The translations under genes were made by a program, and so were the position numbers. Of a stretch of DNA of 43,269 nt, positions 1 through 43,269 are shown piece after piece (positions within the stretch are counted from its first letter, which is position 1; each line of letters begins with the position of its first letter). This stretch comes from a virus. Under the pieces are notes generated by a model. The model was given only the letters and a program-made list of their open reading frames with translations, was not told where the DNA came from and made no database searches. The stretch is taken from UHGV virus genome UHGV-0027971. One strand, 5' to 3'.

Positions 1-74
1 TGATAGAAACAGAAGCCACTGGAGCACCTCAAAAACACCATCATACACTAAATCAGTAAGTTGGCAGCATCACC
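1..74 (-). mobile_element. IS1 insertion sequence, terminal fragment (inverted-repeat end at 52..74; element continues beyond the window start)
   Basis: Bases 1..74 are the reverse complement of the IS1 left end as I recall it (GGTGATGCTGCCAACTTACTGATTTAGTGTATGATGG...). Identification is from memory, not a search. Confidence 0.75.
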
Positions 75-334
75 TAAGCGTTATGCAAAATGGATCACAG
101 TGATACGACCTCACCAGTAAATCACTGAAGCCGATCTGTAATGACATAGAACGAATTGGTTTTATGGTTATGCAATGGCTCATCCCCTTACTTGTCCCTG
201 ACCATAAAAAGCATTCGCTTTCCTGAAAGCAAGTCTAAGCCAAGGGGCGTTTACAGTTGTCTTATCTTGACTCATTAGGTACTGGCTTAATGATTAGAAT
301 CATGTCGGTGGCATTTAGGTCCAAATATGCCCAA

Positions 335-353
335 AATTTTAGCAGCTAAAATT
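335..353. repeat. 19-bp palindrome AATTTTAGC-A-GCTAAAATT (copy 1)
   Basis: Perfect 9-bp inverted half-sites; a second copy lies at 1171..1189 on the other side of the 490..1119 ORF. Confidence 0.5.
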
Positions 354-489
354 CGTCTTCTCATGTAGGGTCAAGAAGCTTATGACTTAACCTATTAATT
401 ATGTGAATTACCTTGTGAGTAATACTCGTAGGATGGAATCTTCCAAAACTCTGACAATTCACTCTGAATGCATGGTAACAAAGAACAGT

Positions 490-1119
490 TTAAACCATGG
501 TCTGTTCAGCGTTAAATTTCTCAAGATAGACTTCCATTTCGCGAGTCCACCTAGGGGTAGGTACCGAGGTGATCATTAGCCAAGGAAACCACCATACAAG
601 CATGAAGAGTAACATAAGCGGTGCGATCATTTCGGCCGAAGAATGAGAAACTATATACATAATGAATAATATTAGTAGAACTGTGTTTACAATCTGACCT
701 ACCAGAAAAAGACGCCAGCGAAAACAATGCCATTTCCTGTTGAACACAATCCGTCCATCCCGTTCTTCGAGCCAGTTACGCCACGGCTTGAGATAACCAG
801 CCCGCAACCCATAACGATCACACATTATTACAGCCAAATCCTGCAGCCGATAATTATACAAGCCTGTGAGCCGATAAAGGCTGCGCTGACGAAGCTCACG
901 CTTTGCCAGACGGACCGCATTTTTATTCGAATATGGCTGTGTCAGCATTTGCTCTAGCCGGCGCTTCCTAAGATTGAGTAGTCCACGAAATACACTTCCA
1001 GATTCAGCATTAATTACTCTGTGACGAACTACACCGAGTGCAATATAGATACACAGCAATAGCCAGCCGGTCTTAGGGTATTGATTCATCCATTGTATAA
1101 TTACAGACAACTCAGGCAC
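490..1119 (-). CDS. hypothetical membrane protein (209 aa, hydrophobic segments near N-terminus and at residues ~140-185)
   Basis: Long ORF in the track; no family recognised by eye. Confidence 0.45.
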   Translation of the reverse strand: MPELSVIIQWMNQYPKTGWLLLCIYIALGVVRHRVINAESGSVFRGLLNLRKRRLEQMLTQPYSNKNAVRLAKRELRQRSLYRLTGLYNYRLQDLAVIMCDRYGLRAGYLKPWRNWLEERDGRIVFNRKWHCFRWRLFLVGQIVNTVLLILFIMYIVSHSSAEMIAPLMLLFMLVWWFPWLMITSVPTPRWTREMEVYLEKFNAEQTMV

Positions 1120-1170
1120 TTTTATTTTTCCTTTTTATGCAATCCAGATAAAACCAGTAAAGATTCAGTA

Positions 1171-1189
1171 AATTTTAGCGGCTAAAATT
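1171..1189. repeat. 19-bp palindrome AATTTTAGC-G-GCTAAAATT (copy 2)
   Basis: Same palindrome as 335..353 with similar flank (..CGTCTTCTC / ..GCTCTCCTAC); lies between the integrase stop and the 209-aa gene start. Confidence 0.5.
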
Positions 1190-1242
1190 GCTCTCCTACC
1201 GTAGAAAAAAGAAGCACAACCACTTAACTTACTGATTATTAA

Positions 1243-2433
1243 CTACTTACTAGTCCATTCATCAATCATATTCGCCCAATCTTGTAGCATCTCAGCCCTC
1301 TGCTCACGATATTCTGCCTTGTTATAAACAGCTCGTACCCCTTTTTGTTCATGGGCAAGGCTCTTCTCAATCCAGTCAGTATTGTACCCGGCCTCATGTA
1401 GCAAGGTGCTGGCTGTACGCCGTAAGTCATGGGGACCAAACTTAGGCAACAACTCCCCTTCTTTCTGAGCCAGGCGATACGTCAGTGTCAAAACCCGGTT
1501 TAAAGTAGCGCTACTCATTGGCGCATCGGAATCGTACCGCGAAGGAAGGATAAAATCAGAGCTACCGGCAAAGGTTTTGAGAGCAATCATAATATCCATT
1601 GCCTGTCTGGAAAGAAAAACCAAATGTGGATTACGTCGTTTCATCCTTTCCTTTGGTATCGTCCATAATGCCTCACTAAAATTGATCTCGTTCCAGGTTG
1701 CGTTAGTAAGCTCACTTTTACGTACCATCGTTAACAGCAAAAGTTTAACCGCTGCTCTGATTGATGGCGTCGTTCCTACCCGTTCCATGTACCGATACAT
1801 CAGACCAATTTCAACTGGCGTCAATGCCCTGTCTCGAGGCTCAAATTTCGCTATGCTTGCAGGCCGTACCAGATCAGCAGGATTCTCCACCTTCTGACCG
1901 CGCTCAATAGCCCAGCGATAGACTTGCAATACAATCTCTCTAGCGTGTACAGCTGTCGCTGGTGCCCCTCTCTCGACAATGTTATCGGTTAATGCGCGTA
2001 AGTCCTCATGTGTAATCTCACTAAGTTTCTGCTGGGCAAATTTTGACTTCAACTCCCTTTGATATACCGAACGCCGCATATCACGCGTCGATTCAGCCAT
2101 TTGATAACCGCGTAACCATTTCTCAGTCCACGCACCAAAAGTCTCCGCATCTTTAATACGCGCTTTATCTCTGGCTTTTTCCCTCGCAGGCGATATTCCA
2201 CTGGCAACCATTTTTTTGGCTTCATTGAGCCGTTCACGCGCTTCTGCAAGCGTGATCCCTCCAACACCATAGCGGCCAAAAGTAACAGTCTCCTGTCTTC
2301 CGTTTATTGAATAGTTATAACGAAATGAAATAGTTCCAGCCGGAGTGACCGCAACATACAGACCATCACGGTCATTAACTTTATAGAGTTTCTCCTTCGG
2401 CTTAAGGTGATGCAGCCTGGTGTCAGTCAACAT
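1243..2433 (-). CDS. int: tyrosine recombinase / integrase, P4-type (element 1)
   Basis: 396 aa; N-terminal MLTDTRLHHLKP..LYKVNDRDGLYV and C-terminal HDLRRTASTLLHEAGY..WIEKSLAH..GVRAVYNKAEY motifs typical of P4/CP4-57-like integrases; paralog of 41752..43002. Confidence 0.9.
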   Translation of the reverse strand: MLTDTRLHHLKPKEKLYKVNDRDGLYVAVTPAGTISFRYNYSINGRQETVTFGRYGVGGITLAEARERLNEAKKMVASGISPAREKARDKARIKDAETFGAWTEKWLRGYQMAESTRDMRRSVYQRELKSKFAQQKLSEITHEDLRALTDNIVERGAPATAVHAREIVLQVYRWAIERGQKVENPADLVRPASIAKFEPRDRALTPVEIGLMYRYMERVGTTPSIRAAVKLLLLTMVRKSELTNATWNEINFSEALWTIPKERMKRRNPHLVFLSRQAMDIMIALKTFAGSSDFILPSRYDSDAPMSSATLNRVLTLTYRLAQKEGELLPKFGPHDLRRTASTLLHEAGYNTDWIEKSLAHEQKGVRAVYNKAEYREQRAEMLQDWANMIDEWTSK

Positions 2434-2659
2434 GGTTTATTGTTTTCCTTTATCAAAAATACCATGTTGTAAAAAATTCAGAAAAGTTGTTTAACTATCT
2501 GTTTTTAATTGAGTTATAAAAAAACAAATACCATAACTCAACCGAAATTTATCACATGGTACTTTTTCAAACCTGAATTCGAAATCAGAGAGTACCATCA
2601 AAAATTCCATTGAAAAAACCGTGCTTCCCGTTGCTAACAGCTGCCAGAAAGTGCCAGAC

Positions 2660-2692
2660 ACAAAAACAAAAAAGCCCGCAGTTACGCGGGCT
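2660..2692 (-). terminator. rho-independent terminator (minus-strand sense) in the att arm of element 1
   Basis: Hairpin AGCCCGC-agttac-GCGGGCT with A-run 2660..2673 on plus = U-run on minus. Confidence 0.55.
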
Positions 2693-2738
2693 TAGAGGTA
2701 CTTTACTGCTTTTACGTGCAGGCTGTTGCCAGACGTTA

Positions 2739-2755
2739 AATCATTCCCACTCAAT
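2739..2755. repeat. att core direct repeat, left copy (AATCATTCCCACTCAAT)
   Basis: Identical 17-mer at 43193..43209, where it overlaps the last codons and stop of guaA; an integrase gene lies about 200-300 bp to the left of each copy. Confidence 0.75.
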
Positions 2756-2865
2756 TATTTACGGACACCATAACTAATTGAGTGATAACATTTTTCCAAA
2801 GATGAATTTTTCTCGTACCGTTTTATATACCGTCACCGGAAATCAGTACCATGAAAAATGCCATG

Positions 2866-3348
2866 CTATCTGGTCAGGGTGTCGTATTGTTTTTCGCAGA
2901 CTCTTCCGGCTTCGGCTGCCCGGTCAGCATACTCTGCCAGTTGTCTGTTTCTCTCGAGAGATTTGCTGAGCACGTCGGCAAGCAAAACTCCGGTGTCTGC
3001 GGCTGACGTCCCAGCGCCGACAATGGCGTTATACTGCCTGAGCTGCTCACGGATGGCAAAGAGTTGTTGCTGCAACCGGCCAGCGCGAGCGGCAGCATCA
3101 AGAGCATCATTGCGCGCCTGGTCGATCCTCTGCTGCGCTTCACGTTCATTGATCGATTTCTCCTGTTCGTAGTGCTGACGAACTATCTCATCTTCAGCTT
3201 TGCGGTCTTCCTTCGCCTGCGCATACCCGGCATCGTACTGACGACTGCCGTGTGCATTCCAGGCTACAACTCCTGATATGACCAGAACAGCAAGCATCGC
3301 CATGATAACCAACTGTTTCCAGTATGCTTTTGCGAATGCCCAGATCAT
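2866..3348 (-). CDS. i-spanin (Rz-like lysis protein)
   Basis: 160 aa, N-terminal hydrophobic anchor then a charged coiled-coil-like region; last gene of the lysis cassette; contains an embedded lipoprotein ORF. Confidence 0.75.
2874..3149 (-). CDS. o-spanin lipoprotein (Rz1-like), embedded in the +1 frame of the Rz-like gene
   Basis: Signal peptide with lipobox LALAGC, proline-rich mature part; entirely inside 2866..3348 in another frame. Confidence 0.7.
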   Translation of the reverse strand: MNVKRSRGSTRRAMMLLMLPLALAGCSNNSLPSVSSSGSITPLSALGRQPQTPEFCLPTCSANLSRETDNWQSMLTGQPKPEESAKNNTTP

Positions 3349-3974
3349 ACCGCCAGCACCTTACTGGCAGTTATGTATCGCGCGCGCCGGTCATCAATGC
3401 CGTTCCGGCCACCATTGATAAGCAGAGTTACACGTGCAATATCTCCGGTATACTTCATGCAGCCTTTGCTGGAGAAGAACCACGCCGCGCTACGAGCCGC
3501 GTATTCGTCCTGCGCCAGCAGTTCAGGACTCTCCAGCAGGTCAACCTTAAGACCGTTTCCACAGTCACGATAGTTATTCAAACCGGTAATCTGGATAAGT
3601 CCGCGCCCACGGTAGTTCCAGCCGTCACCAGGGGCATTGTTCCCCATGCGTTTGCTGTATACCAGATTGGCGATCGCTCGCTGCCTCTCCAGTGGCAACG
3701 ATGGTTCACCCTGCCGGCGCCCGAGGGAATTAGCCTGGCCCTGCGTCAGTCGTCCGGCACGGACGAAACCAGCCAGCCCAGCAACGCTGTAATTGAAGCT
3801 CTCAACGAGCTGGGTAAAGCCAGTGCTTTCATGCCCGGCCTGGGCAATAAACATAGCCTGATCCAGCGGCTTGATAATGCCAAACTCTTTCATGGCAGCC
3901 ACAATGTGCGGATGCCAGCGTGTTGCCAGCGCCAGGCTAACGCCGGCAGCTTTCTGAAACTCGTTAATGTCCAT
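3345..3974 (-). CDS. endolysin (lysozyme-like, probably glycoside hydrolase family 19 type)
   Basis: 209 aa; motifs [25 protein letters not shown] resemble GH19-type phage endolysins; sits between holin-like genes and Rz. Confidence 0.8.
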
Positions 3975-4269
3975 GTTGCGACCTCGATATCTTGAAGATT
4001 TGCACGACGTTGCCGCGCGTCTTCAGCACCGCGGCGAACATCACAGCATTGATAACGACCTCAGAAAGATCTGCGGTCATGGGGAAGTGGTACAGGTATG
4101 AGTACGCGGTGCGAAGCGGGATACTGGCCGCCGCCACGATGAGGAAATAGGCTATCCACCCACCCCAGCGGCGGTGGCGCGATCCGTTGCGCTGGAAGAA
4201 CATCACCCTCAGCGCTATCCCGCCGCAGATGAGGGCATTAGCGATAAGCAGCAGATCATGGCCTGTCAT
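3964..4269 (-). CDS. holin/antiholin-like small membrane protein
   Basis: 101 aa with about three hydrophobic helices, directly upstream of the endolysin. Confidence 0.5.
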
Positions 4270-4669
4270 CGTCTTTTCCTCCCGGGATTAAATCGCGCGG
4301 ATTGTCAGAGCGGTGATACAGCCATATCCCGACCCGCACCGCGACAATTGCCGCAACGAACGCGCCGGCGGAGTAGACAATACCCCGCTCGAACGAGTCC
4401 TGTGTGATGGTGGGGATCATGCTGGCAACGCCGATAAGGATTGATGCTGTGGGTTTGTAGAATAGAAGGCCGCAGAGAAAGCTGAGTAGAGCCAGGAGAA
4501 CACGGCGCTTGACAGGATACTCAACAGCTGAGGTAACAAAAATTACCGCCCCTGCCAGCGATCCCAGCGCCACTTCTGGCGGTACGCCGGCGATAACTGC
4601 CGCCAGCGCACCATAGCTAAGCCCCTGATTTATCGTGTCAGCGGTTAGCGATGCAGACATGATGACCAC
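4256..4669 (-). CDS. holin-like membrane protein
   Basis: 137 aa, multiple transmembrane segments and a charged C-terminal tail ([18 protein letters not shown]); first gene of the lysis cassette. Confidence 0.55.
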   Translation of the reverse strand: MVIMSASLTADTINQGLSYGALAAVIAGVPPEVALGSLAGAVIFVTSAVEYPVKRRVLLALLSFLCGLLFYKPTASILIGVASMIPTITQDSFERGIVYSAGAFVAAIVAVRVGIWLYHRSDNPRDLIPGGKDDDRP

Positions 4670-4762
4670 CGTTTACTATGCATGATGAACCTCCTTAGCT
4701 TGGTAGGCTCATCATACACAATAAACCAAATATGACTAAACGGTAATATTTAAGTTTATCCA

Positions 4763-4948
4763 CTATTCATCTTTGGTAACAGAGGCGCTATCAAACCAGT
4801 CTGTCGCTACCTCATCATCAACCGAATAAGTTATAACGTATTTCACTGGAGTATCTTTCATTACCGTATACCCGATTACCTCTCCGGCAATGCCTGGGAT
4901 ACCATTAACAGATACCGTAACCATTTGACCAATATTTATAATGCTCAT
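4763..4948 (-). CDS. hypothetical small protein downstream of the tailspike
   Basis: 61-aa ORF abutting the tailspike stop (ATGA overlap). Confidence 0.4.
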   Translation of the reverse strand: MSIINIGQMVTVSVNGIPGIAGEVIGYTVMKDTPVKYVITYSVDDEVATDWFDSASVTKDE

Positions 4949-7245
4949 GACGTCACCGTAAAATTAAATAATAATGAATCGGTAGAAGAAGCCAGCCATA
5001 AAGACTGAGTTTTATTTTTCGGAGCTTCAATCAAATCCATTGATGCTTTTGCAGAGCAATAAAACCCGTAATCTCCTGTTGCAGCTATTGAAATCTCAAC
5101 CAGATGATTAGCATTTATTGCAGCTGTGATAGAGGGAGTTGACGTAGTTTCAGCATCCCAGTTATCCCATTCGTGAGATAGTATCCTTGCGCCGGTAGCC
5201 CAGTTGTCATTGACAGTACCATTTGAGATCAGCACCACAGCCCTGATGCGAGAATATTTTTGCGTCGTCCTTGTTCTGAGGAACGCTGTAACATTAACAA
5301 TTGCAGCGTTAAATCCACCGACAACACCGAAAGTCCAGAGAGTTTTACTACTGTTGACCCCGGCACCGGATGCGACAGGAGGAAAATCTGTGGTTATTTT
5401 CCCAATACTCCCTGTATTAATGATTCTTGGGGCATATTTAAATTCGGCAGGGACCACGGTATTAGCCCCAAGAACAAATGCCATGGATGATGCCCTTAAT
5501 TTGTTGCCTGTTACGTTAGGATGGGTATCATCATTCATCCACCCTTTTGATACGGCGTTTTCATAAGTACCTAGGGTCTGCCTGTCATCAAAATAGTAAT
5601 AGCCATTATTCAAAGCAAAATTTCTCCTGGCTATCCTGTAACTCTCTACGGCACTAGCATATTTGGGGTTAGTCGTCTTACTTGTTTCCCCTGGTTCAAC
5701 TATTAGCGCAACCGACGATGATGGTTTTATCATATTGGTATATGTTATCAAATCCGCCTTAAACTGCTCAACAGTTCTCCCTTGCCCCATATCATTAGTT
5801 CCCGCATTAATAACAACTAAAGCAGGGTTTAATGCAGCTTTCCATTTCGAAATAAAAACAGAGTCCTGCGATACAAACTCATCAAGTCGCCTGCCGCCAC
5901 GTGCAATTGTTGCTGTTCTTATACCTCTTGGGTTTGGTGTATATATAAAATCAAGTGCAAAAATAACTACATTACCGGTAATTTCTGAAAGTGTGATGCT
6001 GGAGGCATTTGTCGCATCTCTGAATACAGAAATAACGCCAAGATCCAAATCGGCGTTACTGTTAACGCTAGTCACAGTGCCGCCTGCCGTTATATTAAAG
6101 CTACCACCACCTGATTGTTTTAAATAATACAAATTACACTTATCCCATGGCAATTTGGGATCAGCGCCAGCTTGCTCAGTACCACTTGCTGAAGGCCATT
6201 GAATACCTCTACCAGCAGGAGCATATTTTGCTGGGGTAGCATTCATCGGTAAATCTCGTAAACTGGTGAATGTTCCTAAAGCATAAAATGCCTGATCACC
6301 TTCTATCTGAAAGGCCGCTTGATCAAAAGCATAAAATCCAGGTCCACCATAATCAAATGATGAATGCAGAAGTATTTTCAGGTATCTAACATAATTGGTG
6401 TTACCTGCCCCCTCATTAAGTGAATCAATGCCAAACTGAATCAGGCCTCCGGTTTGTAAAAGATAAGCAAGTGGATTATTTTTAACATATGAATTTACAT
6501 CCATTCGATCTAGTGTTGCTCCTACCGTTGTTTCATGAAACCCTGACAAGTTAGCGCCTGTAGGTTTTGCAAGTTGGATCAACACATCAGAAGCGCTACC
6601 AGGAATGGCAGGGACAGGATTTGGTTCACCATAATCGTTGAAAGTGAAAACTGTATTTTTCCTTACGTCCACAGAAGGAAGAAAAGATATTTCATCTTCA
6701 GGTACTCTCACCGTCCTTTTAAACAAATTCTCAGAATGCTGATTATTACTTGAATCTCCGGCATCTACATAATTCTTTGTTGCAGCATCCTGTGCCTGTG
6801 ACGGGTCACGCAGATTACGAATGCGGTTGTTGAGTGCGTCGTAATAGCTCGCGATGAACGACGGCTTACGCAGCGCCAGGCGGAGAAAGCTGAAGCACTG
6901 CTGGATAAGCATGGTCAGCTTGTCGAATGCATCCTCATGCACCTCTGCGAAAAATTTCCCCTGGTTACGCAGATCAGTCTCCTGGGTAACAGGCAAGTCA
7001 CGTGAGATAGAGATTTGCCATCCGTTGGCCAGAGGTGACATCAACACAACGCTCCCACCTGAATAGCTTCCCGCCCCGGTAACTGAGTAATCGGTATCTA
7101 AAGTCAGAACTGTAATATTTTCGTTAAGGTCAGCGACCTGGACAGTGAGATCTGACTTCTTGAAGATGCGAAACGTGTACGGGAAAGATGTGGTAACGCC
7201 GTTCCCTGTGTAGTCGTTATGGTCGACTTCGGTTGAGACCGTCAT
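4945..7245 (-). CDS. tailspike/tail fibre protein with SGNH (GDSL-like) hydrolase domain
   Basis: 766 aa; N-terminus MTVSTEVDHNDYTGNGVTTSFPYTFRIFKKSDLTV typical of podovirus tail-fibre head-binding domains; C-terminal part has SGNH-like blocks (VVINAGTNDMG, NDDTHPN). Confidence 0.8.
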   Translation of the reverse strand: MTVSTEVDHNDYTGNGVTTSFPYTFRIFKKSDLTVQVADLNENITVLTLDTDYSVTGAGSYSGGSVVLMSPLANGWQISISRDLPVTQETDLRNQGKFFAEVHEDAFDKLTMLIQQCFSFLRLALRKPSFIASYYDALNNRIRNLRDPSQAQDAATKNYVDAGDSSNNQHSENLFKRTVRVPEDEISFLPSVDVRKNTVFTFNDYGEPNPVPAIPGSASDVLIQLAKPTGANLSGFHETTVGATLDRMDVNSYVKNNPLAYLLQTGGLIQFGIDSLNEGAGNTNYVRYLKILLHSSFDYGGPGFYAFDQAAFQIEGDQAFYALGTFTSLRDLPMNATPAKYAPAGRGIQWPSASGTEQAGADPKLPWDKCNLYYLKQSGGGSFNITAGGTVTSVNSNADLDLGVISVFRDATNASSITLSEITGNVVIFALDFIYTPNPRGIRTATIARGGRRLDEFVSQDSVFISKWKAALNPALVVINAGTNDMGQGRTVEQFKADLITYTNMIKPSSSVALIVEPGETSKTTNPKYASAVESYRIARRNFALNNGYYYFDDRQTLGTYENAVSKGWMNDDTHPNVTGNKLRASSMAFVLGANTVVPAEFKYAPRIINTGSIGKITTDFPPVASGAGVNSSKTLWTFGVVGGFNAAIVNVTAFLRTRTTQKYSRIRAVVLISNGTVNDNWATGARILSHEWDNWDAETTSTPSITAAINANHLVEISIAATGDYGFYCSAKASMDLIEAPKNKTQSLWLASSTDSLLFNFTVTS

Positions 7246-7330
7246 GTTAAATCTCCAGATAGTCGCAGCACCCGTTGCGCCGCATATCCGGTTATTTTAT
7301 TACCTGAAAAACCACATATGGATAGATAGA

Positions 7331-7346
7331 CTGTGAATTCGAACAG
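7331..7346 (+). promoter_or_regulatory. candidate second SOS-box-like site (CTGTGAATTCGAACAG)
   Basis: CTGT-N8-ACAG spacing, but the spacer is not the usual AT-rich sequence. Confidence 0.3.
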
Positions 7347-7401
7347 ATATTACCTTTCAGGTAATTTTCAAAACGTGCTGGATAGCAAATAAATTATTTG
7401 A

Positions 7402-7421
7402 TACTGTATAAATATACAGTT
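7402..7421 (+). promoter_or_regulatory. LexA (SOS) box TACTGTATAAATATACAGTT overlapping a promoter (-35 TTGATA at 7398..7403)
   Basis: Near-consensus CTGT-N8-ACAG with AT-rich spacer, 20 bp upstream of the 7441 start. Confidence 0.75.
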
Positions 7422-7440
7422 ATTGCATGGAGAAGATAAG

Positions 7441-7698
7441 ATGCAGCAGTATCACTATCCACTGGAAGAGGGATTTACCGAAAGGATTCACACGCCGGGA
7501 GGCGTCAGGTCACTGGTGGAGGGATCGCACTTGATGAAATTACTCCGGGATCTCGATAAGGATGGATTTAATGTCGATGGCCCACTTGCCGAACTGACTG
7601 CACTGATTAACTACGTCACCAGCTCACAGATGTCTATGCGGGATCTGCAAACACATCTCGACTATTGTGCCGAACAATTACGAAAACAAACCCGGTAA
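7441..7698 (+). CDS. SOS-regulated small protein, stand-alone homolog of the shared antirepressor C-terminal module (Tum-like role inferred)
   Basis: 85 aa from ATG 7441 (RBS GGAGAAG; track start 7423 is a forced TTG). Aligns with the C-termini of the proteins at 9345, 11074 and 41064 (IH.P.GV..L.E.S.LM.LL...DG..V.G..AELT...Y......RD.QTH..Y). Confidence 0.6.
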   Translation: MQQYHYPLEEGFTERIHTPGGVRSLVEGSHLMKLLRDLDKDGFNVDGPLAELTALINYVTSSQMSMRDLQTHLDYCAEQLRKQTR

Positions 7699-7705
7699 AT
7701 TTAAA

Positions 7706-7721
7706 GGCCGCAAGAGCGGCC
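7706..7721. terminator. hairpin terminator between convergent genes
   Basis: GGCCGC-aaga-GCGGCC followed by a T-rich tract; between the 7441..7698 (+) and 7721..8449 (-) 3' ends. Confidence 0.55.
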
Positions 7722-8449
7722 TATCGTTTCGCTTTGTGCTCATCCCAGCACGTTTTGCACCATGCCATTAAACCATCCGCATTTTGATTATTAGGGTAAA
7801 AGCTGGTTCGTTTTCTGCGGACATTACAAATTGGGCACCACTTCATATGGCGTGTATTCTTTGGGCCATCGAGACACCTTGCACACCACTTAGTCAATCC
7901 ATCTGGATTTTTTGACGATTTCCTGAATTTTTCATATGGAAGGTTTATTCTGCATCGCAAGCACTGCTTGCTACCACTTGAAACTCTGTTAGCTGATTCT
8001 TCTTTTGGCGGCGATACAGAAGGTATTCTTGCTGGCTCTGATACTGCCTGAGGTGCTTTTTTAGATGACTGAGACGATGTGTCATCACCAGGGAATCTTC
8101 CATGATATGCCGGACGCGTTGACACTCCAGGTGGAAGCTCTGCTGTAAATGGCTTTGGCTGAATCAGTTGCCTCTCTTTTGCTAACTCCTGCTGTTTATA
8201 ATATGTCTGGATTACCGCACTATCATAAGCAGGAGGTGCGGAAATATTAGGCGCATTACCTCCAGTTTTTTGAAACTGAGTAGAGGTGTGTTCTATCACC
8301 TGTGTACGATTAATCGTTATCTCCCCATCTTCGGTCTTTATCGTTTTGTTATGATTTACGACCGTACGATCAGAGATCTTAGTCTTGTTCTGGTTGATAA
8401 CGTAAATAATCACCGCAACCACACCAACAACTATCCAGAAAACTTCCAT
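7721..8449 (-). CDS. hypothetical membrane-anchored protein with two C-terminal zinc-ribbon-like motifs
   Basis: 242 aa; N-terminal hydrophobic helix, low-complexity S/P-rich linker, then CLRC..(x20)..WCARC and CPIC..(x20)..WCKTC. Confidence 0.5.
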   Translation of the reverse strand: MEVFWIVVGVVAVIIYVINQNKTKISDRTVVNHNKTIKTEDGEITINRTQVIEHTSTQFQKTGGNAPNISAPPAYDSAVIQTYYKQQELAKERQLIQPKPFTAELPPGVSTRPAYHGRFPGDDTSSQSSKKAPQAVSEPARIPSVSPPKEESANRVSSGSKQCLRCRINLPYEKFRKSSKNPDGLTKWCARCLDGPKNTRHMKWCPICNVRRKRTSFYPNNQNADGLMAWCKTCWDEHKAKR

Positions 8450-8604
8450 TGCTTTTCCTCACAATAACATTACCTTAAAGGTAATATCTTGCTTTCAGGT
8501 GATCAAGCATTAAACTCCATCAACCAAATACGGTTGATTTTGATATTTATTCTCGCTTATCATTACCTTTGCGGTAAATTTACATCGCACTCCTCTTGTG
8601 CCAT

Positions 8605-8690
8605 AGTAATCAGGCACTGGCAAAATCCAGTGCCGGGATTGGCGTCCCGGATTACTAGTAGGCGCATACCACGCCAGACGTGGTTTTTTT
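8605..8690 (+). ncRNA. candidate structured small RNA or leader element ending in a rho-independent terminator
   Basis: Outer stem TAGTAATC/GATTACTA enclosing hairpins GGCACTGG-caaaat-CCAGTGCC and CCGGGA-ttggcg-TCCCGG, then terminator CCACG-ccaga-CGTGG + T7 (8669..8690). Function unknown. Confidence 0.3.
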
Positions 8691-8845
8691 ATGCGTATAG
8701 CACAGTCATATCCGAATTATGGTGGGCTGGGCAGGGGCACCGAAAGGTGCGCCGGTACCTACTAGGCCGGTACGCCAACCTTGTCCAGTTCACCACCAGC
8801 AATTGGCGTTGCGGTGGTAGGTAACTTACTAGTAGAGGTATCGCT

Positions 8846-9352
8846 ATGCCAGGCCAAAAAATCTCAAACGACGATCTGTATTGGTTAATTTCTAATTCTC
8901 CACTCCTTCTTATGCTAAGGCAAGAAAGTGCACCACTGGTCAGTGAATTGATTAGCTGTAGAAATAGAATGTGGGATGAAGGGGCAGATTTAGATACCAA
9001 TTTGTTTGATCATCTTATGCAACTAGCAGTCGATAACAAGGCAAAACTACGCTCTGAATACAACGCTTATCCAGAAATAGCAAAATACCTTAACGCTGAA
9101 ATACTTGGTGGACCAGGTCAACCAGACCTAAAAACAAAAGATGGTTACCCTGTTGAGGTGAAGGTAGATACTTTTTCTCCTTCAGCATTAAAACAATTAT
9201 TAAGGTATATGGATGCTTCTGGCGCAGATTTTGGTTTTGCTTGTGCAAAAACTCTTTCTGTAAAACTCCCTGAAAACATAAAGTTCATCCAGTTAGATTA
9301 TAAAGATAATTGCTATTTCGTCGTGAAAGATGGAGGCAATGAAAATGCGTAA
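8846..9352 (+). CDS. hypothetical protein (168 aa), possible PD-(D/E)xK-like motif
   Basis: ORF with RBS GAGG; sequence KDGYPVEVKVD resembles a D..E.K nuclease core but this is a weak by-eye guess; AT-rich. Confidence 0.5.
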   Translation: MPGQKISNDDLYWLISNSPLLLMLRQESAPLVSELISCRNRMWDEGADLDTNLFDHLMQLAVDNKAKLRSEYNAYPEIAKYLNAEILGGPGQPDLKTKDGYPVEVKVDTFSPSALKQLLRYMDASGADFGFACAKTLSVKLPENIKFIQLDYKDNCYFVVKDGGNENA

Positions 9353-10064
9353 TATAGCTATTGATAAGTTGCCGATAACAACTCATTGCAACATCCCTGT
9401 AATGACTACAGAAATGCTTGCTGATTTGTATGACACAGAACCCAAACTGATTCGTCAAAACTATCAACGAAATGCAGATCGATTCATTGAGGGAAAACAT
9501 TGTTTCAAGCTGATAGGCGAAGAATTACGAGCATTTAAGAACGAGTCCTCTCAAAGAGGTTTGCTTAATATTGCACCAAAAGTAAGTCATCTTTTCTTAT
9601 GGACCGCTCGCGGTGCAGCACGACATGCGAAAATTCTTGAGACTGAAAAAGCGTGGGAGGTCTTCGAAAAACTGGAAGATTGCTACTTCGACAGAAAACC
9701 CGCAAATGTCAGTGGAGATGTTCGTCTCTCAGGTGGAGCTGATTTATCAAAGGCCACTCAGGTAATTGAAAAATTCATGCCCGCCATTATGGAGGCGATC
9801 AAGCTGGAAGACAAAAAAGAATACAGCGCCCCACTGAAGCCCGGCTACCGCAGCCTGATTCACTCGCCGTCGGGTGTTCTCGGCCTGACGGAGCACTCAC
9901 TGCTGATGAATCTGCTGAATCAGTTGCAGGAAGACGGGCACGACGTATCGGGCGCGGCGGCGGAACTGACCACCATGTTCTGCTACATCGTCGGTGTGAG
10001 TAAATGCCTGCGTGATATCCAGACGCACGCGGAGTACATCAACGACAAGGCAGGGTTCTTCTGA
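9345..10064 (+). CDS. antirepressor-like protein (ORF6N-type N-terminal domain + shared C-terminal module)
   Basis: Start taken at ATG 9345, 8 nt after GGAGG (track start 9330); C-terminal ~95 aa near-identical to those of 11074..12012 and 41064..41720. Confidence 0.7.
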   Translation: MRNIAIDKLPITTHCNIPVMTTEMLADLYDTEPKLIRQNYQRNADRFIEGKHCFKLIGEELRAFKNESSQRGLLNIAPKVSHLFLWTARGAARHAKILETEKAWEVFEKLEDCYFDRKPANVSGDVRLSGGADLSKATQVIEKFMPAIMEAIKLEDKKEYSAPLKPGYRSLIHSPSGVLGLTEHSLLMNLLNQLQEDGHDVSGAAAELTTMFCYIVGVSKCLRDIQTHAEYINDKAGFF

Positions 10065-10184
10065 CAGAACGGCGGCACAGGGATGTGCAAAACGGAACTA
10101 TCGTGACATGTCACAGGCCGCTTTCGCGGCCTTGTTTTTAACGAATGCCACCGCCGCCTGGGCGGGAATCCGCAGACACAAAAA

Positions 10185-10201
10185 AGCCCGCGGCGCGGGC
10201 T
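10185..10201 (-). terminator. rho-independent terminator downstream of the 10209..10844 gene
   Basis: Hairpin AGCCCGC-ggc-GCGGGCT with A-run 10177..10185 on plus (U-run on minus); sequence resembles the terminator at 2660..2692. Confidence 0.5.
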
Positions 10202-10208
10202 TAAAGAA

Positions 10209-10844
10209 CTATTTTATTGGCAGCTTATGCTTTGAAATTATGGCCAATCTGTTTTGGAAGTTTTCCGCATCACCCCACAACCAGGTTTCACCTTTCTCAA
10301 GTTCTTCCTCGTTATTCATCTCTATAAGTTCGCATGTCATCATGTCGTAACCATAGAGATGGAGGCCAAGTTCCAGTGCGTCATACATGCGAGCCTGCCA
10401 GAACGACATGCCTTCATGAGTCTGGTTGCGATCAGACACGATGATATCGTACCGTTCCAAGAGGTAGTTCATGAAGATGATGCCAGCGAAATCATGAAGC
10501 ACAGCACGATGCTTAGGCTTCTGGGTTCTCCATACCAATATCTGCGTGACAGGACGGCAGTTAAGATAGCTGTCAGGCTGGATAATGACACGATTGTAAT
10601 ACACTACCTCTTCGGTGAGGTCATTTATCAATGACAGTTCAAAGTGCGCCTGTGGAATCTCGCCTTTCTTACGATCGTCTACACGGACAACGCGGTATCC
10701 AGGAGCCAGAGAAACGCCTTTGACATCAGATGTGACATCGTTGCCGTTCACTAACTCTGAATACAGAGCGCGGTTGTCTGGAGTTTCGTTCAGATGAGCG
10801 AAAACCTCAGTTACCTTTGCCGGATTCAGCAGTTGTTGTGGCAT
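10209..10844 (-). CDS. hypothetical protein (211 aa), accessory gene
   Basis: Clean ORF with its own terminator and two upstream TTACC-N5-GGTAA-type sites (10886..10900, 10986..11000); no family recognised. Confidence 0.5.
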   Translation of the reverse strand: MPQQLLNPAKVTEVFAHLNETPDNRALYSELVNGNDVTSDVKGVSLAPGYRVVRVDDRKKGEIPQAHFELSLINDLTEEVVYYNRVIIQPDSYLNCRPVTQILVWRTQKPKHRAVLHDFAGIIFMNYLLERYDIIVSDRNQTHEGMSFWQARMYDALELGLHLYGYDMMTCELIEMNNEEELEKGETWLWGDAENFQNRLAIISKHKLPIK

Positions 10845-11073
10845 ACATCACCTCATAATATATAGATGCTTCTTTAAGCGGGATTTACCATTAGGGTAAA
10901 TGAACTATCCGAATGTTAAACGCCTTCGTACTCGTCAAATTTTCTCATGTGGGCTCCTCCTGTATCGGTGCCTAATCGCTATGGATCACCCGTGAGGTAA
11001 TAGTACGCTATTCACCCCCAGTCTGCAATCTGTACAGAATTATTTAAAGGCACATCCCTGTGCCGCCGTTCTG

Positions 11074-12012
11074 TCAGAAGAATCCTGCCTTGTCGTTGAT
11101 GTACTCCGCGTGGGTCTGGATATCACGCAGGCATTTGCTCACACCAACGATGTAGCAGAACATGGTGGTCAGCTCCGCCGCCGCGCCCGATACATCGTGC
11201 CCGTCTTCCTGCAACTGGTTCAGCAAATTCATCAGCAGTGAGTTCTCCGTCAGGCCGAGAACACCAGACGGCGAGTGAATCAGGCTGCGGTAGCCGGGCT
11301 TCAGCGGATAACCATAACATTTTGTCTGTGTTTTAATTGCCTCACGAAGCGCATCTAACATCTTGACTGCCACTTCATCATTCTCTGATGCAGATCCAGC
11401 AGGGAGATACTCCCCTTCAAGCGGAACCCGAGCAACAAGAGACAACGCTTCGGCGAATTGATCTTCATCAATTTCTTTGTACGAACAGCCAAAATGAGAT
11501 TTCAGTGACGACCACATGGTGATCATCGCCTTAGCCTGTTTTTCTTTTGGCAGAGACTGACCGCGACTCATGACGAGTTGTTTAATGGCTTCCTGCTGTT
11601 CAGTGGTGATTTTACCCGGCAACGCCTTTTTAGCTTTGCGTGGGTTAACTACATGGCCTTTAGTCCAGTAATCGTAGAGCACATCGTCACACTCTTCCTG
11701 ATACTGGATTACCTTGTCGCGGATTTCAGGGCGTACTTTGTTTGGACTGATGCTGTTCAACCAAGCTGCCAATTTTCGTAAAGCCATACAAATCATGGCT
11801 TGCACCCCACCGGCAGAAGGTATGGTGATTTCCACCATACCCTTCGAGAAGCGTTGAGAAATCTTCTTATGTTGAGATTTCCAGTCTAGCCCCATTCCCT
11901 CAACGATAGGTTTCATTGGGGTATACGGTTCACCGTTGTGATTGACAACATAAAGCTCTGCGCCGTGGAATGGCACGTTGATAGTAGATACCGCTGTTGC
12001 TATACTCGTCAT
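11074..12012 (-). CDS. ant: antirepressor (AntA-type N-terminal domain + shared C-terminal module)
   Basis: 312 aa; N-terminal region resembles AntA/P22 Ant-type domains; directly downstream of the arc-like gene as in P22 immI. Confidence 0.8.
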   Translation of the reverse strand: MTSIATAVSTINVPFHGAELYVVNHNGEPYTPMKPIVEGMGLDWKSQHKKISQRFSKGMVEITIPSAGGVQAMICMALRKLAAWLNSISPNKVRPEIRDKVIQYQEECDDVLYDYWTKGHVVNPRKAKKALPGKITTEQQEAIKQLVMSRGQSLPKEKQAKAMITMWSSLKSHFGCSYKEIDEDQFAEALSLVARVPLEGEYLPAGSASENDEVAVKMLDALREAIKTQTKCYGYPLKPGYRSLIHSPSGVLGLTENSLLMNLLNQLQEDGHDVSGAAAELTTMFCYIVGVSKCLRDIQTHAEYINDKAGFF

Positions 12013-12087
12013 GTCGTTAATTCCTATACGTAGTTTTACGATACTGAAGCCCTGACGGTCTGGCCACCGTTGGGCTTCGCTGTTTTA
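12013..12087 (+). ncRNA. candidate sar-like antisense RNA opposite the ant ribosome-binding region
   Basis: Plus-strand promoter inside the ant 5' end (-35 TTGATA 11978..11983, 17-bp spacer, -10 TATACT 12001..12006) and plus-strand terminator in the arc-ant gap (GAAGCCC..ACGGT-ctggcc-ACCGT..GGGCTTC + GCTGTTTTA, 12046..12087); predicted ~75 nt. Confidence 0.45.
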
Positions 12088-12252
12088 TGCCACGCTATTC
12101 TTCTCACCAGTGAGTCCATACACTTTCCTCAGCTGATAGATAATCTCTGTATTGAACTTTCGGCATTCTTTTTCGCCATTTCTTTCAATAGCTAACTTCA
12201 CATCGTCCGGAAAACGAACTCGTCGTTGACACATCTCTTTTGCTTTTTGCAT
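12085..12252 (-). CDS. arc: Arc-like ribbon-helix-helix repressor
   Basis: 55 aa from ATG 12252 with strong RBS AAGGAG (track start 12288 is a forced TTG); size and beta-strand region (RRVRFPDDVKLAIERNGE) fit P22 Arc. Confidence 0.7.
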   Translation of the reverse strand: MQKAKEMCQRRVRFPDDVKLAIERNGEKECRKFNTEIIYQLRKVYGLTGEKNSVA

Positions 12253-12266
12253 TTCATATCTCCTTA

Positions 12267-12281
12267 GCCCCACGGTGGGGC
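12267..12281. promoter_or_regulatory. Mnt-operator-like palindrome GCCCCACGGTGGGGC upstream of the arc-like gene
   Basis: Perfect 15-bp palindrome with CCACGGTGG core as I recall for the P22 mnt operator; sits just upstream of the arc RBS. Confidence 0.6.
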
Positions 12282-12372
12282 AAAACAATTGTCACACCGT
12301 GCGTCATTGATGTCAAGCACACGGTGAGGCATACTTCAATCATTGCAAGTAACTCAATATTTGGTGAAGAAC

Positions 12373-12804
12373 ATGAGCAGAGAAGATCCACAACTAAGGA
12401 TCAGACTTCCCGTTGAAGTAAAAGAAAAAATAGAAATTTCTGCAAAAGCCAATAAGCGATCAATGAACGCTGAAATAGTACAACGTCTTGACACCAGCTT
12501 TCTGAAAGATATTCATGAAGATGACGTAATTTCTGCTTATGAAGCAAAAATTATTGCAAACAATGCACGGCATGAAATATCAAATATTATTTTCAAAAGA
12601 ACCTTTAATGAAATTAATAAGAAAATAACACTTGGACATACAAGTTTTTATATAAACCTTAATGACCTTGAACTGGAATCACTTGCAGATAATGATTACC
12701 AGATCATCTTTGAAAAAACATTTAATAAGCTCAATGAACTAGGTTACATCATCTGTGAAAACTCATGGGATGCAGATGGTTTTGGAATTGAAATACCTGA
12801 ATAG
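12373..12804 (+). CDS. mnt: Mnt-like ribbon-helix-helix repressor with extended C-terminal region
   Basis: N-terminus MSREDPQLRIRLPVEVKEKIEISAKANKRSMNAEIVQRL matches my recollection of P22 Mnt (MARDDPHFNFRMPMEVREKLKFRAEANGRSMNSELLQIV); divergent from arc-ant; start taken at ATG 12373. Confidence 0.75.
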   Translation: MSREDPQLRIRLPVEVKEKIEISAKANKRSMNAEIVQRLDTSFLKDIHEDDVISAYEAKIIANNARHEISNIIFKRTFNEINKKITLGHTSFYINLNDLELESLADNDYQIIFEKTFNKLNELGYIICENSWDADGFGIEIPE

Positions 12805-12846
12805 GAAGAACAAAAGGCGTGTACATATTACACGTCTTTAATACAA

Positions 12847-13458
12847 TTGAAAAACGCCACATTACTGATGTATGTTACAACAAGGAGCGATATTTTGAAA
12901 ACCATATCTATATTAAAGGTTGCATTAGGCGTCGCTATTATTTTGACTCTCTCAATATTGTTTTATTTTTACCACAAAAAAAATGCTATTGCTCTTGATG
13001 GTCACGCGGCAAACTCATTTTTCTCAGAGTACATAGTGCCGCTATCAGGAAGCGGTATAACAAATAAATATACTGACTATGACATCAAATATGGAATTGA
13101 TGATGGGGAGACTATTGTATTACATGTAATCATTAAAAACCTAATGACAGTAAATAAAAATACAGACTTCAACGATAAAAATACAATACATCACAACAAC
13201 AGCAAAACATTAATTTCTTATAGTAGCAACATCTATACGGATAAATACCTAAAATACATCTCAGAAGATACAATAAAAGCAACCAGCGAAAAGTTAAAAA
13301 ACATATATTGTGCATCCGGCAGTTTTCACAAATTATCGCCGCAGGAGCGTTTATTCTACGAAGCAAGAAAACAACGTAAGTCAATAATATTACATTATTA
13401 TGCTGATTCAGGGGAGTCACTCATATTTAATATTGGGGTTTCCCCTGAATCATGCTAA
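12847..13458 (+). CDS. hypothetical membrane-anchored protein (203 aa), AT-rich accessory gene
   Basis: N-terminal hydrophobic helix (ILKVALGVAIILTLSILFYFY), N/K/Y-rich body; position next to mnt corresponds to sieA in P22-like maps (positional analogy only). Confidence 0.45.
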   Translation: MKNATLLMYVTTRSDILKTISILKVALGVAIILTLSILFYFYHKKNAIALDGHAANSFFSEYIVPLSGSGITNKYTDYDIKYGIDDGETIVLHVIIKNLMTVNKNTDFNDKNTIHHNNSKTLISYSSNIYTDKYLKYISEDTIKATSEKLKNIYCASGSFHKLSPQERLFYEARKQRKSIILHYYADSGESLIFNIGVSPESC

Positions 13459-13469
13459 AGGCGTTTAAC

Positions 13470-16400
13470 TCACCGCATCACCGGATCCACCTGGTTTATT
13501 AGTGGCGCAATCCAGAACAGGTTATTGCCTGGTATCAGAGTTCGGACATTATGCGCAATACGATCACCGGCATCACCATTCAACACTCCTGCGGTCACAT
13601 CAATGATGCTATCCGCAAGACCAAATGACGGTCCGAATAGAGATCCTACGAATCCACGACTGGCATACCTAGACTGTGTGCCAGTGCCAAATAAAGCCCC
13701 CAGCCCAACAGCACCACCAGTAGCCTTTTCAGCCATGTTGTTATATTCCATCAATGGCCCAAGAATACCGGATCTATCTATACCCTCAAGCACCAGCTTC
13801 TCTGGTGACCAGTCAACATTTTTCCCTTTCGATGCTTCTTTTAGCGCATAGACCAGTGAGCCAAGAGCAATCTGAAATGCAGTGCCATAATAAAATTGCG
13901 CAGTTCCCTCCTGTAACCCACCAAGTAGCGCACGGTTGTATGAAGCCGTTGTGAATGATTTAAACTGAAATATCGTTCGCCCCATTGGAGTACTCGCCCA
14001 TAAAGGTGTGTCACCAATACCGGGGGTGATGATAGTGTTATTAACGTCTTTCAGAACCGCTGACTGGAATACTCCGGCAACGTACTGATCGTCCCATTTA
14101 TCAAAGTTACCAATGTGCCATCCATCAATTACCTCACCATGTTTCTCGAACTCACTGCGAATACGCGCAGCCATATTGTCGTTGATACCGAGTTTTGCCA
14201 TGCGACGTGCAGAAAACGCACCGGACAAAATACCGTCTGACGTGAGCATTCCGTTCATGGATTTGTTTATGTCATTAAATCGATCCATGAGTGTCAGCTT
14301 GCCGAAGGCATCAGTAATTCGCTCCATTCCTGCTTCGACTGCTGTTGTCCTGGAAGAACTGTCAACAAGATCACCAATTGCACGAGAACGTGAATGTAGT
14401 ACAGCTTCCAATCCAATCCCCATCTTCAACATATCTTCTTTGCTGGCCTTAAATGCCGGTGATTGGGATATCTGAGAAGCATAGCCTTTCATGGTGTTAC
14501 GGAAACCATTAACCATAACCCCTCTGGCCAGATCTGGAATAGCTGATACTGTCATTCCACCGAGTTTGGTCGTGAAGTTCACATCCCGCAGAAAAGCGCC
14601 AGCACGAACAAAAAACGAAGACGGATCATCAGGCATCCCATATGTACCAACAAGACGATCGCGTAATGCTGTTATGTCTCTGAGATCATTTGCTCTTGAT
14701 TTTGAAAGTCTGGACTGTTCTTTCCGTAATTCCTTTTCGTACTTTCGCATTAATGAATCGAGTTTACCCTGAGGAACAACTTCACCATTGCTCTCATAAC
14801 GTGCTTTCAGATTTGCCACACTTTCGTCATATTTCGCCTTTATTTTTTCAGGCACTTCCCGTAACAGACTGTCATATTCGTCCTCAATTAATTGCAGACG
14901 CTCAGTCATAGTTCGTTTGCCAAATGTTCTCGTCAACTCAATTTCTGCTGCCGCTTCACGGATATGACGTTGCAGCACGTAATTCACATCACTTTCAAGA
15001 TAATCCCTGATAAGACTATCAGGAACATTTAATGTTCTTTCTTTCGTACTACCTGCGGCTTTTACAGAAAATACGCTGACAAAATCCTGTGGAACCTTAG
15101 CACCAGTAATTTTATTAATTACGATATCCGCTGCAATTTCAGCATCCTCAGGATCCAGTGTTTTATTTCCTCTCGACCACCAGTCAACCAAAATACGTCG
15201 AAATTTATCGCGTTCACTGATTATTTTTCCAACTTTATATATGCGTGGGAAATAGCTTGCCTGGCCTAATGCTTTCAGTTCTTCATCTGGCGGCAATAAA
15301 CCAAGCTTTTGCATTTCAACTTTCACCCGATTTAATACAGTTCGCATCGCCTGCGCCGTTTCCTGAACAACAGGATTAGCATGCACATCACCGCTTCGCA
15401 TAGCATTCCCAACCTGCTGACGAAATGAATCAAAACTCATGTCACCACCATCAGCTTTATACTTTGCGTATGCCTGTTTATTTCCGACAACAACAGCAGC
15501 TTCTTCACGCTGCCATCCACGTGTACGGGTTTCTACAGCTACCGGTGTTTCAATCCCCCTTTCATTTCCTTTAAGGGTGAAATTATTTTCGGCTAACTCC
15601 AGCGTTGTTTTTCGCACCGTCTTGGACGGAGACTCCATTAACCTTGTCAAAGGAGTAAGATAGCTCCCTGCTTTCCATGCAGCCTTTCCAACCCACCCAC
15701 CGGAAACAGGGGTTAAATCATCCAGAGTCGCTGTATCAATTTTCATAGCACCAACACTACCACCATCGGAAAGCGAAGCGGCAGCCCTGTCAGTCACTGA
15801 TGTAATGCTCATATTATCAAGAGCATCAGCAACCTCACGTGTGGCTGCAGCCCGGACGGATGGCGAAAGCGCAACACCAGCACTGGCAAACACGCCGCTC
15901 ATCATCGCACCCGCTGCAACGTGAGCGGCACTTTCACCCCATGAGCGTGTTATTTGCTGATTATTCAGTACAACCTCGCTTAATGCTGTACCGGCAGCAC
16001 CAATCGCAATCTGTGAGCCAATACGCGCCAGTGCCCCTCCTTGAGCACCGGGAATAAACATTGACGCAACAGTAACCGGATCCATTCCCGCAGCAATACT
16101 GGCAAGGGTTCCAACTACGCCAGCATCAGACAATAAACGTCTGTCTTCATTTTCATCATCTATCTGCTGCTTAATCCACGCCGTTTCCTCTGGCGATCGG
16201 GAATCTGCAAATTTCGCCCCCCAGTATTCATAACCGTGCAACTCATTTTTATCAGCATATGGGTTATAACCCTCGACCGGTTCAAACTGTCTGGCTGGGC
16301 GGAAAAAACCAGACAGAATATTGTTCTGTCGCATTGCAGCCCCCCATACGGAAGGCTCAGGTGGCAATGGCTCAGGATTAGCCCCTTCCGGAAGGGCAAC

Positions 16401-16484
16401 ATCAAACCCAGTTTGTTCCGGCAAAACATTACCTGACGGGATCAGTCCGTTATTAAGATCTTCAGCTTGTGCATAAACTGGCAT
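13470..16484 (-). CDS. internal virion/ejection protein (T7 gp16-position, 1004 aa)
   Basis: Very large ORF ending the virion operon after the gp14/gp15-like genes. Confidence 0.7.
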   Translation of the reverse strand: MPVYAQAEDLNNGLIPSGNVLPEQTGFDVALPEGANPEPLPPEPSVWGAAMRQNNILSGFFRPARQFEPVEGYNPYADKNELHGYEYWGAKFADSRSPEETAWIKQQIDDENEDRRLLSDAGVVGTLASIAAGMDPVTVASMFIPGAQGGALARIGSQIAIGAAGTALSEVVLNNQQITRSWGESAAHVAAGAMMSGVFASAGVALSPSVRAAATREVADALDNMSITSVTDRAAASLSDGGSVGAMKIDTATLDDLTPVSGGWVGKAAWKAGSYLTPLTRLMESPSKTVRKTTLELAENNFTLKGNERGIETPVAVETRTRGWQREEAAVVVGNKQAYAKYKADGGDMSFDSFRQQVGNAMRSGDVHANPVVQETAQAMRTVLNRVKVEMQKLGLLPPDEELKALGQASYFPRIYKVGKIISERDKFRRILVDWWSRGNKTLDPEDAEIAADIVINKITGAKVPQDFVSVFSVKAAGSTKERTLNVPDSLIRDYLESDVNYVLQRHIREAAAEIELTRTFGKRTMTERLQLIEDEYDSLLREVPEKIKAKYDESVANLKARYESNGEVVPQGKLDSLMRKYEKELRKEQSRLSKSRANDLRDITALRDRLVGTYGMPDDPSSFFVRAGAFLRDVNFTTKLGGMTVSAIPDLARGVMVNGFRNTMKGYASQISQSPAFKASKEDMLKMGIGLEAVLHSRSRAIGDLVDSSSRTTAVEAGMERITDAFGKLTLMDRFNDINKSMNGMLTSDGILSGAFSARRMAKLGINDNMAARIRSEFEKHGEVIDGWHIGNFDKWDDQYVAGVFQSAVLKDVNNTIITPGIGDTPLWASTPMGRTIFQFKSFTTASYNRALLGGLQEGTAQFYYGTAFQIALGSLVYALKEASKGKNVDWSPEKLVLEGIDRSGILGPLMEYNNMAEKATGGAVGLGALFGTGTQSRYASRGFVGSLFGPSFGLADSIIDVTAGVLNGDAGDRIAHNVRTLIPGNNLFWIAPLINQVDPVMR

Positions 16485-19201
16485 TATTTAGATCCCCACG
16501 AAAAGTAATCTTTAAATTTGTCCATACGTTCGTTATGCAGGCGCTGATACTGCTCATCCAGAGCGCGATGCTTGTCTTTGAAGTTTCGTATAGCCTGTCC
16601 ACGCATAATTTCTTCCTGCTCGTACTGCTCCCGTTCCTGCTGCATTTTCTTATAAGGTTCCCAATCTTCTAGTGATGGTTCCCAACGCATAGGACGCCCA
16701 TGTTTGTTATAAAACGGCTGGACCCGATCGATGCCATTTTCATCCTTAGTTCTTACCATAATGGCGTAATCACCATTACGGGGTGTTAACACGTCAGGGG
16801 TTATGAATAATTCTCCATTAATACGACTCTCAGGGGTTTTTGTCTCAACTACAGGAGCATTACCTGACGTGATCCCAAGCAACGTCGGACTGGTTGTTAT
16901 AATCTCTTTGCGCTCACCGTACATCAGCCGTTCTTTTTCAGCTTTCCACTGCGCCGCCTGCCAGCCTGACGGCCCATATTGATAAAGCGCCTCCGGTGCA
17001 TATTTCATAAACTGCGCTTCTCCGTTAACCTCGCTGATACTCCAAGTGCGGGCTATCTGCTGGTTGGTCATTTGCTTCGCTACGTCAGCGTTACCACCAG
17101 CAACGCGGTAGTTAATGTCATACATCGTCTGATAGTCATTACGGAATCTAGCTGCTTCCGGCGTCTGGTCATCCGCAGACGGATCCCAACGGAACCACTG
17201 CGCCATATTGCTGACAGCAGAATTCATCGCCTTGCTGCGATCATTTTTGTACTCTTTTGAACTCTGCGTTGATGCCAATTGAGCTTTAAGTGCATCGGTC
17301 TGGTTGTACGTAAGGTTCTGCGCCTGCTCGATAGCCGCATCAGCAGACATGCCAGAATCAGTTAGTTGCTTAACAGTCAGATAAAAACCCTGCATATCCT
17401 TCGGCATATTTCCAATAGATGCATTGTCTGTTTCATATAACCGACTAAACACTTCCGCCGCATTTTTAACCACTTCCTGATTGCTGGATCGGGATACTGC
17501 TGAAAGCTGCGTGATGACCTGCGAAGGCATTATGCCAGTCTGAGCCACAAGCCGAACAACCCCATCATGAGTGGAGACATCATTAATACGAAAGTTCTGC
17601 GCCATTTCTGTGTAATCAGCAGCTTTCTGCATTGACTTGTTGCTTGGGTCTAATTTTTCACCTATTGTCAGCGCCTCATTGAATCTGCGTGAATCCCGTT
17701 GCGCCTGAATTGCTTCATTTGATCTCTGAAGCAATGCAGACAATTTTCCGTAAGCATCGAGTTTTAACGCATAGTGAGGATCGTTAACCTCAGGCTTCAC
17801 TTTCTGCATTTCTTCTTGCTGCTGAGAAGGAGGCAAATACTGAATTGCCTGGAATATTCTCGCGTTATCAATCGCTATATCCAGTTGATTGATTATTTTA
17901 TCTGCGTTTTTTCCATACCCCCTGATGATGGTCTCCTGAGCCGGTATATAATCTGGAACCTCACCGTTATATAGCTGGGCCATGGTGTTATTAATAGCTG
18001 GCTCAAGCTGTTCTAATATTAACTTCCTTTGCTTTTCTATCTGACTATTAGCAAGGTTATCTATTTGATAAATAGTCAGTGGATCCATTCCAGTTTTATT
18101 TTTTCTATATCGGGAAAGCCACCCTTGTGTTTCTGATGGAAGATTTCGGATAAATTCTTCTTCTGATATTTCACCTTTACGTGGATCACCGACTTTGGCG
18201 ATCAGTTTATCCACGTTACCCATCCCCCAGTTATATGCTGCTCCGGTCAATATTTCTGAGCCGTACTTACCATACAGTTGATTTACATAGTCACTGGCAA
18301 GCATTTCATGCTGTTGTTCGTCCGTAGGGTTGTATTCAACGCCACGTTTGGCCGCCAGTTCTTTCCCTGTGCCCGGCATTAACTGGTATTTCCCCTGGGC
18401 CCTCTCTCCAGAAGATGTTTTCGGTCCTTCAAGAATACTACCATCAGGATTAAAATGACGATCACCTGATTCAACAAGGCGTATGGCACGCATGTCCATG
18501 CCTCCAGAATCATTTTTCTGAAACTGACCATTTAACCATCCTTCCGGATTAGCAGCGGCATAATTCTTCGCCCGCATTTCTGTGGCACTGCGATCATCAC
18601 TTTCTATTTCTTCCAGAATGCGTTCTTGTGACCATCCCCTGGCTGCTCCATATCTGGCAATGGCTACCATTCTGGAATTTCTGGCTAAAGTGGCAGTTTG
18701 CGGGTCATTCCAGGCATCCGCTTCATTTTGTATCCATAATTTTCTCGTTGCCTGATATTGCTCATCTTCATAGGCATTTGTCTGCCCTATCTCATGTCTG
18801 AGAACTCCAGTACTGAACTGAATTTTCTGTGTTCTGGCTTGTTGCAAAAACATATTTCTTGCTGCTTCATCAGTCAATGAAGCAGCTATTTCTTCCACAT
18901 CCTGATCAAATCCAGATATGTACTCTTGCCCCTTACCAATCGCATTTTTGCCTTGTTGTGCATAAAAACCGGTTTGAGGGTTATAAAGACGTTCATTGCT
19001 GCGCTGATTAAGCTGAAGGATGGCATCCTGAGACAATGCAACATTCGCTTTCTGCCTGGCTTCACCATATGCCACCGCATACTGATCTGCGACATTCGCC
19101 AGCACCTGACCTGCTTGAGGAACATCGAAGGTTTGAAAACCACCGGTTTGCACACCACGACTTTGCACCTGGCGTCCGGATGTAGTAGGAACAACAGGCA
19201 T
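16484..19201 (-). CDS. internal virion/ejection protein with lytic transglycosylase (SLT) domain
   Basis: 905 aa; SLT-like motifs LVESGDR, GKYQLMPGTG, AAYNWGMGNV. Confidence 0.8.
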   Translation of the reverse strand: MPVVPTTSGRQVQSRGVQTGGFQTFDVPQAGQVLANVADQYAVAYGEARQKANVALSQDAILQLNQRSNERLYNPQTGFYAQQGKNAIGKGQEYISGFDQDVEEIAASLTDEAARNMFLQQARTQKIQFSTGVLRHEIGQTNAYEDEQYQATRKLWIQNEADAWNDPQTATLARNSRMVAIARYGAARGWSQERILEEIESDDRSATEMRAKNYAAANPEGWLNGQFQKNDSGGMDMRAIRLVESGDRHFNPDGSILEGPKTSSGERAQGKYQLMPGTGKELAAKRGVEYNPTDEQQHEMLASDYVNQLYGKYGSEILTGAAYNWGMGNVDKLIAKVGDPRKGEISEEEFIRNLPSETQGWLSRYRKNKTGMDPLTIYQIDNLANSQIEKQRKLILEQLEPAINNTMAQLYNGEVPDYIPAQETIIRGYGKNADKIINQLDIAIDNARIFQAIQYLPPSQQQEEMQKVKPEVNDPHYALKLDAYGKLSALLQRSNEAIQAQRDSRRFNEALTIGEKLDPSNKSMQKAADYTEMAQNFRINDVSTHDGVVRLVAQTGIMPSQVITQLSAVSRSSNQEVVKNAAEVFSRLYETDNASIGNMPKDMQGFYLTVKQLTDSGMSADAAIEQAQNLTYNQTDALKAQLASTQSSKEYKNDRSKAMNSAVSNMAQWFRWDPSADDQTPEAARFRNDYQTMYDINYRVAGGNADVAKQMTNQQIARTWSISEVNGEAQFMKYAPEALYQYGPSGWQAAQWKAEKERLMYGERKEIITTSPTLLGITSGNAPVVETKTPESRINGELFITPDVLTPRNGDYAIMVRTKDENGIDRVQPFYNKHGRPMRWEPSLEDWEPYKKMQQEREQYEQEEIMRGQAIRNFKDKHRALDEQYQRLHNERMDKFKDYFSWGSK

Positions 19202-19767
19202 CAGTAACCTCCTATTTTGAATCGGGAGTCAGAATTCATAAAACCTGAGTTAGATAACATTGGCGTGTTTCCTTGCTTACTAATCGGATTGATACTTCCG
19301 CCACCCAACTTATATGCACCGTATGCTTTTAGTGGTGCCGTTAACAAAGTGCTGGTCATCGATGATTTAGCAGCCGACTGAGCAGCAGCCCCCTGTGCCT
19401 GAGCATTCATTCCCTGAACCTGATACCCATATGCCTCACGCTGAGCATTATTCACTGTCGTTAACGCATCAAGAGTGCCGAACTGAGCATTATCCGCAAA
19501 AACGTCAAGAGCTGTTCCGCTACTTAATTCCGCACCGGTAGCCCCCATAGTGGCCGCCGCAGTGCCTGAGCGTTGACGCATTTCACGACGACGCTGATCC
19601 GCTTCAATATTCCCACGATTGATTGAATCCTGTGCCTGAGCTTCAGCAATTTCAGCATTCCGATCAGCTATGGCTGACTGGTATTTTGCCTGCTTGCTCT
19701 GGCTGTACATTGACGCGGCTGTGGATGCCACTGTGACGGCAACCAAAGCGATGGCTGGGTTACACAT
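19201..19767 (-). CDS. internal virion protein (T7 gp14-position)
   Basis: 188 aa, A/Q-rich, N-terminal hydrophobic segment; call by synteny. Confidence 0.55.
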   Translation of the reverse strand: MCNPAIALVAVTVASTAASMYSQSKQAKYQSAIADRNAEIAEAQAQDSINRGNIEADQRRREMRQRSGTAAATMGATGAELSSGTALDVFADNAQFGTLDALTTVNNAQREAYGYQVQGMNAQAQGAAAQSAAKSSMTSTLLTAPLKAYGAYKLGGGSINPISKQGNTPMLSNSGFMNSDSRFKIGGY

Positions 19768-20231
19768 TATTTTCTCTCCATGTGAAATCTGTGGAAATTA
19801 AGACCAAGAGCACCATAAGGCGCGGCTTCTTCAAGCCTGAATCCAAGCCAGTGCAGCCATGCTTTGGCAACATGGTTTCGCTCGTCGACGTAGTTTTCCA
19901 GGCGCGGATAAACTGCCAGCATCTGCTGCAATACAGGGCGGCAGTGGCGAAGAAATGTCTTCTGATATTTTTCAATACGGCTGGTTCCTACCAGCCAGGG
20001 CGTACCATTGCCACCGATCATTGACGCCGGAGATACACCAAACATGGTTACCAGTTCTCCGTTCGCAAATCCTGACCAGGCCATAGTCGCAGTACGCAGA
20101 CCAACACGCAGCGCATCTTCGGTAGTCATCAGTGATACCGCATACAGTTCGTCAATATCAGCCTGACGAACATCCGGCAAAATCATCTGAAGATGCTCTT
20201 CGGTTGCGGGAATAATTTGAACATCGATCAT
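19767..20231 (-). CDS. virion protein (T7 gp13-position)
   Basis: 154 aa ORF between the tail tubular B-like and gp14-like genes; synteny only. Confidence 0.5.
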   Translation of the reverse strand: MIDVQIIPATEEHLQMILPDVRQADIDELYAVSLMTTEDALRVGLRTATMAWSGFANGELVTMFGVSPASMIGGNGTPWLVGTSRIEKYQKTFLRHCRPVLQQMLAVYPRLENYVDERNHVAKAWLHWLGFRLEEAAPYGALGLNFHRFHMERK

Positions 20232-22702
20232 CAGAATCCCCCAACAGTAAGGCGAGGAATAACGGCAAGAACAGACAGCGGAAACGGATCAAGCTGACGG
20301 ATTTTTACACGTCCGTTTTTGCCCCAGTTACTGTCCAGTTTCACTTCTACTTTTCCGGTAGCATCATCAACAGGATCATCGTAGAACTCGAATTCACGCT
20401 GTGGATATTCGTACCATTTACCGCCGGGCGTAGTCGCCCAGATGCCGCGACTGGCATTCACAACCAGAGTAACGAAGGGGATCACCTGTTTTTTGTCCAG
20501 CAGCGTTTCCTGTCCGTTAATGTTGATATCCAGTGTTTCGAATTCAGCAGTTATTGGCAGGCCGATGTGCACAACAGCCCCCGGAGATTCCAGCGTGACG
20601 GCACCTCCGGAAACAACTTTCTGTGGTTCCACGTTCGCATCAGAGAGAATGTTTACGGTCTGGCCTTCAAGATGAGACAGGCCTCCAAATGTCCGGCGCG
20701 CCATCTGCCAGTTCGTGGTGGCCACATTCCTGAGGGATGGCGGGACGTTCCTGTTAGCACGAACCACTACAGCGGTATTGCTGGTTACAGAAATAATGTC
20801 GCAACGTAATTCTTTTGACACCTCATCACCAGTATCAGGATCAGTTCCGGTATAAGGGAACTGTAGTTGCGCGCCGACATCACTACTGGTGAAGTACGCA
20901 CCACCAGAAACACTGATTGTATATTCCGCGCGGTAATCCCATTCACCAGAACCACCAGTGATGGTCATCGTTCTGTCAGACGTATTTCTTCCATCATAGC
21001 TAAGGCCAGAATCAACAAAGAAAGCATCTTCATCGCTGGTAAATAAACGGCTGGACAGTCGCTCGATGTATCTCACTGTTTGCCCGTTAACGGTTCGGTT
21101 AACGACGAAATACACCGCATCTTCATTTCCTTCGCTGATACTGCATGTGCTTTCATATTTTCCGGTACTGGATTGTGGTGCCCATGCAAAAACCTGCTGA
21201 TCACGCAAATAGGTCATCACCAGTAATTTACCGTCATCACGAATGCAGAAGGCGCTGGAGTAAGGGACAATAGAGAAGCACCAGTCAACAATGCTGTGCT
21301 TCTGAAAAAGATGATTGGCAAGGATGGTCAGGTCGTTCCCCTGATAGCCGTCAACATCGAATGAGTAGGCCAGATCACGGACAACGCTGCCTTTCTCCTG
21401 GACGAACAGAGCAATATTCGCCACGGCAATTGGCGGGACGTTGCTTGAGCCATTTGATCCCTGAGAGCTGAATGCAAATGATGATGGGGTTAACACTTTG
21501 TTCTGGTCGCCGGTGATGACGTACTCACCTCCGGAAGTCAGCGCCACCAGCGAACCAACATCAATCAGGTGACGGATCTCATTAACCTGACGCCCGGCAT
21601 AGGTGTAGATAATTCTGTCGTCATCCTGCGTAGGATTGCTTTTGCCAAAATCCTTATAATCCCCGGTACGGCTGGCCCAGATAGTCTGAGGAAACGCAGT
21701 CGATGCGGCGAAGTAAAGACGTTGTTGATAATAAACAACAGTGCCAGGATAACCATTAACACTGTTCCAGGCATATTTAGCCCATTTATAGCTGGCATTA
21801 TCCTCGCCAACTACCTGCGAAGGGATATAGGAAATCACCTCGGCAGTTGCAGTAGTTCCATTTGCAGCAGTGATACGGGCAATGCCAAAACCACTGTGCA
21901 GATATTCCCACTCAATGCCAGTATCATCATCACCGGATCCGCCCCAGCCATCCCATGATGTGCCTTCTGTATGCGAAGGGCGCAAAGTACCTGTTTTGCC
22001 TGCTTTAACGGCGCGATAGTAGTTACTGTCTGCTCGGCGAATATCGCCAATCGACGTACTCTTACTGGTTTCCCATACCGGCACAGAATCCACTGCAGGC
22101 TGTTCCAGATAGAACAATTTGCCTACCTGCTCCGCGCCAAAAATAGAGGCGCTTGCCGTTAGCGTAATTGTCCCGGTGCTGGCGCTGGCATAAACCGTCA
22201 CTGACTCGTCAATATTGATATCTTCAAATGGCCCGTTCTTCGTTACCACATCAACCAGTTGCCAGTTGTCATGCGCATAGCGGCGCAACTCTTTCGGCGG
22301 GTATGCCGGATGAACCAGCGTAAGCACGTCTGCGCTTTGCGTGAATTTAATTCGGAACAGATCGGCTTCAGTATATGGCGTGGAAATTTCATAAATAACA
22401 TTGCTGCTGTTCAGCACCAACGCACCATCTTTGATAACGCGCATGTACTGGTGTCCGAACTCCAGAGCATAAGTCTGAACCGTCGAGAACTGGAACGGGA
22501 TCAGGCGGCATTTCCGATTTGGATATTTGGCGGCACCGACAAAACGCGTACCAGGTCGATTCTCAACGCCGCCATACTGCCGCACGATAAAGTTATCGCA
22601 CTTGCGCAATGCCACCTGGTACTTCGCCATGTCAATACGCCCGTACAACGACGGTCCAATCTCACCACCGGCAAAGCTGGGCTGGATCCAACTGATAGCC
22701 AT
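20231..22702 (-). CDS. tail tubular protein B-like (nozzle)
   Basis: 823 aa; N-terminus MAISWIQPSFAGGEIGPSLYGR resembles the T7 gp12 family; follows the tubular A-like gene. Confidence 0.65.
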   Translation of the reverse strand: MAISWIQPSFAGGEIGPSLYGRIDMAKYQVALRKCDNFIVRQYGGVENRPGTRFVGAAKYPNRKCRLIPFQFSTVQTYALEFGHQYMRVIKDGALVLNSSNVIYEISTPYTEADLFRIKFTQSADVLTLVHPAYPPKELRRYAHDNWQLVDVVTKNGPFEDINIDESVTVYASASTGTITLTASASIFGAEQVGKLFYLEQPAVDSVPVWETSKSTSIGDIRRADSNYYRAVKAGKTGTLRPSHTEGTSWDGWGGSGDDDTGIEWEYLHSGFGIARITAANGTTATAEVISYIPSQVVGEDNASYKWAKYAWNSVNGYPGTVVYYQQRLYFAASTAFPQTIWASRTGDYKDFGKSNPTQDDDRIIYTYAGRQVNEIRHLIDVGSLVALTSGGEYVITGDQNKVLTPSSFAFSSQGSNGSSNVPPIAVANIALFVQEKGSVVRDLAYSFDVDGYQGNDLTILANHLFQKHSIVDWCFSIVPYSSAFCIRDDGKLLVMTYLRDQQVFAWAPQSSTGKYESTCSISEGNEDAVYFVVNRTVNGQTVRYIERLSSRLFTSDEDAFFVDSGLSYDGRNTSDRTMTITGGSGEWDYRAEYTISVSGGAYFTSSDVGAQLQFPYTGTDPDTGDEVSKELRCDIISVTSNTAVVVRANRNVPPSLRNVATTNWQMARRTFGGLSHLEGQTVNILSDANVEPQKVVSGGAVTLESPGAVVHIGLPITAEFETLDININGQETLLDKKQVIPFVTLVVNASRGIWATTPGGKWYEYPQREFEFYDDPVDDATGKVEVKLDSNWGKNGRVKIRQLDPFPLSVLAVIPRLTVGGF

Positions 22703-23310
22703 CAGGACAACCTCGCAATGGTAAACTCGTCAACCGGTGGCTGTGGTTCCTGTGATTCATTCTGGCTATGCGAGCCAGCACTAAGAATCACGCGATTGTA
22801 CATATTGAGAGCAAATGTACCGAGGTCTGCATTCCCAGTCAGCGCCATGTTAATAGCTGCCGCAAGACGCCAGGCCAACGCCTCCATAAAAATGGCATCA
22901 AACATGTTCACATCTGTAACGCGAGAGACATACTTGAGCCATGCCTGAGGCTGGTCTGTGTAGATCAACTTTCCTGTTCCGTTGGTGTCTGCACCAACTT
23001 CGTACTGAACGCGCATTGCTGCTGTTGGATTGCGTACACCAGGAAGCATAATTTCAGTAATGCGCAGACAATCTGACGGGTACTGGTACGCATATTCCCA
23101 GTCAGGCGGTGGATTGCTCGTATCTGCAAGCGCCACGCGTTTGGTAGCAAAGTTCCAGTCAAAATCAGAAAGCACAGCATCACGGCAGGCCTCAAAGTGC
23201 AGCGAACATTCCCCCGCTTCCTTGCTGGCTTCCGTCAGGCTGTTAATGCTGCGGCTGTTGCCAATATTGGACAGCGCACGATTACAGATCTCTACTACAG
23301 AGGCCATCAC
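22702..23310 (-). CDS. tail tubular protein A-like (adaptor)
   Basis: 202 aa; N-terminal ICNRALSNIGNSRSINSL resembles the T7 gp11 family; synteny. Confidence 0.6.
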   Translation of the reverse strand: MMASVVEICNRALSNIGNSRSINSLTEASKEAGECSLHFEACRDAVLSDFDWNFATKRVALADTSNPPPDWEYAYQYPSDCLRITEIMLPGVRNPTAAMRVQYEVGADTNGTGKLIYTDQPQAWLKYVSRVTDVNMFDAIFMEALAWRLAAAINMALTGNADLGTFALNMYNRVILSAGSHSQNESQEPQPPVDEFTIARLS

Positions 23311-23636
23311 TCACCTCCGTTACCGTACAGAGTTTCAGCCGCTGATTTTTCTACATCCCCGGAAACAGGAGCGATCGCCATATCAGTGATCTGCAGATCG
23401 GCGCTGCGATTAACGCCATCGTCAGTTTCTCTGGCAGACAGGCCTCGAATAACAGCCTTTGCAGTTATCATCACTTCTGTTCCGACGCCCTGAGGTTGCG
23501 TCTTCAGCTTATTCAATGTGTCGTTATTAAGAGTGATGCACAGCCCCCACGGGTATTCATCGCGAGTTCTGGTTTCTCCGCTCTCATCCTGGTAGCTGTC
23601 AGTGCCGGTTTTGAGGTTTACGAGTTCCATATACAC
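23307..23636 (-). CDS. hypothetical virion-module protein
   Basis: 109-aa ORF with ATGA overlap to the downstream gene. Confidence 0.45.
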   Translation of the reverse strand: MYMELVNLKTGTDSYQDESGETRTRDEYPWGLCITLNNDTLNKLKTQPQGVGTEVMITAKAVIRGLSARETDDGVNRSADLQITDMAIAPVSGDVEKSAAETLYGNGGE

Positions 23637-23642
23637 TCCTGC

Positions 23643-23664
23643 AATAAAGGGGCCGAAGCCCCTT
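23643..23664 (-). terminator. intra-operon hairpin terminator after the capsid gene block
   Basis: AAGGGGC-cgaa-GCCCCTT with a T-rich tract on the minus strand; position analogous to T7 T-phi. Confidence 0.5.
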
Positions 23665-23680
23665 GTCGGATTCGCGAGGC

Positions 23681-24025
23681 TTACACGCCCAGTTCTTTAC
23701 GCTTATCTGCGATCTTCTCGCGGAGCGTTTCGGCTTTAGCGTTATGGTGTGGCTTCTCGTTAAAGAGCAATTCGTACTCTTCACGGAGCTTATCCAGTTC
23801 GCCATCATCTGACACATCATTGATGATTTTGGTGCTGGTTGCTGCCATTGACACCTTTCCTGCAACTTTTGCTTTTGCCTGTCTGGCTGCATCGTTAACA
23901 GGTTCCAGTGCGCTACCAGGCTCACCTTCGTATTCGATTTCTGCCCCCTCCGGCCACAGAGTGTTATGGATATGAGAGAGGCGCAGAACGCGGTATCTTG
24001 GTTTCTCACCTGACATCGATATCAC
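23681..24025 (-). CDS. hypothetical virion-module protein
   Basis: 114-aa ORF, charged C-terminus. Confidence 0.45.
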   Translation of the reverse strand: MISMSGEKPRYRVLRLSHIHNTLWPEGAEIEYEGEPGSALEPVNDAARQAKAKVAGKVSMAATSTKIINDVSDDGELDKLREEYELLFNEKPHHNAKAETLREKIADKRKELGV

Positions 24026-24026
24026 C

Positions 24027-24464
24027 TTAACCAGTTACTTTTGAGCGGATCGGGTACGGCGTATTGGCATCAACATCCAGACTGATACCCGCAGTGAATT
24101 TGCCAGCCGTTAGTGGGCCAGTTGCGACGGAGTAGTTAACACGCAGATATCGCTGAACACCGGCAGGCACCTTTGCAGAAACAACTCGTTTACCTGCTGT
24201 CAGGGCGGTCTTTGCCAGTGCGCCACTATCATAAATAGTGGTCCATGAGCTGTTATTCTCACTCGTCTGCAACTGGATGTTTACAGTTGCATCACCGCTT
24301 GCCGCGGCGGCTGCGTTAACCAGCGCCCAAAACTCAAGCGGGTAACCCACGCCGATATCACGACGTTTTCCGTCAATTGGACCGAGATCGATTACGTCAG
24401 TAGAAGCCGCGGTATTCGTAACCGCCTGAGCTTCGGAGAACATCAACAGTTTGTCGGTGATCAT
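24027..24464 (-). CDS. hypothetical capsid-associated protein
   Basis: 145-aa ORF immediately downstream of the major capsid gene. Confidence 0.45.
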   Translation of the reverse strand: MITDKLLMFSEAQAVTNTAASTDVIDLGPIDGKRRDIGVGYPLEFWALVNAAAAASGDATVNIQLQTSENNSSWTTIYDSGALAKTALTAGKRVVSAKVPAGVQRYLRVNYSVATGPLTAGKFTAGISLDVDANTPYPIRSKVTG

Positions 24465-24515
24465 CTTCTTTCTCCATTAGTGGGCCTGTTGCGGCCCACA
24501 GGTTAATAACAGGCG

Positions 24516-25508
24516 TTACACCACGCGGGCTTCTGTTTCCAGAAGTGCGTCAGTTTCGCGAATCGGCACACCACGAAATCCTGTCCACCATTCGCCTTCT
24601 GTCTCTTTCACGCTGATCGCCAGAGAACTCTTCTCCAGAGATTGCAGGTCAAGCACTTCGTTAATGGTTCTGTTCATGTAGAAAATAGGACGTCCCATCC
24701 CACGATTTGGGATTCGATGAAGGGCACGAATCATCAGTTTTGCGATATTCGCAGCAGTAGAAGGAGCGTCAAGATTGCTGACATCGATGTTTGCAATGCG
24801 AACAACATAGCGCCAGTCACGCAATGTCAGCCCGTTGTCCCACTTATAATGGGTACGATAACCTTCGTACTTGCCGCCATTAGCATCTTCCAGTGTCACC
24901 TGGCCTTTATCTTCCATCTGGATGCCAGCCTTCTGCCCTTTCGGGAAGATGCCATGCACGGTGTTTTCGCCCCACACCACTAACCAGATTGAAGTGTTAT
25001 CTGTACCCGTGCCACCAGCATCAATGATGTTCTGAGCATTACCCGCAGACAGGCTGGAATAGCGGGAGGACAGTCCCATAAACTGCTGAGGGTTAACGCT
25101 GGAATCACCATAAAACAGCGTCTGCGCCATCTGCTGATTCATCGCTTCAATAAATGCTCGGTCTTCAGACAGGCGGAATTCGGCAGTATTACCGTTCAGA
25201 TCAGCCAGAGACTTATCGACTTCAGCATAGGTTTCCAGCATGCCAATGGAATCAGTGACCTGCACCGTTGTTGATTTGCTCGGTTGTACGCCATAGTTCA
25301 GCAAACGCCAGGTAGCGGAAGGCAAACCAGAACGAATGGTGGTTCGGTGTCCGGTAGGAAGGTTTCCTTCAACAAAAGGCATATCCTGAAGGATTGGGTT
25401 GGTTTGACTGAGAAGCTCGATAATCTTATCGACTTTCCCGTTTGAATCGACGCGCTTACCCCAGTCAGCCAGCGTTAGCGCAGTTAAGCCTTTAACAGAC
25501 ATTGTCAT
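24516..25508 (-). CDS. major capsid protein
   Basis: 330 aa, directly downstream of the scaffolding gene; size and position typical of HK97-fold capsid proteins. Confidence 0.8.
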   Translation of the reverse strand: MTMSVKGLTALTLADWGKRVDSNGKVDKIIELLSQTNPILQDMPFVEGNLPTGHRTTIRSGLPSATWRLLNYGVQPSKSTTVQVTDSIGMLETYAEVDKSLADLNGNTAEFRLSEDRAFIEAMNQQMAQTLFYGDSSVNPQQFMGLSSRYSSLSAGNAQNIIDAGGTGTDNTSIWLVVWGENTVHGIFPKGQKAGIQMEDKGQVTLEDANGGKYEGYRTHYKWDNGLTLRDWRYVVRIANIDVSNLDAPSTAANIAKLMIRALHRIPNRGMGRPIFYMNRTINEVLDLQSLEKSSLAISVKETEGEWWTGFRGVPIRETDALLETEARVV

Positions 25509-25516
25509 TTCCTCTC

Positions 25517-26218
25517 TTATTTGCCATAGAGCACTTCGGCCGCACTACGCTGGCCTTCATTACCACCGGTGACCATGCCATCTTCAGACATCGCCTTTCC
25601 GATTTTCACGAACGTTTTGACCAGATCAGGGTGATTACCCAGCCCGGTGGTGTTCAGATATTCTTTGAGCTCAGGTGTCCCGAACTGGTCAAGCGCACGC
25701 TGTGCGGCGCTAAGGTTAGAAATCAACTTGTCGCCACCGATTTCTTTGTCAGCTTTTACATCCGCAGCCCACTGCTCGGTTGTTTTCTGCCAGGCTTCTG
25801 CCTGGCGCTGCTGAACACCTGCCAGAATCTTCGGATAAGCATCAACCAGCTTTTGCGCTTGCTCGTTGGTCAGGTTAAGTTCTCGCGCCACCGGCTCGAA
25901 TTCCTTCAACGCTTCTGTATCCAGCTCTACGCCTTCGGCAGCCTGAAACTCGTACTTCTCAGGCGCACCCTCTGGTTTATCGCCGTCCTTTTTTTCACCC
26001 TGCTTATCGTTTTCAGGCTTTTTGTCATCAGCAGGTTTATCGCCATCAGCAACAGGTTGTGGCTTATCACCTTCCTGTTGTGATGGATCACCAACTGGAG
26101 CAGGGTTATCACCTGCATGCGCTGACGGTTCTGACGCAGCCGGAGCTGCCCCGCCATCGGCTGGCTGCTCATTGCAAAGACGGCGATACAGCAAACGCTC
26201 AAATAAATTCATGATCAC
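25517..26218 (-). CDS. scaffolding protein
   Basis: 233 aa, highly acidic/K-rich low-complexity N-terminal half, between portal and capsid genes. Confidence 0.65.
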   Translation of the reverse strand: MIMNLFERLLYRRLCNEQPADGGAAPAASEPSAHAGDNPAPVGDPSQQEGDKPQPVADGDKPADDKKPENDKQGEKKDGDKPEGAPEKYEFQAAEGVELDTEALKEFEPVARELNLTNEQAQKLVDAYPKILAGVQQRQAEAWQKTTEQWAADVKADKEIGGDKLISNLSAAQRALDQFGTPELKEYLNTTGLGNHPDLVKTFVKIGKAMSEDGMVTGGNEGQRSAAEVLYGK

Positions 26219-26511
26219 TCCTGTTCACTGGCCTCTTTGGCCATCTTCAAATACTGTTCAGGGCAATGAGCCATAACGCGCTGAAACAGTTCCAGCGCCA
26301 GATTGCGTTGCCCCTCATTAAATGCCATTGCCATAGCGTCCATTGGTGAGATAGCGGAAAACACACGGCCTTTCTCCAGCACAGACCAGACAACGCGACG
26401 CCCCTGTTCACTGCTCATGACAAAGCGAATGTCATCAATTTCACGCTGTGCCATGTCACGTTGCTTACGGGCGTTTTCTTCTTTCAGTTGATCGTCTTCA
26501 TAATCTGTCAT
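26215..26511 (-). CDS. hypothetical protein between portal and scaffold
   Basis: 98-aa ORF with overlapping start/stop codons to both neighbours. Confidence 0.45.
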   Translation of the reverse strand: MTDYEDDQLKEENARKQRDMAQREIDDIRFVMSSEQGRRVVWSVLEKGRVFSAISPMDAMAMAFNEGQRNLALELFQRVMAHCPEQYLKMAKEASEQE

Positions 26512-28187
26512 TGTGATAGCCCACCCTGACCACTAACTGCATTCGCCATAGCTGACAACACACTCGGATCCGAAGTTTTAGCTTCGCTTAGCGTCTTGGC
26601 CCCCTGTGCCGCCGCCATCCCCATCGCCATCATTTGTTGCTGCTGTTGTTGCTGTGCCCGTTGCTGGCGAGCCTGCTCAACCTGTTCCTGCGGAACAATG
26701 ACGGTTGGAGACACTCCGGACATATCAGCGAATGCATCGATCGCCTGATCAACGTTGAGTTTGTCGAGAGCTTCTGGTTTCGCTTGCGCAAGTTGACCAA
26801 TGAAGTTGACCGTAGACGCCAGACTGGACAGGCCGATAGACTTCTGCGCCTGAGCCATGACGGAAATGTATTCGACCTTCAGGGGCATACCTTCCATCGC
26901 GTCAGGCGGTGGCGGCAGCATGTTTTTACGCACCATCATCGAGAAAGCGCGGTCAATGAGAGGATTAAGACATTCGTCGTTCAGACGCTCCAGAACCGGC
27001 CCCAACATCAGAAGTTTTTCTTCTTTCATTTCGATCACCGCTTCAACAGGCATCGAGCGGGTATTGATGTTCTGCAACATCATGAACAGATCGACAAAGT
27101 AGGCGCTGTTAATGATTTGACGAGTGTCCTGAATGTCTGCCACCAAATCTGCTGTACTGGGGTTAACCAGATAAGCAGGCCTGAAACCATCCTGACCAGT
27201 AATCTGATCGATATACGTGATGTCGCCAGGAAGAAGGGAGGCACGCTGATTCTTGAGGGAAGTCGGAGCAACCATCGGCGGATTGGTGGCTTTATCAATC
27301 AACTGCGACTTGCGCTTCTGGAGAAGCTGCAATGCCTTAACAGGTCCAAGCGCCAGCATACCCGGGCATGATGATCCATAAACATCTTCGCCGTTAACTT
27401 CCCAGCGCGGAGCCATAATTGGAAACTCATCGAATCCGGACTCACGCAACAACTTGTCGTTATCGCCACCAACCTCGTAATAAACCGATTTGAATGGCTT
27501 GTTCTTGCTATCCAGCTTCGATGTATCGCGGTCAATGTTCGGGTAAACCGAATGCATCACTTCAATCCACTTCTCGTAGGTGCCGCTTTCCCACATGCTT
27601 TTTACGAATTCGCTGACGTTATTTAGCCCGAACTCCTGAACAAGCTGACGAACAGTCATAGAGAACTTGCGAAAACAGGTGTCCACACTGCCACGAGGTG
27701 AGTTAGCCAGGTAGTAACTGCCTATCGGGAATGGCATTGTGCGAATGATGTCCTCATCATCCTCCAGTACCGCCATTGCGCCGGTGCTGTATGTGCCGAG
27801 GCTTCCGTATAACTGCGGCAGCGACTGATAGAGATTCGACTTATTGAACATATCGTTCATGCGGTTCTGCACCGCCTCGAGCCACAACTTAACAGGACCA
27901 TAATCCATCATTTCAGGATCTGGCGTAGCCAGGCGAAACCACGGACGCGCGGGGCTTGTGATGCCTGACATCATGCCGCTGGCGAGAGTGCGCGCCGCCA
28001 TAGTCCCGGTCGAATCAATAATGCGTGTATTGCGTCGATCGTTACGGTTGACCTCAGAAGTCAGAAAGCGGGAACCACGCGGGTTGATGTAATCACTCAA
28101 CTCGCGCCAGTGCGGCTCGAACGACTGACGCTCGCTTTCAAGTTGTGCGAACTGTTTGTTCAATCGCTCTTTAGTTGTTTCCGCCAT
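26508..28187 (-). CDS. portal (head-to-tail connector) protein
   Basis: 559 aa; position upstream of scaffold and capsid; C-terminal Q-rich tail. Confidence 0.8.
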   Translation of the reverse strand: MAETTKERLNKQFAQLESERQSFEPHWRELSDYINPRGSRFLTSEVNRNDRRNTRIIDSTGTMAARTLASGMMSGITSPARPWFRLATPDPEMMDYGPVKLWLEAVQNRMNDMFNKSNLYQSLPQLYGSLGTYSTGAMAVLEDDEDIIRTMPFPIGSYYLANSPRGSVDTCFRKFSMTVRQLVQEFGLNNVSEFVKSMWESGTYEKWIEVMHSVYPNIDRDTSKLDSKNKPFKSVYYEVGGDNDKLLRESGFDEFPIMAPRWEVNGEDVYGSSCPGMLALGPVKALQLLQKRKSQLIDKATNPPMVAPTSLKNQRASLLPGDITYIDQITGQDGFRPAYLVNPSTADLVADIQDTRQIINSAYFVDLFMMLQNINTRSMPVEAVIEMKEEKLLMLGPVLERLNDECLNPLIDRAFSMMVRKNMLPPPPDAMEGMPLKVEYISVMAQAQKSIGLSSLASTVNFIGQLAQAKPEALDKLNVDQAIDAFADMSGVSPTVIVPQEQVEQARQQRAQQQQQQQMMAMGMAAAQGAKTLSEAKTSDPSVLSAMANAVSGQGGLSQ

Positions 28188-28201
28188 TTCAATGACTCCG
28201 G

Positions 28202-28408
28202 TTACTGACCAAGCAGCGTTTTACCGCTGGTATTAGCGGTTGATGTGTCGCCCTGAGAACCGGTAAGCAGCGTAGAACTACGACCAGCAGCAGCGCGGCG
28301 GCGACGAGTTTCTTCGTCGCGGGCATCAACAACGGCGGCATCCTGCTCCTGTGGTGCTGCCTGAACTTCTGGTGTTGCAGGCACTGATGGTGAGCTACCC
28401 ATGCACAT
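28202..28408 (-). CDS. hypothetical small protein upstream of portal
   Basis: 68-aa ORF with RBS GGAG, ending 14 bp before the portal start; the overlapping 79-aa alternative frame looks less plausible. Confidence 0.35.
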   Translation of the reverse strand: MCMGSSPSVPATPEVQAAPQEQDAAVVDARDEETRRRRAAAGRSSTLLTGSQGDTSTANTSGKTLLGQ

Positions 28409-28835
28409 ATCAATGACTCCGTACGCAATTAAATTATTACCAATTTAACCACATATGTTTTATTTATCGTAGGCAGTTGACATTTAACGCACGAATTATT
28501 ACCTTTAAGGTAACCAAAGAGCTCATTCCGGTTACTAACCTGACTGGCTTGTCGTTAAATTGAACAGGTGGAGTGAGCTTTTATTTTGAGCAGTACGGCG
28601 TATGGCACATGCGCCGATAGCGGTCTGGATACGTTTAAGGGGCACCCTCCCTTGCTCGGGCAAACGAACCAGGTAGCCGGAATGTGCAAGTCGAGCGGTT
28701 TTATTCCGCGCACGGGGATTCACCATCCCGGCGATTCGGTGTGACGCCTCGGAAGAGACGAGGGTACAACGATGAGAGCATTTATGGAGCCGCGACAAAG
28801 TGTGGCGCCTTAACAGGCTAAGTGCTCTCAGCGTT

Positions 28836-28912
28836 GTGGCATTAGCTCAGTTGGACAGAGCAACCGCCTTCTAAGCGGTTGGTCGCAGGTTCGAATCCTG
28901 CATGCCACGCCA
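28836..28912 (+). tRNA. tRNA-Arg (anticodon UCU)
   Basis: Cloverleaf by eye: acceptor GTGGCAT/ATGCCAC, D-arm TAGCTCAGTTGGACAGAGCA, anticodon stem ACCGC/GCGGT with loop CTTCTAA, T-arm GCAGGTTCGAATCCTGC, discriminator G and CCA. Confidence 0.85.
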
Positions 28913-29111
28913 GAATCACGCCTAAGGACCGTGATGCCAGAAGTTCCAGGTGCTTGGCGGTGATGGTTTCCCTTGAAGGACTATCACCGCCCTTTTTACA
29001 GCAGGACGCCATTGCGATGACTTCATGCTGTAAACCAGTACAGCCACGGAAGGCATAACTCATTGCTTCCAGTTCGCCCGGTTCGCCGGGCATTTTTTTA
29101 AGGTAAAAATC

Positions 29112-29531
29112 ATGAGTGAATGTATTGAATGGCAAAAATATAGAAGTAAAGACGGATACGGAATCCTGAGCTACAAGGGGAAAGTGGTTAAGGCGCATCG
29201 GTTGGCATATTGTCAAGCCAATGGGTTAGAGTTGAAAGACATTGCTGGCCTTGTTGTAAGACATAAATGTGATAATCCCGCTTGCATTAACCCAGAACAC
29301 CTGGAAACTGGCACGCAGAGAGATAATAACCGAGACCGAGCCAAACGAAACAGATCTGCCCATTTGGCGGGCGAAAAGAATGGCAGGGCAAAATTAACAA
29401 AAGAGCAGGTGGATGAAATTCGCCGTCGCTACGTTTGGGGTTCAAGGGACAACAACACCGTAACTCTAGCCAGAGAGTTCGGTGTTTGTCAGGCTCACGT
29501 TAGTGAAATAGTTAGAAATATAGTTTGGTGA
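29112..29531 (+). CDS. HNH endonuclease
   Basis: 139 aa; HNH-type motif GYGILSYKGKVVKAHRLAY...RHKCDNPACINPEHLETGTQRDN; lone plus-strand gene between the tRNA and the large terminase gene. Confidence 0.8.
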   Translation: MSECIEWQKYRSKDGYGILSYKGKVVKAHRLAYCQANGLELKDIAGLVVRHKCDNPACINPEHLETGTQRDNNRDRAKRNRSAHLAGEKNGRAKLTKEQVDEIRRRYVWGSRDNNTVTLAREFGVCQAHVSEIVRNIVW

Positions 29532-31007
29532 CTATTCATACGGATTATATTCTGTCAGCGCCTTCCCCTGCTGGCTTTGCTGTCCTGGTATATTTATGCG
29601 TTTCGAGACCGGGAACGCAAACGTCAGCAGTAGCGCATCGCCTTTACCAGGAGAACGCCCAAGCCGCTCCTTGATATCTTCCTTCGGTTCGATAACGATT
29701 TTACCGTCCACTCGAACTTTGTACTCTGCCGCCGACAGATCGTCCGCTGTTTCCTGGTCATCCAGCATCCCGCCCAACCTCAGCCATGTCTTGCATGAGT
29801 TGAACATCTCCCCACGCTTGTTAAGCATCTGCGGGTCAGTGGACGCACCGCCGAACGGAACAAGTTGCCATGTACGCCCCCAGCCATCACCGATTGACTT
29901 CAAACCGGTTCCGTAACCGAAGTCGATGAACACCGCGTCAGCCTGATACTGGTCTTCAAAGTCAGCGATACGCTTCGCCATTATCAGATCGTCAGTGGTC
30001 TTGTTGCCAGTCCACAGCACCTTACTGTGCAGCCCCTGCCGCAGGTATATCACAGCGTCATCAACGCCGGAGTATGCCGGGTCAACGCCGATTATCACCG
30101 GAGCATGTGCAACCTGCGCAGCGGTTACCACCCGTTTCATTGCCTCGTCAGTAAGACCGGTAGGGATAAACTGCAATTCAGATGCATCAGGGAATATGCC
30201 ACGCACACGGATTTTAACGAAGTCGCTGTCTTCCCCGTAGTCATCAACCCATTTCTGCAACTGCTGTTTGTTAGTGCCTTCCACCGTCCGACTGTCAATC
30301 TGCGCAGTTTTCCAGCGGTGTTTATACTTGCGGAAACATTCACGGAAACGTCCGGTATTACGCGTCGGGTTTCCGAACGCCACCCAGATAATCTCAGTGT
30401 CTTCGTCCGTAAGCGCACCCTCAGCAACTTCCCACACCAGATCCGCAATGTTCGACGCTTCATCGAATACCACGATGATGCGTTTGCGCTCGTTGTGTAG
30501 TCCGGCGAATGCCTCAGTGTTGTGCTCAGACCAGGGGATTGCGTCAGCTCGCCACCGCTTGTCGTGCCAAGGATCATTGCTGTACATCGCAGTAGCGGTA
30601 CAGGTAAACCAGTCTTTCGTGATAGCAAGGTTCGACCACTTGATAATTTCCGGCCAGGTCTTCGTTCGTAGCTGGTTGTCGGTGTTGGCGGTCACCACGA
30701 CCTTACAATCCTCGCAAGTGGACATGCCCCAGTTGATCAGCATTGAGATGAATGCGGATTTACCAATACCGTGACCAGAAGCACGTGCCAGCATAAGCGG
30801 CTGATATCGCGTCTCTGGATTCTGCAGGTGATCACGTATCTCTCGGAACGCATCAGCCTGCCACTGACGTGGGCCGGTGGCATGTGCCAGTTCAGTCCCC
30901 TCTTCCCCCCATGGGAACGCATAGAGGGCATAGCCAAGCGGATCGTGAGTGAACCCTGCAATATCCTCGATTAACTGCTCTTCAGGAGATAACGCTGTAT
31001 CTGTCAC
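29532..31007 (-). CDS. terminase large subunit
   Basis: 491 aa; Walker A-like SGHGIGKS, nuclease-domain acidic motifs; follows the small subunit. Confidence 0.85.
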   Translation of the reverse strand: MTDTALSPEEQLIEDIAGFTHDPLGYALYAFPWGEEGTELAHATGPRQWQADAFREIRDHLQNPETRYQPLMLARASGHGIGKSAFISMLINWGMSTCEDCKVVVTANTDNQLRTKTWPEIIKWSNLAITKDWFTCTATAMYSNDPWHDKRWRADAIPWSEHNTEAFAGLHNERKRIIVVFDEASNIADLVWEVAEGALTDEDTEIIWVAFGNPTRNTGRFRECFRKYKHRWKTAQIDSRTVEGTNKQQLQKWVDDYGEDSDFVKIRVRGIFPDASELQFIPTGLTDEAMKRVVTAAQVAHAPVIIGVDPAYSGVDDAVIYLRQGLHSKVLWTGNKTTDDLIMAKRIADFEDQYQADAVFIDFGYGTGLKSIGDGWGRTWQLVPFGGASTDPQMLNKRGEMFNSCKTWLRLGGMLDDQETADDLSAAEYKVRVDGKIVIEPKEDIKERLGRSPGKGDALLLTFAFPVSKRINIPGQQSQQGKALTEYNPYE

Positions 31008-31600
31008 TGATTGCCATCCTGACGTTCTTTCAGTCTCTTCCTGGCTGCCGCTATGCGATCAGCAATTGTCACATTCACATTAACATCCAGGCGTTCTTTG
31101 AATGCGTTGACGTCGACGTGCTTACCAATCAGTTCGAGGTTCTTCACCTTGTCAGGCCATTTAATTTTTTTGAGGATTGTCTCTATCGAATCCTCGTTCA
31201 TGTTCATGATGGTCGATGACAGATCAAAGCCACTAAGCGTAGTGCGCCAGATTTTCGGCCACTCGCGGATTGGCTTAAGGCTCCCATCGTCGTTGAGGAT
31301 GTCGATCACGTCCATCTGGTCGATCTCCACCAGGCGCATGAGAACGTAATCAGCACTGACGCGCATTCGTTTGTTGCGCTCCTCCATCAACTCAGCAATC
31401 CGTTTTTGAATGCGTTCATCGCGCATCATGACACTGGCTTTAACTGCCGCTGTATTTGGGGAGAATCCTGCGTTAATCGCTGCCTGAGTCTGGTTTTCAG
31501 GCGTTTTGATGTATGACTGGCAATAAGCCTCCTGCATTGCTGTGAGCGGCTTAAATTGCGTTGATTTGCGTTTATAGGTTTTAGGTTCAGCAGGCATCAT
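31004..31600 (-). CDS. terminase small subunit (start uncertain)
   Basis: Motif LTAMQEAYCQSYIK..NQTQAAINAGFSP typical of small terminase N-terminal HTH; the track ORF extends to 31678 with a forced TTG start, internal ATG at 31600 preferred. Confidence 0.55.
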   Translation of the reverse strand: MMPAEPKTYKRKSTQFKPLTAMQEAYCQSYIKTPENQTQAAINAGFSPNTAAVKASVMMRDERIQKRIAELMEERNKRMRVSADYVLMRLVEIDQMDVIDILNDDGSLKPIREWPKIWRTTLSGFDLSSTIMNMNEDSIETILKKIKWPDKVKNLELIGKHVDVNAFKERLDVNVNVTIADRIAAARKRLKERQDGNQ

Positions 31601-31674
31601 AACCACCGTGGTAATAGTTACCGTTGTGGTAATAGTACCATGCAAAATAAAGCCGCCATAGTTGGCGGCAGTAT

Positions 31675-31908
31675 TCAAAGTCCATCAAATTCATCGTAAA
31701 AACTCTCGTCAAGATACCCTTCCCATTTACCGCGAATGAAAATTACATCCTCGCCGCAAGAGTGCTGACTGTCGATAACTATATCCCTCCTGGCGCAACC
31801 ATACTTATGCATGAGAAATTTAACCTCTTTCGGAAAATTTGCTGAGTTATCTCTCATATCTTCAAGGTCGTAGCGTATTTTTGGCATAACACCTTCGTGA
31901 CATGTCAC
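31675..31908 (-). CDS. hypothetical small protein
   Basis: 77-aa ORF upstream of the terminase genes. Confidence 0.4.
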   Translation of the reverse strand: MTCHEGVMPKIRYDLEDMRDNSANFPKEVKFLMHKYGCARRDIVIDSQHSCGEDVIFIRGKWEGYLDESFYDEFDGL

Positions 31909-32252
31909 ACTATTAATTTCGTTTCATGCCAGCCTTTGGTCACCCAGCATTGCGAGTCACCATTACACGGGCATGAATTCACAGGAACTCTCTCGCCGCA
32001 CTTACCGCAACGTTTTCTGCTGATCGATTTTATACGCCCGCGCACACGTGCATCATCCTGGCGGATCAGCAGCGCGATGTACTCGGCCATTTCATAGGGA
32101 TCGCGACCAGGGCGCCGGGCGGCGCAGTTCCGCGCTAGCATTTCCTGCTCCTGCTTATCCAGCACCAGTTCAATTTTGCGCTCACCGGCGGCGGACTGCC
32201 GCGCGCGCTGCGCGGCTTTGCGTTCTGCGGGGGATTTAGCCACGAATCGCAC
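31905..32252 (-). CDS. hypothetical protein with Cys-rich C-terminus
   Basis: 115 aa; CGKCGERVPVNSCPCNGDSQC cluster. Confidence 0.4.
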   Translation of the reverse strand: MRFVAKSPAERKAAQRARQSAAGERKIELVLDKQEQEMLARNCAARRPGRDPYEMAEYIALLIRQDDARVRGRIKSISRKRCGKCGERVPVNSCPCNGDSQCWVTKGWHETKLIV

Positions 32253-32357
32253 TCCACGCCAGATTGATTAATGACTCCCAGGCAATATAAACCCGGATAC
32301 CAGCAGCCAGGCCGAAGCCAATCACCATGGCATAAAGCAGAGCATTGCACTTGGTCA

Positions 32358-32885
32358 TCACCTCACCTCCTGCGGCGCTGCTGGCAGCGGCATCCAGTGG
32401 GTTACTTTCGATGCCGGTTCTTCCCCATTGTCAGTAACTGCCCACCATTTGTTTCTCGAACAATCGTAATACCCTTCGAAGGTATCGCACTCAGTCCAGC
32501 CGTAAGACTTACCCCAACACCAAACATACTGTTTATCGTTCGGCATTCGCTCACTACAGCTTATCCAACCATCCGGAGTTACCGGAGTTGGTCCATCGAA
32601 TTCGGGCATGTCAGGACCTTTTCTGATAGCTTTTGCCAGCTCGATAGGGTCATCGTAAAGCCAGTCTCCGGTTTCAGGGTGGTTGGCTTCCGCCAGTTTG
32701 GCGGCCCACTCCAGACCGTCTTTGTGTCCCTGTAGGTAGTCGATAGGCAAACACTCAGACTCGCTGTCCATTGCGGCCAGAGCCATGCGGGCTAGTTCCT
32801 GCACCTCTTCGTGCGTACACTTCACCCATGCGCCAGGATTTGCTATCTGAGCTATTCGCTCTCTGGTTATGGTTGATTTGGTCAT
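32358..32885 (-). CDS. hypothetical phage protein (DUF551-like C-terminal domain)
   Basis: 175 aa; W/C-rich C-terminal domain ending VTHWMPLPAAP, as in DUF551-type phage proteins (recognised by eye). Confidence 0.5.
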   Translation of the reverse strand: MTKSTITRERIAQIANPGAWVKCTHEEVQELARMALAAMDSESECLPIDYLQGHKDGLEWAAKLAEANHPETGDWLYDDPIELAKAIRKGPDMPEFDGPTPVTPDGWISCSERMPNDKQYVWCWGKSYGWTECDTFEGYYDCSRNKWWAVTDNGEEPASKVTHWMPLPAAPQEVR

Positions 32886-33382
32886 TTGTCGGCCCCATCG
32901 CGCAGCTGCTGGGCGAATAATCTTGCTTGCTTAGCCGTGTATTTCAGCGTCTCAGAAGACTCCCCGTGATCGTAAAACTCCTCTTCATCACCAACTTTTT
33001 CTGTCATCGCTGCAAACTCTTCCACCCCATCAGCCTTAATCCCGACTACGAAGCGATCTGTGGCGGGGGTTTCTACTGCTGTCAAATTAGCCCGGTGGTC
33101 ATTCCATCCGCGCGCATATATCGGGTTTATAGACATGCCGTCCTTCACGCAATACCGCTGTCCACCACGATTGATAACTTCAATTTCTTCCGCAACGGCT
33201 GCCTTCAGCGCCGCATTCTCCGCTGCCAGCGCATTAGCACGCACCAGTTGCACTTCCAGTTGCGTTGCCAAATCGCTGATCAGCTTTGCCACACTGCGCA
33301 TATCAACGGCACCACATTCTGCTTTCAGTTCCGAAGCCATCTCATGCCCGGCGGAAACTAACCCTTTGATATTACTTTCCAT
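32882..33382 (-). CDS. hypothetical phage protein
   Basis: 166-aa ORF overlapping the downstream start. Confidence 0.45.
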   Translation of the reverse strand: MESNIKGLVSAGHEMASELKAECGAVDMRSVAKLISDLATQLEVQLVRANALAAENAALKAAVAEEIEVINRGGQRYCVKDGMSINPIYARGWNDHRANLTAVETPATDRFVVGIKADGVEEFAAMTEKVGDEEEFYDHGESSETLKYTAKQARLFAQQLRDGADK

Positions 33383-33443
33383 CTTTACCCTCGCTTATCC
33401 ACATAACTTATTGATTACATTGATAACTAAAAAGATCGTCGAT

Positions 33444-33791
33444 TCAGAACTCTTCGATGTTCCAGCCACCACCTGCTTTCTTTGGTTTAACCGTTACCCC
33501 GATGATTCGGAACGGATACTGATCTGCGGCGACTTTGGTTTTCACTCTGGCGTCATCGGTCCAGAATCCCCCTTTCACTTCGTGCAGTTCCATCTCGCCG
33601 GTGGCGAGCATCACAGCAAAATCGGGCGTATAGAACGTGTTGTCAGCTAACCGCAGCTTGATACCCTCGAATCGATACCAGGCGATTTCCCCTGCACGTT
33701 TACGCTGCTCAAGGTGCTGGCAATACGCAGATTCTGTTTTGTTCATCTGGCCTGTTTTGAGCCGACCAAGAGCCTGTATCTGTTTTCTCAT
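33444..33791 (-). CDS. putative PD-(D/E)xK-type nuclease (VRR-NUC-like)
   Basis: 115 aa; motif YTPDF...ELHEVKG consistent with a D..E.K nuclease core; immediately preceded by TTACC-N5-GGTAA sites at 33795 and 33856. Confidence 0.5.
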   Translation of the reverse strand: MRKQIQALGRLKTGQMNKTESAYCQHLEQRKRAGEIAWYRFEGIKLRLADNTFYTPDFAVMLATGEMELHEVKGGFWTDDARVKTKVAADQYPFRIIGVTVKPKKAGGGWNIEEF

Positions 33792-33908
33792 GATTTACCC
33801 CTTAGGTAATTAAAAACCACATAAGACATGAAATCAATAGATGCTAGAACATTTTATTACCCATCAGGTAATCATGTGGACGTAAAAAAATGCGCTATCG
33901 CGCTGGTA

Positions 33909-34691
33909 TTACTTGATAAATCCTGCCGCCTTTCCCCGCCTGTATTCCTCCATCAGCCACTGCGCCGGTGTTATTCCCCCAAGGGTGGCGGCGTTAGGCA
34001 TGCACCCGAAACTTCGCCCTGGTGGATGGTAAACGTCTCTCCCTGTGTCCGGAGGTGTACTCATGGGTTCTGGCTTTGCCTGTATGCTGATCACCGGATC
34101 GGGTATCTGCTGTCCGGAAGCCACCTTTTTCGCCCAATCATCGAGCAGCCTGCGCGCGTGTTTCTCAACCTCAATCTCGCTAAGCTGGCGCTGATACATT
34201 GCACGGCGGGTATCACATACGACCCAGTACATAACCGGATGTCGCCACGGGAATCTTTCGGGACCACCAGGATATAAACTTTTTTCCTTGCTGTACCGGT
34301 GAAACTCCGCCATCACATCGTCAATGGTGACGCCAAGAACCATCTTGCTGTCTTTACACCACTTGATAAATTGCCCTGGCGACGGCCAGAACGGAGATTC
34401 ACTGGCGCGGGCGTGGCGCATACCAGCGTTAACCTGTTCCATTGTTGTGATCCCATTCTCCAGAAACGCAAGCATCCATTGTTTTCGAAATTCGTTTAGC
34501 TTTCCTTGCTCGCTGATAGCAGCGATGCTGCCTGGAAATGCAGCCTGTAACTGGACAAACATTTCGTTGAAAATTCTTGCAACCTGCTCCTTCTTTGCCC
34601 TTTCATCGTCAGCAGAAGCAACCGCCGTCGAGTGGTCATGCCCACCACGAAAGCGATCGTACTCATTAAGAAGTTCTGGAGTTGATTTCAT
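33909..34691 (-). CDS. replication protein P-like (helicase loader)
   Basis: Strong resemblance to lambda P as I recall it (WMLAFLENGITTMEQVNAGMRHA..PSPGQFIKWC vs lambda WVLAFRENGITTMEQVNAGMRVA..PSPGQFVAWC); start taken at MKSTPELL. Confidence 0.8.
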   Translation of the reverse strand: MKSTPELLNEYDRFRGGHDHSTAVASADDERAKKEQVARIFNEMFVQLQAAFPGSIAAISEQGKLNEFRKQWMLAFLENGITTMEQVNAGMRHARASESPFWPSPGQFIKWCKDSKMVLGVTIDDVMAEFHRYSKEKSLYPGGPERFPWRHPVMYWVVCDTRRAMYQRQLSEIEVEKHARRLLDDWAKKVASGQQIPDPVISIQAKPEPMSTPPDTGRDVYHPPGRSFGCMPNAATLGGITPAQWLMEEYRRGKAAGFIK

Positions 34692-35511
34692 CCCACACCT
34701 CATCTATCCAGTCAGTGTTATTCCAGTCAAGCTCATCGCTTTTCCCGGCATTTTTTGATTTTCCCCTGATATGATTTACGTGCCTGGCGAATTTTTGTTC
34801 CCACTGAACCTGCGTGAACACTTTGCCCTCAGCCATCCAGTAATCCCGGAATGCAGCAAGTTCAGCAGGTGTAAATTCCGGTTCCGGCAGGGCCGTTCCC
34901 CACAGCGCAGCACGCCGCCGAAAATCTGGCGACGGTAGCCAGCCATCTGTCATCGGAAATTTCCCGATGGGTTCACTCAGGCCATCCAGAAATTCAGGTT
35001 CTGCCACCTGCAACGGCGTACTGTTCGCTTCACTGGTCGGAGCACCCTCGCGCACGTGCGCTATGTGTGGGGTTTTATATATATCTTCCTCTTCCTCTTC
35101 CTCTGGTAACTCCTTTTGTAACGCTGTTGGCGTTACTTTTTGCGTTACTCGTTTTCGATGCTCTGCCACTCTTCTATTCGTAAGTGCACGTTTTTTCGAT
35201 GATTCTCCATTGTGTCGCTCAAAGTTTGGAAGAATTAGTTTGCCGTCATGATAAGCAAGCCATCCGACGCTAATGAGGGCGTCAGCAAATCCTGTAATAA
35301 AAGCGAGTCTATCAAGTACTCCTTTTGTAACGCTGCCAGCGTTACCGTCTATTGTTTGCTGGTCAGCCCATGCCCATATACGAACCAGCTTTCCAAGAAC
35401 AGCATCTGGATCAATACCCAGAATTTCTGCTATCTGAAAAATTTCAGGTTTATCAGGAGTGATAACTTCAACCTTAATCCAGCTGCTTGCCATAGGTTTC
35501 CCCTCTTGCAC
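34666..35511 (-). CDS. replication initiator (lambda O-like position)
   Basis: 281 aa, directly upstream of and overlapping the P-like gene; acidic linker EEEEEED; C-terminal DWNNTDWIDEVWDEI reminiscent of the lambda O C-terminus. Confidence 0.6.
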   Translation of the reverse strand: MQEGKPMASSWIKVEVITPDKPEIFQIAEILGIDPDAVLGKLVRIWAWADQQTIDGNAGSVTKGVLDRLAFITGFADALISVGWLAYHDGKLILPNFERHNGESSKKRALTNRRVAEHRKRVTQKVTPTALQKELPEEEEEEDIYKTPHIAHVREGAPTSEANSTPLQVAEPEFLDGLSEPIGKFPMTDGWLPSPDFRRRAALWGTALPEPEFTPAELAAFRDYWMAEGKVFTQVQWEQKFARHVNHIRGKSKNAGKSDELDWNNTDWIDEVWDEINSRTS

Positions 35512-35686
35512 TCTTTAGTGCACAAGCAAATTCATTACGATGGCGGTTGGCGCTATTCATTGCACATTCAACACATGTTCCGTTCAGAACATACCTTTCA
35601 GAGAGATGGCCGTGACGGCACCGCTTTCCTGTGAAATAGCGATTTAACCCGGCTTTTGCGGCCTCCATTCTGGTTACTATCTTCAA
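35474..35686 (-). CDS. hypothetical small Cys/His-containing protein between cro-like and O-like genes
   Basis: 70-aa ORF from TTG preceded by SD AAGGGG; motif CRHGH..CVEC; overlaps the O-like start. Confidence 0.35.
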   Translation of the reverse strand: MKIVTRMEAAKAGLNRYFTGKRCRHGHLSERYVLNGTCVECAMNSANRHRNEFACALKSARGETYGKQLD

Positions 35687-35787
35687 TTTTTCCGCCCCTT
35701 TTTGTTATTGATATTGGCTATTTTGCACAATTGGAAAATTTGATCAACCAGATTTGGTTTTTTATTACCTTTGAGGTACGAATAGAT

Positions 35788-35812
35788 ATGAAAAGACCGC
35801 CGGATGGCGGTC
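35788..35812 (-). terminator. tR1-like terminator immediately after the cro-like gene
   Basis: GACCGCC-ggat-GGCGGTC hairpin followed on the minus strand by TTTTCAT; a TTACCTTTGAGGTAC site follows at 35765..35779. Confidence 0.55.
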
Positions 35813-35834
35813 TACAGAGGGTTGTGGCTGGATA

Positions 35835-36065
35835 TCATGAGTAGAAGAAGTATGCCAGTTCTGCTTTTGAGCGCAGCCATTGTCTTGTTTTACAGGCTTT
35901 AAAAAGCCCATTCATCAATACCTTACCTGGCATTTTGCGCTTACCTGTTAAGTGAGTCTGGATATAGTGACTCGTCGTTCCGGCTTCCTGTGCGAAGGCT
36001 TCACGCTCATCCGGAGTAAGTGCAAGCCAGTGCTTTTTGAAATCGAAATGTCCGTTATCGCTCAT
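35835..36065 (-). CDS. Cro-like small regulator (first gene of the minus-strand early operon)
   Basis: 76 aa, divergent from the repressor gene and followed by the replication genes; assignment by position and size. Confidence 0.5.
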   Translation of the reverse strand: MSDNGHFDFKKHWLALTPDEREAFAQEAGTTSHYIQTHLTGKRKMPGKVLMNGLFKACKTRQWLRSKAELAYFFYS

Positions 36066-36101
36066 AGCTATTGCCTGATATTTATTTCAGATAATAAATA
36101 T

Positions 36102-36164
36102 TCACCCATAAGGTAACAAAAATCAAGGATAGTTACCTATGAGGTGCATTTACCTGATGGGTAA
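36102..36164. promoter_or_regulatory. operator cluster of the immunity switch (three TTACC-N5-GGTAA-type sites)
   Basis: TCACCCATAAGGTAA (36102..36116), TTACCTATGAGGTGC (36133..36147), TTACCTGATGGGTAA (36150..36164) in the 154-bp gap between divergent regulator genes. Confidence 0.65.
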
Positions 36165-36219
36165 TATTGCTTTAAATTGAATCATCTACTGATTCATATA
36201 TGAGGCGATTTTCCAGAAA

Positions 36220-36804
36220 ATGAAAAGTATCCAGGACGTCCGCAGGCAAAATCTCAACGACTTGATCGACCGTGAATTCAATGGTGTTCAGACGCGGATG
36301 GCAGAAAAACTTGGAACTCAGGCAAATCTGGTAAACCGCTGGGCTCTTGGCAAGAAGGTTATCGGCGACCAGGTTGCGCGAAAAATTGAAGCTGCCGCCA
36401 ATAAACCCCGTAACTGGCTTGATATCGATCGCTCGCTTTCTCAGGAAGGTTTTCAGCCTGTCGGCCCAAGCGACATTGGCCAGCTGGCGGCTCACAACCT
36501 GGAACGCTGGATGAGCGAAAGCCGCGACCTTTCAACACAGGGAAAACTTCACCGCGCATCCGGCGTAGCCCAGGTGACAATCAGCCGCCTGTTAAACAAT
36601 GAGGTCAGCGTTTCCATTTCCACCCTGGAGAATGTTGCATCCGCATTCGGGCGTCACGGCTATGAATTACTGATTCACCCGCACGACCCTGCGACCATCA
36701 ACTATGATCGCTCGCGCTACGCATTGTTACCCGAAACCGAGAAAGCAAAGATCGAAAGTTACATTGAATTTGTCATCAACCAGAACGAAAAAAGCAAACA
36801 ATAA
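36220..36804 (+). CDS. putative prophage repressor with two HTH domains and no recognisable autocleavage domain
   Basis: 194 aa; HTH-like segments VQTRMAEKLGTQANLVNRWALGKK and ASGVAQVTISRLLNNE; no LexA/CI-like peptidase motif seen; occupies the cI position. Confidence 0.6.
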   Translation: MKSIQDVRRQNLNDLIDREFNGVQTRMAEKLGTQANLVNRWALGKKVIGDQVARKIEAAANKPRNWLDIDRSLSQEGFQPVGPSDIGQLAAHNLERWMSESRDLSTQGKLHRASGVAQVTISRLLNNEVSVSISTLENVASAFGRHGYELLIHPHDPATINYDRSRYALLPETEKAKIESYIEFVINQNEKSKQ

Positions 36805-36825
36805 AACTATAGTTTTCAGCAAGTA

Positions 36826-36848
36826 AGCCGCCTCATGGCGGCTTTTTT
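36826..36848 (+). terminator. rho-independent terminator after the repressor gene
   Basis: AGCCGCC-tcat-GGCGGCT followed by TTTTTT. Confidence 0.75.
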
Positions 36849-36861
36849 ATTGCCAGATAGA

Positions 36862-36938
36862 TTACCTTACGGGTAATTTTTTTAACTCATATCTATTGAC
36901 ACCAAACCAAATAAGCATAATTATTACCTCAACGGTAA
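36862..36938 (+). promoter_or_regulatory. pL-like promoter flanked by two operator sites
   Basis: -35 TTGACA (36895..36900), AT-rich -10 region near 36917..36923; TTACCTTACGGGTAA (36862..36876) upstream and TTACCTCAACGGTAA (36924..36938) just downstream. Confidence 0.55.
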
Positions 36939-36957
36939 CAAACCGAGGTAACAAGTT

Positions 36958-37110
36958 ATGCAGTGGAAAATCATCAACGGTTGGTACTGCGTTACTGCAT
37001 GCGGATTCATGAGCTGGAAGTTCCGCACCTTACAGGAAGGCATTAAGTGGGCTTTCGTCAGCAAAGAAGCTCGCGATGTGGCCAACGATAACGAGATATG
37101 GGAGGGCTGA
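36958..37110 (+). CDS. hypothetical small protein (50 aa), first gene of the plus-strand early operon
   Basis: ATG preceded by SD GAGG at 9-nt spacing; below the ORF-track size cut-off; W/C-rich. Confidence 0.45.
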   Translation: MQWKIINGWYCVTACGFMSWKFRTLQEGIKWAFVSKEARDVANDNEIWEG

Positions 37111-37112
37111 TA

Positions 37113-37412
37113 ATGAACGTTAATCAGCAGAAAAATCTTCAAAAAATCATGCTGGCATTCGACAAGGACTACCGTCTGTCAGAACAGCTATATGACCGAC
37201 AAGTTGAACTGATTGAGAGTATCCGGCTTCATCAACTGGCATCAACTTTCGACGTTGTAACAGTTAAAGGCGTTCGCCAGGAAGTACTGGAGGCCGCTAA
37301 AGACAGCCCTGAGTTCGAAGAACTGATGGATTCCTACCGGCGCGAGGCAATGGCAATTATCGCCCGCTGGGATCTGGCTGATCAGCTTGATGGGCAGAGG
37401 GACGCGGCATGA
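37113..37412 (+). CDS. hypothetical protein upstream of exonuclease
   Basis: ATG 37113 with strong SD GGAGGG; 99 aa; no family recognised. Confidence 0.45.
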   Translation: MNVNQQKNLQKIMLAFDKDYRLSEQLYDRQVELIESIRLHQLASTFDVVTVKGVRQEVLEAAKDSPEFEELMDSYRREAMAIIARWDLADQLDGQRDAA

Positions 37413-38230
37413 ATCCGGGAATTTATTTCGATATCAGCAACGAGGACTACCACGCCGGTGACGGCGTGAGTAAGTCGCAACTGGACATGGTTGCCAAGAA
37501 TCCGGCGCTTCTTAAATGGGTTCAGGCAGCACCAGAAGACGAAGAGAAAAAGTCTGCACTGGATATGGGAACCGCATTGCACTGTCTGCTTCTGGAGCCT
37601 GGAGAATTCAACAAACGCTTCATTGTTTCACCGAAATTCGATCGTCGGACGAAACAAGGTAAAGCTGACGAAGAAGCATTTCTTCGTGATGTAGCGGATA
37701 TGGGGATTACGGTACTTGATGCCGAGCAGTGGCGGAAACTGGAGCTGATGCGTGATAGCGCAATGGCTCACCCGGCGGCACGCTGGATGCTGGAAGCACC
37801 TGGTTACTGCGAAGCATCAATGTACTGGAACGATGAAGAGACGGGTGAGTTGTGCCGAATTCGTCCAGACAAATGGCTGAACGAGCACAACGTGATCGTC
37901 GACGTGAAAAAGGTTGCAGATATGGACCGTTTTGCACGTCACATCGAGGAATTCCGCTACCACGTGCAGGACGCAATGTACCGCGAAGGCGCAATGAGGG
38001 TTACTGGTCAGCCGCATGGTTTTTTCTTTCTTGCCGTGAGCGAAAGCATTGATTGTGGTCGGTATCCGGTACGCGTGTTCGGGCTGGATGCGCCGGATGT
38101 CGATGCCGGGCACGCTCTGTTCCGCCGGGATCTGAATACCTATCACGAATGCCGCATCAGCGATGAATGGGGCGGCGTGGAAATTATTAAACGCCCTGAG
38201 TGGGCACGCAAACAGGATATGTACGTATGA
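37409..38230 (+). CDS. phage exonuclease (YqaJ/lambda-Exo-like PD-(D/E)xK recombination nuclease)
   Basis: 273 aa; N-terminal GIYFDISNEDYHAGDGVSKSQL and acidic/K motifs; paired with the downstream RecT-like gene. Confidence 0.75.
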   Translation: MNPGIYFDISNEDYHAGDGVSKSQLDMVAKNPALLKWVQAAPEDEEKKSALDMGTALHCLLLEPGEFNKRFIVSPKFDRRTKQGKADEEAFLRDVADMGITVLDAEQWRKLELMRDSAMAHPAARWMLEAPGYCEASMYWNDEETGELCRIRPDKWLNEHNVIVDVKKVADMDRFARHIEEFRYHVQDAMYREGAMRVTGQPHGFFFLAVSESIDCGRYPVRVFGLDAPDVDAGHALFRRDLNTYHECRISDEWGGVEIIKRPEWARKQDMYV

Positions 38231-39144
38231 GCAACGAAATTGCAATCACCAATGATGTGTTGGCTATTCGGGGAATCGATGAAGTTACATGGAGCGCTCT
38301 GAAAAACAGTATTTACCCTGGGGCAAAAGATGAATCGGTAATGATGGCAGTCGATTACTGCCGGGCGCGTCAACTCGATCCTCTTCTTAAGCCGGTACAC
38401 CTGGTACCAATGAGTGTTAAAGACTCGAAGAGTGGAAAGAATGAATGGCGCGACGTGGTCATGCCTGGCATTGGACTTTATCGCATTCAGGCCTACCGTT
38501 CCGGCGATTACGCAGGCGCTAATGAACCTGAGTTCGGTCCAGATGTAACACAAACGCTTTCAGGCGTGGAGGTTACCTTCCCTCAGTGGTGTAAGTACAC
38601 CGTCAGCAAGCGAATGGCAAGCGGGGAAATCGTAGAGTTTAGCGCCAAAGAATACTGGATTGAGAACTATGCAACTGGGGGGCGTGACACATCGGCACCA
38701 AATGCCATGTGGAAAAAGCGCCCTTATGCGCAGTTGGCAAAATGCGCAGAGGCACAGGCATTACGTAAAGCATGGCCGGAGATTGGTCAACAAGCCACAG
38801 CTGAGGAAATGGAAGGTAAATATATCGACTCACCTGACATTATTGAACGTGACGTAACTCCAAGAAGCCAGGCAAAGCACGGCACAGCATCCAGCATGAA
38901 CAGTCTGATCAACGCTAAAACAGTGAAAAAGCCTGATGAGCAAACGCGTAAAGCGGATAGCCGTGATCCAGAAGAAATGCTGATGGCCTTTACCAGCGCA
39001 GCGATGAATTACAGCACTGTCTCCGAACTGGATAAGGCTTACAAATACATTGCACAAAAACTTTCAGATGATGACGAACTGCTGGCAAAAGCCACCGACG
39101 TTTACAGCGTTCGTCGGGAAGAATTAAACGAAACATCTATGTAA
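38227..39144 (+). CDS. RecT/Bet-family single-strand annealing protein
   Basis: Motif KRPYAQLAKCAEAQALRKAWPE; start ATG 38227 overlaps the exonuclease stop (ATGA). Confidence 0.8.
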   Translation: MSNEIAITNDVLAIRGIDEVTWSALKNSIYPGAKDESVMMAVDYCRARQLDPLLKPVHLVPMSVKDSKSGKNEWRDVVMPGIGLYRIQAYRSGDYAGANEPEFGPDVTQTLSGVEVTFPQWCKYTVSKRMASGEIVEFSAKEYWIENYATGGRDTSAPNAMWKKRPYAQLAKCAEAQALRKAWPEIGQQATAEEMEGKYIDSPDIIERDVTPRSQAKHGTASSMNSLINAKTVKKPDEQTRKADSRDPEEMLMAFTSAAMNYSTVSELDKAYKYIAQKLSDDDELLAKATDVYSVRREELNETSM

Positions 39145-39193
39145 CCACCACCGCGGCGCCACACGCGCCGCACTGCAACCAAGAGAGGTATTT

Positions 39194-39442
39194 ATGAAAG
39201 GTGCATTAGGTAAGAAGGAACTCCTGGCGGTGGTGCCACTGTCATGGAGCACTATCGACCGTATGGAGCGCGCAGGGGAATTTCCTAAACGCTGGTATAT
39301 CACCGATAAACGCTGCGCATGGAACCGTGATGAAGTTGAGCGTTGGCTTGATGAACGTCAGGCAGCAAGCCCGGCAGAGTTCCAGGGTAAAAAGCCTCCT
39401 GTTCAGCAACGTGTATATCGTCCTGTGAGCAACGCTGCATGA
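39194..39442 (+). CDS. AlpA-family small HTH regulator/excisionase-like protein
   Basis: 82 aa; LAVVPLSWSTIDRMERAGEFPKRWYITDKRCAWNRDEVERWLDE resembles AlpA/Xis-type HTH proteins. Confidence 0.6.
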   Translation: MKGALGKKELLAVVPLSWSTIDRMERAGEFPKRWYITDKRCAWNRDEVERWLDERQAASPAEFQGKKPPVQQRVYRPVSNAA

Positions 39443-39551
39443 GTGCGCTGCTAAGGCACTGGAGCAAATGGTCAGGATGGTACTTATTCCTGGCCTCTGT
39501 TTCAGCATGGCTTTATCTGCTGGCATTAATTTTCAGAGAGGGTTGGATTAA

Positions 39552-39851
39552 GTGAGAAAGTTAAGCCGACTTGAAAAATACCACATGAATAAGGTTTCAA
39601 TGCGCAGTCCGTCAAAGATTGTCGCCGTTACTCCTGCGGCGATAGAGATCGAAAAACGCGCGATTGAAAGAGAGAAAAAAGGGCAGTTCCGCATTGCCGC
39701 TCACCTTTGGCTTCAGTGTATGGATGTTGCTTCTGGTGATGTTGAACGTGCAAGGATCGCGGTTCGCAGGGACCAATGTATCACAAAAGGTAACGGCCTT
39801 CGCCGTGGCGACTATAGCGGCATAGGATGTTGTGGGGTGGTTTATGACTAA
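39552..39851 (+). CDS. hypothetical protein (possibly PerC-like activator; weak)
   Basis: 99-aa ORF (GTG start) upstream of and overlapping the methyltransferase start. Confidence 0.4.
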   Translation: MRKLSRLEKYHMNKVSMRSPSKIVAVTPAAIEIEKRAIEREKKGQFRIAAHLWLQCMDVASGDVERARIAVRRDQCITKGNGLRRGDYSGIGCCGVVYD

Positions 39852-40494
39852 GAAATACACACTAATCTATGCAGATCCACCCTGGGTATACCGGGACAAA
39901 GCCGCAGATGGTAATCGCGGTGCCGGTTTTAAATATCCAGTTATGAGTGTGCTGGATATCTGCCGCCTTCCTGTGTGGGATTTGACCGCTGAAAACTGTC
40001 TGTTGGCCATGTGGTGGGTGCCAACACAACCACTCGAAGCACTAAAAGTTGTTGAAGCCTGGGGATTTCGTCTGATGACGATGAAGGGCTTCACGTGGAT
40101 AAAATGTGGTAGTCGACAACCAGATAAACTGGTTATGGGTATGGGGCACATGACTCGCGCCAATAGTGAAGATTGCCTGTTTGCGGTAAAGGGAAAACTA
40201 CCTACGCGCATTAATGCAGGGATCGTTCAGTCATTTACCGCACCGCGGCTTGAGCATTCAAGAAAACCAGATATCGTTCGTGAAAAACTTGTGCAATTGT
40301 TAGGCGATGTTTCTCGCATTGAACTGTTCGCCAGACAGACGTCTCATGGCTTCGATGTTTGGGGTAATCAGTGCGAAGACCCGGCAGTGCAACTACACCC
40401 TGGATACGCGTTGGATATTGCCGGATTAACAAATGCATTCAGCAATGCTCCGCTGTCACCAACAGACAACCAGGGGCGGGAGCGTGCAGCATGA
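39844..40494 (+). CDS. MT-A70-family N6-adenine DNA methyltransferase (orphan)
   Basis: Motif IYADPPW near the N-terminus; no adjacent restriction endonuclease gene; start ATG 39844 overlaps the previous stop. Confidence 0.8.
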   Translation: MTKKYTLIYADPPWVYRDKAADGNRGAGFKYPVMSVLDICRLPVWDLTAENCLLAMWWVPTQPLEALKVVEAWGFRLMTMKGFTWIKCGSRQPDKLVMGMGHMTRANSEDCLFAVKGKLPTRINAGIVQSFTAPRLEHSRKPDIVREKLVQLLGDVSRIELFARQTSHGFDVWGNQCEDPAVQLHPGYALDIAGLTNAFSNAPLSPTDNQGRERAA

Positions 40495-40739
40495 AGCAGA
40501 TTATGGTTGCACACAACGGCGTCAGGTTTGAAGTCGTCATGGTTTTGACTAAGTACCGCAATGATGAGGTATTGCAGAGAAAAGAAACTGTAACTTACCG
40601 TTATAAACACCGAAGTTCAGCTGTTAGAAGATTACGGAAGATTACGGAAGAGCTAAAAAATGATCCTCATCGTGTTATTGAGGTAAAAGGCAACCCATAT
40701 AAAATCACAACTTCAGTGGAGCTAAGACATATGCAATAA
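40491..40739 (+). CDS. hypothetical small protein
   Basis: 82 aa from ATG overlapping the methyltransferase stop; contains a 10-bp tandem duplication at 40631..40650. Confidence 0.45.
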   Translation: MKQIMVAHNGVRFEVVMVLTKYRNDEVLQRKETVTYRYKHRSSAVRRLRKITEELKNDPHRVIEVKGNPYKITTSVELRHMQ

Positions 40740-41011
40740 AATCACGCCTGACGAATCGCGATTATCTCGCTATTGGTATTGCAGAGATTGCTGGACTCAG
40801 TGGCGCATGATTTGACAATGCCGCCAGAGCTATCGCATACTGACCGCACTAGAACTTCAAAGCGGTCACCCGCACCCGATAGCTTTGCGGCTTTTTTATG
40901 CCTGCAATTTGGCATAGTCACATCCGTACAAAGGTCGGGTGGAGAGGCGTAATACAATACCCAAAAGGGGAATATGCCCGGAGCGTCTTTGAAGGCTCTA
41001 GTTGACACCCG

Positions 41012-41034
41012 ATCACCAGCTACTAACTGGTGAT
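41012..41034. promoter_or_regulatory. palindrome ATCACCAG-N7-CTGGTGAT next to -35-like TTGACA upstream of the third antirepressor gene
   Basis: 8-bp inverted half-sites; differs from both the LexA box and the TTACC-N5-GGTAA motif. Confidence 0.4.
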
Positions 41035-41063
41035 TGCTAACTAAAACTTCAAAGGAGGTCATC

Positions 41064-41720
41064 ATGACCAGTCAACTCATCCCCGTATTCAACGGCACTA
41101 TATCTAACGAAACAGCCCTACTTTGCAATGCCCGCGATCTGCACGCTTTTTTAGGTGTTAAAAAGGTGTTTGCAGCATGGATTACAAATCGAATTTCAGA
41201 ATACGAATTCATTGAAAATCAAGACTATATTTTGCTTTCCAATTTGGGAAAGCAAACATCTGGTAGAGGCGGCCACAACCGCAAAGAGTACCACCTCACC
41301 CTCGATACAGCCAAAGAACTAGCAATGGTCGAGCGTAACGAAAAAGGTCGTCAGGTACGACGCTACTTCATTGAATGCGAGAAACGTTTAAGACAACAAG
41401 AAACAAAAGTGGAGAAGGTCTTGTCAGGCTTCATGCCCGCCATTATGGAGGCGATCAAGCTGGAAGACAAAAAAGAATACAGCGCCCCACTGAAGCCCGG
41501 CTACCGCAGTCTGATTCATTCTCCGTCTGGTGTTCTCGGCCTGACGGAGAACTCACTGCTGATGAATCTGCTGAACCAGTTACAGGAAGACGGGCACGAC
41601 GTATCGGGCGCGGCGGCGGAGCTGACCACCATGTTCTGCTACATCGTCGGTGTGAGCAAATGCCTGCGTGATATCCAGACGCACGCGGAGTACATCAACG
41701 ACAAGGCAGGGTTCTTCTGA
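41064..41720 (+). CDS. antirepressor-like protein (Bro-N/AntA-like N-terminal domain + shared C-terminal module)
   Basis: Start ATG 41064 after strong SD AAGGAGG (track start 41034); C-terminal ~95 aa near-identical to those of 9345..10064 and 11074..12012. Confidence 0.75.
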
Positions 41721-41751
41721 CGGCGGCGGCACAGGGATGTGCCGGGCAAAA

Positions 41752-43002
41752 TTATTCCCCCGCCATCCACTTCTCAAACTTCGACGGGGAGAACGGAATC
41801 AGATCCGTATGCTCCCCGTTAATCCAGGAATCAATCATATCGGACCACTGCTGCAACATGTAGGCGCGCTGTCTGGCGTATTCCGCTTTGTTATATACGG
41901 CGCGCACACCTTTCTGCTCATGTGCCAGAGCCTTTTCAATCCAGTCTGAAGGATAACCAGCCTCATGCAACAACGTACTGGCTGTACGGCGCATATCGTG
42001 TACGGTGAAGTCCTGAATATGCTCACCATCTTCATTTATTATTTTCACCGTTCTGTCGATCAGAGAGTTCAGCGCGGCATTAGATAATGGCTTCCGGAAA
42101 TTGTAACGACCAGGAACCAGATATTCACTTCCACCAGCGCACATCTGCAACCCGACCAATATATCCTGTGCCTGTTTAGGCAGGTAAATAACGTGCGCCC
42201 GGCTTCCCTTCATACGGTCTGAAGGAATTGTCCATGTCCATTTTTTAAAATCTATTTCATCCCACGTTGCATTGGTGAATTCGCCTTTACGAACCATAGT
42301 GATAAGCACCAGCTTTAAAGCCATTTTCATAGTGCCCATAGCGCCAATGGCATCCAACGTGCGGAAGAACAGGCCAATTTCTTCTGGTGTCAGTGTTCGC
42401 TCTCGTGGTTTAAATATGGCGATAGACGAAGGTTTAATGTCAGCCGCAGGATTAAACAAACCATGACCACGGTCATTGGCGTGACGGTATACGCTGCTGA
42501 TGATCTCCCGGGCCTGCACTGCTGTTGCCCGGCCACCGCGTTCGACAATCCGGTCACACAAATCACGAACCATCGATGTGGTAATTTCAGCCATCATTTT
42601 GTTGCCAAGAACCGGAAGTATGTCACGGTCGATCACCGCCTGCTTCATTGCGCGGGTACTTTCAGCCAGGATGACGTGTTTCATATAACTGTCGGTATGT
42701 ACCGCAAATGTCTCGGCACCACGAATCTTTTTGATACCGTCACGTTTAGCCGCAGCCGGCGACTGGCCTGCTTTAAGCAGCTTCTTTGCAGCAATCAGTT
42801 CTTCCCGCGCTTCTGCCAGGCTGATACCGTCACGCCCATACTGCCCGATTACCAGTGTTTCGCGGCGACCGTTGATACGGTAGTCATAGCGAAACGAGAC
42901 CGTGCCTGACGTAAGCACAGCTACATACAGCCCGTCACGATCGGAGACCTTGTACAGTTTGTCCTGCGGCTTGAGGTTTTTTAATTTTGTATCGGTAAGC
43001 AC
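41752..43002 (-). CDS. int: tyrosine recombinase / integrase, P4-type (prophage)
   Basis: 416 aa; C-terminal HDMRRTASTLLHEAGY..WIEKALAHEQKGVRAVYNKAEY; adjacent to the right att copy. Confidence 0.9.
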   Translation of the reverse strand: MLTDTKLKNLKPQDKLYKVSDRDGLYVAVLTSGTVSFRYDYRINGRRETLVIGQYGRDGISLAEAREELIAAKKLLKAGQSPAAAKRDGIKKIRGAETFAVHTDSYMKHVILAESTRAMKQAVIDRDILPVLGNKMMAEITTSMVRDLCDRIVERGGRATAVQAREIISSVYRHANDRGHGLFNPAADIKPSSIAIFKPRERTLTPEEIGLFFRTLDAIGAMGTMKMALKLVLITMVRKGEFTNATWDEIDFKKWTWTIPSDRMKGSRAHVIYLPKQAQDILVGLQMCAGGSEYLVPGRYNFRKPLSNAALNSLIDRTVKIINEDGEHIQDFTVHDMRRTASTLLHEAGYPSDWIEKALAHEQKGVRAVYNKAEYARQRAYMLQQWSDMIDSWINGEHTDLIPFSPSKFEKWMAGE

Positions 43003-43111
43003 AATTCACCCGTATAGAAACCATTTTCATGACGGTATGAGAGTATACCTTTAAGGTAATACCGTCACCTGTACCGACGAAAAATATGGTGTAGAGTGAA
43101 TAGAAATGAAT

Positions 43112-43146
43112 ACATAAAAACAAAAACCCTCTGTAAAAACAGAGGG
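43112..43146 (-). terminator. rho-independent terminator (minus-strand sense) downstream of guaA, inside the prophage att arm
   Basis: CCCTCTG-taaaaa-CAGAGGG with A-run 43112..43126 on plus (U-run on minus). Confidence 0.55.
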
Positions 43147-43192
43147 TTAAATTAGTATCTGAATAGGAATGAGTTGCTATGAGTTAGCTGTT

Positions 43193-43209
43193 AATCATTC
43201 CCACTCAAT
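43193..43209. repeat. att core direct repeat, right copy (AATCATTCCCACTCAAT) overlapping the guaA stop
   Basis: Identical to 2739..2755. Confidence 0.75.
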
Positions 43210-43269
43210 GGTAGCTGGCGGCTTGCCGCTGATGTCATACACCACGCGGGAAATACCGTTCACTTCATT
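43195..43269 (-). CDS. guaA: GMP synthase, 3' end (partial; 5' part beyond the window)
   Basis: Reverse-strand translation of 43198..43269 reads NEVNGISRVVYDISGKPPATIEWE then stop, matching the C-terminus of enterobacterial GuaA as I recall it. Confidence 0.8.
   Translation of the reverse strand, partial: NEVNGISRVVYDISGKPPATIEWE

Follow-up and report, generated by a model that had tools for sequence, protein, structure and literature searches.

Candidate orphan KorB operators in the IS1-cut remnant of a guaA-inserted mobilizable island

At the left end of virus genome UHGV-0027971, analyzed here as one 43,269-bp stretch of DNA (the window), a perfect 19-bp palindrome stands on either side of a gene for a predicted membrane protein, and this arrangement raises the question of which element the two sites belong to and what they serve. 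The palindrome, AATTTTAGC-N-GCTAAAATT, has exactly two copies in the window, with N = A at 335-353 (AATTTTAGCAGCTAAAATT, hereafter OB1) and N = G at 1171-1189 (AATTTTAGCGGCTAAAATT, hereafter OB2). No further match was found in the 43,269 bp even when two mismatches were allowed, and the number expected by chance is 0, since 100 dinucleotide-preserving shuffles yielded no palindrome. An earlier note on this DNA had described paired palindromes bracketing a 209-aa ORF, and this description was confirmed, the ORF (490-1119, minus strand) lying between the two sites.

The DNA carrying the palindromes is bounded on its left side by an insertion sequence. Bases 1-74 (minus strand) are the terminal 74 bp of IS1, consisting of the 23-bp inverted repeat (52-74, reverse-complemented) followed by the first codons of insA. 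The same 74 bases are 100% identical to an end of the 768-bp IS1 in a related locus (L096), thousands of records annotated as IS1-family transposase match them as well, and in another locus (L100) their counterpart adjoins an InsA zinc-ribbon ORF. The match in L096 together with the InsA neighbour in L100 identifies bases 1-74 as the insA-proximal end, the body of IS1 thus lying to the left of the window. Similarity to intact islands starts exactly at base 75, so that the IS1 terminus proposed earlier for bases 1-74 was borne out by alignment.

Whether the insertion merely interrupts the adjoining element or has replaced part of it can be judged from related assemblies. The IS1 junction of the window recurs in L095, L097 and L098, in assemblies with and without the prophage described below, L097 being 100% identical to window positions 1-2800; the exact junction is absent from 5,426 complete E. 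coli genomes. L096 contains another IS1, oppositely oriented and located 32 bp past the membrane-protein gene, that joins the island directly to yfgH; the deletion linked to it amounts to 12.4 kb and includes the rest of the island. In scaffold L095, which carries the window's own junction, the DNA that follows the IS1 gap is from the yfgG region and not from the island. A third independent IS1 is present in L100 at approximately window position 321, and related contigs end inside IS1. The structures of L095 and L096 therefore make it likely that the island was truncated by IS1 in the lineage of the window, the window itself ending inside IS1, and the earlier suggestion of an element interrupted or truncated by an insertion sequence is supported to this extent.

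Sequence comparison identified the truncated element. Positions 75-2755 are 99.9% identical to one end of an island inserted at guaA in 35 complete E. coli genomes, and on this basis they form the integrase-bearing end of an integrative mobilizable element (IME) of about 13.5 kb located at the 3' end of guaA. In the intact island, guaA is followed by a tyrosine integrase gene, orf209 (the membrane-protein gene), a luxR-like gene on the opposite strand (orf323), alpA, a gene for a RepA-type helicase and orf253, and then by traJ, trbJ, trbK, trbL, higA and distal cargo. A traJ-II RNA motif (Rfam) is present, and several products of the intact island L003 resemble those of the IncP-1 plasmid p14EC001a, with identities of 60% for traJ, 87% for trbJ, 58% for trbL and 54% for higA. 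The integrase of the window (1243-2433, minus strand; Pfam Phage_integrase, Arm-DNA-bind_3 and Phage_int_M) is 86.6% identical to the Int protein of GIsul2, and 80 relatives of it adjoin guaA in Alpha-, Beta- and Gammaproteobacteria. The island thus belongs to the family known as GIsul2, "IncP island" or PIME1, whose members depend on IncP-1 conjugative plasmids. A January 2026 preprint named the family PIME, with a divergent luxR/alpA pair as the hallmark of PIME1; it reported both luxR and alpA to be essential for PIME1 excision and described the stretch between the integrase gene and these regulators as an accessory region.

Little of this organization is left in the window. The core set of alpA, the luxR-like gene, repA, traJ/oriT and trbJ-K-L, present in the intact islands L001 and L003, is absent from it, because IS1 replaces everything beyond base 75 and only the integrase gene, orf209 and the two palindromes survive; the window accordingly holds a remnant and not a functional member of the family. 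The cut lies within a non-coding segment (segment X, of which 75-334 remains) that, in intact islands, extends between OB1 and the 3' end of the luxR-like gene; the cut falls 162 bp short of the stop codon of that gene. The remaining part of segment X is collinear with L001 and L003 and 79% identical to the int-OB-X segment in an island from Erwinia (L013); a small gene or RNA was sought in 75-334, and neither a conserved ORF nor an Rfam match was found there.

The right boundary of the remnant is a 17-bp att core, AATCATTCCCACTCAAT, at 2739-2755, which forms the junction between island and prophage. A second copy at 43193-43209 overlaps the stop codon of guaA (minus strand), the end of the window from 43190 to 43269 being the real end of guaA. 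From the two att cores it follows that a prophage of about 40.4 kb has entered the same site in tandem with the island; the integrase that it encodes at 41752-43002 is 53% identical to that of the island. The region is thus an IS1-truncated island stump beside a prophage, in which function at the level of the island has been lost, and the practical message for the window itself is accordingly modest.

The palindromes belong to a known class of binding site. Their core, TTTAGC(N)GCTAAA, is by its sequence the operator OB of KorB, the global repressor of IncP-1 plasmids. This operator is given in the literature as TTTAGC(c/g)GCTAAA and for which the oligonucleotides ATTTTAGCGGCTAAAAG and GGGATATTTTAGCGGCTAAAAGGA have been used in binding work. 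OB2 is an exact, canonical copy, with the 13-bp core TTTAGCGGCTAAA (of the TTTAGCGGCTAAAA type) at 1174-1186, and it agrees with the published oligonucleotide ATTTTAGCGGCTAAAAG in 16 of 17 positions. OB1, with its core TTTAGC-A-GCTAAA at 338-350, matches the operator in all 12 arm bases and has A instead of C/G as the central base. The extended 16-17-bp form of the operator, ATTTTAGCSGCTAAAAT, is likewise present, both sites of the window reading AATTTTAGCNGCTAAAATT. The earlier idea that the palindromes might be operator sites for a regulator was therefore right in kind, the core being the published KorB operator, but the gene for the regulator is not in the element.

The sites were then compared with those of plasmids. 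The IncP-1 plasmid p14EC001a contains 13 exact OB cores, and the 19-mer of OB2 is identical to the sites at 38430 and 43968 of this plasmid. At least nine OB cores were found in R751, the archetype of the IncP-1 beta group, and, as in the islands, one of them falls within the first codons of trbJ. All 22 plasmid cores examined have C or G in the center. The intact island L003 carries four OB sites: the two that survive in the window, one upstream of traJ near the traJ-II RNA motif, and one in the first codons of trbJ.

Across the family, 80 loci encoding close relatives of the integrase were collected from Alpha-, Beta- and Gammaproteobacteria, and exact OB cores were counted on both sides of the insertion point. 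The island side, 594 kb in total, contained 78 cores, and the chromosomal flanks, 758 kb in total, contained none; the palindrome is therefore not a general host motif. The flanks of all 78 sites extend the motif to the 17-bp form of the OB oligonucleotide. The central base is C/G in 71 of them and A/T in seven, and the A/T-centered variant recurs in L007-L011, L014, L018 and L006 (the last from Vibrio), that is, in the lineage of the window and in at least three others. The positions of the sites also recur. Of 36 loci with a luxR-like gene, 16 have the center of an OB site 26-39 bp past the stop codon of this gene, the luxR genes at these loci being only 37-60% identical to the luxR-like protein of the E. 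coli island; further recurrent positions are just past the integrase gene, upstream of alpA in islands that lack luxR, near traJ and the predicted oriT region, and within trbJ. When eight islands from Enterobacterales, Alcaligenes and Aeromonadaceae were aligned, the only run of invariant columns was TTTTAGC-GCTAAAAT, at a mean column identity of 55%; OB2 is thus invariant across eight diverged islands, the sequence on either side of it varying among them. GIsul2 has the site in trbJ only, and some other members of the family carry no OB site at all.

Homologues of KorB, IncC and KorA were sought with Pfam and tblastn in the full 13.5-kb island and in about 100 related loci, and none was found; no trbA gene was detected in the islands either. 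In the absence of korB, incC and korA from the islands, the OB sites are orphans and do not form a regulon in cis. KorA operators (TTTAGCTAAA) are likewise missing from the window and from the E. coli island and occur only sporadically in the other loci.

The two sites in the window lie in duplicated sequence. OB2 is situated 54 bp past the stop codon of the integrase gene, with its center 61 bp upstream of the start of orf209, a start codon supported by relatives that have ATG at the same position. The 57 nt around each site (323-379 and 1159-1215) form an ungapped direct repeat of 72% identity, which a gapped alignment lengthens to about 70 bp, beginning at the integrase stop codon. The first copy of the duplicated module is the spacer between this stop codon and OB2 (1190-1242, minus strand), and the diverged second copy of about 70 bp (354-425, minus strand) lies between the stop codon of orf209 and OB1; a Blast search also matched the latter to the spacer between int and OB in L012. 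Rightward of OB2, the window resembles the region upstream of orf209 in islands of Lonsdalea and Pantoea, which have the order int-OB-orf209-luxR and lack the second OB site. Rightward of OB1, it resembles segment X of the Erwinia island L013, which has the order int-OB-X-OB-luxR and lacks orf209. On the strength of these similarities, the island of the window appears to combine two variants in the order int-[spacer+OB]-orf209-[spacer'+OB]-X, with the breakpoint at OB; the module of an integrase-stop spacer (about 55 bp) plus OB stands to both sides of the cargo gene, where island variants have recombined.

The cargo gene itself, orf209, occupies the accessory hotspot between int and luxR and gave no match in Pfam, NCBIfam, PADLOC or PHROGs. 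A search for homologues yielded just 28, and those of named source are from Enterobacterales. Its AF2 model (pLDDT 76) predicts three long hydrophobic helices and a basic helical domain, and a comparison of the model with the PDB returned no fold match with an E-value below 1. On plasmids, homologues of orf209 occur on colicin or Rep3 plasmids beside a DUF6710 gene, a context that offers no clear functional lead.

For KorB itself, much is established. It is a ParB-family, CTP-dependent clamp that loads at OB, slides along DNA and represses promoters at distances from 4 bp to more than 1 kb, and it is also the centromere-binding protein of the IncP-1 plasmid partition system. In the promoters that it represses, the distance to the upstream OB is either 4-10 bp or between 45 and more than 1000 bp. 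According to the preprint on PIME, PIME1 is excised and replicates in response to the IncP-1 plasmids pB10 and pKJK5 but not to plasmids of the IncN, IncX and IncL/M groups, and replicating PIME lowers the abundance of pB10; the inducer and the mechanism of incompatibility were stated there to be unknown. The preprint contains no mention of KorB or of the word "operator", and our literature search returned no paper that links KorB to guaA genomic islands or to the "IncP island". Orphan KorB operators at conserved positions in the guaA island family thus appear to be unreported, although both the family and the operator sequence were already known.

Against this background, we propose, with a probability of roughly 0.7, that the locus is an IS1-cut remnant of a guaA IME with orphan OB sites that would be served in trans by KorB of an IncP-1 helper plasmid. 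KorB from a co-resident IncP-1 plasmid, acting as a sliding clamp, would dock and load at the OB sites of the island. Once bound, it would silence neighboring promoters (those of int, orf209 and luxR/alpA), and/or the excised, replicating island would use the IncC-KorB partition machinery of the plasmid and so titrate KorB away from it. In the window, the sites would be left-overs of a dead element and would remain able to bind KorB should the cell acquire an IncP-1 plasmid. For the elements studied in the preprint (strains RHB23-C07 and NCTC12028), we infer OB sites from close relatives. Such a role gives one testable hypothesis for both sensing of the helper and incompatibility with it, through KorB operators in islands that have no korB.

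The promoters that such binding might affect are less readily named. A sigma-70 consensus scan beside OB1 and OB2 gave only weak matches (9 of 12 positions), which occurred at background frequency, and the distal class of KorB repression is so permissive that the position of OB alone cannot decide on a target promoter. A promoter within OB itself (TAAAAT), directed antisense into luxR, was considered and rejected, as no conserved -35 element was found in 16 loci. Furthermore, KorB represses whereas IncP plasmids induce excision, and a simple model in which KorB switches the island on therefore needs an extra step. Features of the family that count against KorB as the partner are the A/T center of OB1, the members with an OB site in trbJ only or with none, and the missing KorA operator.

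Other readings of the palindromes have to be weighed against KorB binding. The sites could be functionless relics that arrived with IncP-derived DNA at the origin of the family and have persisted unused. The site in trbJ, the sole OB of GIsul2, indeed lies in a gene inherited from IncP-1 plasmids, and the element in the window is dead in any case; yet the sites beside int and luxR are located in DNA without IncP homology, OB has remained invariant where its flanks fall to a mean column identity of about 55%, the distance of 26-39 bp from the luxR stop codon is fixed across Alpha-, Beta- and Gammaproteobacteria, and the 78 sites on the island side face none in the chromosomal flanks, all of which makes relics an unlikely explanation. 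Even less probable is that the palindromes are operators for a regulator encoded by the island, either the LuxR-family protein (orf323) or AlpA. The proximity of the luxR-like gene, which ends 26-39 bp from OB in the 16 loci, and the requirement for luxR and alpA in PIME1 excision would suit such operators. A site past the stop codon of a gene would nevertheless be an odd place for that gene's own operator, the sequence corresponds base for base to the KorB operator, which is present in 9-13 copies on IncP-1 plasmids without this LuxR, and four islands without a detectable luxR homologue (L018, L056, L075 and L085) keep paired OB sites upstream of alpA.

The earlier note had also considered that the palindromes might be the ends of a small cassette, in which case orf209 would be a mobile or recombinational unit with OB as its crossover site. 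Part of this idea stands: L013 has int-OB-X without orf209, the window has int-OB-orf209-OB-X, the switch between the two arrangements occurs at OB, and the flanks of OB form the direct repeat of 57-70 bp. Elsewhere, however, orf209 occurs with a single OB site (L012 and L092-L094), with none nearby (L087), or on plasmids with none at all (L088, L090 and L091), and a homologue with 62% identity has no OB. Since orf209 homologues are found on plasmids and, in one case, on an island without a nearby OB site, the repeats are best assigned to the island backbone rather than to orf209; being only 72% identical, they do not stem from a recent duplicative insertion, and no recombinase specific for OB is known. 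Within the island backbone, the repeats thus seem to mark the place where two modules meet rather than to delimit a mobile orf209 cassette, and we regard OB as the crossover site of such a cassette as improbable to much the same degree as operators for LuxR or AlpA. The least credible reading is that of intrinsic terminators for int and orf209. OB2 and OB1 do follow closely on the stop codons of int and orf209, respectively, but their stems are almost purely A-T with a loop of 3 nt, the folding energies (-2.9 to -5.9 kcal/mol) are no better than those of shuffled sequences (z from -0.46 to 0.01), and a terminator scan found neither site, a G+C-rich hairpin followed by a U tract being missing from both. 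The objection raised before the present analysis, that the AT-rich composition argues against terminators, is upheld by these folding energies (z about 0) and by the scan.

Docking of helper KorB at the orphan sites may be taken one step further, to a tentative scheme that we hold to be possible rather than probable. In this scheme, plasmid KorB bound to orphan OB sites, either alone or together with KorA or TrbA, would signal the presence of the plasmid to the island; the OB sites multiplied by replication of the island would titrate KorB or hijack IncC-KorB partition; and the OB site between int and luxR would mark a boundary for the exchange of cargo. The drop in helper abundance would then be explained, and orphan OB sites would be the missing link between PIME islands and their IncP-1 helpers. 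The reach of such a link would extend well past the present remnant, as IncP-1 plasmids, with their broad host range, are major vehicles of antibiotic resistance, and islands of the PIME/GIsul2 type, of which about 1,100 have been reported in RefSeq, ride on IncP-1 plasmids and carry resistance and anti-phage genes.

Compared with known systems, the locus combines features of four. With IS1 it shares the terminal inverted repeat and the start of insA, only 74 bp of the insertion sequence lying within the window. With the PIME1/GIsul2/"IncP island" family, the intact relatives of the remnant have in common the integration at the 3' end of guaA, the divergent luxR/alpA pair, repA, traJ, trbJ-K-L, higA and the hotspot between int and luxR; the window retains the tyrosine integrase and the att core at the 3' end of guaA. 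The operators of IncP-1 plasmids (RK2/RP4, R751) agree with the island sites in the 13-bp core, the 16-17-bp form, the presence of several copies per element and the copy at the start of trbJ. In contrast to the plasmid operators, the island sites are carried by a chromosomally integrated element without korB, incC, korA or a KorA operator, and one of the two sites in the window has a central A/T.

The closest parallel in terms of function may be SGI1, in which two mimics of parS bind the ParB protein of the IncC helper plasmid, stabilize SGI1 and destabilize or expel the helper. The literature on PIME1 holds a hint in the same direction, the abundance of pB10 dropping during PIME1 replication. 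Like SGI1 with its DR1 and DR2 sites, the present island is an IME without a ParB gene of its own that has a few palindromes for a ParB/KorB-family protein of its helper, placed in short direct repeats near regulatory regions; a binding site for the helper's ParB-family protein is thus present where the gene for such a protein is absent. SGI1 differs in that it belongs to another island family, its helper is an IncC and not an IncP-1 plasmid, and its motif is another one; the role suggested here for the island is drawn by analogy. If KorB does serve the orphan sites, the guaA islands would be the second independent case of an island that mimics the centromere or operator sites of its helper, after SGI1 with IncC plasmids.

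The island remnant lies in tandem with a prophage of about 40.4 kb (window 2756-43192) that shares its guaA attachment core and is bounded by copies of this core at 2739-2755 and 43193-43209. The prophage encodes lysis genes (2866-4269, minus strand), a tRNA-Arg(tct) (28836-28912), and an integrase (41752-43002, minus strand) that shares 53% identity with that of the island. Phage and integrative mobilizable element thus compete for, or stack at, a single attachment site. Between the start of the island integrase gene and the att core, a ATCAAAAATACCAT-type motif is repeated at 2452-2465 and 2597-2610, and an inverted repeat occupies 2455-2473 and 2548-2566; the ATCAAAAATACCAT-type repeats are candidate arm-type integrase binding sites.

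At the opposite end of the remnant, different assemblies show three independent IS1 insertions, all clustered in a stretch of about 400 bp on the downstream side of orf209, the gene for the predicted 209-aa membrane protein. In window coordinates, the insertion points are at about 75 (L095, L097 and L098), about 321 (L100) and about 458 (L096), and in L096 the IS1 element fuses the island to yfgH with a deletion of 12.4 kb. The AT-rich DNA around OB1, the first of the two putative KorB operator-type palindromes (OB) flanking orf209, looks like an IS1 hotspot. Homologues of orf209 with 53% identity are also found on plasmids, where they are arranged tail-to-tail with a DUF6710 gene (L090, 5713-7027; L091, 3647-4955) and adjoin genes for colicin M and pore-forming colicins. 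This DUF6710/colicin neighbourhood could offer a clue to what orf209 does.

OB-type sites were further observed in related elements. In the intact E. coli island (L003), a site at 6354-6366 adjoins a strong match to the traJ-II RNA motif (Rfam RF01760; 6638-6736) located upstream of traJ; the match scored 84.6 bits, where the gathering score is 40. In Vibrio alginolyticus pL29 (L006), a perfect 29-bp palindrome, GGCAAAATTTTAGCTGCTAAAATTTTGCC, encloses an A/T-centred OB between convergent genes (17350-17378). Moreover, in both IncP-1 plasmids and islands trbJ carries an OB core no more than ~40 bp into its coding sequence (R751, 25579; L004, 8468; GIsul2, 21148; L003, 7241), and in GIsul2 this is the sole OB kept.

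Finally, the E. coli islands vary by strain in their distal cargo (L003, 10890-13718, versus L103, 20946-23854), with one island encoding a DEAD/DEAH helicase and a DUF2290 protein, and another an 'ABC-three component system' and an AAA ATPase. This is consistent with the carriage of defence systems reported for the PIME/GIsul2 family.

What the first reader, a model, noticed from the sequence alone, without database searches (positions are those of the whole stretch)
2739..43209. Two elements with homologous P4-type integrases inserted in tandem at the 3' end of guaA
The 17-bp core AATCATTCCCACTCAAT occurs at 2739 and 43193, the latter overlapping the guaA stop. Each copy is preceded by an integrase gene in the same orientation and by a minus-strand terminator that would replace the guaA terminator. 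The left arm sequences show reuse of the same module: ACACAAAAACAAAAAAGCCCGC..GCGGGCTT at 2660 resembles ACATAAAAACAAAAACCCTCTG..CAGAGGGTT at 43112. Element 1 has an IS1 end inside it and may be a decaying remnant or satellite.
Basis: partly seen in the sequence, partly recalled or inferred. Interest (0 to 1): 0.55.

Follow-up and report, generated by a model that had tools for sequence, protein, structure and literature searches.

The report
Prophage beside island remnant at guaA

Summary
AATCATTCCCACTCAAT occurs exactly twice, at 2739 and 43193. The right copy covers the last four codons and the stop of guaA. Each copy lies next to a minus-strand P4-type integrase gene and an intrinsic terminator. 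The two integrases are 53% identical.

The two copies bracket one element, a complete 40.45-kb Uetakevirus prophage (95% identical to TL-2011b; integrase region about 98% identical to phiV10). Its published attP/attB core is this same 17-mer.

The second element lies left of 2755. Bases 75-2755 are 99.9% identical to the integrase end of a 13.7-kb island found directly next to guaA in 119 of 5,426 complete E. coli genomes. That island is of the GIsul2/PIME1 type, and its integrase is 86.6% identical to GIsul2 Int. In the window it stops at an IS1 end (1-74). Relatives with the same IS1 junction have lost or rearranged most of the island.

The same IS1/island junction occurs without a phage and with a different phage variant. 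The likely order is therefore island, then IS1, then phage into the guaA-proximal hybrid site. The "satellite" idea is not supported. Both elements, the site and tandem accretion are already described, so interest is low.

The parts
1..74 (.). Terminal 74 bp of IS1. It truncates or interrupts the island at 74/75, and the window ends inside the IS.
   Evidence: 74/74 identical to the end of IS1A of K-12. The junction corresponds to L001 12000/12001. The same junction is present in L009, L012, L011 and L013.
75..2738 (-). Integrase-proximal end of a GIsul2/PIME1-type integrative mobilizable element (a remnant in this window). It includes its attP-derived integrase arm (2434-2738).
   Evidence: Window 75-2755 is 2678/2681 identical to a 13.7-kb island that lies between yfgI and guaA in L001.
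490..1119 (-). Island ORF of 209 aa with no family assignment, conserved next to the island integrase.
   Evidence: No Pfam hit. Annotated as hypothetical in L001 and L008. The exact protein is listed in 284 index blocks of the public collection (24 contigs read).
1243..2433 (-). Island integrase Int1 (396 aa), P4-type tyrosine recombinase, intact.
   Evidence: Pfam domains. 86.6% aa identity to GIsul2 Int on IncC plasmid R16a. Candidate catalytic residues R238, H335, R338, H361 and Y370 are invariant in a 5-integrase alignment.
2672..2693 (-). Island-borne intrinsic terminator. It follows guaA in island-only genomes; here it follows the phage Rz gene.
   Evidence: The same hairpin is present in the GIsul2 and MS8345 island arms.
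2739..2755 (.). Middle att core: a hybrid site with the island integrase arm on the left and the phage int-distal (Rz-side) arm on the right.
2756..43192 (-). Complete Uetakevirus (phiV10/TL-2011b/epsilon15-like) prophage, 40.45 kb including one core. Gene content: lysis cassette 2866-4669, GDSL tailspike 4945-7245, internal virion and tail proteins 13470-22702, major capsid 24516-25508, portal 26508-28187, TerL 29532-31007, TerS 31004-31678, replication 33909-35511, cro-like 35835-36065, repressor 36220-36804, exonuclease/RecT-like 37409-39144, methyltransferase 39832-40494.
   Evidence: TL-2011b covers 81% at 95.2% identity; phiV10 covers 44% at 93%. Pfam and PHROGs annotations.
2839..2864 (+). 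Candidate arm-type integrase-binding site in the phage int-distal arm: GAAATCAGTACCATGAAAAATGCCAT. A near-copy lies in the island integrase arm at 2581-2610.
   Evidence: 18/20 shared positions plus a shared GAAATCAG. Conserved in phiV10, with a similar motif in the L001 island distal arm. Function is inferred only.
39194..39442 (+). AlpA-type excisionase/regulator of the prophage.
   Evidence: phrog_66, excisionase and transcriptional regulator. phiV10 has an AlpA family protein in the same upstream neighbourhood of the integrase (p36).
41752..43002 (-). Phage integrase Int2 (416 aa), P4-type.
   Evidence: Pfam domains. The DNA is 98.3-98.8% identical to the integrase regions of phiV10, ZX5 and TL-2011b.
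43125..43148 (-). Phage-borne intrinsic terminator that now ends the guaA transcript. Its stem, CCCTCTGT/ACAGAGGG, is the same as the native K-12 guaA terminator stem.
   Evidence: Annotated as a terminator in phiV10.
43193..43209 (.). guaA-proximal att core: phage integrase arm on the left, guaA on the right.
43195..43269 (-). [quoted passage not shown]

Best explanation
This is a tandem accretion at the guaA 3'-end attachment site.

A GIsul2/PIME1-type integrative mobilizable element first integrated through its P4-type integrase. That left a guaA-proximal junction which keeps the full 17-bp core and the guaA-side flank. IS1 then inserted into the island, and in related genomes it removed or rearranged most of the island.

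Later a phiV10/TL-2011b-like temperate podovirus recombined its attP with that guaA-proximal junction. Its integrase is 53% identical to the island's and recognises the same core. This placed the prophage between guaA and the island stump and created the hybrid middle site at 2739-2755.

Both elements carry a copy of the last guaA codons and stop, plus their own terminator, so guaA stays intact. The prophage keeps both attP arms, its integrase and an AlpA-type excisionase, so it should still excise precisely and restore the island-guaA junction. The island stump probably cannot excise.

Shown here: the sequence anatomy, the homologies and the population states. Taken from the literature: the activity of the two integrase families at this site. 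Inferred: the order of events and the present mobility.
For: - **Repeat and guaA overlap:**
- **Integrases:** homologous, with the same domain architecture and conserved candidate catalytic residues.
- **Prophage identity and completeness:**
- **phiV10 attP:** it carries the 17-mer between the integrase terminator and Rz.
- **In-silico excision:** it gives 381/382 identity to the island-only junction and 311/322 identity to phiV10 attP.
- **Published cores:** attgagtgggaatgatt for phiV10, epsilon15 and ZX5, with verified integration at the guaA 3' end (PMC9782041). GIsul2 Int-dependent excision and integration at guaA with core GAGTGGGA (PMC9376610).
- **All four occupancy states exist:** empty K-12, island only (L001), phage only (strain 214-4), and tandem (the window; VE-V11-M, R18, MS8345 and others).
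- **Order of the two elements along the chromosome:** 7 of 5,426 complete genomes have the island-arm|core|phage-Rz-arm junction, and none has the opposite junction. The phage integrase arm is in 542 genomes; 568 genomes have a phage-type arm contiguous with guaA, so the counts leave no room for many exceptions, although the two sets were not matched genome by genome.
- **Order of events:** the identical IS1/island junction occurs without a phage (L012 plus 17 similar places, L009), with this phage (L011, 100% identical to window 1-11119), and with a different phage variant (L013).
Against: - The order of events is not proven. Phage-free genomes with the same IS1 junction could be cured lysogens. 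Either order of arrival gives the same junction sequences.
- What lies beyond the IS1 in this genome is unknown, so 'remnant' rests on relatives (L009, L010, L014).
- The opposite-order test used only one type of island distal arm.
- No excision or activity data exist for this locus.
Confidence: 0.88

Rival explanations
1. Reverse order of arrival. The phage lysogenized an empty guaA site first, and the island later integrated into the phage's distal att site (yfgI side).
For: The junction sequences are compatible with either order. GIsul2 Int can use several att-like sites (PMC9376610).
Against: The same nucleotide-exact IS1/island junction is found in phage-free genomes and next to a different phage variant. 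That would require repeated phage loss or replacement after island entry. [quoted passage not shown] The island arm type is contiguous with guaA in 119 of 121 genomes.
Confidence: 0.08
2. The whole interval is one composite element (phage plus island) that moves as a unit, or the island stump is a phage satellite that depends on this prophage.
For: The integrases are related and share a core. A candidate arm-type motif is shared between the island integrase arm and the phage distal arm. The N-terminal arm-binding domains are 61% identical.
Against: Each element occurs alone at guaA in hundreds of genomes. Intact island relatives encode RepA, TraJ, TrbJ and TrbL and no capsid, packaging or helper-exploitation genes. 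The PIME preprint reports that excision depends on conjugative helper plasmids. The island's distal end is cut off by IS1.
Confidence: 0.03
3. The left 17-mer is a chance repeat or a homologous-recombination scar, not an att site.
For: None beyond the short length of the repeat.
Against: 0 of 100 shuffles gave 2 matches. The site is the exact boundary between sequence colinear with phiV10 and sequence colinear with the island-only locus. It equals the published att core.
Confidence: 0.01

Closest known systems
Uetakevirus temperate podoviruses phiV10, TL-2011b, epsilon15 and vB_EcoP_ZX5, which integrate at the guaA 3' end
   Same: Same 17-bp attP/attB core. Integrase region 98.3-98.8% identical at the DNA level for phiV10, ZX5 and TL-2011b (epsilon15 was not compared here). 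Same int-terminator-attP-Rz layout. Colinear structural, lysis and early genes.
   Different: The accessory (moron), antirepressor and tailspike regions differ. phiV10 covers only 44% of window 2756-27000, and TL-2011b covers 81%. Here the target was not the native attB but the island-guaA hybrid junction.
GIsul2 and the PIME family (PIME1 subfamily) of integrative mobilizable elements at guaA
   Same: Int1 is 86.6% identical to GIsul2 Int. Same target, containing GAGTGGGA. Same terminator hairpin in the integrase arm. Relatives 99.9% identical over the retained part carry LuxR/AlpA-type regulators, RepA, TraJ, TrbJ and TrbL.
   Different: In the window only int, a 209-aa ORF and the integrase arm survive before IS1. 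There are no sul2/CR2 or ars genes. The cargo of relatives differs: helicase/DUF2290 in L001, and UvrD-helicase plus ATP-dependent nuclease in L008.
Tandem accretion of site-specific integrative elements (CIME/IME/ICE/prophage tandems)
   Same: An incoming element with a related integrase uses the gene-proximal att site of a resident, often decayed, element. This gives an attL - element - hybrid att - element array (PMC5704250).
   Different: Here the incoming partner is a complete prophage and the resident is an IS1-eroded IME. I found no paper in the held library that describes this specific pairing at guaA.

Membership tests
Uetakevirus (phiV10/epsilon15-like) prophage | Genome-wide nucleotide similarity and colinearity with named members | tested here: met
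   TL-2011b covers 81% at 95.2% identity. phiV10, phiv142-3, HEMP4 and O157 typing phages cover 43-44% at about 93%.
Uetakevirus (phiV10/epsilon15-like) prophage | attP core attgagtgggaatgatt next to a P4-type integrase; integration at the guaA 3' end | tested here: met
Uetakevirus (phiV10/epsilon15-like) prophage | Complete set of head, tail, lysis, replication and immunity genes | tested here: met
   All the large ORFs examined are open. No IS interrupts it, unlike the copy in strain 214-4.
Uetakevirus (phiV10/epsilon15-like) prophage | Inducible, and produces infective short-tailed virions | not testable with these tools
   Needs induction and plaque or EM assays.
GIsul2 / PIME integrative mobilizable elements | Tyrosine integrase of the GIsul2 Int family, targeting the guaA 3' end (core GAGTGGGA) | tested here: met
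   86.6% aa identity to GIsul2 Int. The arm plus core is contiguous with guaA in 119 genomes. Core reported in PMC9376610.
GIsul2 / PIME integrative mobilizable elements | Co-occurrence of int, alpA, a replicase, trbJ and trbL (the PIME search definition) | tested here: not met
   Within the window only int and a 209-aa ORF precede the IS1 end. The full set is present in relatives L001 and L002. The copy here is therefore filed as a remnant of such an element, not as a functional member.
GIsul2 / PIME integrative mobilizable elements | Two flanking att sites (direct repeats) that allow excision | tested here: inconclusive
   Only the integrase-proximal site is in the window. In L001 the distal repeat is 15 bp. 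In L010 the distal site is deleted, and in L009 the region is rearranged.
GIsul2 / PIME integrative mobilizable elements | Mobilization by an IncP-type conjugative helper | not testable with these tools
   Reported for PIMEs in the bioRxiv preprint 10.64898/2026.01.12.698999.
Phage satellite (P4-like, PICI and similar) | Genes for helper exploitation (capsid remodelling, packaging, helper-responsive regulation) and dependence on a helper phage | tested here: not met
   No such genes are annotated in the retained part or in intact relatives. 119 of the 121 genomes with this island arm have it directly next to guaA with no prophage in between.
IS1 | Terminal sequence identical to IS1 | tested here: met
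   74/74 identical to IS1A. L011 extends 65 bp further past the window's first base (that extra sequence was not itself compared with IS1). The body of the IS is outside the window.

The most novel reading that the evidence does not exclude
The two related integrases may cross-recognise each other's sites. They share the same core and have 61% identical arm-binding domains, and a candidate arm-type motif is shared between the island integrase arm and the phage distal arm. If so, a resident island, or even the orphan integrase of an IS1-eroded stump, would influence phage integration or excision, and occupancy of guaA by one element would hinder the other. This would explain why only 2 tandems with this island type are seen among 5,426 genomes, against about 12 expected from independent occupancy.
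Probability: 0.1. Interest if true: 0.45.

Novelty: new member of a known kind. Interest (0 to 1): 0.15.

Why it matters
The main value is for correct annotation. The interval holds two different mobile elements, a live-looking prophage and an island stump, not one large island and not a phage-satellite pair.

It also gives a clean natural example of an occupied attachment site being reused by a second element with a related integrase. The guaA 3' end is a shared hotspot in E. coli: about 10% of complete genomes carry this phage type and about 2% carry this island type.

The apparent shortage of tandems and the shared arm motifs hint at competition or cross-talk between the two integrase systems. 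That could be tested with the plasmid assays already published for GIsul2.

Tried and rejected
- **Opposite tandem order (guaA-island-phage):** a chimeric junction query (phage integrase arm + core + L001 island distal arm) found no genome with at least 80% coverage. This tests only one type of distal arm. The counts (542 phage arms; 568 arm+guaA contiguous) leave no room for many exceptions.
- **Literature on this pairing:** two full-text searches found only the separate descriptions of each element and the general review.
- **Homology of the two integrase-to-core arms:** a gapped global alignment gave only scattered identity (130 matched positions for the 212-nt arm), apart from the core and the terminator T-tract. 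'Reuse of the same module' is therefore weak. Self-BLAST finds no nucleotide-level similarity between the two int genes.
- **Source genome:** no complete E. coli genome matches the junction at 99% or more. A metagenome contig (L011) is 100% identical over window 1-11119 but also ends in IS1, so the region beyond the IS1 could not be recovered.
- **Phage-only comparator:** it needed two fetches because that copy is inflated by IS66 insertions.
- **Satellite reading:** rejected on gene content and co-occurrence.
Full report

Yes. AATCATTCCCACTCAAT occurs exactly at 2739-2755 and 43193-43209. There is no other match with up to two mismatches, and none of 100 dinucleotide-preserving shuffles gave two matches.

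The minus strand of 43192-43269 translates to [24 protein letters not shown]. This is identical to the C-terminus of K-12 GuaA read from the annotated locus. The right-hand copy therefore covers two bases past the stop, the stop codon (43195-43197) and the last four codons.

To the left of each copy lies a minus-strand integrase ORF: 1243-2433 (396 aa) and 41752-43002 (416 aa). Both have the P4-type architecture Arm-DNA-bind_3 / Phage_int_M / Phage_integrase. They align over 395 residues without a gap at 53% identity. Identity is 61% in the first 90 residues, 44.5% in residues 91-200 and 54% in the catalytic part. R238, H335, R338, H361 and Y370 are invariant in a five-integrase alignment.

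Between each integrase gene and its core there is a minus-strand hairpin followed by a T-run, at 2693-2672 and 43148-43125. The energies are -14.9 and -15.9 kcal/mol, and no shuffle folds as well. Window 1-74 is identical to the terminal 74 bp of IS1A.

**2. What the two copies bracket: a complete phiV10/TL-2011b-like prophage**

- Window 2756-27000 matches Escherichia phage TL-2011b over 81% at 95.2% identity. It matches phiV10 and its relatives over about 44% at 93%.
- The integrase region is 98.3-98.8% identical to phiV10, vB_EcoP_ZX5 and TL-2011b.
- In the phiV10 genome the same 17-mer lies between the annotated integrase terminator and the Rz gene.
- Joining the window's two phage arms in silico (43003-43209 + 2756-2870) gives a sequence colinear with that phiV10 region, 311/322 identical.

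Pfam and PHROGs assign the following:

| Coordinates | Assignment |
|---|---|
| 2866-3348 | spanin |
| 3345-3974 | endolysin |
| 3964-4669 | two holins (named from the annotation of related loci) |
| 4945-7245 | tailspike with a GDSL esterase domain |
| 13470-22702 | internal virion and tail proteins |
| 24516-25508 | major capsid |
| 26508-28187 | portal |
| 29532-31007 | TerL |
| 31004-31678 | TerS |
| 33909-35511 | replication proteins |
| 35835-36065 | cro-like regulator |
| 36220-36804 | repressor |
| 37409-39144 | exonuclease and single-strand annealing protein |
| 39194-39442 | AlpA-type excisionase |
| 39832-40494 | methyltransferase |

The element (2756-43192 plus one core, about 40.45 kb) looks complete. 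The literature states that attgagtgggaatgatt, the reverse complement of the 17-mer, is the attP of phiV10 and epsilon15. It was verified by PCR and sequencing as the attP/attB of ZX5 at the guaA 3' end (PMC9782041). TL-2011b was also reported as inserted at guaA (PMC3293862).

**3. The second element lies left of 2755 and is an island stump**

Window 75-2755 is 2678/2681 identical to E. coli Br_167_kylling (L001). There it is the integrase end of a 13.7-kb island between yfgI and guaA, flanked by a 15-bp repeat, AATCATTCCCACTCA.

That island encodes int, the 209-aa ORF, a regulator annotated LuxR in a sister genome, an HTH (AlpA-type) regulator, RepA helicase, TraJ, TrbJ, TrbL, HigA, a resolvase pseudogene and a helicase cargo. 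Int1 is 86.6% identical to the integrase of GIsul2 on IncC plasmid R16a, where int-alpA-repA-repC-trbJ-trbK-trbL-ars-resolvase-ISCR2-sul2 are annotated.

GIsul2 Int has been shown to excise and integrate the island at the guaA 3' end through 19-bp sites that share GAGTGGGA (PMC9376610). That octamer is inside the 17-mer. A 2026 preprint groups such elements as PIMEs (int, alpA, replicase, trbJ, trbL). Its PIME1 subfamily has divergent alpA and luxR regulators and sits at guaA. That fits the relatives of Element 1.

In the window, however, the element stops at IS1 after int and the 209-aa ORF.

**4. Is it a remnant?**

Exact-protein look-up of the 209-aa ORF recovered informative contigs.

- **L011** (a 74.9-kb metagenome contig) is 100% identical to window 1-11119 and also ends in IS1, so the far side is unassembled.
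- **L009** (a 4.77-Mb scaffold) has the same nucleotide-exact IS1/island junction. It is followed by a 4,380-N gap, then an inverted IS1 end, then an inverted yfgG segment, then another IS1, then pdeF. A 9-bp duplication of the K-12 sequence flanks this, which is the signature of IS1-mediated inversion or deletion. At most about 3 kb is left for the roughly 11 kb of missing island plus yfgH and yfgI.
- **L010** has IS1 joined to the island at the equivalent of window position 458, and on its other side directly to the interior of yfgH. The rest of the island, its distal att and yfgI are gone.
- **L014** has IS1 joined at the equivalent of window position 321.
- **L008** has yet another IS1 with a RepA-to-TrbL deletion.

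Islands of this type are therefore repeatedly eroded by IS1. 'Decaying remnant' is the likely state here, but it is not proven for this genome.

**5. How the tandem arose**

The empty K-12 site reads ...CCCTCTGTAGTAACAGAGGG(terminator)...gggtcaAATCATTCCCACTCAATggtagc. All four occupancy states exist:

| State | Example |
|---|---|
| Empty | K-12 |
| Island only | L001 |
| Phage only | strain 214-4; the native terminator and yfgI abut the phage Rz arm |
| Tandem | the window, VE-V11-M, R18, MS8345 and others |

Deleting 2756-43209 from the window gives a junction 381/382 identical to the island-only junction. The middle site is therefore exactly what results from recombination between phage attP and the island-guaA junction.

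After island integration, the guaA-proximal junction keeps all 17 bases and the guaA flank. The distal junction keeps only 15 bases and has island DNA on its right. That would make the proximal junction the better mimic of attB.

Counts among 5,426 complete E. coli genomes:

| Feature | Genomes |
|---|---|
| Phage integrase arm present | 542 |
| Phage-type arm contiguous with guaA | 568 |
| This island arm present | 121 |
| This island arm contiguous with guaA | 119 |
| This island arm contiguous with the phage Rz arm | 2 |
| Other island arm types contiguous with the phage Rz arm | 5 |
| Opposite junction (phage integrase arm + island distal arm) | 0 |

The five other tandems include MS8345. 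Its middle core is a hybrid, GATCACTCCCACTCAAT, and its phage carries an endosialidase tailspike.

The identical IS1/island junction occurs in three contexts: without a phage (L012 plus 17 similar places, L009), with this phage (L011), and with a different phage variant (L013, 97.5% identical with a different accessory region). The most economical history is therefore island, then IS1, then phage. Cured lysogens could mimic the phage-free state, so I give the order of events about 0.75 and the tandem anatomy itself more than 0.95. [quoted passage not shown]

**6. Consequences (inferred)**

guaA keeps its reading frame, and its transcript is now ended by the phage-borne terminator. The stem of that terminator is the same as the native guaA terminator stem. 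The island-borne terminator now follows the phage lysis genes.

The prophage has both arms, Int2 and an AlpA-type excisionase, so precise excision should regenerate the island-guaA junction. The stump has an intact integrase gene, but its partner att site is at best displaced by IS1.

A 20-nt motif, AGTACCATSAAAAATKCCAT, preceded by GAAATCAG, is shared between the island integrase arm (2581-2610) and the phage distal arm (2839-2864). Related CCATG-type motifs recur in the GIsul2, MS8345 and L001 arms. Together with the 61% identical arm-binding domains, this leaves open some cross-recognition.

Tandems with this island type are fewer than independent occupancy predicts: 2 observed against 12.1 expected, Poisson P about 5e-4. 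This figure is not corrected for phylogeny or host range, so it is only a lead.

**7. Comparison with what is known, and verdict**

The prophage is a member of the phiV10/epsilon15 group at its known site. The neighbour is a remnant of a GIsul2/PIME1-type mobilizable island at its known site. Tandem accretion of elements with related integrases is well described.

I found no paper in the held library that describes this particular pairing, but the same arrangement is present in several public genomes.
- the stated interval is the prophage only;
- 'satellite' is not supported;
- the 'shared module' is limited to the terminator T-tract.

Novelty: a new instance of a known kind. Interest: low (0.15).

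Noticed in passing
window 8614-8800, 12014-12081, 40933-41022: Rfam gathering-score hits lie next to the three antirepressor-type genes. isrK (8614-8690) and C4 antisense RNA (8715-8800) are upstream of the operon holding ORF 8846-9352 and the antirepressor gene 9330-10064. sar RNA (12014-12081) abuts the start of the P22_AR_N antirepressor gene 11074-12012(-). sRNA-Xcc1 (40933-41022) is just upstream of the AntA-like gene 41034-41720.
   Followed up: no
window 9774-10088, 11049-11307, 41430-41743: Three copies, 95-96% identical, of a 255-315-bp segment that forms the C-terminal part of the three antirepressor genes. Two are direct repeats 31 kb apart and one is inverted. They are possible substrates for RecA-dependent deletion or inversion within the prophage.
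   Followed up: partly
window 28836-28912 (+): tRNA-Arg (anticodon TCT) inside the prophage, between the portal and terminase regions. The same tRNA is annotated in the related prophage of strain 214-4.
   Followed up: no
window 43125-43148 vs L003 2406-2434: The phage-borne terminator has the same stem (CCCTCTGT/ACAGAGGG) as the native K-12 guaA terminator and differs only in the loop. The island terminator has a different stem but the same T-tract as the phage one. This suggests past capture of host sequence into the phage attP arm.
   Followed up: partly
L009 11046-16424; L010 10663-11430; L014 10799-11002; L008 8322-9019: IS1 is joined to this island type at four or more different positions (equivalents of window 75, 321 and 458, plus one inside repA). 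Adjacent deletions reach into yfgH, and in L009 there is an IS1-flanked inversion of yfgG with a 9-bp duplication. L010 also has an IS3-family insertion between int and the 209-aa ORF.
   Followed up: partly
window 490-1119 (-): A 209-aa ORF with no Pfam family, always adjacent to this island integrase. The exact protein is listed in 284 index blocks of the public collection. Its function is unknown.
   Followed up: no
window 4945-7245 (-): The tailspike (766 aa) has a GDSL lipase/esterase domain and a weak T7 tail-fibre N-terminal match. Related prophages at the same site carry other receptor-binding modules, for example an endosialidase in MS8345.
   Followed up: no
L017 1738-1755 (strain 214-4); L007 about 7115-7131 (MS8345): Variant cores at distal or middle junctions: AAAGCATTCCCACTCAAT in a phage-only lysogen and GATCACTCCCACTCAAT in another tandem. 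The invariant part is TCCCACTCAAT, consistent with crossover inside the published GAGTGGGA core.
   Followed up: partly
E. coli complete genomes (population counts): The phage integrase arm is in 542 of 5,426 genomes and this island arm is in 121. Only 2 tandems of these two types are seen, against about 12 expected under independence. The figure is not corrected for phylogeny.
   Followed up: partly

Follow-up and report, generated by a model that had tools for sequence, protein, structure and literature searches.

A tailspike of an epsilon15-type Escherichia coli prophage with a probable SGNH esterase as its exchangeable receptor module

Does the tailspike gene of the viral genome UHGV-0027971 encode a protein that removes acetyl groups from the surface polysaccharide of the host, and not one that cuts the glycan backbone? 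The question arose from a preliminary description, which had noticed SGNH-like blocks behind a tailspike adaptor, and is addressed here over the whole stretch of 43,269 nucleotides (the window). Our analysis makes it probable that the protein is the tailspike, or receptor-binding protein, of an E. coli prophage related to epsilon15, phiV10 and TL-2011b (Uetakevirus-type), with an intact SGNH esterase as its receptor part and polysaccharide deacetylation at adsorption as its task. The features of the locus are collected in Table 1. The reading frame opens with an ATG at 7245, with GGAG just upstream, and closes with a TGA at 4945-4947, and an E. coli protein (P0001) with 99% identity to its product carries the NCBI name 'GDSL-type esterase/lipase family protein'.

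Table 1. Tailspike gene, domains of its product and neighbouring elements (positions in the window; residues of the tailspike)
Feature	Residues	Position	Strand	Basis or remark
Tailspike gene		4945..7245	-	intact ORF, 766 aa
Particle-binding N-terminal adaptor, epsilon15/phiV10/TL-2011b type	1-165	6751..7245	-	phrog_1640, PDB, identity
Neck/linker with module-exchange junction (…GSASDVLIQLAKPTGANLSG…, about residues 217-236)	166-264	6454..6750	-	
SGNH fold, first part (beta1, block I, helices)	265-317	6295..6453	-	
Beta-sandwich (CBM35-like) between SGNH blocks I and II	~318-440	5926..6294	-	model and Foldseek
SGNH fold, second part (blocks II, III, V)	441-592	5470..5925	-	Pfam, profile alignment, conservation
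Linker, C-terminal beta-sandwich (about 615-740) and conserved C-terminal tail	593-766	4948..5469	-	
61-aa ORF		4763..4948	-	ATG overlaps tailspike stop (ATGA), read from sequence
Palindrome CTGTGAATTCGAACAG		7331..7346	.	CTGT-N8-ACAG form; not conserved in related prophages
Perfect palindrome ATTACCTTTCAGGTAAT		7349..7365	.	one copy of dispersed ATTACC-N5-GGTAAT motif

The N-terminal adaptor matches phrog_1640 (E 7e-144), residues 1-127 match the tailspikes Dpo31/Dpo36 in the PDB (E 9e-25) and residues 135-235 match the capsule depolymerases 9m4c/9m4d. Furthermore, residues 1-239 are 73% identical to epsilon15 gp20, and the adaptor taken to about residue 240 shares 67% identity with the TL-2011b tailspike and 79% with that of the E. 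coli BE311 prophage. The podovirus tailspike adaptor announced in the preliminary description is thus borne out by an identity of 67-79% to the tailspikes of epsilon15, TL-2011b and BE311, and homology of this adaptor suggests that the tailspike is a homotrimer built into the virion. At the protein level, similarity to epsilon15-type tailspikes stops at about residues 233-249, similarity to Klebsiella-type relatives bearing other N-termini starts at about residue 226, and DNA homology to TL-2011b picks up again at window 6763.

The genomic setting agrees with that of TL-2011b: the gene order is the same, the flanks share 95% DNA identity and the tailspike lies at the syntenic position upstream of the lysis cassette. 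Its separation from the other virion genes, also reported previously, is real; an accessory island of about 7441-13460 intervenes, with Ant-like, ORF6N/Bro-type, Arc-like and other genes in an arrangement syntenic with TL-2011b. Two palindromes had been recorded upstream of the gene and both are present, but they are not specific to it. The one at 7349-7365 is largely conserved in relatives, and its ATTACC-N5-GGTAAT motif has 20 matches in the window with at most 2 mismatches, compared with 1.38 expected. The strongest palindrome upstream of the tailspike, a near-consensus LexA box at 7402-7421, had been overlooked. A repeat search (seed 6, minimum length 12) returned 0 inverted repeats in 7230-7450, and the palindromes were confirmed by reading and by pattern search; a sigma-70 promoter scan of the tailspike upstream region gave nothing above background.

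The esterase assignment rests on the residues behind the adaptor. A domain search, proposed earlier as a check, identified an SGNH hydrolase: PF13472 (Lipase_GDSL_2) covers residues 440-583 with 45.5 bits against a curated gathering cut-off of 32.9, and Pfam Lipase_GDSL scores 24.6 against 23.6. Block I reads G272-I-D274-S275-L, with the codon of the nucleophile Ser275 at 6421-6423 and that of Asp274 at 6424-6426; block II is G450-G451 (5893-5898), block III is G482-T-N484-D485 (5791-5802) and block V is the DxxH motif D572-D-T-H575, with D572 at 5530-5532 and H575 at 5521-5523. The GTND (482-485) and DDTHPN (572-577) signatures from which the esterase was first proposed are therefore real, and are not chance matches, because the Pfam scores exceed their cut-offs and the motifs are nearly invariant across a 160-row family alignment. 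Confinement of the fold to the C-terminal third, on the other hand, did not hold, since it begins at about residue 265, and the inventory of blocks was incomplete: blocks I and II, which the beta-sandwich insert splits from each other, had been missed.

Conservation was counted in the same 160-row alignment, whose approximately 150 distant relatives are representatives of 50%-identity clusters. D274 and S275 are kept in 139 of the 141 relatives aligned there, G451 in 152/155, N484 in 152/153, D572 in 144/152 and H575 in 151/152, which amounts to 95-99% conservation for the catalytic residues (Ser275, Asp572, His575) and the oxyanion residues (Gly451, Asn484). The catalytic triad, whose presence on an alignment had been singled out as decisive, is thus complete together with its oxyanion partners, an outcome that favours the esterase reading. 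The tailspike is under purifying selection: comparisons of the module with its relatives give saturated synonymous sites (pS 0.6-0.86) against a pN of 0.04-0.23, and constraint within the module is greatest in the block I segment (pN 0.04-0.09 versus relatives). The nearest relatives of the SGNH module, at 72-79% identity, come from Klebsiella-type prophages. A repeat database search with a 43-sequence family alignment returned the same close relatives and one weak match and did not deepen the family, and megablast against 5,426 complete E. coli genomes gave no match beyond the N-terminal adaptor.

Structure prediction, likewise among the checks proposed earlier, leads to solved carbohydrate O-acetylesterases. 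In the AlphaFold (AF2) model of the tailspike (pLDDT 85.4), a strand at 267-272 is followed by a helix that begins at 275, and the stretch of about 318-440 is an all-beta insert of ~120 aa. At E <= 1e-3, Foldseek pairs the model with over 100 SGNH structures, with Ape1 O-acetylesterases at the top (E 6e-16 to 8e-15) and carbohydrate esterases next, and the other whole-module matches are CE2 and acetyl-xylan or acetyl-mannan esterases. Superposition on Ape1 (4k3u, 8gkd) extends over the whole module, with a target-normalised TM of 0.72-0.78 over about 355 columns. A profile of the family also finds CjApe1 (E 1e-9), in an alignment that brings blocks II, III and V into register, and the Ser-Gly, Gly-Asn and Asn-His spacings are 176, 33 and 91 here compared with 164, 33 and 99 in CjApe1. 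The C-terminal domain resembles those of other tailspikes, including depolymerase tailspikes, and the conserved C-terminal tail is modelled at low confidence. The last 174 residues form a separate domain, outside the SGNH fold.

Ape1 from Neisseria meningitidis (4K3U) and Campylobacter jejuni (8GKD/8GLD) is likewise a bimodular SGNH protein with a CBM35-like sandwich between blocks I and II; in CjApe1 the CBM35 is inserted at the same place, and G237 and N270 serve as oxyanion residues. However, Ape1, the closest relative with a solved structure, is a periplasmic housekeeping enzyme that acts on peptidoglycan and neither on O-antigen nor on capsule, possesses neither a tail adaptor nor a C-terminal tailspike sandwich and shares 14-17% identity with the tailspike module. 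The triad stated for CjApe1, S73-D367-H369, is of the D-x-H type, whereas the tailspike family conserves the canonical D-x-x-H Asp (D572). On the predicted model, the tailspike module has an Ape1-like bimodular architecture, although we do not regard it as an orthologue of Ape1.

Deacetylation instead of glycosidic cleavage, as put forward in the preliminary description, is the best reading of this protein, because the catalytic residues are complete, the predicted fold is that of an O-acetylesterase and neither a beta-helix depolymerase nor a glycosidase domain was detected in the tailspike by Pfam search or in the AlphaFold model. From these features we infer its catalytic activity, the nature of its substrate and its role in adsorption, the most likely function being O-antigen or capsule deacetylation. 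In the mechanism that we propose, the conserved N-terminal ~240 residues dock the tailspike to the tail, and the rest is a horizontally exchanged receptor module composed of the SGNH esterase, the inserted CBM35-like sandwich and the C-terminal beta-sandwich. O-acetylated O-antigen or capsule would bind in the groove that the SGNH core forms with the inserted sandwich; Ser275, with His575 and Asp572 to activate it, would attack the acetyl ester, with Gly451 and Asn484 as the putative oxyanion hole, and acetate would leave with the glycan backbone intact. Through repeated rounds of binding and deacetylation, the virion may attach specifically but reversibly and work its way to the outer membrane, a course suggested before for G7C gp63.1.

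Several alternatives to this scheme deserve consideration. In some tail fibres, degenerate enzyme folds serve purely for binding, and the SGNH module might likewise be a catalytically silent, lectin-like domain that holds the receptor without hydrolysis. We consider this very unlikely, since near-invariance of every catalytic and oxyanion residue in about 150 distant relatives would be unexpected if catalysis were dispensable, and no other part of the module is as constrained as the block I segment, with its pN down to 0.04. An enzyme that hydrolyses, but attacks outer-membrane lipids instead of polysaccharide, as a lipase, a phospholipase or an LPS-deacylating enzyme, finds some support in the membership of TesA/lysophospholipase L1 in the SGNH superfamily, in profile matches to TesA-type thioesterases (E 1e-7) and in one weak relative named lysophospholipase L1-like esterase. 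The TesA matches are nonetheless limited to blocks III-V, the whole-module matches are carbohydrate esterases with carbohydrate-binding inserts, and the characterised phage SGNH receptor-binding proteins act on glycan acetyl groups, so that a lipid target appears highly improbable.

The structural matches themselves raise the idea of a peptidoglycan de-O-acetylase, since Ape1 enzymes are the best hits of both the model and the profile; such an enzyme would ready the wall for the lytic transglycosylase of the phage at genome injection, and an SLT-domain injection protein is indeed encoded at 16484-19201, syntenic with TL-2011b gp37. However, the domain sits on an external tailspike behind a tail adaptor, far from the periplasm, it takes part in the exchange of receptor-binding domains at the junction customary for tailspikes, and its identity to Ape1 is just 14-17%. 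To our knowledge, moreover, the peptidoglycan of E. coli and Klebsiella is not O-acetylated. The external location and this feature of the hosts make O-acetyl-MurNAc of peptidoglycan an unlikely substrate, and the whole scenario of wall preparation seems to us extremely improbable. Lastly, the tailspike could combine two activities, with a depolymerase site hidden in the C-terminal beta-sandwich or at the trimer interface besides the esterase. The likeness of the C-terminal domain to domains of depolymerase tailspikes and the union of endorhamnosidase and SGNH esterase in epsilon15 gp20 speak for this arrangement, to which we attach no greater likelihood than to a lipid target.

The unit that moves is a cassette spanning window 4760-6762, with its edge relative to TL-2011b at window 4759/4760, which comprises the receptor module and the translationally coupled 61-aa ORF and recurs on phages of three different backbones, whose hosts are E. 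coli or Klebsiella-like. Where the cassette sits, a receptor-binding domain and an O-antigen O-acetyltransferase (Oac) are encoded in the sister phages TL-2011b and phiV10, and the cassette here stands in for these two elements of TL-2011b; the search of the window for an Oac homologue found none (best tblastn E-value 0.76). On the three backbones, the gene for the homologous receptor-binding protein is followed by an ORF of 59-61 aa (53-80% identity), the comparisons for the 61-aa ORF giving a pS of 0.53-0.78 against a pN of 0.08-0.30, but no such companion follows the BUCT711, BE311 and S9a genes. Searches with the 61-aa product gave no match in Pfam, none in PDB sequences at E <= 10 and no meaningful tblastn match in 50,697 phage records; a weak PHROG match was to phrog_8618 (E 2.7e-4), of unknown function. 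We assign a low probability to the idea that the exchange unit is a two-gene cassette in which the Ape1-like esterase module is coupled to an acidic 61-aa partner, which could for example inhibit it, help it to assemble as a chaperone or serve as a distal subunit, and that the genus is engaged in an arms race in which some members acetylate the receptor against superinfection and this one erases the acetylation.

Esterase tailspikes of this sort have precedents. G7C gp63.1 deacetylates the O-antigen, and infection requires that activity (PMC10743462). The SGNH 'petal' domain of epsilon15 gp20 strips O-acetyl from galactose, and its activity is abolished by S787A or H1038A (bioRxiv 10.64898/2026.07.31.742079), and pNP-acetate is hydrolysed by two SGNH tail fibres from Klebsiella prophages, the experimentally tested proteins being 164_08 and 174_38 (PMC13123978, PLoS Biol 2026). 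The resemblance to G7C gp63.1 (PDB 4QNL) suggested in the preliminary description stands as that of a functional, distant fold-level analogue: both are virion receptor-binding proteins with an SGNH esterase module in place of a depolymerase, but G7C belongs to the N4-like phages and uses a different adaptor, and the tailspike is not a member of the same family. Phmmer and profile searches of the PDB with the tailspike did not return 4QNL, tblastn found no G7C-like phage and the Foldseek comparison gave E 1e-5 with a TM of 0.15-0.23; direct homology was rejected on the lack of a sequence match and on this E-value.

Closer in phage lineage, epsilon15 gp20 has a homologous particle-binding domain and also carries an SGNH esterase; it is, however, a protein of 1070 aa with a beta-helix endorhamnosidase, which the tailspike described here lacks, with its petal at the C-terminus and with a small beta-barrel insert that follows block II (Gly813) and does not lie between blocks I and II. 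Homology to the petal domain was rejected since sequence similarity was not detectable, and tblastn with residues 251-766 gave no match in any phage of the epsilon15 group. BLASTP detected no similarity between the present module and those of BUCT711 and BE311, and homology to these tailspikes was likewise rejected. The esterase precedent carries over at the fold and superfamily level only, because the modules of G7C, the epsilon15 petal, BUCT711 and BE311 share no sequence similarity with that of the tailspike.

Further counterparts are the SGNH tail fibres of Klebsiella prophages and the proteins that BUCT711, BE311 and WCHEC005784 carry on Uetakevirus backbones, which are temperate-phage receptor-binding proteins with an SGNH module and no beta-helix; the last three, of which BUCT711 is a Klebsiella phage and BE311 and WCHEC005784 are E. 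coli prophages, also have the N-terminal adaptor of the tailspike described here and occupy its place in the genome. Esterase tailspikes set host range via the acetylation of the polysaccharide and not via its backbone structure, which is relevant to phage typing, phage therapy and superinfection exclusion by prophages. The general picture is unchanged, the frequent occurrence of SGNH receptor-binding proteins in temperate phages of enterobacteria being already acknowledged. The protein encoded at 4945..7245 joins the esterase tailspikes, a kind already known and annotated, and adds to them an Ape1-like lineage, carried by an E. coli prophage of the epsilon15 type, in which a cassette cleanly replaces the unit of receptor-binding domain plus Oac.

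The whole window is an epsilon15/phiV10/TL-2011b-like prophage. Over bases 1-25000, megablast coverage reached 71% at 95% identity with Escherichia phage TL-2011b and 35% at ~92% identity with phiV10, and the gene order (head and tail, injection proteins, accessory island, tailspike, holins, endolysin, and spanin) is that of the TL-2011b annotation. The tailspike ORF, with an ATG at 7245 preceded by GGAG and a TGA stop codon, has a G+C content of ~42-44% as compared with 51-55% in the neighbouring lysis genes.

Features of the tailspike locus and of its protein (conservation counted over non-gap residues of a 160-row alignment of HMMER relatives)
Feature	Position	Strand	Remarks
Integrase	1243-2433		
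61-aa acidic ORF	4763-4948	-	inside exchanged segment; ATG overlaps tailspike stop (ATGA)
Tailspike gene	4945-7245	-	single intact ORF, 766 codons
85-aa ORF	7441-7698	+	matches phrog_450 and C-terminal domain of Ant anti-repressors (phrog_1760)
ATTACC-N5-GGTAAT, perfect sites	7349-7365, 8469-8485, 33856-33872, 36861-36877		
ATTACC-N5-GGTAAT, further sites	8562, 10985, 28498, 31599, 31617, 33794, 36149, 36923		
SGNH block I	G272-I-D274-S275-L		D274 and S275 conserved 139/141
SGNH block II	G450-G451		G451 conserved 152/155
SGNH block III	G482-T-N484-D485		N484 conserved 152/153
SGNH block V	D572-D-T-H575		D572 conserved 144/152, H575 151/152

The preliminary description had given this tailspike a typical podovirus N-terminal adaptor, and correctly so. 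Over residues 1-~240, the protein hits tail protein families with E values down to 7e-144 and is homologous to the tailspike proteins of epsilon15 (gp20, 73% identity over residues 1-239), TL-2011b (67%), phiV10 (tail fibre, 66%), and the E. coli BE311 prophage (79%). Among PDB entries, the tailspikes Dpo31/Dpo36 align with residues 1-127 (E 9e-25) and two capsule depolymerases with residues 135-235. The Pfam T7 tail-fibre N-terminal model gave a weak match, under its cut-off.

Behind the adaptor, an SGNH/GDSL esterase had been proposed from GTND and DDTHPN motifs, which proved to be genuine blocks III and V. Residues 440-583 match Pfam Lipase_GDSL_2 with 45.5 bits (curated cut-off 32.9), and Lipase_GDSL scores 24.6 bits (cut-off 23.6). 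Block I, located 176 residues upstream of block II, falls outside the Lipase_GDSL_2 match because this match begins at profile position 39. When 1.84 billion cluster representatives were searched exhaustively by HMMER with residues 251-766, 487 relatives came up at E <= 1e-3, of which 152 reached E <= 1e-10, the majority of alignments beginning shortly ahead of block I. The catalytic residues Ser275, Asp572, and His575 are present and near-invariant among these relatives, so that the triad cannot be called absent; D573 is variable, and the canonical DxxH Asp is therefore the conserved D572. Compared with homologues of the Klebsiella type, the gene has saturated synonymous sites (pS 0.59-0.86) and a pN of 0.04-0.23. 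Against two of the three related loci (L003 and L008), constraint is strongest in the block I segment and in the C-terminal domain (pN ~0.04), the latter reaching pN 0.16 against the third (L006); variation is greatest in the insert and in the second half of the SGNH fold.

The AlphaFold2 model of residues 241-766 (43-sequence alignment, mean pLDDT 85.4) displays an alpha/beta core in which strand 267-272 runs into a helix beginning at Ser275, an all-beta insert (~residues 318-440), and a second, separate beta-sandwich (~residues 615-740). Its best Foldseek matches in the PDB are the Ape1 peptidoglycan O-acetylesterases of N. meningitidis (4K3U) and C. jejuni (8GKD/8GLD), with E values of 6e-16 to 8e-15 and target-normalised TM of 0.72-0.78 across ~355 columns. 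Two-domain carbohydrate esterases rank after Ape1, and the G7C tailspike gp63.1 (4QNL) does not rank above 23 (E 1e-5, TM 0.15-0.23). At the sequence level, too, the family profile matches C. jejuni Ape1 (CjApe1; E 1.1e-9), in an alignment that pairs blocks II, III, and V. CjApe1 is an SGNH domain whose alpha/beta/alpha fold is interrupted by an inserted CBM35 domain, with S73, G237, N270, D367, and H369 as catalytic residues. The block spacings of both proteins agree closely: 176 residues in the tailspike versus 164 in CjApe1 from Ser to Gly, 33 in each from Gly to Asn, and 91 versus 99 from Asn to His. Within a viral structure library, phages of Proteus, Klebsiella, Rhodococcus, Gordonia, and Arthrobacter have the same fold in proteins listed as tail fibres, minor tail proteins, and "hydrolases".

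The gene is best explained as that of a tailspike with a predicted O-acetyl esterase receptor module acting on O-antigen or capsule. The analysis directly shows the ORF with its domains and fold, the catalytic residues, the selection, and the cassette structure, and it is from the families named here that we infer catalysis, substrate, oligomerisation, and a part in adsorption. By this analogy, the presumably trimeric tailspike would bind the O-acetylated polysaccharide by its lobes, in the cleft that the SGNH core forms with the inserted sandwich. The Ser275/His575/Asp572 triad would remove acetyl groups, Gly451 and Asn484 serving as oxyanion hole, and the polysaccharide backbone would be left uncut. 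A module that only binds is less likely, given the near-invariance of the catalytic residues, and so is a hidden depolymerase. Attack on peptidoglycan O-acetyl groups, the activity of CjApe1, or on lipids is likewise less likely than polysaccharide deacetylation.

The module has few close homologues. The nearest, at 99% identity, is one E. coli protein to which NCBI gives the name "GDSL-type esterase/lipase family protein", followed by others at 72-79%, one of them from Klebsiella quasipneumoniae. Their N-termini are unrelated to the adaptor and their backbones are different ones: a prophage of podovirus-like type, which has a T7-type terminase domain, and an element resembling a siphovirus, which has tape-measure and NlpC/P60 proteins. 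Across 5,426 complete E. coli genomes, megablast gave no match past the adaptor. In blastn, homology to TL-2011b stops at 4759/4760 and restarts at 6763, and the exchanged segment is therefore 4760-6762. TL-2011b (locus L001, 3521-6570) carries opposite this segment a different receptor domain and, after the tailspike gene, an O-antigen O-acetyltransferase gene (oac), likewise annotated in phiV10. In the window, oac is missing, having been replaced along with the receptor-binding domain, and no Oac homologue was found across its whole length. The 61-aa ORF is translationally coupled to the tailspike gene through the ATGA overlap. A 59-61-aa ORF with 53-80% identity lies downstream of the homologous gene on all three phage backbones, co-inherited with the esterase module, and is under purifying selection (pS 0.53-0.78 versus pN 0.08-0.30); searches including 50,697 phage records and PDB sequences returned no informative match and no homologue with known function.

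Both palindromes previously noted upstream of the gene are real. The one at 7331-7346 has the form CTGT-N8-ACAG and is not kept in relatives; the one at 7349-7365 (ATTACCTTTCAGGTAAT) largely is. The latter, a 17-bp ATTACC-N5-GGTAAT element, has 20 matches in the window (<=2 mismatches) versus 1.38 expected, none of 100 shuffles reaching 20, and as one of 20 dispersed copies it is therefore not specific to the tailspike gene. According to the ORF list, many sites are intergenic, and several occur as pairs. The element's half-site, TATTACC, is similar to the lambda operator half-site TATCACC, and the element may be the operator of the prophage repressor or of another phage regulator. A third palindrome (7402-7421, TACTGTATAAATATACAGTT), a near-consensus LexA/SOS box, lies 20 nt upstream of the divergent 85-aa ORF, whose domain recurs in a full-length Ant (11074-12012). 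The box is kept in TL-2011b and two E. coli prophages and slightly altered in Klebsiella phage BUCT711, which suggests a small anti-repressor-like gene under SOS control. Segments of ~260-350 bp (9789-10088, 9831-10176, 10988-11307, and 41445-41743), each with 92-98% identity to one and the same Bro/Ant-region DNA of TL-2011b, recur several times within the window in both orientations, a pattern indicative of repeated modules of anti-repressor or Bro-type genes. Separately, a terminator-like hairpin (7705-7722) stands between the tailspike gene and that of a 242-aa protein (7721-8449, minus strand) kept in related prophages (phrog_6762). This protein has a hydrophobic segment at its N-terminus and Cys-rich repeats at its C-terminus; the repeats match PHROGs of the endonuclease VII, Lar-like, and HNH zinc-finger types, with a weak match to Pfam Stc1.

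The initial esterase-domain assignment is correct and well supported, and describes an ordinary feature already recognised by annotation. Esterase tailspikes as a kind are established. The tailspike gp63.1 of G7C removes acetyl groups from the O-antigen but does not cut it; this activity is essential for infection, and host mutants lacking acetylation resist the phage (PMC10743462). In epsilon15 gp20, a beta-helix endorhamnosidase is joined by an SGNH "petal" at the C-terminus, which takes O-acetyl off galactose, deacetylation being abolished by S787A and H1038A (bioRxiv 10.64898/2026.07.31.742079). Receptor-binding proteins of Klebsiella prophages have SGNH as one of their most frequent enzymatic domains, and two such fibres hydrolyse pNP-acetate without depolymerase activity (PMC13123978). 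Klebsiella phage BUCT711 and the E. coli prophages BE311 and WCHEC005784 share the Uetakevirus-type backbone and already have tailspikes annotated SGNH/GDSL; the esterase modules of BUCT711 and BE311 show no BLASTP similarity to the present receptor module. The tailspike is therefore a further, Ape1-like lineage recruited to the shared adaptor.

Follow-up and report, generated by a model that had tools for sequence, protein, structure and literature searches.

The 43,269-nt stretch of viral DNA analysed here (hereafter the window) contains a prophage of E. coli that belongs with the epsilon15/phiV10-like phages (Uetakevirus). Within it, the small gene ant together with the LexA operator in front of it is, with a probability that we put at about 0.9, the element by which the lysis-lysogeny switch senses the SOS response, using in E. 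coli the mechanism known from phage SPC32H. This reading draws on the strength and conservation of the LexA box, on the orthology of Ant and of the repressor Rep to the SPC32H proteins, on purifying selection on ant and on the lack of a peptidase domain in Rep. According to PMC9782041, phiV10, epsilon15 and ZX5 have the att core ATTGAGTGGGAATGATT; in the window it is found at 2739..2755 and again at 43193..43209, so the prophage is complete, with a length of about 40.5 kb. Its tailspike-ant region is 95-97% identical to that of E. coli phages including phiV10, TL-2011b, vB_EcoP_ZX5 and PAS61, and the identity falls to 74-80% for the Salmonella phages epsilon15, SPN1S and SPC32H and the Enterobacter phages Tyrion and BUCT554, all of them Uetakevirus.

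The gene at the centre of the argument, and the ribosome-binding site in front of it, are as follows:

7441..7698, plus strand: ant, coding for an 85-aa small antirepressor orthologous to SPC32H Ant (SPC32H_020), called from homology and selection

7430..7433, plus strand: GGAG as the Shine-Dalgarno sequence, 7 nt from the ATG, read directly

A preliminary description of this DNA had pointed out an 85-aa ORF downstream of a LexA box and proposed that it encodes a minimal, SOS-controlled antirepressor and possibly the actual inducer. The ORF is as described, with its ATG at 7441, 85 codons and its end at 7698, and the ATG lies 21 nt from the 16-nt core of the box. The program-made list of ORFs opens this frame at TTG 7423; ATG 7441 corresponds to the start of the SPC32H orthologue, both as annotated and as crystallised. 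The proposed role fits what has been published for that orthologue, to which the window protein is 88% identical over 83 aa and with which it shares its synteny. When Ant was compared with solved structures, the sole match was chain E of 5D50 ('Anti-repressor protein', E=6e-47), and the PHROG comparison returned phrog_450 (E=8e-48, residues 2-85). The match to the small Ant of the SPC32H type runs along the whole length (about 86 aa), and the SPC32H GenBank record labels the matching gene 'ant: anti-repressor protein' (SPC32H_020). At E<=0.01, Pfam gave only a sub-threshold match to DUF724 (17 bits, with the cutoff at 38). This match was treated as spurious and not accepted as an identity for Ant, and Pfam found no N-terminal P22_AR_N, AntA, ORF6N or Bro-N domain in the protein. 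A word-indexed protein search with Ant returned only close relatives, mostly of 85-86 aa, with a handful of longer gene calls that reach 142 aa; it was uninformative on fused architectures, which were instead found by tblastn. Against the Salmonella and Enterobacter orthologues, the dN/dS of ant was 0.06-0.07 with synonymous sites near saturation, and by this measure the gene is under strong purifying selection. It is divergent from the tailspike gene in the window and likewise in SPC32H, phiV10, TL-2011b, epsilon15, 65FD, Tyrion, BUCT554 and ZX5.

The candidate LexA sites were ranked across the whole window, and three of them need to be listed:

7402..7421, no strand assigned: LexA (SOS) box TACTGTATAAATATACAGTT, called from a position weight matrix, conservation and 18/20 agreement with the consensus

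7331..7346, no strand assigned: second CTGT-N8-ACAG, CTGTGAATTCGAACAG, a chance match outside the switch

24484..24503, no strand assigned: CTGT-N8-ACAG match scoring -3.0 bits

The near-consensus LexA box that had been described at 7404..7419 was confirmed in both sequence and coordinates. These positions are the CTGT-N8-ACAG core, CTGTATAAATATACAG, of a 20-mer with 18/20 agreement to the LexA consensus of E. coli, TACTGTATATATATACAGTA. With a position weight matrix (PWM) made from 23 E. coli SOS boxes of the literature, with scores that are approximate, the box scored 26.8 bits; the training sites themselves scored 12.0-26.6 bits, and the best sites of 100 shuffled windows had a mean of 12.2 bits and a largest value of 19.9. 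For the motif CTGT-N8-ACAG, the window has four occurrences where 0.42 would be expected. Two of these occurrences, at 24486 and 29028, were rejected as GC-rich or low-scoring (-3.0 and 9.8 bits), and the site around the latter, 29026..29045, is the second-ranked in the window. Going by these scores, 7402..7421 is the sole credible LexA site within the 43-kb window. The occurrence at 7331..7346 had been noted before as a second motif 57 nt upstream of the main box, and its presence and spacing hold. As a second LexA box it was rejected, since the 20-mer at 7329..7348 scores 9.0 bits and agrees with 11/20 consensus positions, which places it below both the weakest training site (12.0) and the mean maximum of the shuffled windows (12.2), and since it is unconserved in close relatives: phiV10 and TL-2011b, whose matches to the ant locus are about 95% identical, read CACATAAATACGAACAG and CCCATAAATACGAACAG at this position and have no left half. 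In the intergenic alignment, SPC32H has no counterpart of it either.

That alignment covered the tailspike-ant intergenic region of 10 phage sequences, with Escherichia, Salmonella, Enterobacter and Klebsiella as hosts. The LexA box is in register in all 10, at 19-27 bits, and the distance from the end of the 20-mer to the ant ATG (~19 nt) is constant among them, with divergent flanks on either side. Between SPC32H and SPC32N there is one difference in the aligned region, a C-to-A change in the right half-site of the box (ACAG to AAAG), which takes the PWM score from 25.0 to 18.5. SPC32N is reportedly a point mutant of SPC32H in the LexA site overlapping the ant promoter, and the mutation is said to give constitutive Ant and a lytic phage. 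The difference between the two sequences agrees with this reported mutation of the LexA site.

It could still be argued that the box is a chance palindrome or belongs to the regulation of the tailspike gene, and that the small ORF is a functionless, decaying fragment of a large antirepressor, a view to which the labels in current use lend some colour: the RefSeq label on the ant locus is 'hypothetical protein', PHROG 450 carries 'unknown function', and there is no Pfam family for Ant. We consider this extremely improbable, given that the score of the box is far beyond that of shuffled sequence, that the box keeps a fixed position relative to the ant ATG across host genera and lies 159 bp from the tailspike start, that the dN/dS of ant is 0.06, and that the product is 88% identical to an Ant with a solved structure and a published function.

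The preliminary description also had the box overlapping a promoter, which consensus scanning did not confirm: a scan of 7200..7800 gave no match to a sigma-70 promoter; by eye, three weak candidates were found, TAGCAA(7383..7388)-N18-TATAAA(7407..7412), whose SPC32H equivalent is TAGTCA-N18-TATGTT, TGGATA(7380..7385)-N16-TACTGT(7402..7407), and TTGATA(7398..7403)-N17-TATTGC(7421..7426). All three overlap or abut the LexA box, so that LexA occupancy would occlude RNA polymerase in each case. The GGAG of ant lies within a block, TTGCATGGAGAAGA, that is common to 7/10 aligned phages and altered in the other three (Tyrion, BUCT554 and the Klebsiella phage). At the other end of the gene there is a hairpin:

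7705..7722, no strand assigned: GC-rich hairpin between the convergent genes ant and 7721..8449, called by a terminator scan

The scan calls it a minus-strand terminator, and it starts 7 nt past the ant stop codon; its position suggests a function on the plus strand as well, and it is probably a bidirectional terminator. As the hairpin separates ant from the convergent gene at 7721..8449, the ant unit is monocistronic.

The presumed target of Ant is encoded far from ant, and the operator-like palindromes are found near both genes:

36220..36804, plus strand: rep, the 194-aa prophage repressor and presumed Ant target, called from 5D50_A and Pfam

36102..36164, no strand assigned: operator-like palindromes upstream of rep, at 36102..36116 (one mismatch) and 36150..36164 (exact)

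36862..36938, no strand assigned: pair of exact operator-like palindromes from a motif scan, located past rep where the early operon starts

7349..7365, no strand assigned: palindrome ATTACC-N5-GGTAAT in the tailspike-ant divergent region, called from motif count and conservation

The assignment of 36220..36804 as the repressor, made in the preliminary description, is borne out, as the product is the Rep orthologue: it matches chain A of 5D50 ('Repressor', SPC32H Rep) over residues 1-190 (E=3.5e-42), and the alignment spans the C-terminal domain solved as 5D4Z. The rep region is 97% identical to the repressor region of ZX5/phiV10. Pfam detected HTH domains only in Rep and no S24 peptidase domain, and on this ground the model of an autocleavable repressor of the lambda CI type was rejected. 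The palindrome TTACC-N5-GGTAA occurs exactly 11 times in the window against 0.78 expected (19 times if up to one mismatch is allowed), and 10 times in SPC32H against 0 expected. Ant is far more conserved than Rep in the comparison with SPC32H (88% vs 43% identity), and the operator motif is nonetheless unchanged. The copy at 7349..7365, located 39 nt upstream of the LexA box, is probably a Rep operator, judging from its motif and its conservation. Both of its half-sites are kept in 10/10 aligned phages, with G for A once in phiV10 and TL-2011b, and the equivalent site is labelled as a repressor binding site in the GenBank record of epsilon15. This putative operator could lock ant a second time, in which case the loss of LexA alone would be insufficient.

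Taken together, it can be proposed that in the lysogen host LexA would sit on 7402..7421 and keep ant silent, the box overlapping or abutting all plausible promoters, and that Rep, bound to the TTACC-N5-GGTAA operators across the prophage, would hold the lytic genes off. Having no autocleavage domain, Rep would not sense RecA directly. Upon DNA damage, the RecA-stimulated self-cleavage of LexA would derepress ant, and the 85-aa Ant would then bind Rep and dismantle its DNA-binding tetramer, releasing the lytic genes. In this scheme the binding of LexA, the binding of Ant to Rep and the need of ant for induction would carry over from the SPC32H literature (Kim & Ryu 2013, J Virol 87:11775; Kim et al. 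2016, PNAS 113:E2480; PDB 5D50, 5D4Z). A passage in a later paper describes SPC32H Ant as LexA-dependent and as inactivating the repressor by protein-protein contact (PMC7380047); another states that SPC32H Rep binds DNA as a tetramer, which is broken when an Ant tetramer engages two Rep dimers (PMC9638917, citing Kim et al. 2016), and a third assigns both tetramerisation and Ant binding to the C-terminal domain of Rep (PMC9986798). We assume that the Ant interface would be kept in the window Rep, which is only 43% identical to SPC32H Rep. In ZX5, overexpression of the repressor blocks lytic growth (PMC9782041).

The small Ant is not the only protein of the prophage that carries this module. 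Three further copies were found by tblastn, at the C-termini of larger proteins:

9330..10064, plus strand: 244-aa antirepressor, ORF6N with an Ant-like C-terminal cassette (Pfam ORF6N E=1e-18; 5D50_E E=1e-13)

11074..12012, minus strand: 312-aa antirepressor, P22_AR_N with an Ant-like C-terminal cassette (Pfam E=2.5e-45; 5D50_E E=7e-14)

41034..41720, plus strand: ~228-aa antirepressor, AntA with an Ant-like C-terminal cassette (Pfam AntA E=4.5e-26; tblastn)

Each copy is 43% identical to Ant over 74-76 of the 85 residues (E = 4e-14 to 6e-15), so that the alignment along the whole length of the small ORF that had been described is nearly right, with the exception of the last 6-10 residues. 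At the DNA level the three cassettes are 96-97% identical to one another over 235-292 bp. The C-termini are the sole parts of the large proteins that match a solved structure (5D50_E, E about 1e-13), and all three proteins match PHROG 450 (E about 1e-35). Their N-terminal partners fall into separate antirepressor families in Pfam and PHROG, and such partner domains are common in other phage groups.

Each of the three large genes is found in a different setting. The ORF6N gene is preceded by Rfam matches to isrK (8614..8690) and to the C4 antisense RNA (8715..8800) and by an ORF at 8846..9352, and operator-like palindromes at 8470 and 8563 lie beside this control region. Next to the P22_AR_N gene there is an Rfam match to the sar RNA (12014..12081), and nearby are a divergent Arc-domain ORF (12343..12804, Pfam Arc E=1e-14) and a 55-aa Arc-like ORF, the latter called by eye and with no Pfam match. 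The AntA gene closes the early operon, which starts at the operators 36862 and 36924, and it is preceded by an Rfam match to sRNA-Xcc1 (40933..41022). By the PWM, a LexA box is absent from all three large genes (best other site in the window, 9.8 bits), so that they cannot sense SOS directly and the small ant is the only SOS-wired member.

These paralogues raise the question of whether ant might be SOS-controlled and yet not decisive, with induction running mainly via at least one of the large antirepressors and the small Ant being redundant or a mere trigger. The three additional Ant-like modules could indeed make ant dispensable, each large gene has control elements of its own, and overexpression of the large Bro-N protein of ZX5 resulted in ~1000-fold fewer lysogens (PMC9782041). 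Nevertheless, we regard this as unlikely: besides the missing LexA boxes of the large genes, the Salmonella relatives SPC32H and epsilon15 carry the small Ant alone, and the small gene is the one kept in every member of the lineage. The large fusions themselves are absent from SPC32H, epsilon15, 65FD and BUCT554. The same module does end the Bro-N antirepressors of ZX5 and TL-2011b, that of the ZX5 protein being 1 residue off the module of the window ORF6N protein and showing no difference from the modules of the P22_AR_N and AntA proteins, and diverged forms, 77% and 54% identical, are found at the ends of Tyrion gp20 and of a Klebsiella phage protein. Since the small ant is universal in the lineage and the fusions are patchy, the stand-alone form is the core gene, with no recent truncation behind it. 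The preliminary description had presented the small gene as a derived 'copy' of the large module; that has to be given up in favour of a conserved core gene, with the fusions sitting in variable accessory slots.

With ant retained as the SOS sensor, a further and more tentative thought, to which we would give somewhat less than an even chance, is that the Ant-like cassette is a Rep-specific effector, or 'warhead', which the prophage has coupled to four independent inputs: LexA and the SOS response for ant itself, the isrK/C4 antisense RNA for the ORF6N fusion, a P22 immI-like Mnt/Arc/sar arrangement for the P22_AR_N fusion, and the Rep-controlled early operon with sRNA-Xcc1 for the AntA fusion. 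The 96-97% identity of the three cassettes suggests that recombination would keep them uniform. A search of 50,697 phage records found the Ant-like module, stand-alone or in fusions, in 35 and the ant locus in 35, with an identical breakdown by organism, and this match is consistent with an effector that is specific to Rep; the N-terminal partners, by contrast, are not confined to this lineage. Further support comes from the Bro-N fusion of ZX5, which ends in the module of the window's large proteins and acts as an antirepressor upon overexpression. If the reading is true, it would mean that in large phage antirepressors the variable C-terminal half defines repressor specificity, and that one prophage can integrate several signals via a single effector domain.

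The system as such is already known, having been characterised genetically, biochemically and structurally in a phage of the same genus, SPC32H; new biology could come solely from the side observation that a single effector cassette stands behind four kinds of control. The main value of the present analysis is one of annotation: both the function and a crystal structure of the orthologue have been published, and the RefSeq and PHROG labels are nevertheless uninformative. The locus is found in 531/5426 complete E. coli genomes (about 10%), and prophages of the phiV10 type are found in O157, STEC and APEC strains. The 2022 study of ZX5, a near-identical E. coli phage, also misses the small Ant: it tested only the neighbouring large antirepressor, and LexA and SPC32H go unmentioned in it (PMC9782041). 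With the small gene identified as the SOS sensor, the induction of phiV10-type prophages, for example by SOS-inducing antibiotics, would be explained, and ant would be the gene to delete for stabilising lysogens or reporter phages.

Compared with known systems, the closest is Ant-Rep of SPC32H, with which the window shares orthologous Ant (88%) and Rep (43%), membership in Uetakevirus, an ant gene divergent from the tailspike gene, the position of the LexA box and the TTACC-N5-GGTAA palindrome. The window differs in that its prophage resides in E. coli, has a strongly diverged Rep and adds three large cassette-bearing antirepressors that are absent in SPC32H. The likeness to Tum of coliphage 186 that had been suggested applies to the logic, a LexA-repressed small antirepressor acting against a repressor that does not cleave itself, as a passage in PMC7380047 describes it; it does not extend to homology, as Pfam returned for Ant only the sub-threshold DUF724 and the structure comparison only 5D50_E, and 186 is a P2-like myovirus. 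The GfoA/GfhA antirepressors of Gifsy-1/Gifsy-3 are likewise LexA-controlled and act by protein-protein contact (Lemire et al. 2011, PMC3121763), and their action can extend in trans to further prophages (PMC3121763); they belong to lambdoid siphoviruses, and no homology to Ant was detected. Apart from the small ant, the large paralogues have counterparts of their own: the P22_AR_N antirepressor, beside its sar RNA match and Arc-domain gene, resembles the immI region of P22 (mnt-arc-sar-ant), and the ORF6N antirepressor, behind its isrK and C4 matches, resembles immI of P1 (c4-icd-ant) and isrK-anrP of Gifsy-1. Unlike in the immI regions of P22 and P1, the C-terminal halves of the window proteins consist of the SPC32H-Ant-like module, which takes the place of the P22_AR_C or KilAC/ANT domain.

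By sequence identity to the orthologues of Salmonella phage SPC32H, the small antirepressor Ant (7441..7698) is far better conserved than its presumed target, the prophage repressor Rep (36220..36804), at 88% vs 43%. The palindrome TTACC-N5-GGTAA, which is probably the Rep operator, occurs in the window in 11 exact copies and in 19 when at most one mismatch is allowed (0.78 expected). These 19 sites span 408..43059 (e.g. 7350, 8470, 8563, 10885, 28499, 31618, 33795, 33857, 36150, 36862 and 36924); they are intergenic for the most part and cluster near rep. The SPC32H genome holds 10 copies of the same palindrome. One of the window's copies lies in the intergenic region between the tailspike gene and ant and is kept in all the aligned phages. 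The two genes on either side of ant are the following:

4945..7245 (-), tailspike or tail-fibre protein, 766 aa
7721..8449 (-), 242-aa protein convergent with ant; PHROG 6762, labelled unknown function

Residues 440-585 of the tailspike form a GDSL/SGNH esterase-like domain, suggesting a receptor-modifying activity of the O-antigen deacetylase type; the SPC32H tailspike is unlike this one. In phiV10 an oac gene separates the lysis cassette from the tailspike gene, but the window has none in that interval. The product of the convergent gene, which lacks a counterpart in SPC32H, has a hydrophobic segment at the N-terminus and cysteine-rich repeats at the C-terminus, the latter with weak matches to endonuclease VII, HNH and Lar-like families.

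The att core ATTGAGTGGGAATGATT, known from phiV10, epsilon15 and ZX5 (PMC9782041), is present in two exact copies, at 2739..2755 and 43193..43209, and the complete prophage of ~40.5 kb lies between them. Two further features belong here, the second of which is also encoded by SPC32H:

41752..43002, integrase gene
28836..28912, prophage-encoded tRNA-Arg (anticodon TCT)

The Ant-like C-terminus of the three large antirepressors is encoded by a DNA cassette of 235-292 bp, found at these positions:

9774..10065, cassette copy
11050..11307, cassette copy, inverted
41430..41721, cassette copy

The copies are 96-97% identical to each other, while the N-terminal domains of the proteins that bear them (ORF6N, P22_AR_N and AntA) are mutually unrelated, a combination suggesting that the prophage has recently undergone module exchange or gene conversion. 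Separately, at 7266..7945 of phiV10 (genome record L002), p23 (Bro-N, 'anti-immunity protein') and the small p22 ORF jointly match the cassette in two different reading frames, and the large antirepressor copy of that phage thus appears to be frameshifted.

Each of the three large antirepressor genes also lies beside Rfam matches to small RNAs, and one of them beside Arc-like ORFs:

40933..41022, sRNA-Xcc1, 63 bits; the AntA-type antirepressor gene (41034..41720) follows directly
8614..8690, isrK, 68 bits
8715..8800, C4 antisense RNA, 77 bits
12014..12081, sar RNA, 45 bits, barely over the gathering score; immediately upstream of the P22_AR_N antirepressor gene
12085..12252 (-), 55-aa Arc-like ORF, the likeness judged by eye and Pfam giving no match
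12343..12804 (+), divergent ORF with an Arc domain (Pfam Arc, E=1e-14)

The isrK and C4 matches stand in tandem and are closely followed by the 8846..9352 ORF and then the gene for the ORF6N antirepressor, a layout similar to that of P1 immI (c4-icd-ant) and of Gifsy-1 isrK. The Arc-like ORF and the Arc-domain ORF adjoin the sar match and, together with it and the P22_AR_N antirepressor, make up a module similar to P22 immI (mnt-arc-sar-ant), here within a Uetakevirus prophage.

Follow-up and report, generated by a model that had tools for sequence, protein, structure and literature searches.

A dispersed TTACC-N5-GGTAA palindrome as the putative Rep operator of a Uetakevirus prophage

The 43,269-nucleotide stretch of viral DNA analysed here in full (UHGV-0027971; hereafter the window) carries many copies of a 15-bp palindrome, TTACC-N5-GGTAA, raising the question of whether the repeat exceeds chance and which factor would read it. 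An earlier note had proposed a recurrent intergenic regulatory site, and the counts bear this out: exact matches to TTACCNNNNNGGTAA number 11 against 0.01 expected from dinucleotide shuffles of the window, and allowing up to one mismatch gives 19 against 0.78 expected. An unbiased window scan covering every 5-mer palindrome at gaps of 0-11 placed TTACC with a gap of 5 first, at 11 copies; the unrelated runner-up had 3. A weight matrix trained on relatives only, i.e., with the window excluded, likewise recovered 15 window sites at its threshold of at least 12 bits, compared to 0.13 in shuffles. The proposed intergenic enrichment is borne out as well: non-coding DNA makes up 9.7% of the prophage, yet holds 10 of the 11 exact sites (binomial P = 8e-10) and 15/18 sites with up to one mismatch (P = 4e-13). 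The sole "coding" exact site, 31618, lies near the beginning of terS, for which the start at ATG 31597 is the one annotated in TL-2011b and ZX5 and gives the length of ε15 terS; with this start, 31618 and its neighbour 31600 are both intergenic.

An ε15/phiV10-type (Uetakevirus) prophage inserted at guaA occupies 2739-43209, instead of the 7350-43058 given previously, and is delimited by two copies of an att core:

2739..2755, att core copy AATCATTCCCACTCAAT, left prophage boundary
43193..43209, att core copy AATCATTCCCACTCAAT, right prophage boundary, 3' end of guaA

The same core sequence has been reported for phiV10, ε15, and ZX5 (PMC9782041). As the copies at 2739 and 43193 bound the prophage, 2739-7350 (lysis cassette and tailspike) belongs to it, and the boundary of a separate "element 1" had been misplaced. 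A weak site assigned to that element at 408 does have the quoted sequence, but lies outside the prophage; both it and a match at 7068 within the tailspike gene are likely chance matches, given the shuffled expectation above.

The complete operator is 17 bp long, A-TTACC-(N2-W-N2)-GGTAA-T (e.g., ATTACCTTTCAGGTAAT), with the 15-bp palindrome as its core. Variant sites are altered in one arm only (TCACC, GTACC, GGTGC, GGTAT) and carry no compensating change, which fits protein read-out of the sequence as opposed to a hairpin. Every sequence listed in the earlier note is present, although three coordinates were off by one (10886, 33856, and 43044 should read 10885, 33857, and 43045), the site at 36133 has two mismatches, and three sites had been missed, 31618 (exact) plus 31600 and 4876 (one mismatch each). 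The putative operators are as follows:

7350..7364, putative operator, exact; between divergent tailspike (start 7245, minus strand) and small Ant (start 7441, plus strand) genes; half-sites invariant in a six-phage alignment; ε15 orthologue 19895-19911, annotated repressor site
8470..8484, putative operator, exact; upstream partner of 8563, 93 bp away (same pair and spacing in TL-2011b); 20 bp from orf242 start (minus strand)
8563..8577, putative operator, exact; midpoint at +1 of predicted TTGATT-18-TATCAT (8534-8563), the promoter of the isrK / C4 RNA / orf168 / antirepressor-like orf244 unit
10885..10899, putative operator, exact; 40 bp upstream of orf211 (10209-10844, minus strand)
10986..11000, putative operator, one mismatch (TCACC); centred at +1 of predicted promoter TTGCAG-17-TACTAT, minus strand
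28499..28513, putative operator, exact; 90 bp upstream of the gp3-like/portal structural operon (minus strand); invariant in a seven-phage alignment; ε15 orthologue 2931-2947, annotated repressor site
31600..31614, putative operator, one mismatch; abuts terS start codon; in tandem with 31618, 18 bp apart (pair present in 9/10 relatives examined)
31618..31632, putative operator, exact; upstream of terS, after terminator 31669-31652; centred at +1 of predicted extended -10 TGgTACTAT; ε15 orthologue 12-27, annotated repressor site
33795..33809, putative promoter-proximal operator, exact; centred at +1 of predicted TTGATT-17-TTTAAT, upstream of DUF1064 resolvase-like gene (minus strand); seven-phage alignment
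33857..33871, putative distal operator, exact; 62 bp from 33795, directly after a conserved terminator; ε15 orthologue 35906-35922, annotated repressor site
35765..35779, putative operator, one mismatch (GTACC, gene strand; kept in phiV10, ZX5, and Tyrion); after cro-like terminator (35813-35794), before p42-like gene
36102..36116, putative switch operator O1, one mismatch (TCACC); overlaps predicted cro-ward promoter TTGTTA-17-TATTAT (36119-36091, minus strand); nine-phage alignment
36133..36147, putative switch operator O2, two mismatches (GGTGC); at about -44 from predicted rep promoter start; weakest of the three
36150..36164, putative switch operator O3, exact; left half TTTACC is also the predicted -35 of the rep promoter
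36862..36876, putative distal PL operator, exact; 62 bp upstream of 36924, directly after rep terminator (36825-36844)
36924..36938, putative proximal PL operator, exact; centred at +1 of predicted TTGACA-17-AATTAT (36896-36924); -35, -10, and operator, joined through TACC, invariant in eight phages
43045..43059, probable weak operator, one mismatch (GGTAT, same form in ten relatives); 42 bp upstream of int start; nested between ACGGTAT / ATACCGT repeats, which resemble integrase arm sites

Ten relatives were compared: TL-2011b, phiV10, ε15, ZX5, SPC32H, Klebsiella phage BUCT711, Enterobacter phage Tyrion, and prophages from Serratia, E. coli, and a metagenome. TTACC-N5-GGTAA is the top palindrome in 10/10, and the gene junctions at which it occurs are shared throughout, with variable central bases and flanks; the genera represented are Escherichia, Salmonella, Klebsiella, Enterobacter, and Serratia. 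In the ε15 reference record, seven dispersed ATTACC-N5-GGTAAT sites are already entered as protein_bind features ("repressor / lysogeny"), and all seven have a positional counterpart in the window. The motif is therefore an ordinary member of a known system, with the following proteins and site as its likely regulatory components:

36220..36804, plus strand, rep, immunity repressor; N-terminal HTH DNA-binding, middle dimerisation, and C-terminal tetramerisation/Ant-binding domains (PDB 5D50_A, Pfam)
35835..36065, minus strand, Cro-like small HTH protein divergent from rep; phiV10 gp41 / ε15 gp39 homologue (100% identical to phiV10 p41); phrog_35, transcriptional repressor
7441..7698, plus strand, small antirepressor Ant of SPC32H type (PDB 5D50_E, E = 5.6e-47)
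7404..7419, LexA box CTGTATAAATATACAG; overlaps predicted -10 (TACTGT) of the ant promoter; CTGT and ATACAG invariant in six phages

The palindrome very probably is the operator core bound by the N-terminal HTH domains of Rep, with operators heading nearly every transcription unit. The earlier note had named this repressor as regulator, and homology together with the ε15 annotation makes it the best candidate. Rep aligns with its homologue SPC32H Rep along the full length (E = 3.5e-42, residues 1-190) and, as a homologue of the SPC32H/ε15 proteins, would recognise the 17-bp operator. The NLVNRW recognition helix shows little or no change among homologues with as little as 43% identity, in line with the invariant operator half-site. 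It is also 99.5% identical to the ZX5 repressor, overexpression of which abolished free phage and lowered holin and endolysin mRNA by >99.9%. The idea of a single dimeric regulator survives in part: control of many promoters by one regulator encoded in the phage is the best reading, but homologous SPC32H Rep is described as a tetramer that binds palindromic sites as such and has a looping-type tetramerisation domain (PMC9638917, PMC9986798).

Promoter positions are consensus predictions, and promoter-like matches overall are not enriched in the region; the geometry at particular sites is nonetheless conserved. At five predicted promoters, the last two letters of the -10 hexamer, AT, lead directly into TACC, so that the operator is centred on the start site, where bound Rep would exclude RNA polymerase. 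In two of the five cases, PL and the DUF1064 promoter, another operator lies upstream at a distance of exactly 62 bp; across 11 genomes this spacing occurs 18 times, at two loci. Since a Rep tetramer comprises two DNA-binding pairs, one tetramer could clamp both sites, about six helical turns apart, around either promoter. At the late promoters (portal, tailspike, and, in relatives, lysis), the operator lies 28-41 bp upstream of a conserved promoter-like block without overlapping it; simple occlusion thus fails to explain the repression we infer there. The lysis-cassette operator of the relatives is degenerate in the window.

The placements described earlier stand, and the resulting layout would comprise three operators in the rep/cro-like switch, pairs at PL and at the post-replication (DUF1064 nuclease-like) promoter, a tandem before terS, and four operators in the accessory (moron/antirepressor) region. 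The portal operon and int would each have a single operator upstream, and further single operators would lie in the gap from tailspike to ant and past the cro-like terminator. Induction would proceed from LexA to the small Ant, releasing Rep and de-repressing all units together.

A different main ligand, the Cro-like protein, would act as a lytic-phase repressor lowering early and accessory promoters, with Rep confined to the switch. This small HTH protein has a "transcriptional repressor" match, its HTH is as invariant across the genus as the motif and as that of Rep, and Cro and repressor share operators in lambda-type switches (PMC4488713); moreover, operator specificity does not vary in the sampled family, so repressor/operator covariation does not discriminate between the two proteins. 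Sites before terS, the portal operon, and the tailspike would, however, imply counter-productive shut-off of late genes by a lytic repressor. The ε15 record ascribes the sites to repressor and lysogeny, overexpression of the ZX5 repressor alone silences the lysis genes, and PY54 Cro binds only one genomic site (PMC4488713). We thus deem the Cro-like protein very unlikely as main binder, though possible as a second ligand of the same operators. For the int-proximal site at 43045 only, membership in an attP arm region bound by integrase, Xis, or IHF instead of Rep is unlikely, yet has several points in its favour: the flanking inverted repeats, a ATACCGTCACC motif also found near the other att end (~2826), integrase and IHF sites annotated in the corresponding ε15 region, and a GGTAT mismatch that is always present. 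Against this, the perfect ATTACC half, 5-bp spacer, and central W are kept in 10/10 relatives, and the position relative to the int start codon is where a promoter would be expected.

Neither a host factor nor nucleic acid structure accounts as well for the set as a whole. A conserved enterobacterial transcription factor or nucleoid protein, co-opted by these phages, could explain an identical motif across five host genera as well as the near-match at 408 beyond the prophage, but that near-match is within chance expectation, and the Rep recognition helix is invariant to the same degree as the motif. Three sites always lie between rep and the cro-like gene, with pairs around PL, i.e., the classic layout of a phage repressor. 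TTACC-N5-GGTAA is not known as the site of any E. coli regulator, which also counts against this exceedingly improbable reading. We give next to no credence to the palindromes being RNA or DNA hairpins (terminators, RNase III sites, or processing signals), even though every site can fold into a stem-loop of 5-9 base pairs, one was flagged in a terminator-like scan (36954-36921), and RNase III sites are annotated in some shared intergenic regions of ε15. Such stem-loops are weak (-3.5 to -6.9 kcal/mol); the stem sequence is invariant over 78 unique exact sites, with variants unpairing one arm; many sites lie upstream of predicted start sites and would hence be untranscribed; and genuine GC-rich terminators adjoin several sites as separate elements.

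With Rep binding as the preferred reading, the nearest known system is that of ε15 and SPC32H, with which the prophage shares the operator sequence at orthologous junctions, Rep and Ant orthologous to the crystallised SPC32H pair, a LexA box at the ant promoter, the three-operator switch, and the 62-bp pairs. It differs in that Rep is 43% identical to the Salmonella proteins, the switch is of E. coli type with weaker O1 and O2, PL lacks the third operator found in ε15, SPC32H, and the Klebsiella phage, four extra operators lie in cargo absent from ε15, and the lysis-upstream operator has been lost. Lambda OR/OL is similar in its 17-bp pseudo-palindromic operators, three of them between divergent repressor and cro-like genes, in operators overlapping predicted PR-like and rep promoters, and in a PL-like promoter under operator control. 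In contrast to the two operator loci of lambda, however, there are nine or more here, late and accessory units have operators of their own, and Rep has no S24 autocleavage domain detectable with Pfam, its SPC32H homologue being described as working as a tetramer (PMC9638917).

The L5 and N15 analogies suggested in the earlier note are less apt. L5 stoperators resemble these sites in being numerous, genome-wide, and located in short intergenic gaps, several just past terminators or between operons; they are, however, 13-14 bp long, without dyad symmetry, oriented with transcription, mostly off promoters, and block elongation (PMC6550527), whereas this prophage has palindromic sites, of which at least five to seven overlap predicted promoters. 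N15 CB, of an unrelated phage type, combines a three-operator OR of lambda type with additional operators at a remote promoter, but has only five sites at two loci (PMC4488713).

By analogy, P1 C1 would be the closer functional counterpart, as a single immunity repressor gating many separate promoters genome-wide and inactivated by a protein antagonist, as predicted here, instead of cleavage. One P1 C1 operator heads an operon of the C4 antisense RNA followed by an antirepressor, and operator 8563 is predicted to gate the comparable isrK / C4 / orf168 / orf244 unit. The 22 dispersed P1 operators are asymmetric 17-mers, ATTGCTCTAATAAATTT (PMC8546580), unlike the palindromes here, and Rep gave family matches of HTH type only, with no link to C1 found (Pfam, PDB 5D50 comparison). 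Induction would also differ, being expected here to run via LexA and Ant.

The 15-bp palindrome TTACC-N5-GGTAA, which an earlier note had picked out from the sequence alone, occurs far above chance: the window contains 11 exact copies of TTACCNNNNNGGTAA where dinucleotide-preserving shuffles predict 0.01, and 19 copies against 0.78 when up to one mismatch is allowed. In a blind enumeration of all 5-mer inverted repeats with gaps of 0-11, TTACC with a gap of 5 ranked first (11 copies), the ranks directly below held these sites again in shifted register, and the top unrelated palindrome reached 3 copies. The sites form perfect inverted repeats, and their weight matrix is symmetric. According to a gene map backed by homology, non-coding DNA makes up 9.7% of the prophage and holds 10 of the 11 exact sites (P = 8e-10) and 15 of the 18 sites with at most one mismatch (P = 4e-13), bearing out the intergenic enrichment that the note had proposed. 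Every sequence it quoted is present, but three coordinates were off by one (correctly 10885, 33857 and 43045), the site at 36133 carries two mismatches, and 31618 (exact), 31600 and 4876 had been overlooked. The copies at 408 (outside the prophage) and 7068 (within the tailspike gene) fit chance expectation.

The prophage bearing these sites is an ε15-like (Uetakevirus) element. Its switch region is ~97% identical at the nucleotide level to HEMP4, vB_EcoP_ZX5, TL-2011b, and phiV10, and gene-by-gene tblastn against TL-2011b and phiV10 recovered the full ε15-like gene set in reverse orientation, with Rz, endolysin, holin, and tailspike at 2866-7245. Copies of the att core AATCATTCCCACTCAAT at 2739 and 43193 set the prophage at 2739-43209; this core, at the 3' end of guaA, is the one reported for phiV10, ε15, and ZX5 (PMC9782041), with which the prophage has both synteny and att core in common. 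Such phiV10-type prophages are common in E. coli, the switch region being matched in 718 of 5,426 complete genomes. The separate "element 1" with its own motif copy, proposed earlier for the left end, can be ruled out, as 2739-7350 is the lysis/tailspike end of the same prophage and only 1-2738 belongs to a different integrative element. The latter adjoins the prophage at the same att core and encodes an integrase (1243-2433, minus strand) with 53% identity to that of the prophage, suggesting that the two may occupy the guaA site in tandem. The best matches to the remainder of the window lack bases 1-74, and somewhere within 1-2738 lies a sequence that E. coli genomes carry in multiple copies (median, 10 places each). 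Two RNA features elsewhere in the prophage were also recorded:

28836-28912, plus strand, tRNA-Arg (anticodon TCT)
40933-41022, plus strand, sRNA-Xcc1 match (Rfam, 63 bits)

The former overlaps 28842-29093 (minus strand), a hypothetical protein (p04/gp24) in the phiV10 and TL-2011b annotation, and the SPC32H annotation has a tRNA-Arg at the equivalent place; the latter lies in the accessory region separating the methyltransferase gene from int and overlaps orf107 (40742-41065, minus strand).

The earlier reading of the palindrome was right at its core, but the operator set is one already annotated for this known phage genus and represents no new kind of system. In the ε15 reference record, seven protein_bind features bear the label "repressor / lysogeny", every one with the sequence (A)TTACC-N5-GGTAAT:

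before terS
before gp3
in the gp19-tailspike gap
after the repressor gene (three sites)
before the RuvC-like gene (one site)

Each of these classes has a counterpart in the window, at the terS, gp3, tailspike/ant, PL (the promoter with sites 36862 and 36924), and DUF1064/RuvC junctions. Scanning ε15 itself returned 11 exact sites, and 15 at up to one mismatch, versus the seven annotated. The TTACC motif likewise heads the palindrome ranking in TL-2011b, phiV10, ZX5, SPC32H, Klebsiella BUCT711, and Enterobacter Tyrion, and in three additional prophages, their sources being Serratia, E. coli, and a metagenome. When five intergenic regions are aligned, the half-sites are invariant and the central bases and flanks drift, and the consensus among relatives is A-TTACC-NNWNN-GGTAA-T (78 unique exact sites), with A or T at the centre in 96%. 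Operator specificity is identical among the ten Uetakevirus relatives, from five host genera and with Rep (the putative immunity repressor) down to 43% identity. Operator features are absent from the published annotations of phiV10, TL-2011b, and ZX5, and full-text literature searches for the motif string gave no match.

Rep (36220-36804, plus strand; 194 aa) matches SPC32H Rep over its full length (PDB 5D50_A, E = 3.5e-42, residues 1-190) and is 43% identical to ε15 gp38. It is 99.5% identical to the ZX5 repressor, overexpression of which abolished free phage and lowered holin and endolysin mRNA by 99.97-99.99% in a study that did not map operators (PMC9782041). A Pfam search of Rep returned only HTH matches (residues 21-61 and 106-147) and no Peptidase_S24 domain. 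SPC32H Rep consists of an N-terminal DNA-binding part, a middle dimerisation part, and a C-terminal tetramerisation/Ant-binding part with a p53-like "looping" fold, and its structural mechanism of repression "has not been extensively characterized" (PMC9986798); Rep has been described as a tetramer on palindromic sites, its DNA-binding pairs coming from different dimers (PMC9638917). The window protein has this three-part, S24-free architecture of the ε15/SPC32H type.

As to what binds the palindromes, alignment of Rep with its ε15, SPC32H, Klebsiella, and Enterobacter counterparts shows the helix NLVNRW to be invariant in the five genus members and nearly so among 86 database homologues, which agrees with the unchanging half-site. 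For a covariation test, the 86 homologues were screened for altered recognition helices and three of their prophages were fetched; those with NLVSRW, NLISRW, and NVISRW keep TTACC-N5-GGTAA at the same places. Since the motif is unchanged alongside variant helices, and the HTH of the divergently encoded Cro-like protein (gp41-like; 35835-36065, minus strand) is as invariant as the Rep helix, covariation cannot tell the two proteins apart. Phage biology favours Rep at the dispersed putative operators because a lytic-phase repressor is not expected on late promoters, and the switch operators are probably common to both proteins. Binding by a host factor is unlikely, as the classic switch layout speaks against it. 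Nor are the palindromes, inverted repeats though they are, likely to act as hairpins or terminators, a role that we rejected given their weak stems (-3.5 to -6.9 kcal/mol) and variant sites that alter one arm with no compensation in the other.

Five predicted promoters are built alike, with a -10 hexamer that closes in AT and leads directly into TACC, so that the operator would be centred at about +1:

operator 36924, predicted promoter PL, TTGACA-17-AATTAT
operator 33795, predicted promoter TTGATT-17-TTTAAT
operator 8563, predicted promoter TTGATT-18-TATCAT
operator 10986, predicted promoter TTGCAG-17-TACTAT
operator 31618, predicted promoter TGgTACTAT

The -35, the -10, and both operators of PL are invariant in eight phages, and the DUF1064/RuvC promoter has a PL-like architecture in seven; at both, the second operator is centred at -61 or -62. 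In a set of 11 genomes, neighbouring sites are spaced 62 bp apart 18 times and 63 bp once, with further recurrent spacings of 18 bp at the terS pair and of 17 plus 30/31 or 48 bp at the switch. Besides the five +1-centred sites, others overlap the -35 or spacer of predicted promoters; 35765, 28499, and 7350 have no convincing overlapping promoter prediction. The switch sites O1-O3 (36102, 36133, and 36150), kept in nine phages, are arranged in a lambda-like manner: O1 overlaps the predicted cro-ward promoter TTGTTA-17-TATTAT, the weak O2 lies near -44, and the left half of O3, TTTACC, coincides with the -35 predicted for the rep promoter, so that rep would be autoregulated.

Sites 31618 and 31600 fall in the first codons of terS only with the TTG start (31678) of phiV10. 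In TL-2011b and ZX5, terS begins at the ATG equivalent to 31597, the length of ε15 terS agrees, and the longer frame contains a GC-rich terminator hairpin (31669-31652) in addition to enclosing the two operators. ATG 31597 is thus the more likely start, and with it every exact site is intergenic.

A different arrangement holds at the late promoters, where a conserved block recurs:

4724, 7310, 28447 (and 33815), minus strand, CATATRTGGTT then a TAAT/TATGAT -10-like element, upstream of the lysis, tailspike, and portal operons

The operator stands 28-41 bp upstream of this block at the promoters for portal and tailspike (and, among relatives, for lysis), so that occlusion does not account for repression at these places; an activator may be interfered with instead, or looping may be involved. 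The block is invariant across relatives and looks like the actual late promoter; in the window alone CATATRTGGTT is not significant (4 matches versus 1.8 expected), its support being solely cross-phage conservation. A phage activator, perhaps the gp49-like regulator (31905-32243), may use the block as a late-promoter element. The lysis-upstream operator kept by relatives (TCACC/TTACC-N5-GGTAA) is degenerate in the window (TTACCAAAGATGAAT, region 4661-4944). This region carries DNA specific to the window and lying downstream of a different tailspike allele, and 4876, considered as the lysis-cassette operator, was ruled out because alignment places it in that DNA; it is not orthologous to the relatives' operator. 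Also rejected was a general rule of a half-site 62 bp downstream of the operator: by manual counting it holds for gp3/portal, the tailspike distance is 50 bp, and lysis has none. The spacer of the predicted tailspike promoter contains a lone ATTACC half-site (7300-7305), invariant in six phages. Repeats that resemble integrase arm sites surround site 43045, whose mismatch, GGTAT, is the same in ten of ten relatives; the site may thus be weak or serve two purposes.

Induction would proceed through antirepression. The product of ant, the small antirepressor gene (7441-7698, plus strand), is an orthologue of SPC32H Ant (5D50_E, E = 5.6e-47), and a perfect LexA box, CTGTATAAATATACAG, at 7404 overlaps the predicted -10 (TACTGT) of its promoter, the arms CTGT and ATACAG being invariant in six phages. 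A small Ant whose gene adjoins that of the tailspike and has a promoter bearing a LexA box is again the ε15/SPC32H arrangement; in SPC32H, ant is reportedly under LexA control and Rep non-cleavable, as Kim and Ryu are said to have found in 2013. A second, weaker LexA-like box, CTGTGAATTCGAACAG, at 7331-7346 adjoins operator 7350. Further features concern two other antirepressor modules:

8614-8690, plus strand, isrK Hfq-binding RNA (Rfam, 68 bits)
8715-8800, plus strand, C4 antisense RNA (Rfam, 77 bits)
8846-9352, orf168
9330-10064, antirepressor-like gene (phrog_1760)
11074-12012, minus strand, P22_AR_N Ant
12014-12081, plus strand, sar antisense RNA (Rfam, 45 bits)
12085-12252, minus strand, Arc-like gene
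12316-12288, strong promoter TTGACA-17-GACAAT of the P22-type immI module

The isrK and C4 RNAs stand in tandem downstream of a predicted Rep-gated promoter (8534-8563) and upstream of orf168 and the antirepressor-like gene. The P22-type immI module occupies 11074-12316, and the Rep operator is absent at its promoter (12316-12288). The prophage holds three antirepressor modules, i.e., LexA-Ant, P22-type Arc/sar/Ant, and the isrK/C4/AnrP-like unit at operator 8563.

A possible, though rather doubtful, model would combine these elements: (i) Rep as a promoter clamp, one tetramer bridging the 62-bp pairs at PL and DUF1064 and enclosing the RNA polymerase site in a micro-loop; (ii) operator specificity frozen genus-wide (at least 5 host genera, Rep down to 43% identity), resulting in cross-immunity; and (iii) three antirepressor modules on one operator code. 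Were specificity indeed frozen, cross-immunity among these phages would operate at the DNA level, leaving the Rep C-terminal domain and antirepressors as the only routes by which immunity diversifies.

Ultimately, transfer of the ε15 operator model affords a complete predicted Rep regulon for the prophage (17 sites at ~ten loci), together with two annotation corrections, namely the likelier terS start and the prophage span. The full phiV10-type site list, the -10/TACC fusion rule, the conserved 62-bp pairs, and the genus-wide constant specificity may be new, in a modest way; the fusion and the pairs provide simple testable rules for genome silencing by SPC32H-type Rep tetramers, for which structure is characterised and mechanism under-described.

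Among known systems, the prophage agrees with the ε15/SPC32H Rep-operator-Ant-LexA type in every testable feature, including ATTACC-N5-GGTAAT at those junctions where the ε15 annotation has repressor-binding sites, with Rep as the presumptive ligand. The layout of the isrK / C4 / orf168 / antirepressor-like unit resembles the isrK-orf45-anrP unit of Gifsy-1 and may be likened to the c4-icd-ant operon of P1 immI. Outside the ε15/SPC32H system, P1 C1 would be the closest functional analogue, with many dispersed operators each gating its own promoter (22 in P1, 17 putative sites at ~ten loci here). However, the P1 operators are an asymmetric 17-bp ATTGCTCTAATAAATTT (PMC8546580) bound by a C1-family repressor, whereas the window operator is a palindrome of different sequence, and no link of Rep to C1 was found, only HTH-type family matches with SPC32H Rep as the solved relative. 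The earlier comparison with L5 stoperators fits poorly: these are 13-14 bp, asymmetric, without dyad symmetry, oriented with transcription, mostly off promoters, and block elongation (PMC6550527), thus differing in symmetry and orientation, and probably in mechanism, from the palindromic sites described here. N15 is likewise a poor fit, its CB operators being at two loci only (PMC4488713). Lambda likewise has a trio of related operators that lie between its divergently transcribed repressor and cro genes and overlap the promoters of both (predicted ones in the window); however, its operators are confined to OR and OL and its repressor undergoes RecA-stimulated S24 autocleavage, whereas the prophage has sites at at least nine loci and a Rep without S24. 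Finally, operator sequence varies between immunity groups in lambdoid and cluster A phages, whereas it is constant among the Uetakevirus relatives.

Follow-up and report, generated by a model that had tools for sequence, protein, structure and literature searches.

A gene of 242 codons in the viral genome UHGV-0027971 (43,269 nucleotides, here called the window) is a real, conserved and uncharacterised prophage gene which is carried as accessory cargo by the immunity modules of temperate phages, and its product is unusual in that an Stc1-like zinc unit is fused to an N-terminal membrane anchor. The protein may bind nucleic acid or protein while tethered to the membrane and serve in superinfection exclusion or abortive defence, a tentative reading to which we give a little less than even weight. 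Slightly more tentative is the proposal that it represents the founder of an unrecognised, widespread single-gene exclusion or abortive-infection family in gamma-proteobacterial temperate phages, with a tandem zinc finger DNA or protein sensor tethered to the inner membrane, and with the gene occupying the rex slot in lambdoids and a repressor-controlled promoter in Uetakeviruses.

The open reading frame starts with ATG, is preceded by a GAGGA Shine-Dalgarno sequence (8456-8460) and encodes, in this order, an N-terminal transmembrane (TM) helix, a juxtamembrane segment that is conserved, a linker that is rich in P, S, A and Q and varies, and a pair of Cys4 units (Table 1). A preliminary description of the DNA had claimed one N-terminal TM helix and a long low-complexity linker, and had named topology and structure prediction as a check. 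Both features were recovered, with a hydrophobic stretch at residues 3-20 (VFWIVVGVVAVIIYVINQ) which lies within a helix spanning residues 3-23 (pLDDT ~90) in the AlphaFold model, a C-terminal domain modelled with similar confidence (pLDDT ~90), and a linker of low pLDDT (residues ~56-158) which differs in length and sequence among the homologues. The juxtamembrane strands (residues 30-39 and 42-51) are modelled with low confidence. Only the residues M-E precede the TM helix and K22, K24 and R28 follow it, with a (KT)8 insertion found directly after the helix in the homologue of a Yersinia phage. On the basis of the positive-inside rule and the reducing compartment needed by the Cys4 sites, an N-out/C-in topology is predicted. 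The alternative of a cleavable signal peptide and a periplasmic zinc domain does not appear to apply, with a basic n-region and an AxA-type site both absent and the positive charges located after the helix; a periplasmic zinc domain is further disfavoured because Cys4 sites need the cytoplasm. The C-terminal domain is strongly basic, incorporating twenty K and R residues versus six D and E residues (net charge ~+14).

Table 1. Features of the 242-aa gene, its product and its surroundings in the window.
Feature	Position	Strand	Basis and remarks
CDS, predicted bitopic membrane protein with two C-terminal Cys4 (putative zinc) units	7721..8449	-	242 aa + stop (729 bp); ORF list, phrog_6762 match
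N-terminal TM helix, residues 3-20	8390..8443	-	AlphaFold helix 3-23; predicted N-out/C-in
Juxtamembrane segment, residues 25-55 (SDRTVV..TIKTEDGEI.I.RTQV)	8285..8377	-	Family-wide conservation; predicted beta-hairpin
Linker, residues 56-158, P/S/A/Q-rich	7976..8284	-	Composition, low pLDDT; one predicted helix (77-95)
Putative zinc unit 1 (K-x-C-x2-C ... DG-x3-WC-x2-C), residues 161-194	7868..7969	-	Invariant K161, C163, C166, D183, G184, W188, C189, C192; pLDDT >90
Putative zinc unit 2 (K-x-C-x2-C-x3-R ... D(G/K)L-x2-WC-x2-C), residues 203-236	7742..7843	-	Invariant K203, C205, C208, R212, D225, L227, W230, C231, C234; pLDDT >90
Convergent neighbour: LexA box (7404-7419) and 91-aa gene (7423..7698)	7404..7698	+	Resembles Ant C-terminal domain (phrog_450)
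GC-rich terminator-like hairpin common to both convergent genes	7705..7722	.	Terminator scan; stem overlaps stop codon of 242-aa gene
Divergent neighbour: P1-type immI leader RNAs, c4-a1b1 (8601-8653), isrK (8614-8690), C4 antisense RNA (8715-8800)	8601..8800	+	Rfam
Putative operator ATTACCTTAAAGGTAAT, perfect palindrome	8469..8485	.	19 nt upstream of ATG, overlaps -10; position kept in diverged relatives
Second putative operator (core TTACCTTTGCGGTAA)	8562..8578	.	93 bp from first; overlaps -10 of rightward immI-type promoter TTGATT-18-TATCAT
Candidate sigma-70 promoter of 242-aa gene: TTGATC (8501-8506), 17 nt, TACCTT (8478-8483)	8478..8506	-	Read from sequence
Prophage repressor, 194 aa, HTH, no S24 domain	36220..36804	+	Pfam HTH_3; 99.5 % identical to phiV10/ZX5 repressor

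The four CxxC motifs start at residues 163, 189, 205 and 231, and form unit 1 (C163-x2-C166-x22-C189-x2-C192) and unit 2 (C205-x2-C208-x22-C231-x2-C234), with a Trp before each second CxxC. Two units of the form CxxC-x20-WCxxC had been described beforehand; the paired Cys4 units and their Trp residues stand, while the spacing from the first CxxC to the Trp is 21 residues, one more than given. The eight Cys and two Trp residues are invariant among 22 homologues with identities down to 22 %, and the units are therefore not a chance occurrence; both presumably bind zinc. The best matches in BFVD were HNH endonucleases and Stc1-domain proteins, matches to the PHROG endonuclease VII, HNH and primase families were confined to the zinc units, and repeats of the same unit are carried by helicase-fused proteins. 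Judged by these sequence and model comparisons, the units are of a widespread Stc1-like kind, which in phages and giant viruses is found alongside HNH nucleases. In HNH nickases of phages, the zinc-ribbon domains take part in recognising DNA (PMC3592412). The 242-aa protein incorporates the Cys4 zinc-finger scaffold of HNH/beta-beta-alpha-Me endonucleases of the Endonuclease VII, PacI and Hpy99I type, and lacks both the catalytic His-Asn-His (or equivalent) motif and the nuclease domain. No HNH or Endonuclease_7 match was obtained in Pfam, even at E 10, and the invariant columns of the family comprise only K, C, D, G, W, L and R, so that neither His nor Asn is conserved. An active nuclease could thus be rejected on the absence of catalytic residues from both the Pfam scan and the family alignment, and the protein differs from Hpy99I (3FC3), PacI (3M7K) and the repeats at the N-terminus of HNH homing endonucleases from phages and giant viruses in being predicted as non-catalytic and membrane-anchored.

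A likeness to Stc1, below the cut-off in sequence and marginal in structure, was observed. The Pfam Stc1 model (PF12898) matched two stretches of the protein (21.0 bits; E 5.1e-4), below its gathering cut-off of 24.8 bits, with a score of 25.0 bits for a distant family member (P0182) and 29-61 bits for multi-repeat relatives. Foldseek comparison of the full-length model against the PDB placed fission yeast Stc1 (2LUY) at the top as a marginal match (E 4.5e-3; probability 0.89; TM-scores 0.14/0.32), the low TM-scores being due to a different relative orientation of the two units. The C-terminal domain was also modelled alone, since the full-length search was dominated by the disordered linker and only Stc1 stood out. 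Stc1 shares the two consecutive Cys4 units with eight conserved Cys, but it has no membrane anchor, being a soluble adaptor of eukaryotes that works in heterochromatin directed by RNAi. Marginal matches only, to XPA and PacI (E ~0.08), were returned when the family profile was searched against PDB sequences. Features of the zinc-binding anti-sigma (ZAS) factors are likewise lacking, with neither the H-x3-C-x2-C motif nor matches to Pfam zf-HC2 or RskA found, and in these factors the order is reversed, with the zinc domain at the N-terminus and the TM helix after it.

The entire protein is matched by phrog_6762 (PHROGs v4; residues 1-242 on profile 1-242 of 242; 498 bits; E 9.1e-150), a family of unknown function, and membership of this unannotated family therefore says nothing on function. 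The family counts roughly 150 clusters, and thirty-three homologues share the architecture, which is retained in full from the Enterobacterales to Acinetobacter, Aeromonas and Marinobacterium at 22-63 % identity. The gene occurs in 129/5426 complete E. coli genomes (~2 %), including that of ETEC H10407, and no plasmid copies were found. The copy in TL-2011b, suspected to be a pseudogene given that its sole annotation is a misc_feature and that its tblastn match starts at residue 19, has an intact open reading frame. The preliminary description knew of no standard phage structural or regulatory protein with this architecture, and the profile and sequence searches agree: the homology check which it had proposed yielded no characterised homologue in Pfam, PHROGs, NCBIfam, PADLOC, PDB sequences or 5.8 billion proteins. 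No family scored above threshold in the Pfam, NCBIfam and PADLOC scans, none of the PADLOC-DB 2.0 defence protein profiles matched at E 0.1, and no literature on the gene was found. The IMG/VR loci found with single distant proteins encode either near-identical proteins or proteins that share the zinc unit only, and some distant family members bear a faint precomputed Pfam YonG_N label.

The window represents a phiV10/ZX5-type Uetakevirus prophage at guaA, the integration site named at the outset, with the att core published for Uetakevirus (PMC9782041), ATTGAGTGGGAATGATT, present at 2739-2755 and 43193-43209. The placement of the gene in an accessory island was likewise confirmed. The gene has a candidate promoter of its own and ends in a terminator-like hairpin, its G+C content is 0.433 versus 0.481 for the prophage, and it is absent from phiV10 and ZX5, which encode a repressor 99.5 % identical to that of the window. 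The convergent gene, described earlier as SOS-regulated, is preceded by a near-consensus LexA box (CTGTATAAATATACAG). On the other side, C4 (76.7 bits; gathering 45) and isrK (68.1 bits; gathering 50) were recognised by the Rfam models in the immI-type leader, which is followed by orf168 and a BRO-N antirepressor gene (9330-10064; PHROG antirepressor match).

Palindromes of the form TTACC-N5-GGTAA had been reported from the promoter region of the gene, where exact copies occur at 8470-8484 and 8563-8577. They are, however, spread over the whole prophage rather than being specific to this gene, with 19 sites at one mismatch or fewer in the window versus 0.78 expected. Given this dispersal and the sites flanking the repressor gene (36102, 36150, 36862 and 36924), they are most likely the operators of the phage repressor. 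A different palindrome is found at the position of the first operator in a Providencia-type relative, the operator sequence thus changing with the immunity type. The TTGAnC element at 17 nt from the operator half-site is kept in five of six lineages. The promoter is put forward as a candidate because its score falls below the threshold of the consensus scan. Overexpression of the phiV10/ZX5 repressor blocked lytic growth (PMC9782041). The 194-aa repressor of the window is the probable binder of the operator at 8469-8485, and, since this operator coincides in part with the -10 element and start site, repression of the gene is predicted in the lysogen of the window phage, where its expression is doubtful. 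The preliminary description had counted a lack of expression in lysogens against its reading, and the predicted silence bears on this point. For the relatives linked to cI, expression in the lysogen is implied, and the predicted off state of the window copy differs from theirs.

The genomic context of the homologues is among the arguments for a role in exclusion. In nine loci from different taxa the homologue lies directly downstream of a gene for an S24 cI-type repressor, on the same strand and with gaps of 15-40 nt. One further homologue is arranged tail-to-tail with cI, one follows an Arc/Mnt-like gene and lies opposite a KilA-N gene, and one is located beside a BRO-N/P22_AR_C antirepressor gene. 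The product p22 of phiARM81mr is among the relatives linked to cI. In the Uetakevirus-like prophages the gene is always found among antirepressor genes, with the window copy residing in the immI-type island, away from the repressor gene. The slot downstream of cI in lambdoid phages is that of exclusion genes (lambda rexAB, HK022 nun and 933W stk), and sieA of P22 adjoins mnt. Its constant association with the immunity modules of phages makes the 242-aa gene a good candidate for a new function in phage exclusion. In the mechanism which we infer, including its ligand, its exclusion outcome and the control by the phage repressor, the first two residues would be periplasmic, a single TM helix would cross the inner membrane and the remainder would be cytoplasmic. 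The linker of ~100 residues would hold the strongly basic domain of two Cys4 treble-clef-like units, without nuclease residues, so tethered that it could capture nucleic acid or protein at the cytoplasmic membrane face. Superinfecting phage DNA, or proteins arriving with it, would be the most likely target, and exclusion or abortive infection the outcome. Infection or induction would turn on the gene of the window along with the antirepressor operon, and the stable lysogen would keep it silent; its product would be a one-polypeptide counterpart, in position and logic, of lambda RexAB or P22 SieA.

Comparison with known systems shows both parallels and differences. The relatives following S24 cI genes fill the same slot as rexA/rexB, nun and stk, before the next intergenic gap, and the membrane part and probable nucleic-acid-binding part of the 242-aa protein parallel RexB and RexA, respectively. 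However, there is no sequence or fold similarity to RexAB, a single polypeptide with one TM helix is involved, and the window copy is distant from the repressor gene with a putative repressor operator over its promoter. SieA of P22, Imm of T4, gp15 of HK97 and the lactococcal Sie2009 are likewise accessory proteins of small size in the inner membrane, with genes within or next to immunity regions, and the relative downstream of the Arc/Mnt-like gene and opposite an antirepressor-type gene mirrors the setting of P22 sieA. No homology to these proteins was found in Pfam, PHROGs or PADLOC, and the 242-aa protein differs in being mostly cytoplasmic and, presumably, zinc-binding. ZipA of E. coli and p16.7 of phi29 provide an analogy of layout only, with an N-terminal anchor, hardly any periplasmic portion, a long and flexible spacer that is P/Q-rich or helical, and a globular binding domain in the cytoplasm at the C-terminus; they have no sequence or fold relation to the 242-aa protein, and bind FtsZ and DNA, respectively, via unrelated domains.

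Several observations weigh against exclusion. Similarity to a known exclusion or defence protein is absent (zero PADLOC matches), and known injection blockers mostly use periplasmic or membrane-embedded parts rather than a zinc-finger domain in the cytoplasm. Proteins are as frequent a ligand of small Cys4 modules as nucleic acids are, with Stc1 itself a protein adaptor, and the single TM helix is no obvious membrane-damaging effector. The overlap of the operator with the -10 element and start site would also give a lysogen-off state, which is not usual among classical exclusion genes that protect the lysogen. Phage-exclusion systems (Rex, Nun and Stk) have repeatedly come from the slot downstream of cI, and the present uncharacterised family fills it in at least nine prophages that are unrelated. 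If exclusion is correct, a cytoplasmic zinc-finger sensor on a membrane tether would be a new type of mechanism, and one more block of prophage 'dark matter' would be explained.

The predicted control of the window copy suits a regulator as well, and it is possible, though unlikely, that the protein is no exclusion factor and instead tunes the lysis-lysogeny decision at establishment or induction via a membrane-proximal host or phage component. Its synthesis would fall in the early period in which promoters sensitive to the repressor are active together with PRE-type cI transcripts, and the candidate targets of the protein would include FtsH/HflKC, the division machinery or one of the several antirepressors of the phage, which would be sequestered. 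Such targets have precedents, with lambda CIII acting on FtsH/HflKC, and P1 Icd and lambda Kil on the division machinery. The operator overlapping the promoter would make the gene and the c4-ant operon, from which it diverges, members of one repressor regulon, and its neighbours are always regulators (cI, Mnt-like, Ant and the LexA-controlled Ant-C-like gene). Expression soon after infection is the sole condition common to the cI-linked and the operator-controlled copies, and tandem fingers of the Stc1 type, to which the top PDB match (2LUY) belongs, are protein adaptors. However, phiV10 and ZX5 have the same repressor and antirepressor set-up without the gene, which is therefore not core to the switch. 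Furthermore, the Pfam, PHROGs and NCBIfam searches revealed no resemblance to CIII, Kil, Icd or anti-sigma factors, and the very basic domain suits nucleic acid better than FtsH, division or antirepressor targets. Should the protein tune lysis and lysogeny, antirepressor-type immunity circuits would gain an input of a new, membrane-linked kind.

The basic domain, with zinc units common to DNA enzymes, and the p16.7-like layout of N-terminal anchor, spacer with helical stretch and basic C-terminal module could also be reconciled with a membrane anchor for the replicating or incoming DNA of the phage itself, organising replication or protecting the genome ends as does p16.7 in phi29. The early, repressor-controlled expression predicted in the window phage would be in keeping with this. 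Such a role is nonetheless improbable, as co-transcription with cI in the nine lambdoid-type loci points to expression while the phage is not replicating, close relatives without the gene replicate normally and the gene is never found within replication modules. Early expression would equally suit anti-restriction, and a phrog_5558 'Lar-like restriction alleviation protein' match to unit 2 (E 2.7e-9; residues 201-241 on profile 7-47 of 130) raises the possibility of counter-defence, in which a membrane zinc-ribbon protein would neutralise host restriction or defence in the manner of Lar, the small zinc-ribbon protein of the Rac prophage which alleviates EcoKI restriction. This appears marginally less probable again. 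The match covers one generic zinc unit, for which endonuclease families score better, no match was obtained to Pfam Lar (Lar_restr_allev), a membrane anchor has no obvious anti-restriction role, and linkage to the cI operon implies expression in the lysogen, where anti-restriction is of little use. That the gene is merely the functionless remnant of a decayed HNH homing endonuclease, fused by chance to a hydrophobic leader, would account for zinc units of that type and the missing nuclease domain, but is very improbable given an architecture maintained at 22-63 % identity from the Enterobacterales to Marinobacterium with invariant Cys and Trp residues, the intact gene in 129/129 carrying E. 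coli genomes and the conserved promoter and operator. The dispersed set of TTACC-N5-GGTAA sites, in addition, provides a ready map of the phiV10-type repressor regulon.

The 242-aa gene encodes a protein in which a transmembrane (TM) anchor, a tether and a tandem Cys4 domain follow one another, a layout conserved throughout its family. The N-terminal TM helix and the long low-complexity linker proposed in the preliminary description were both borne out, the former by a hydrophobic stretch and by an AlphaFold model built with the family alignment, in which helix 3-23 is confidently predicted (pLDDT ~90), and the latter by a region rich in P/S/A/Q. The model further places a low-confidence beta-hairpin at residues 30-51 and a helix at residues 77-95, with the linker disordered, and a confident C-terminal domain at residues 160-242 (pLDDT above 90; 89.8, with a pTM of 0.70, when modelled alone). 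Both of the C-terminal CxxC-x20-WCxxC units previously described are present, including their tryptophans, but the spacer before the tryptophan comprises 21 residues, not 20; the preliminary description is otherwise accurate throughout. In the model of this domain alone, each zinc unit proceeds from a knuckle through a beta-hairpin to a helix beginning at the second CxxC, and the units are modelled as treble-clef-like fingers; the domain contains 20 K+R versus 6 D+E residues. An N-out/C-in orientation is predicted, because only two residues, without positive charge, precede the TM helix, the flank after it is basic, a (KT)8 insertion stands directly behind it in a Yersinia phage homologue, and Cys4 zinc sites require a reducing cytoplasm. 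This predicted layout equals that of ZipA.

Features of the 242-aa gene, its product, the surrounding island and the exact operator-type sites
Feature	Position	Strand	Remarks
242-aa gene	7721..8449	-	ATG start, 242 aa
Shine-Dalgarno GAGGA	6-7 nt 5' of ATG of 242-aa gene	-	sequence
Protein N-terminus	residues 1-2		M-E
Hydrophobic stretch	residues 3-20
Basic flank	K22, K24, R28		after hydrophobic stretch
Conserved segment	residues 25-55
P/S/A/Q-rich region	residues ~56-158
Zinc unit 1	C163-x2-C166-x22-C189-x2-C192		Trp immediately before second CxxC
Zinc unit 2	C205-x2-C208-x22-C231-x2-C234		Trp immediately before second CxxC
LexA-box gene	7423..7698	+	product like Ant C-terminal domain; convergent to 242-aa gene
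LexA box	7404-7419		near-consensus; 5' of gene 7423..7698
GC-rich hairpin	7705-7722		common to both convergent genes
c4-a1b1	8601-8653	+	Rfam; P1-type immI leader
isrK	8614-8690	+	Rfam; own terminator
C4 antisense RNA	8715-8800	+	Rfam; 76.7 bits, gathering score 45
168-aa ORF, unknown	8846-9352	+	phrog_18738, GC 0.377
BRO-N antirepressor	9330-10064	+	in island
P22_AR_N antirepressor			in island
Exact TTACC-N5-GGTAA sites	7350, 8470, 8563, 10885, 28499, 31618, 33795, 33857, 36150, 36862, 36924

Pfam comparison of the protein returned only a sub-threshold match to Stc1 (21.0 bits; cut-off 24.8), while PHROGs gave a full-length match (E 9e-150) to phrog_6762, a catalogued family without known function or solved structure; no literature on the gene or family was found. 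Further PHROGs matches, to families of endonuclease VII, HNH endonuclease, primase and 'Lar-like' type, cover only the zinc units. The top Foldseek match in the PDB was the Stc1 tandem finger 2LUY (probability 0.89). Among predicted viral structures, 39 matched the fold at E <= 1e-3, the leading hits being phage proteins labelled 'Stc1 domain' together with zinc-finger proteins and HNH endonucleases from phages and giant viruses; single units superpose at 0.3-0.4 Å. The unit also occurs, in up to ten copies, in large helicase- or HEAT-domain proteins. The zinc units are thus akin to modules accompanying HNH nucleases, and represent a common type that travels in the company of DNA enzymes. No nuclease domain was found in the protein by Pfam, and no conserved His or Asn in the family alignment. 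In zinc-ribbon HNH nickases, accessory zinc-ribbon domains help to recognise DNA (PMC3592412), which concerns zinc ribbons generally and not the exact unit present here. The most economical reading of the sequence is a non-catalytic role, in which the protein would bind zinc and, probably, nucleic acid; alternatively, by analogy with the protein adaptor Stc1, it may serve as a protein adaptor. A 70-aa early-region ORF (35474-35686, - strand) with a small Cys/His motif of another kind (C-R-H-G-H ... C-x2-C) encodes a further zinc-ribbon-like phage protein unrelated to these units.

The gene is real and conserved. Thirty-three homologues of identical architecture, all from Enterobacterales and each labelled 'hypothetical', were found among 5.8 billion proteins, and a profile run against 1.84 billion cluster representatives yielded 155 proteins at E <= 1e-10, including tens of ~200-240-aa clusters aligning from residue 1 through to the end. 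Across the family alignment, which spans sequences down to 22% identity, M1, the eight cysteines, both tryptophans, the two K-x-C positions, D183-G184 and D225/L227 are invariant, and both the length and the sequence of the linker vary freely. The gene is present in 129/5426 complete E. coli genomes, including ETEC H10407, and is invariably full length and annotated as hypothetical. It is restricted to four kinds of temperate phage among 50,697 GenBank phage records and was not found on the 72,556 plasmids searched; the TL-2011b copy is intact, though annotated merely as a misc_feature. In the Yersinia phage YeP5, the insertion behind the TM helix of the homologue (1987-2634; annotated start 29 codons too early) is a simple-sequence one, and an Acinetobacter homologue (L107, 1364-1934) has a partly N-masked KTT/AT-type repeat there; the juxtamembrane spacer seems to grow through in-frame repeat slippage.

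Copies of the Uetakevirus att core (PMC9782041) occur at 2739-2755 and 43193-43209, and therefore bound a prophage of ~40.5 kb beside the yfgI/guaA region. Its repressor (194 aa, HTH, 36220..36804) shares 99.5% identity with that of phiV10 and ZX5, whose overexpression blocked lytic growth (PMC9782041). The 242-aa gene was not found in phiV10 or ZX5 and is therefore accessory. The island that carries it stands between the tailspike gene and the internal virion proteins; the gene's convergence there with an SOS-regulated gene was confirmed. A P1/P7-type immI module (8601-8800 plus ORFs 8846-9352 and 9330-10064) is found here inside a podovirus prophage, its layout matching both P1 c4-icd-ant and Gifsy-1 isrK-orf45-anrP.

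With at most one mismatch allowed, TTACC-N5-GGTAA occurs 19 times in the window (11 exact) versus 0.78 expected. Since pairs of sites flank the repressor gene (36102/36150 and 36862/36924) and others precede the antirepressor operon, the integrase (43045) and several further transcription units, they are most likely operators of the phiV10-type repressor, a dispersed putative set that recalls P1 with its many C1 operators. Those previously reported in the promoter region of the 242-aa gene are indeed there (8469-8485 and 8563-8577). The first is a perfect palindrome 19 nt 5' of the ATG, and TTGATC precedes its left half, TACCTT, by 17 nt, the two forming a weak candidate sigma-70-type promoter whose -10 element falls within the operator. 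TTGAnC-17-half-site is kept in 5/6 lineages, the intergenic DNA being otherwise diverged, and every relative with this immunity type has its operator 17-24 nt from the ATG. Providencia-type relatives have a different palindrome, TTAACC-N5-GGTTAA, in the same place (three occurrences in the locus versus 0.05 expected). The operator therefore tracks immunity type while its position stays, good evidence for direct control of the gene by the repressor that each phage itself encodes. The second operator, 93 bp from the first, overlaps the -10 of the divergent immI-type promoter. The window copy is predicted to be silent in a stable lysogen and to be switched on, together with the antirepressor operon, upon infection or induction. 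Another CTGT-N8-ACAG box (CTGTGAATTCGAACAG, 7331-7346) lies 3 nt from the repressor-type operator 7350-7364 and ~60 nt 5' of the consensus-type LexA box; as these elements adjoin, the tailspike-to-LexA-gene region may combine control by LexA with control by the phage repressor.

The family is constantly linked to immunity modules. In Uetakevirus-like prophages of Serratia, Pectobacterium and other Enterobacterales, the gene again occupies the antirepressor island, and one relative lies within a small integrative element. With striking uniformity, distant relatives (22-40% identity) are found directly 3' of an S24 (LexA-like) cI repressor at nine loci (Aeromonas phage phiARM81mr, lambdoid prophage L097, Marinobacterium, two Acinetobacter genomes and four metagenomic contigs), on the same strand as cI, after gaps of 15-40 nt and before a larger intergenic gap. 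The Oceanobacter relative is tail-to-tail with cI, that of Acinetobacter corruptisaponis follows an 87-aa Arc/Mnt-like gene opposite a KilA-N gene, and that of Haemophilus adjoins a BRO-N/P22_AR_C antirepressor. No conserved partner gene was found in the relatives' loci; a small ORF (60-67 aa, C-terminal TM helix) 3' of the homologue in two Acinetobacter prophages (L103, 5768-5971; L107, 2151-2333), absent from the window, is a possible lineage-specific partner. In lambdoid phages, exclusion genes (lambda rexAB, HK022 nun, 933W stk) occupy the stretch from cI to the leftward early promoter, and P22 sieA adjoins mnt in immI.

The best-supported role, proposed tentatively, is phage-versus-phage exclusion or abortive defence: the membrane-tethered protein would bind incoming DNA, or proteins accompanying that DNA, and exclusion of other phage or abortive defence would be the outcome. 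The main tension is regulatory: expression in lysogens is expected of the cI-linked relatives, whereas the window copy should be silent there and active early. Both would be on shortly after infection, and this overlap sustains the unlikely alternative that the protein tunes establishment or induction. Weaker than this are a DNA anchor like phi29 p16.7, which is improbable, and a Lar-like counter-defence factor, less probable again even with 'Lar-like' families among the zinc-unit matches. That the gene is a decayed homing-endonuclease remnant is very unlikely. The components are of known kinds; what is new is how they are combined and that immunity modules are their constant location. The protein may be counted among the accessory membrane proteins of immunity regions; it is not very surprising to the specialist, yet offers a clean, easily testable lead.

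Elsewhere in the window, the tailspike (4945-7245, - strand, 766 aa) has an SGNH/GDSL esterase domain (residues ~440-585) after a T7-tail-fibre-like N-terminus, which suggests that the receptor is destroyed by deacetylation and not by glycosidase action. Outside the prophage, just past the left att core, a second tyrosine integrase, of P4 type (396 aa, 1243-2433, - strand), suggests a tandem integrative element or remnant at the same guaA attachment site; the adjoining ORF 490-1119 (- strand) has no Pfam match. Between the structural and packaging genes lies a tRNA-Arg(TCT) gene (28836-28912, + strand), and one tRNA gene has been reported for phage ZX5 (PMC9782041).
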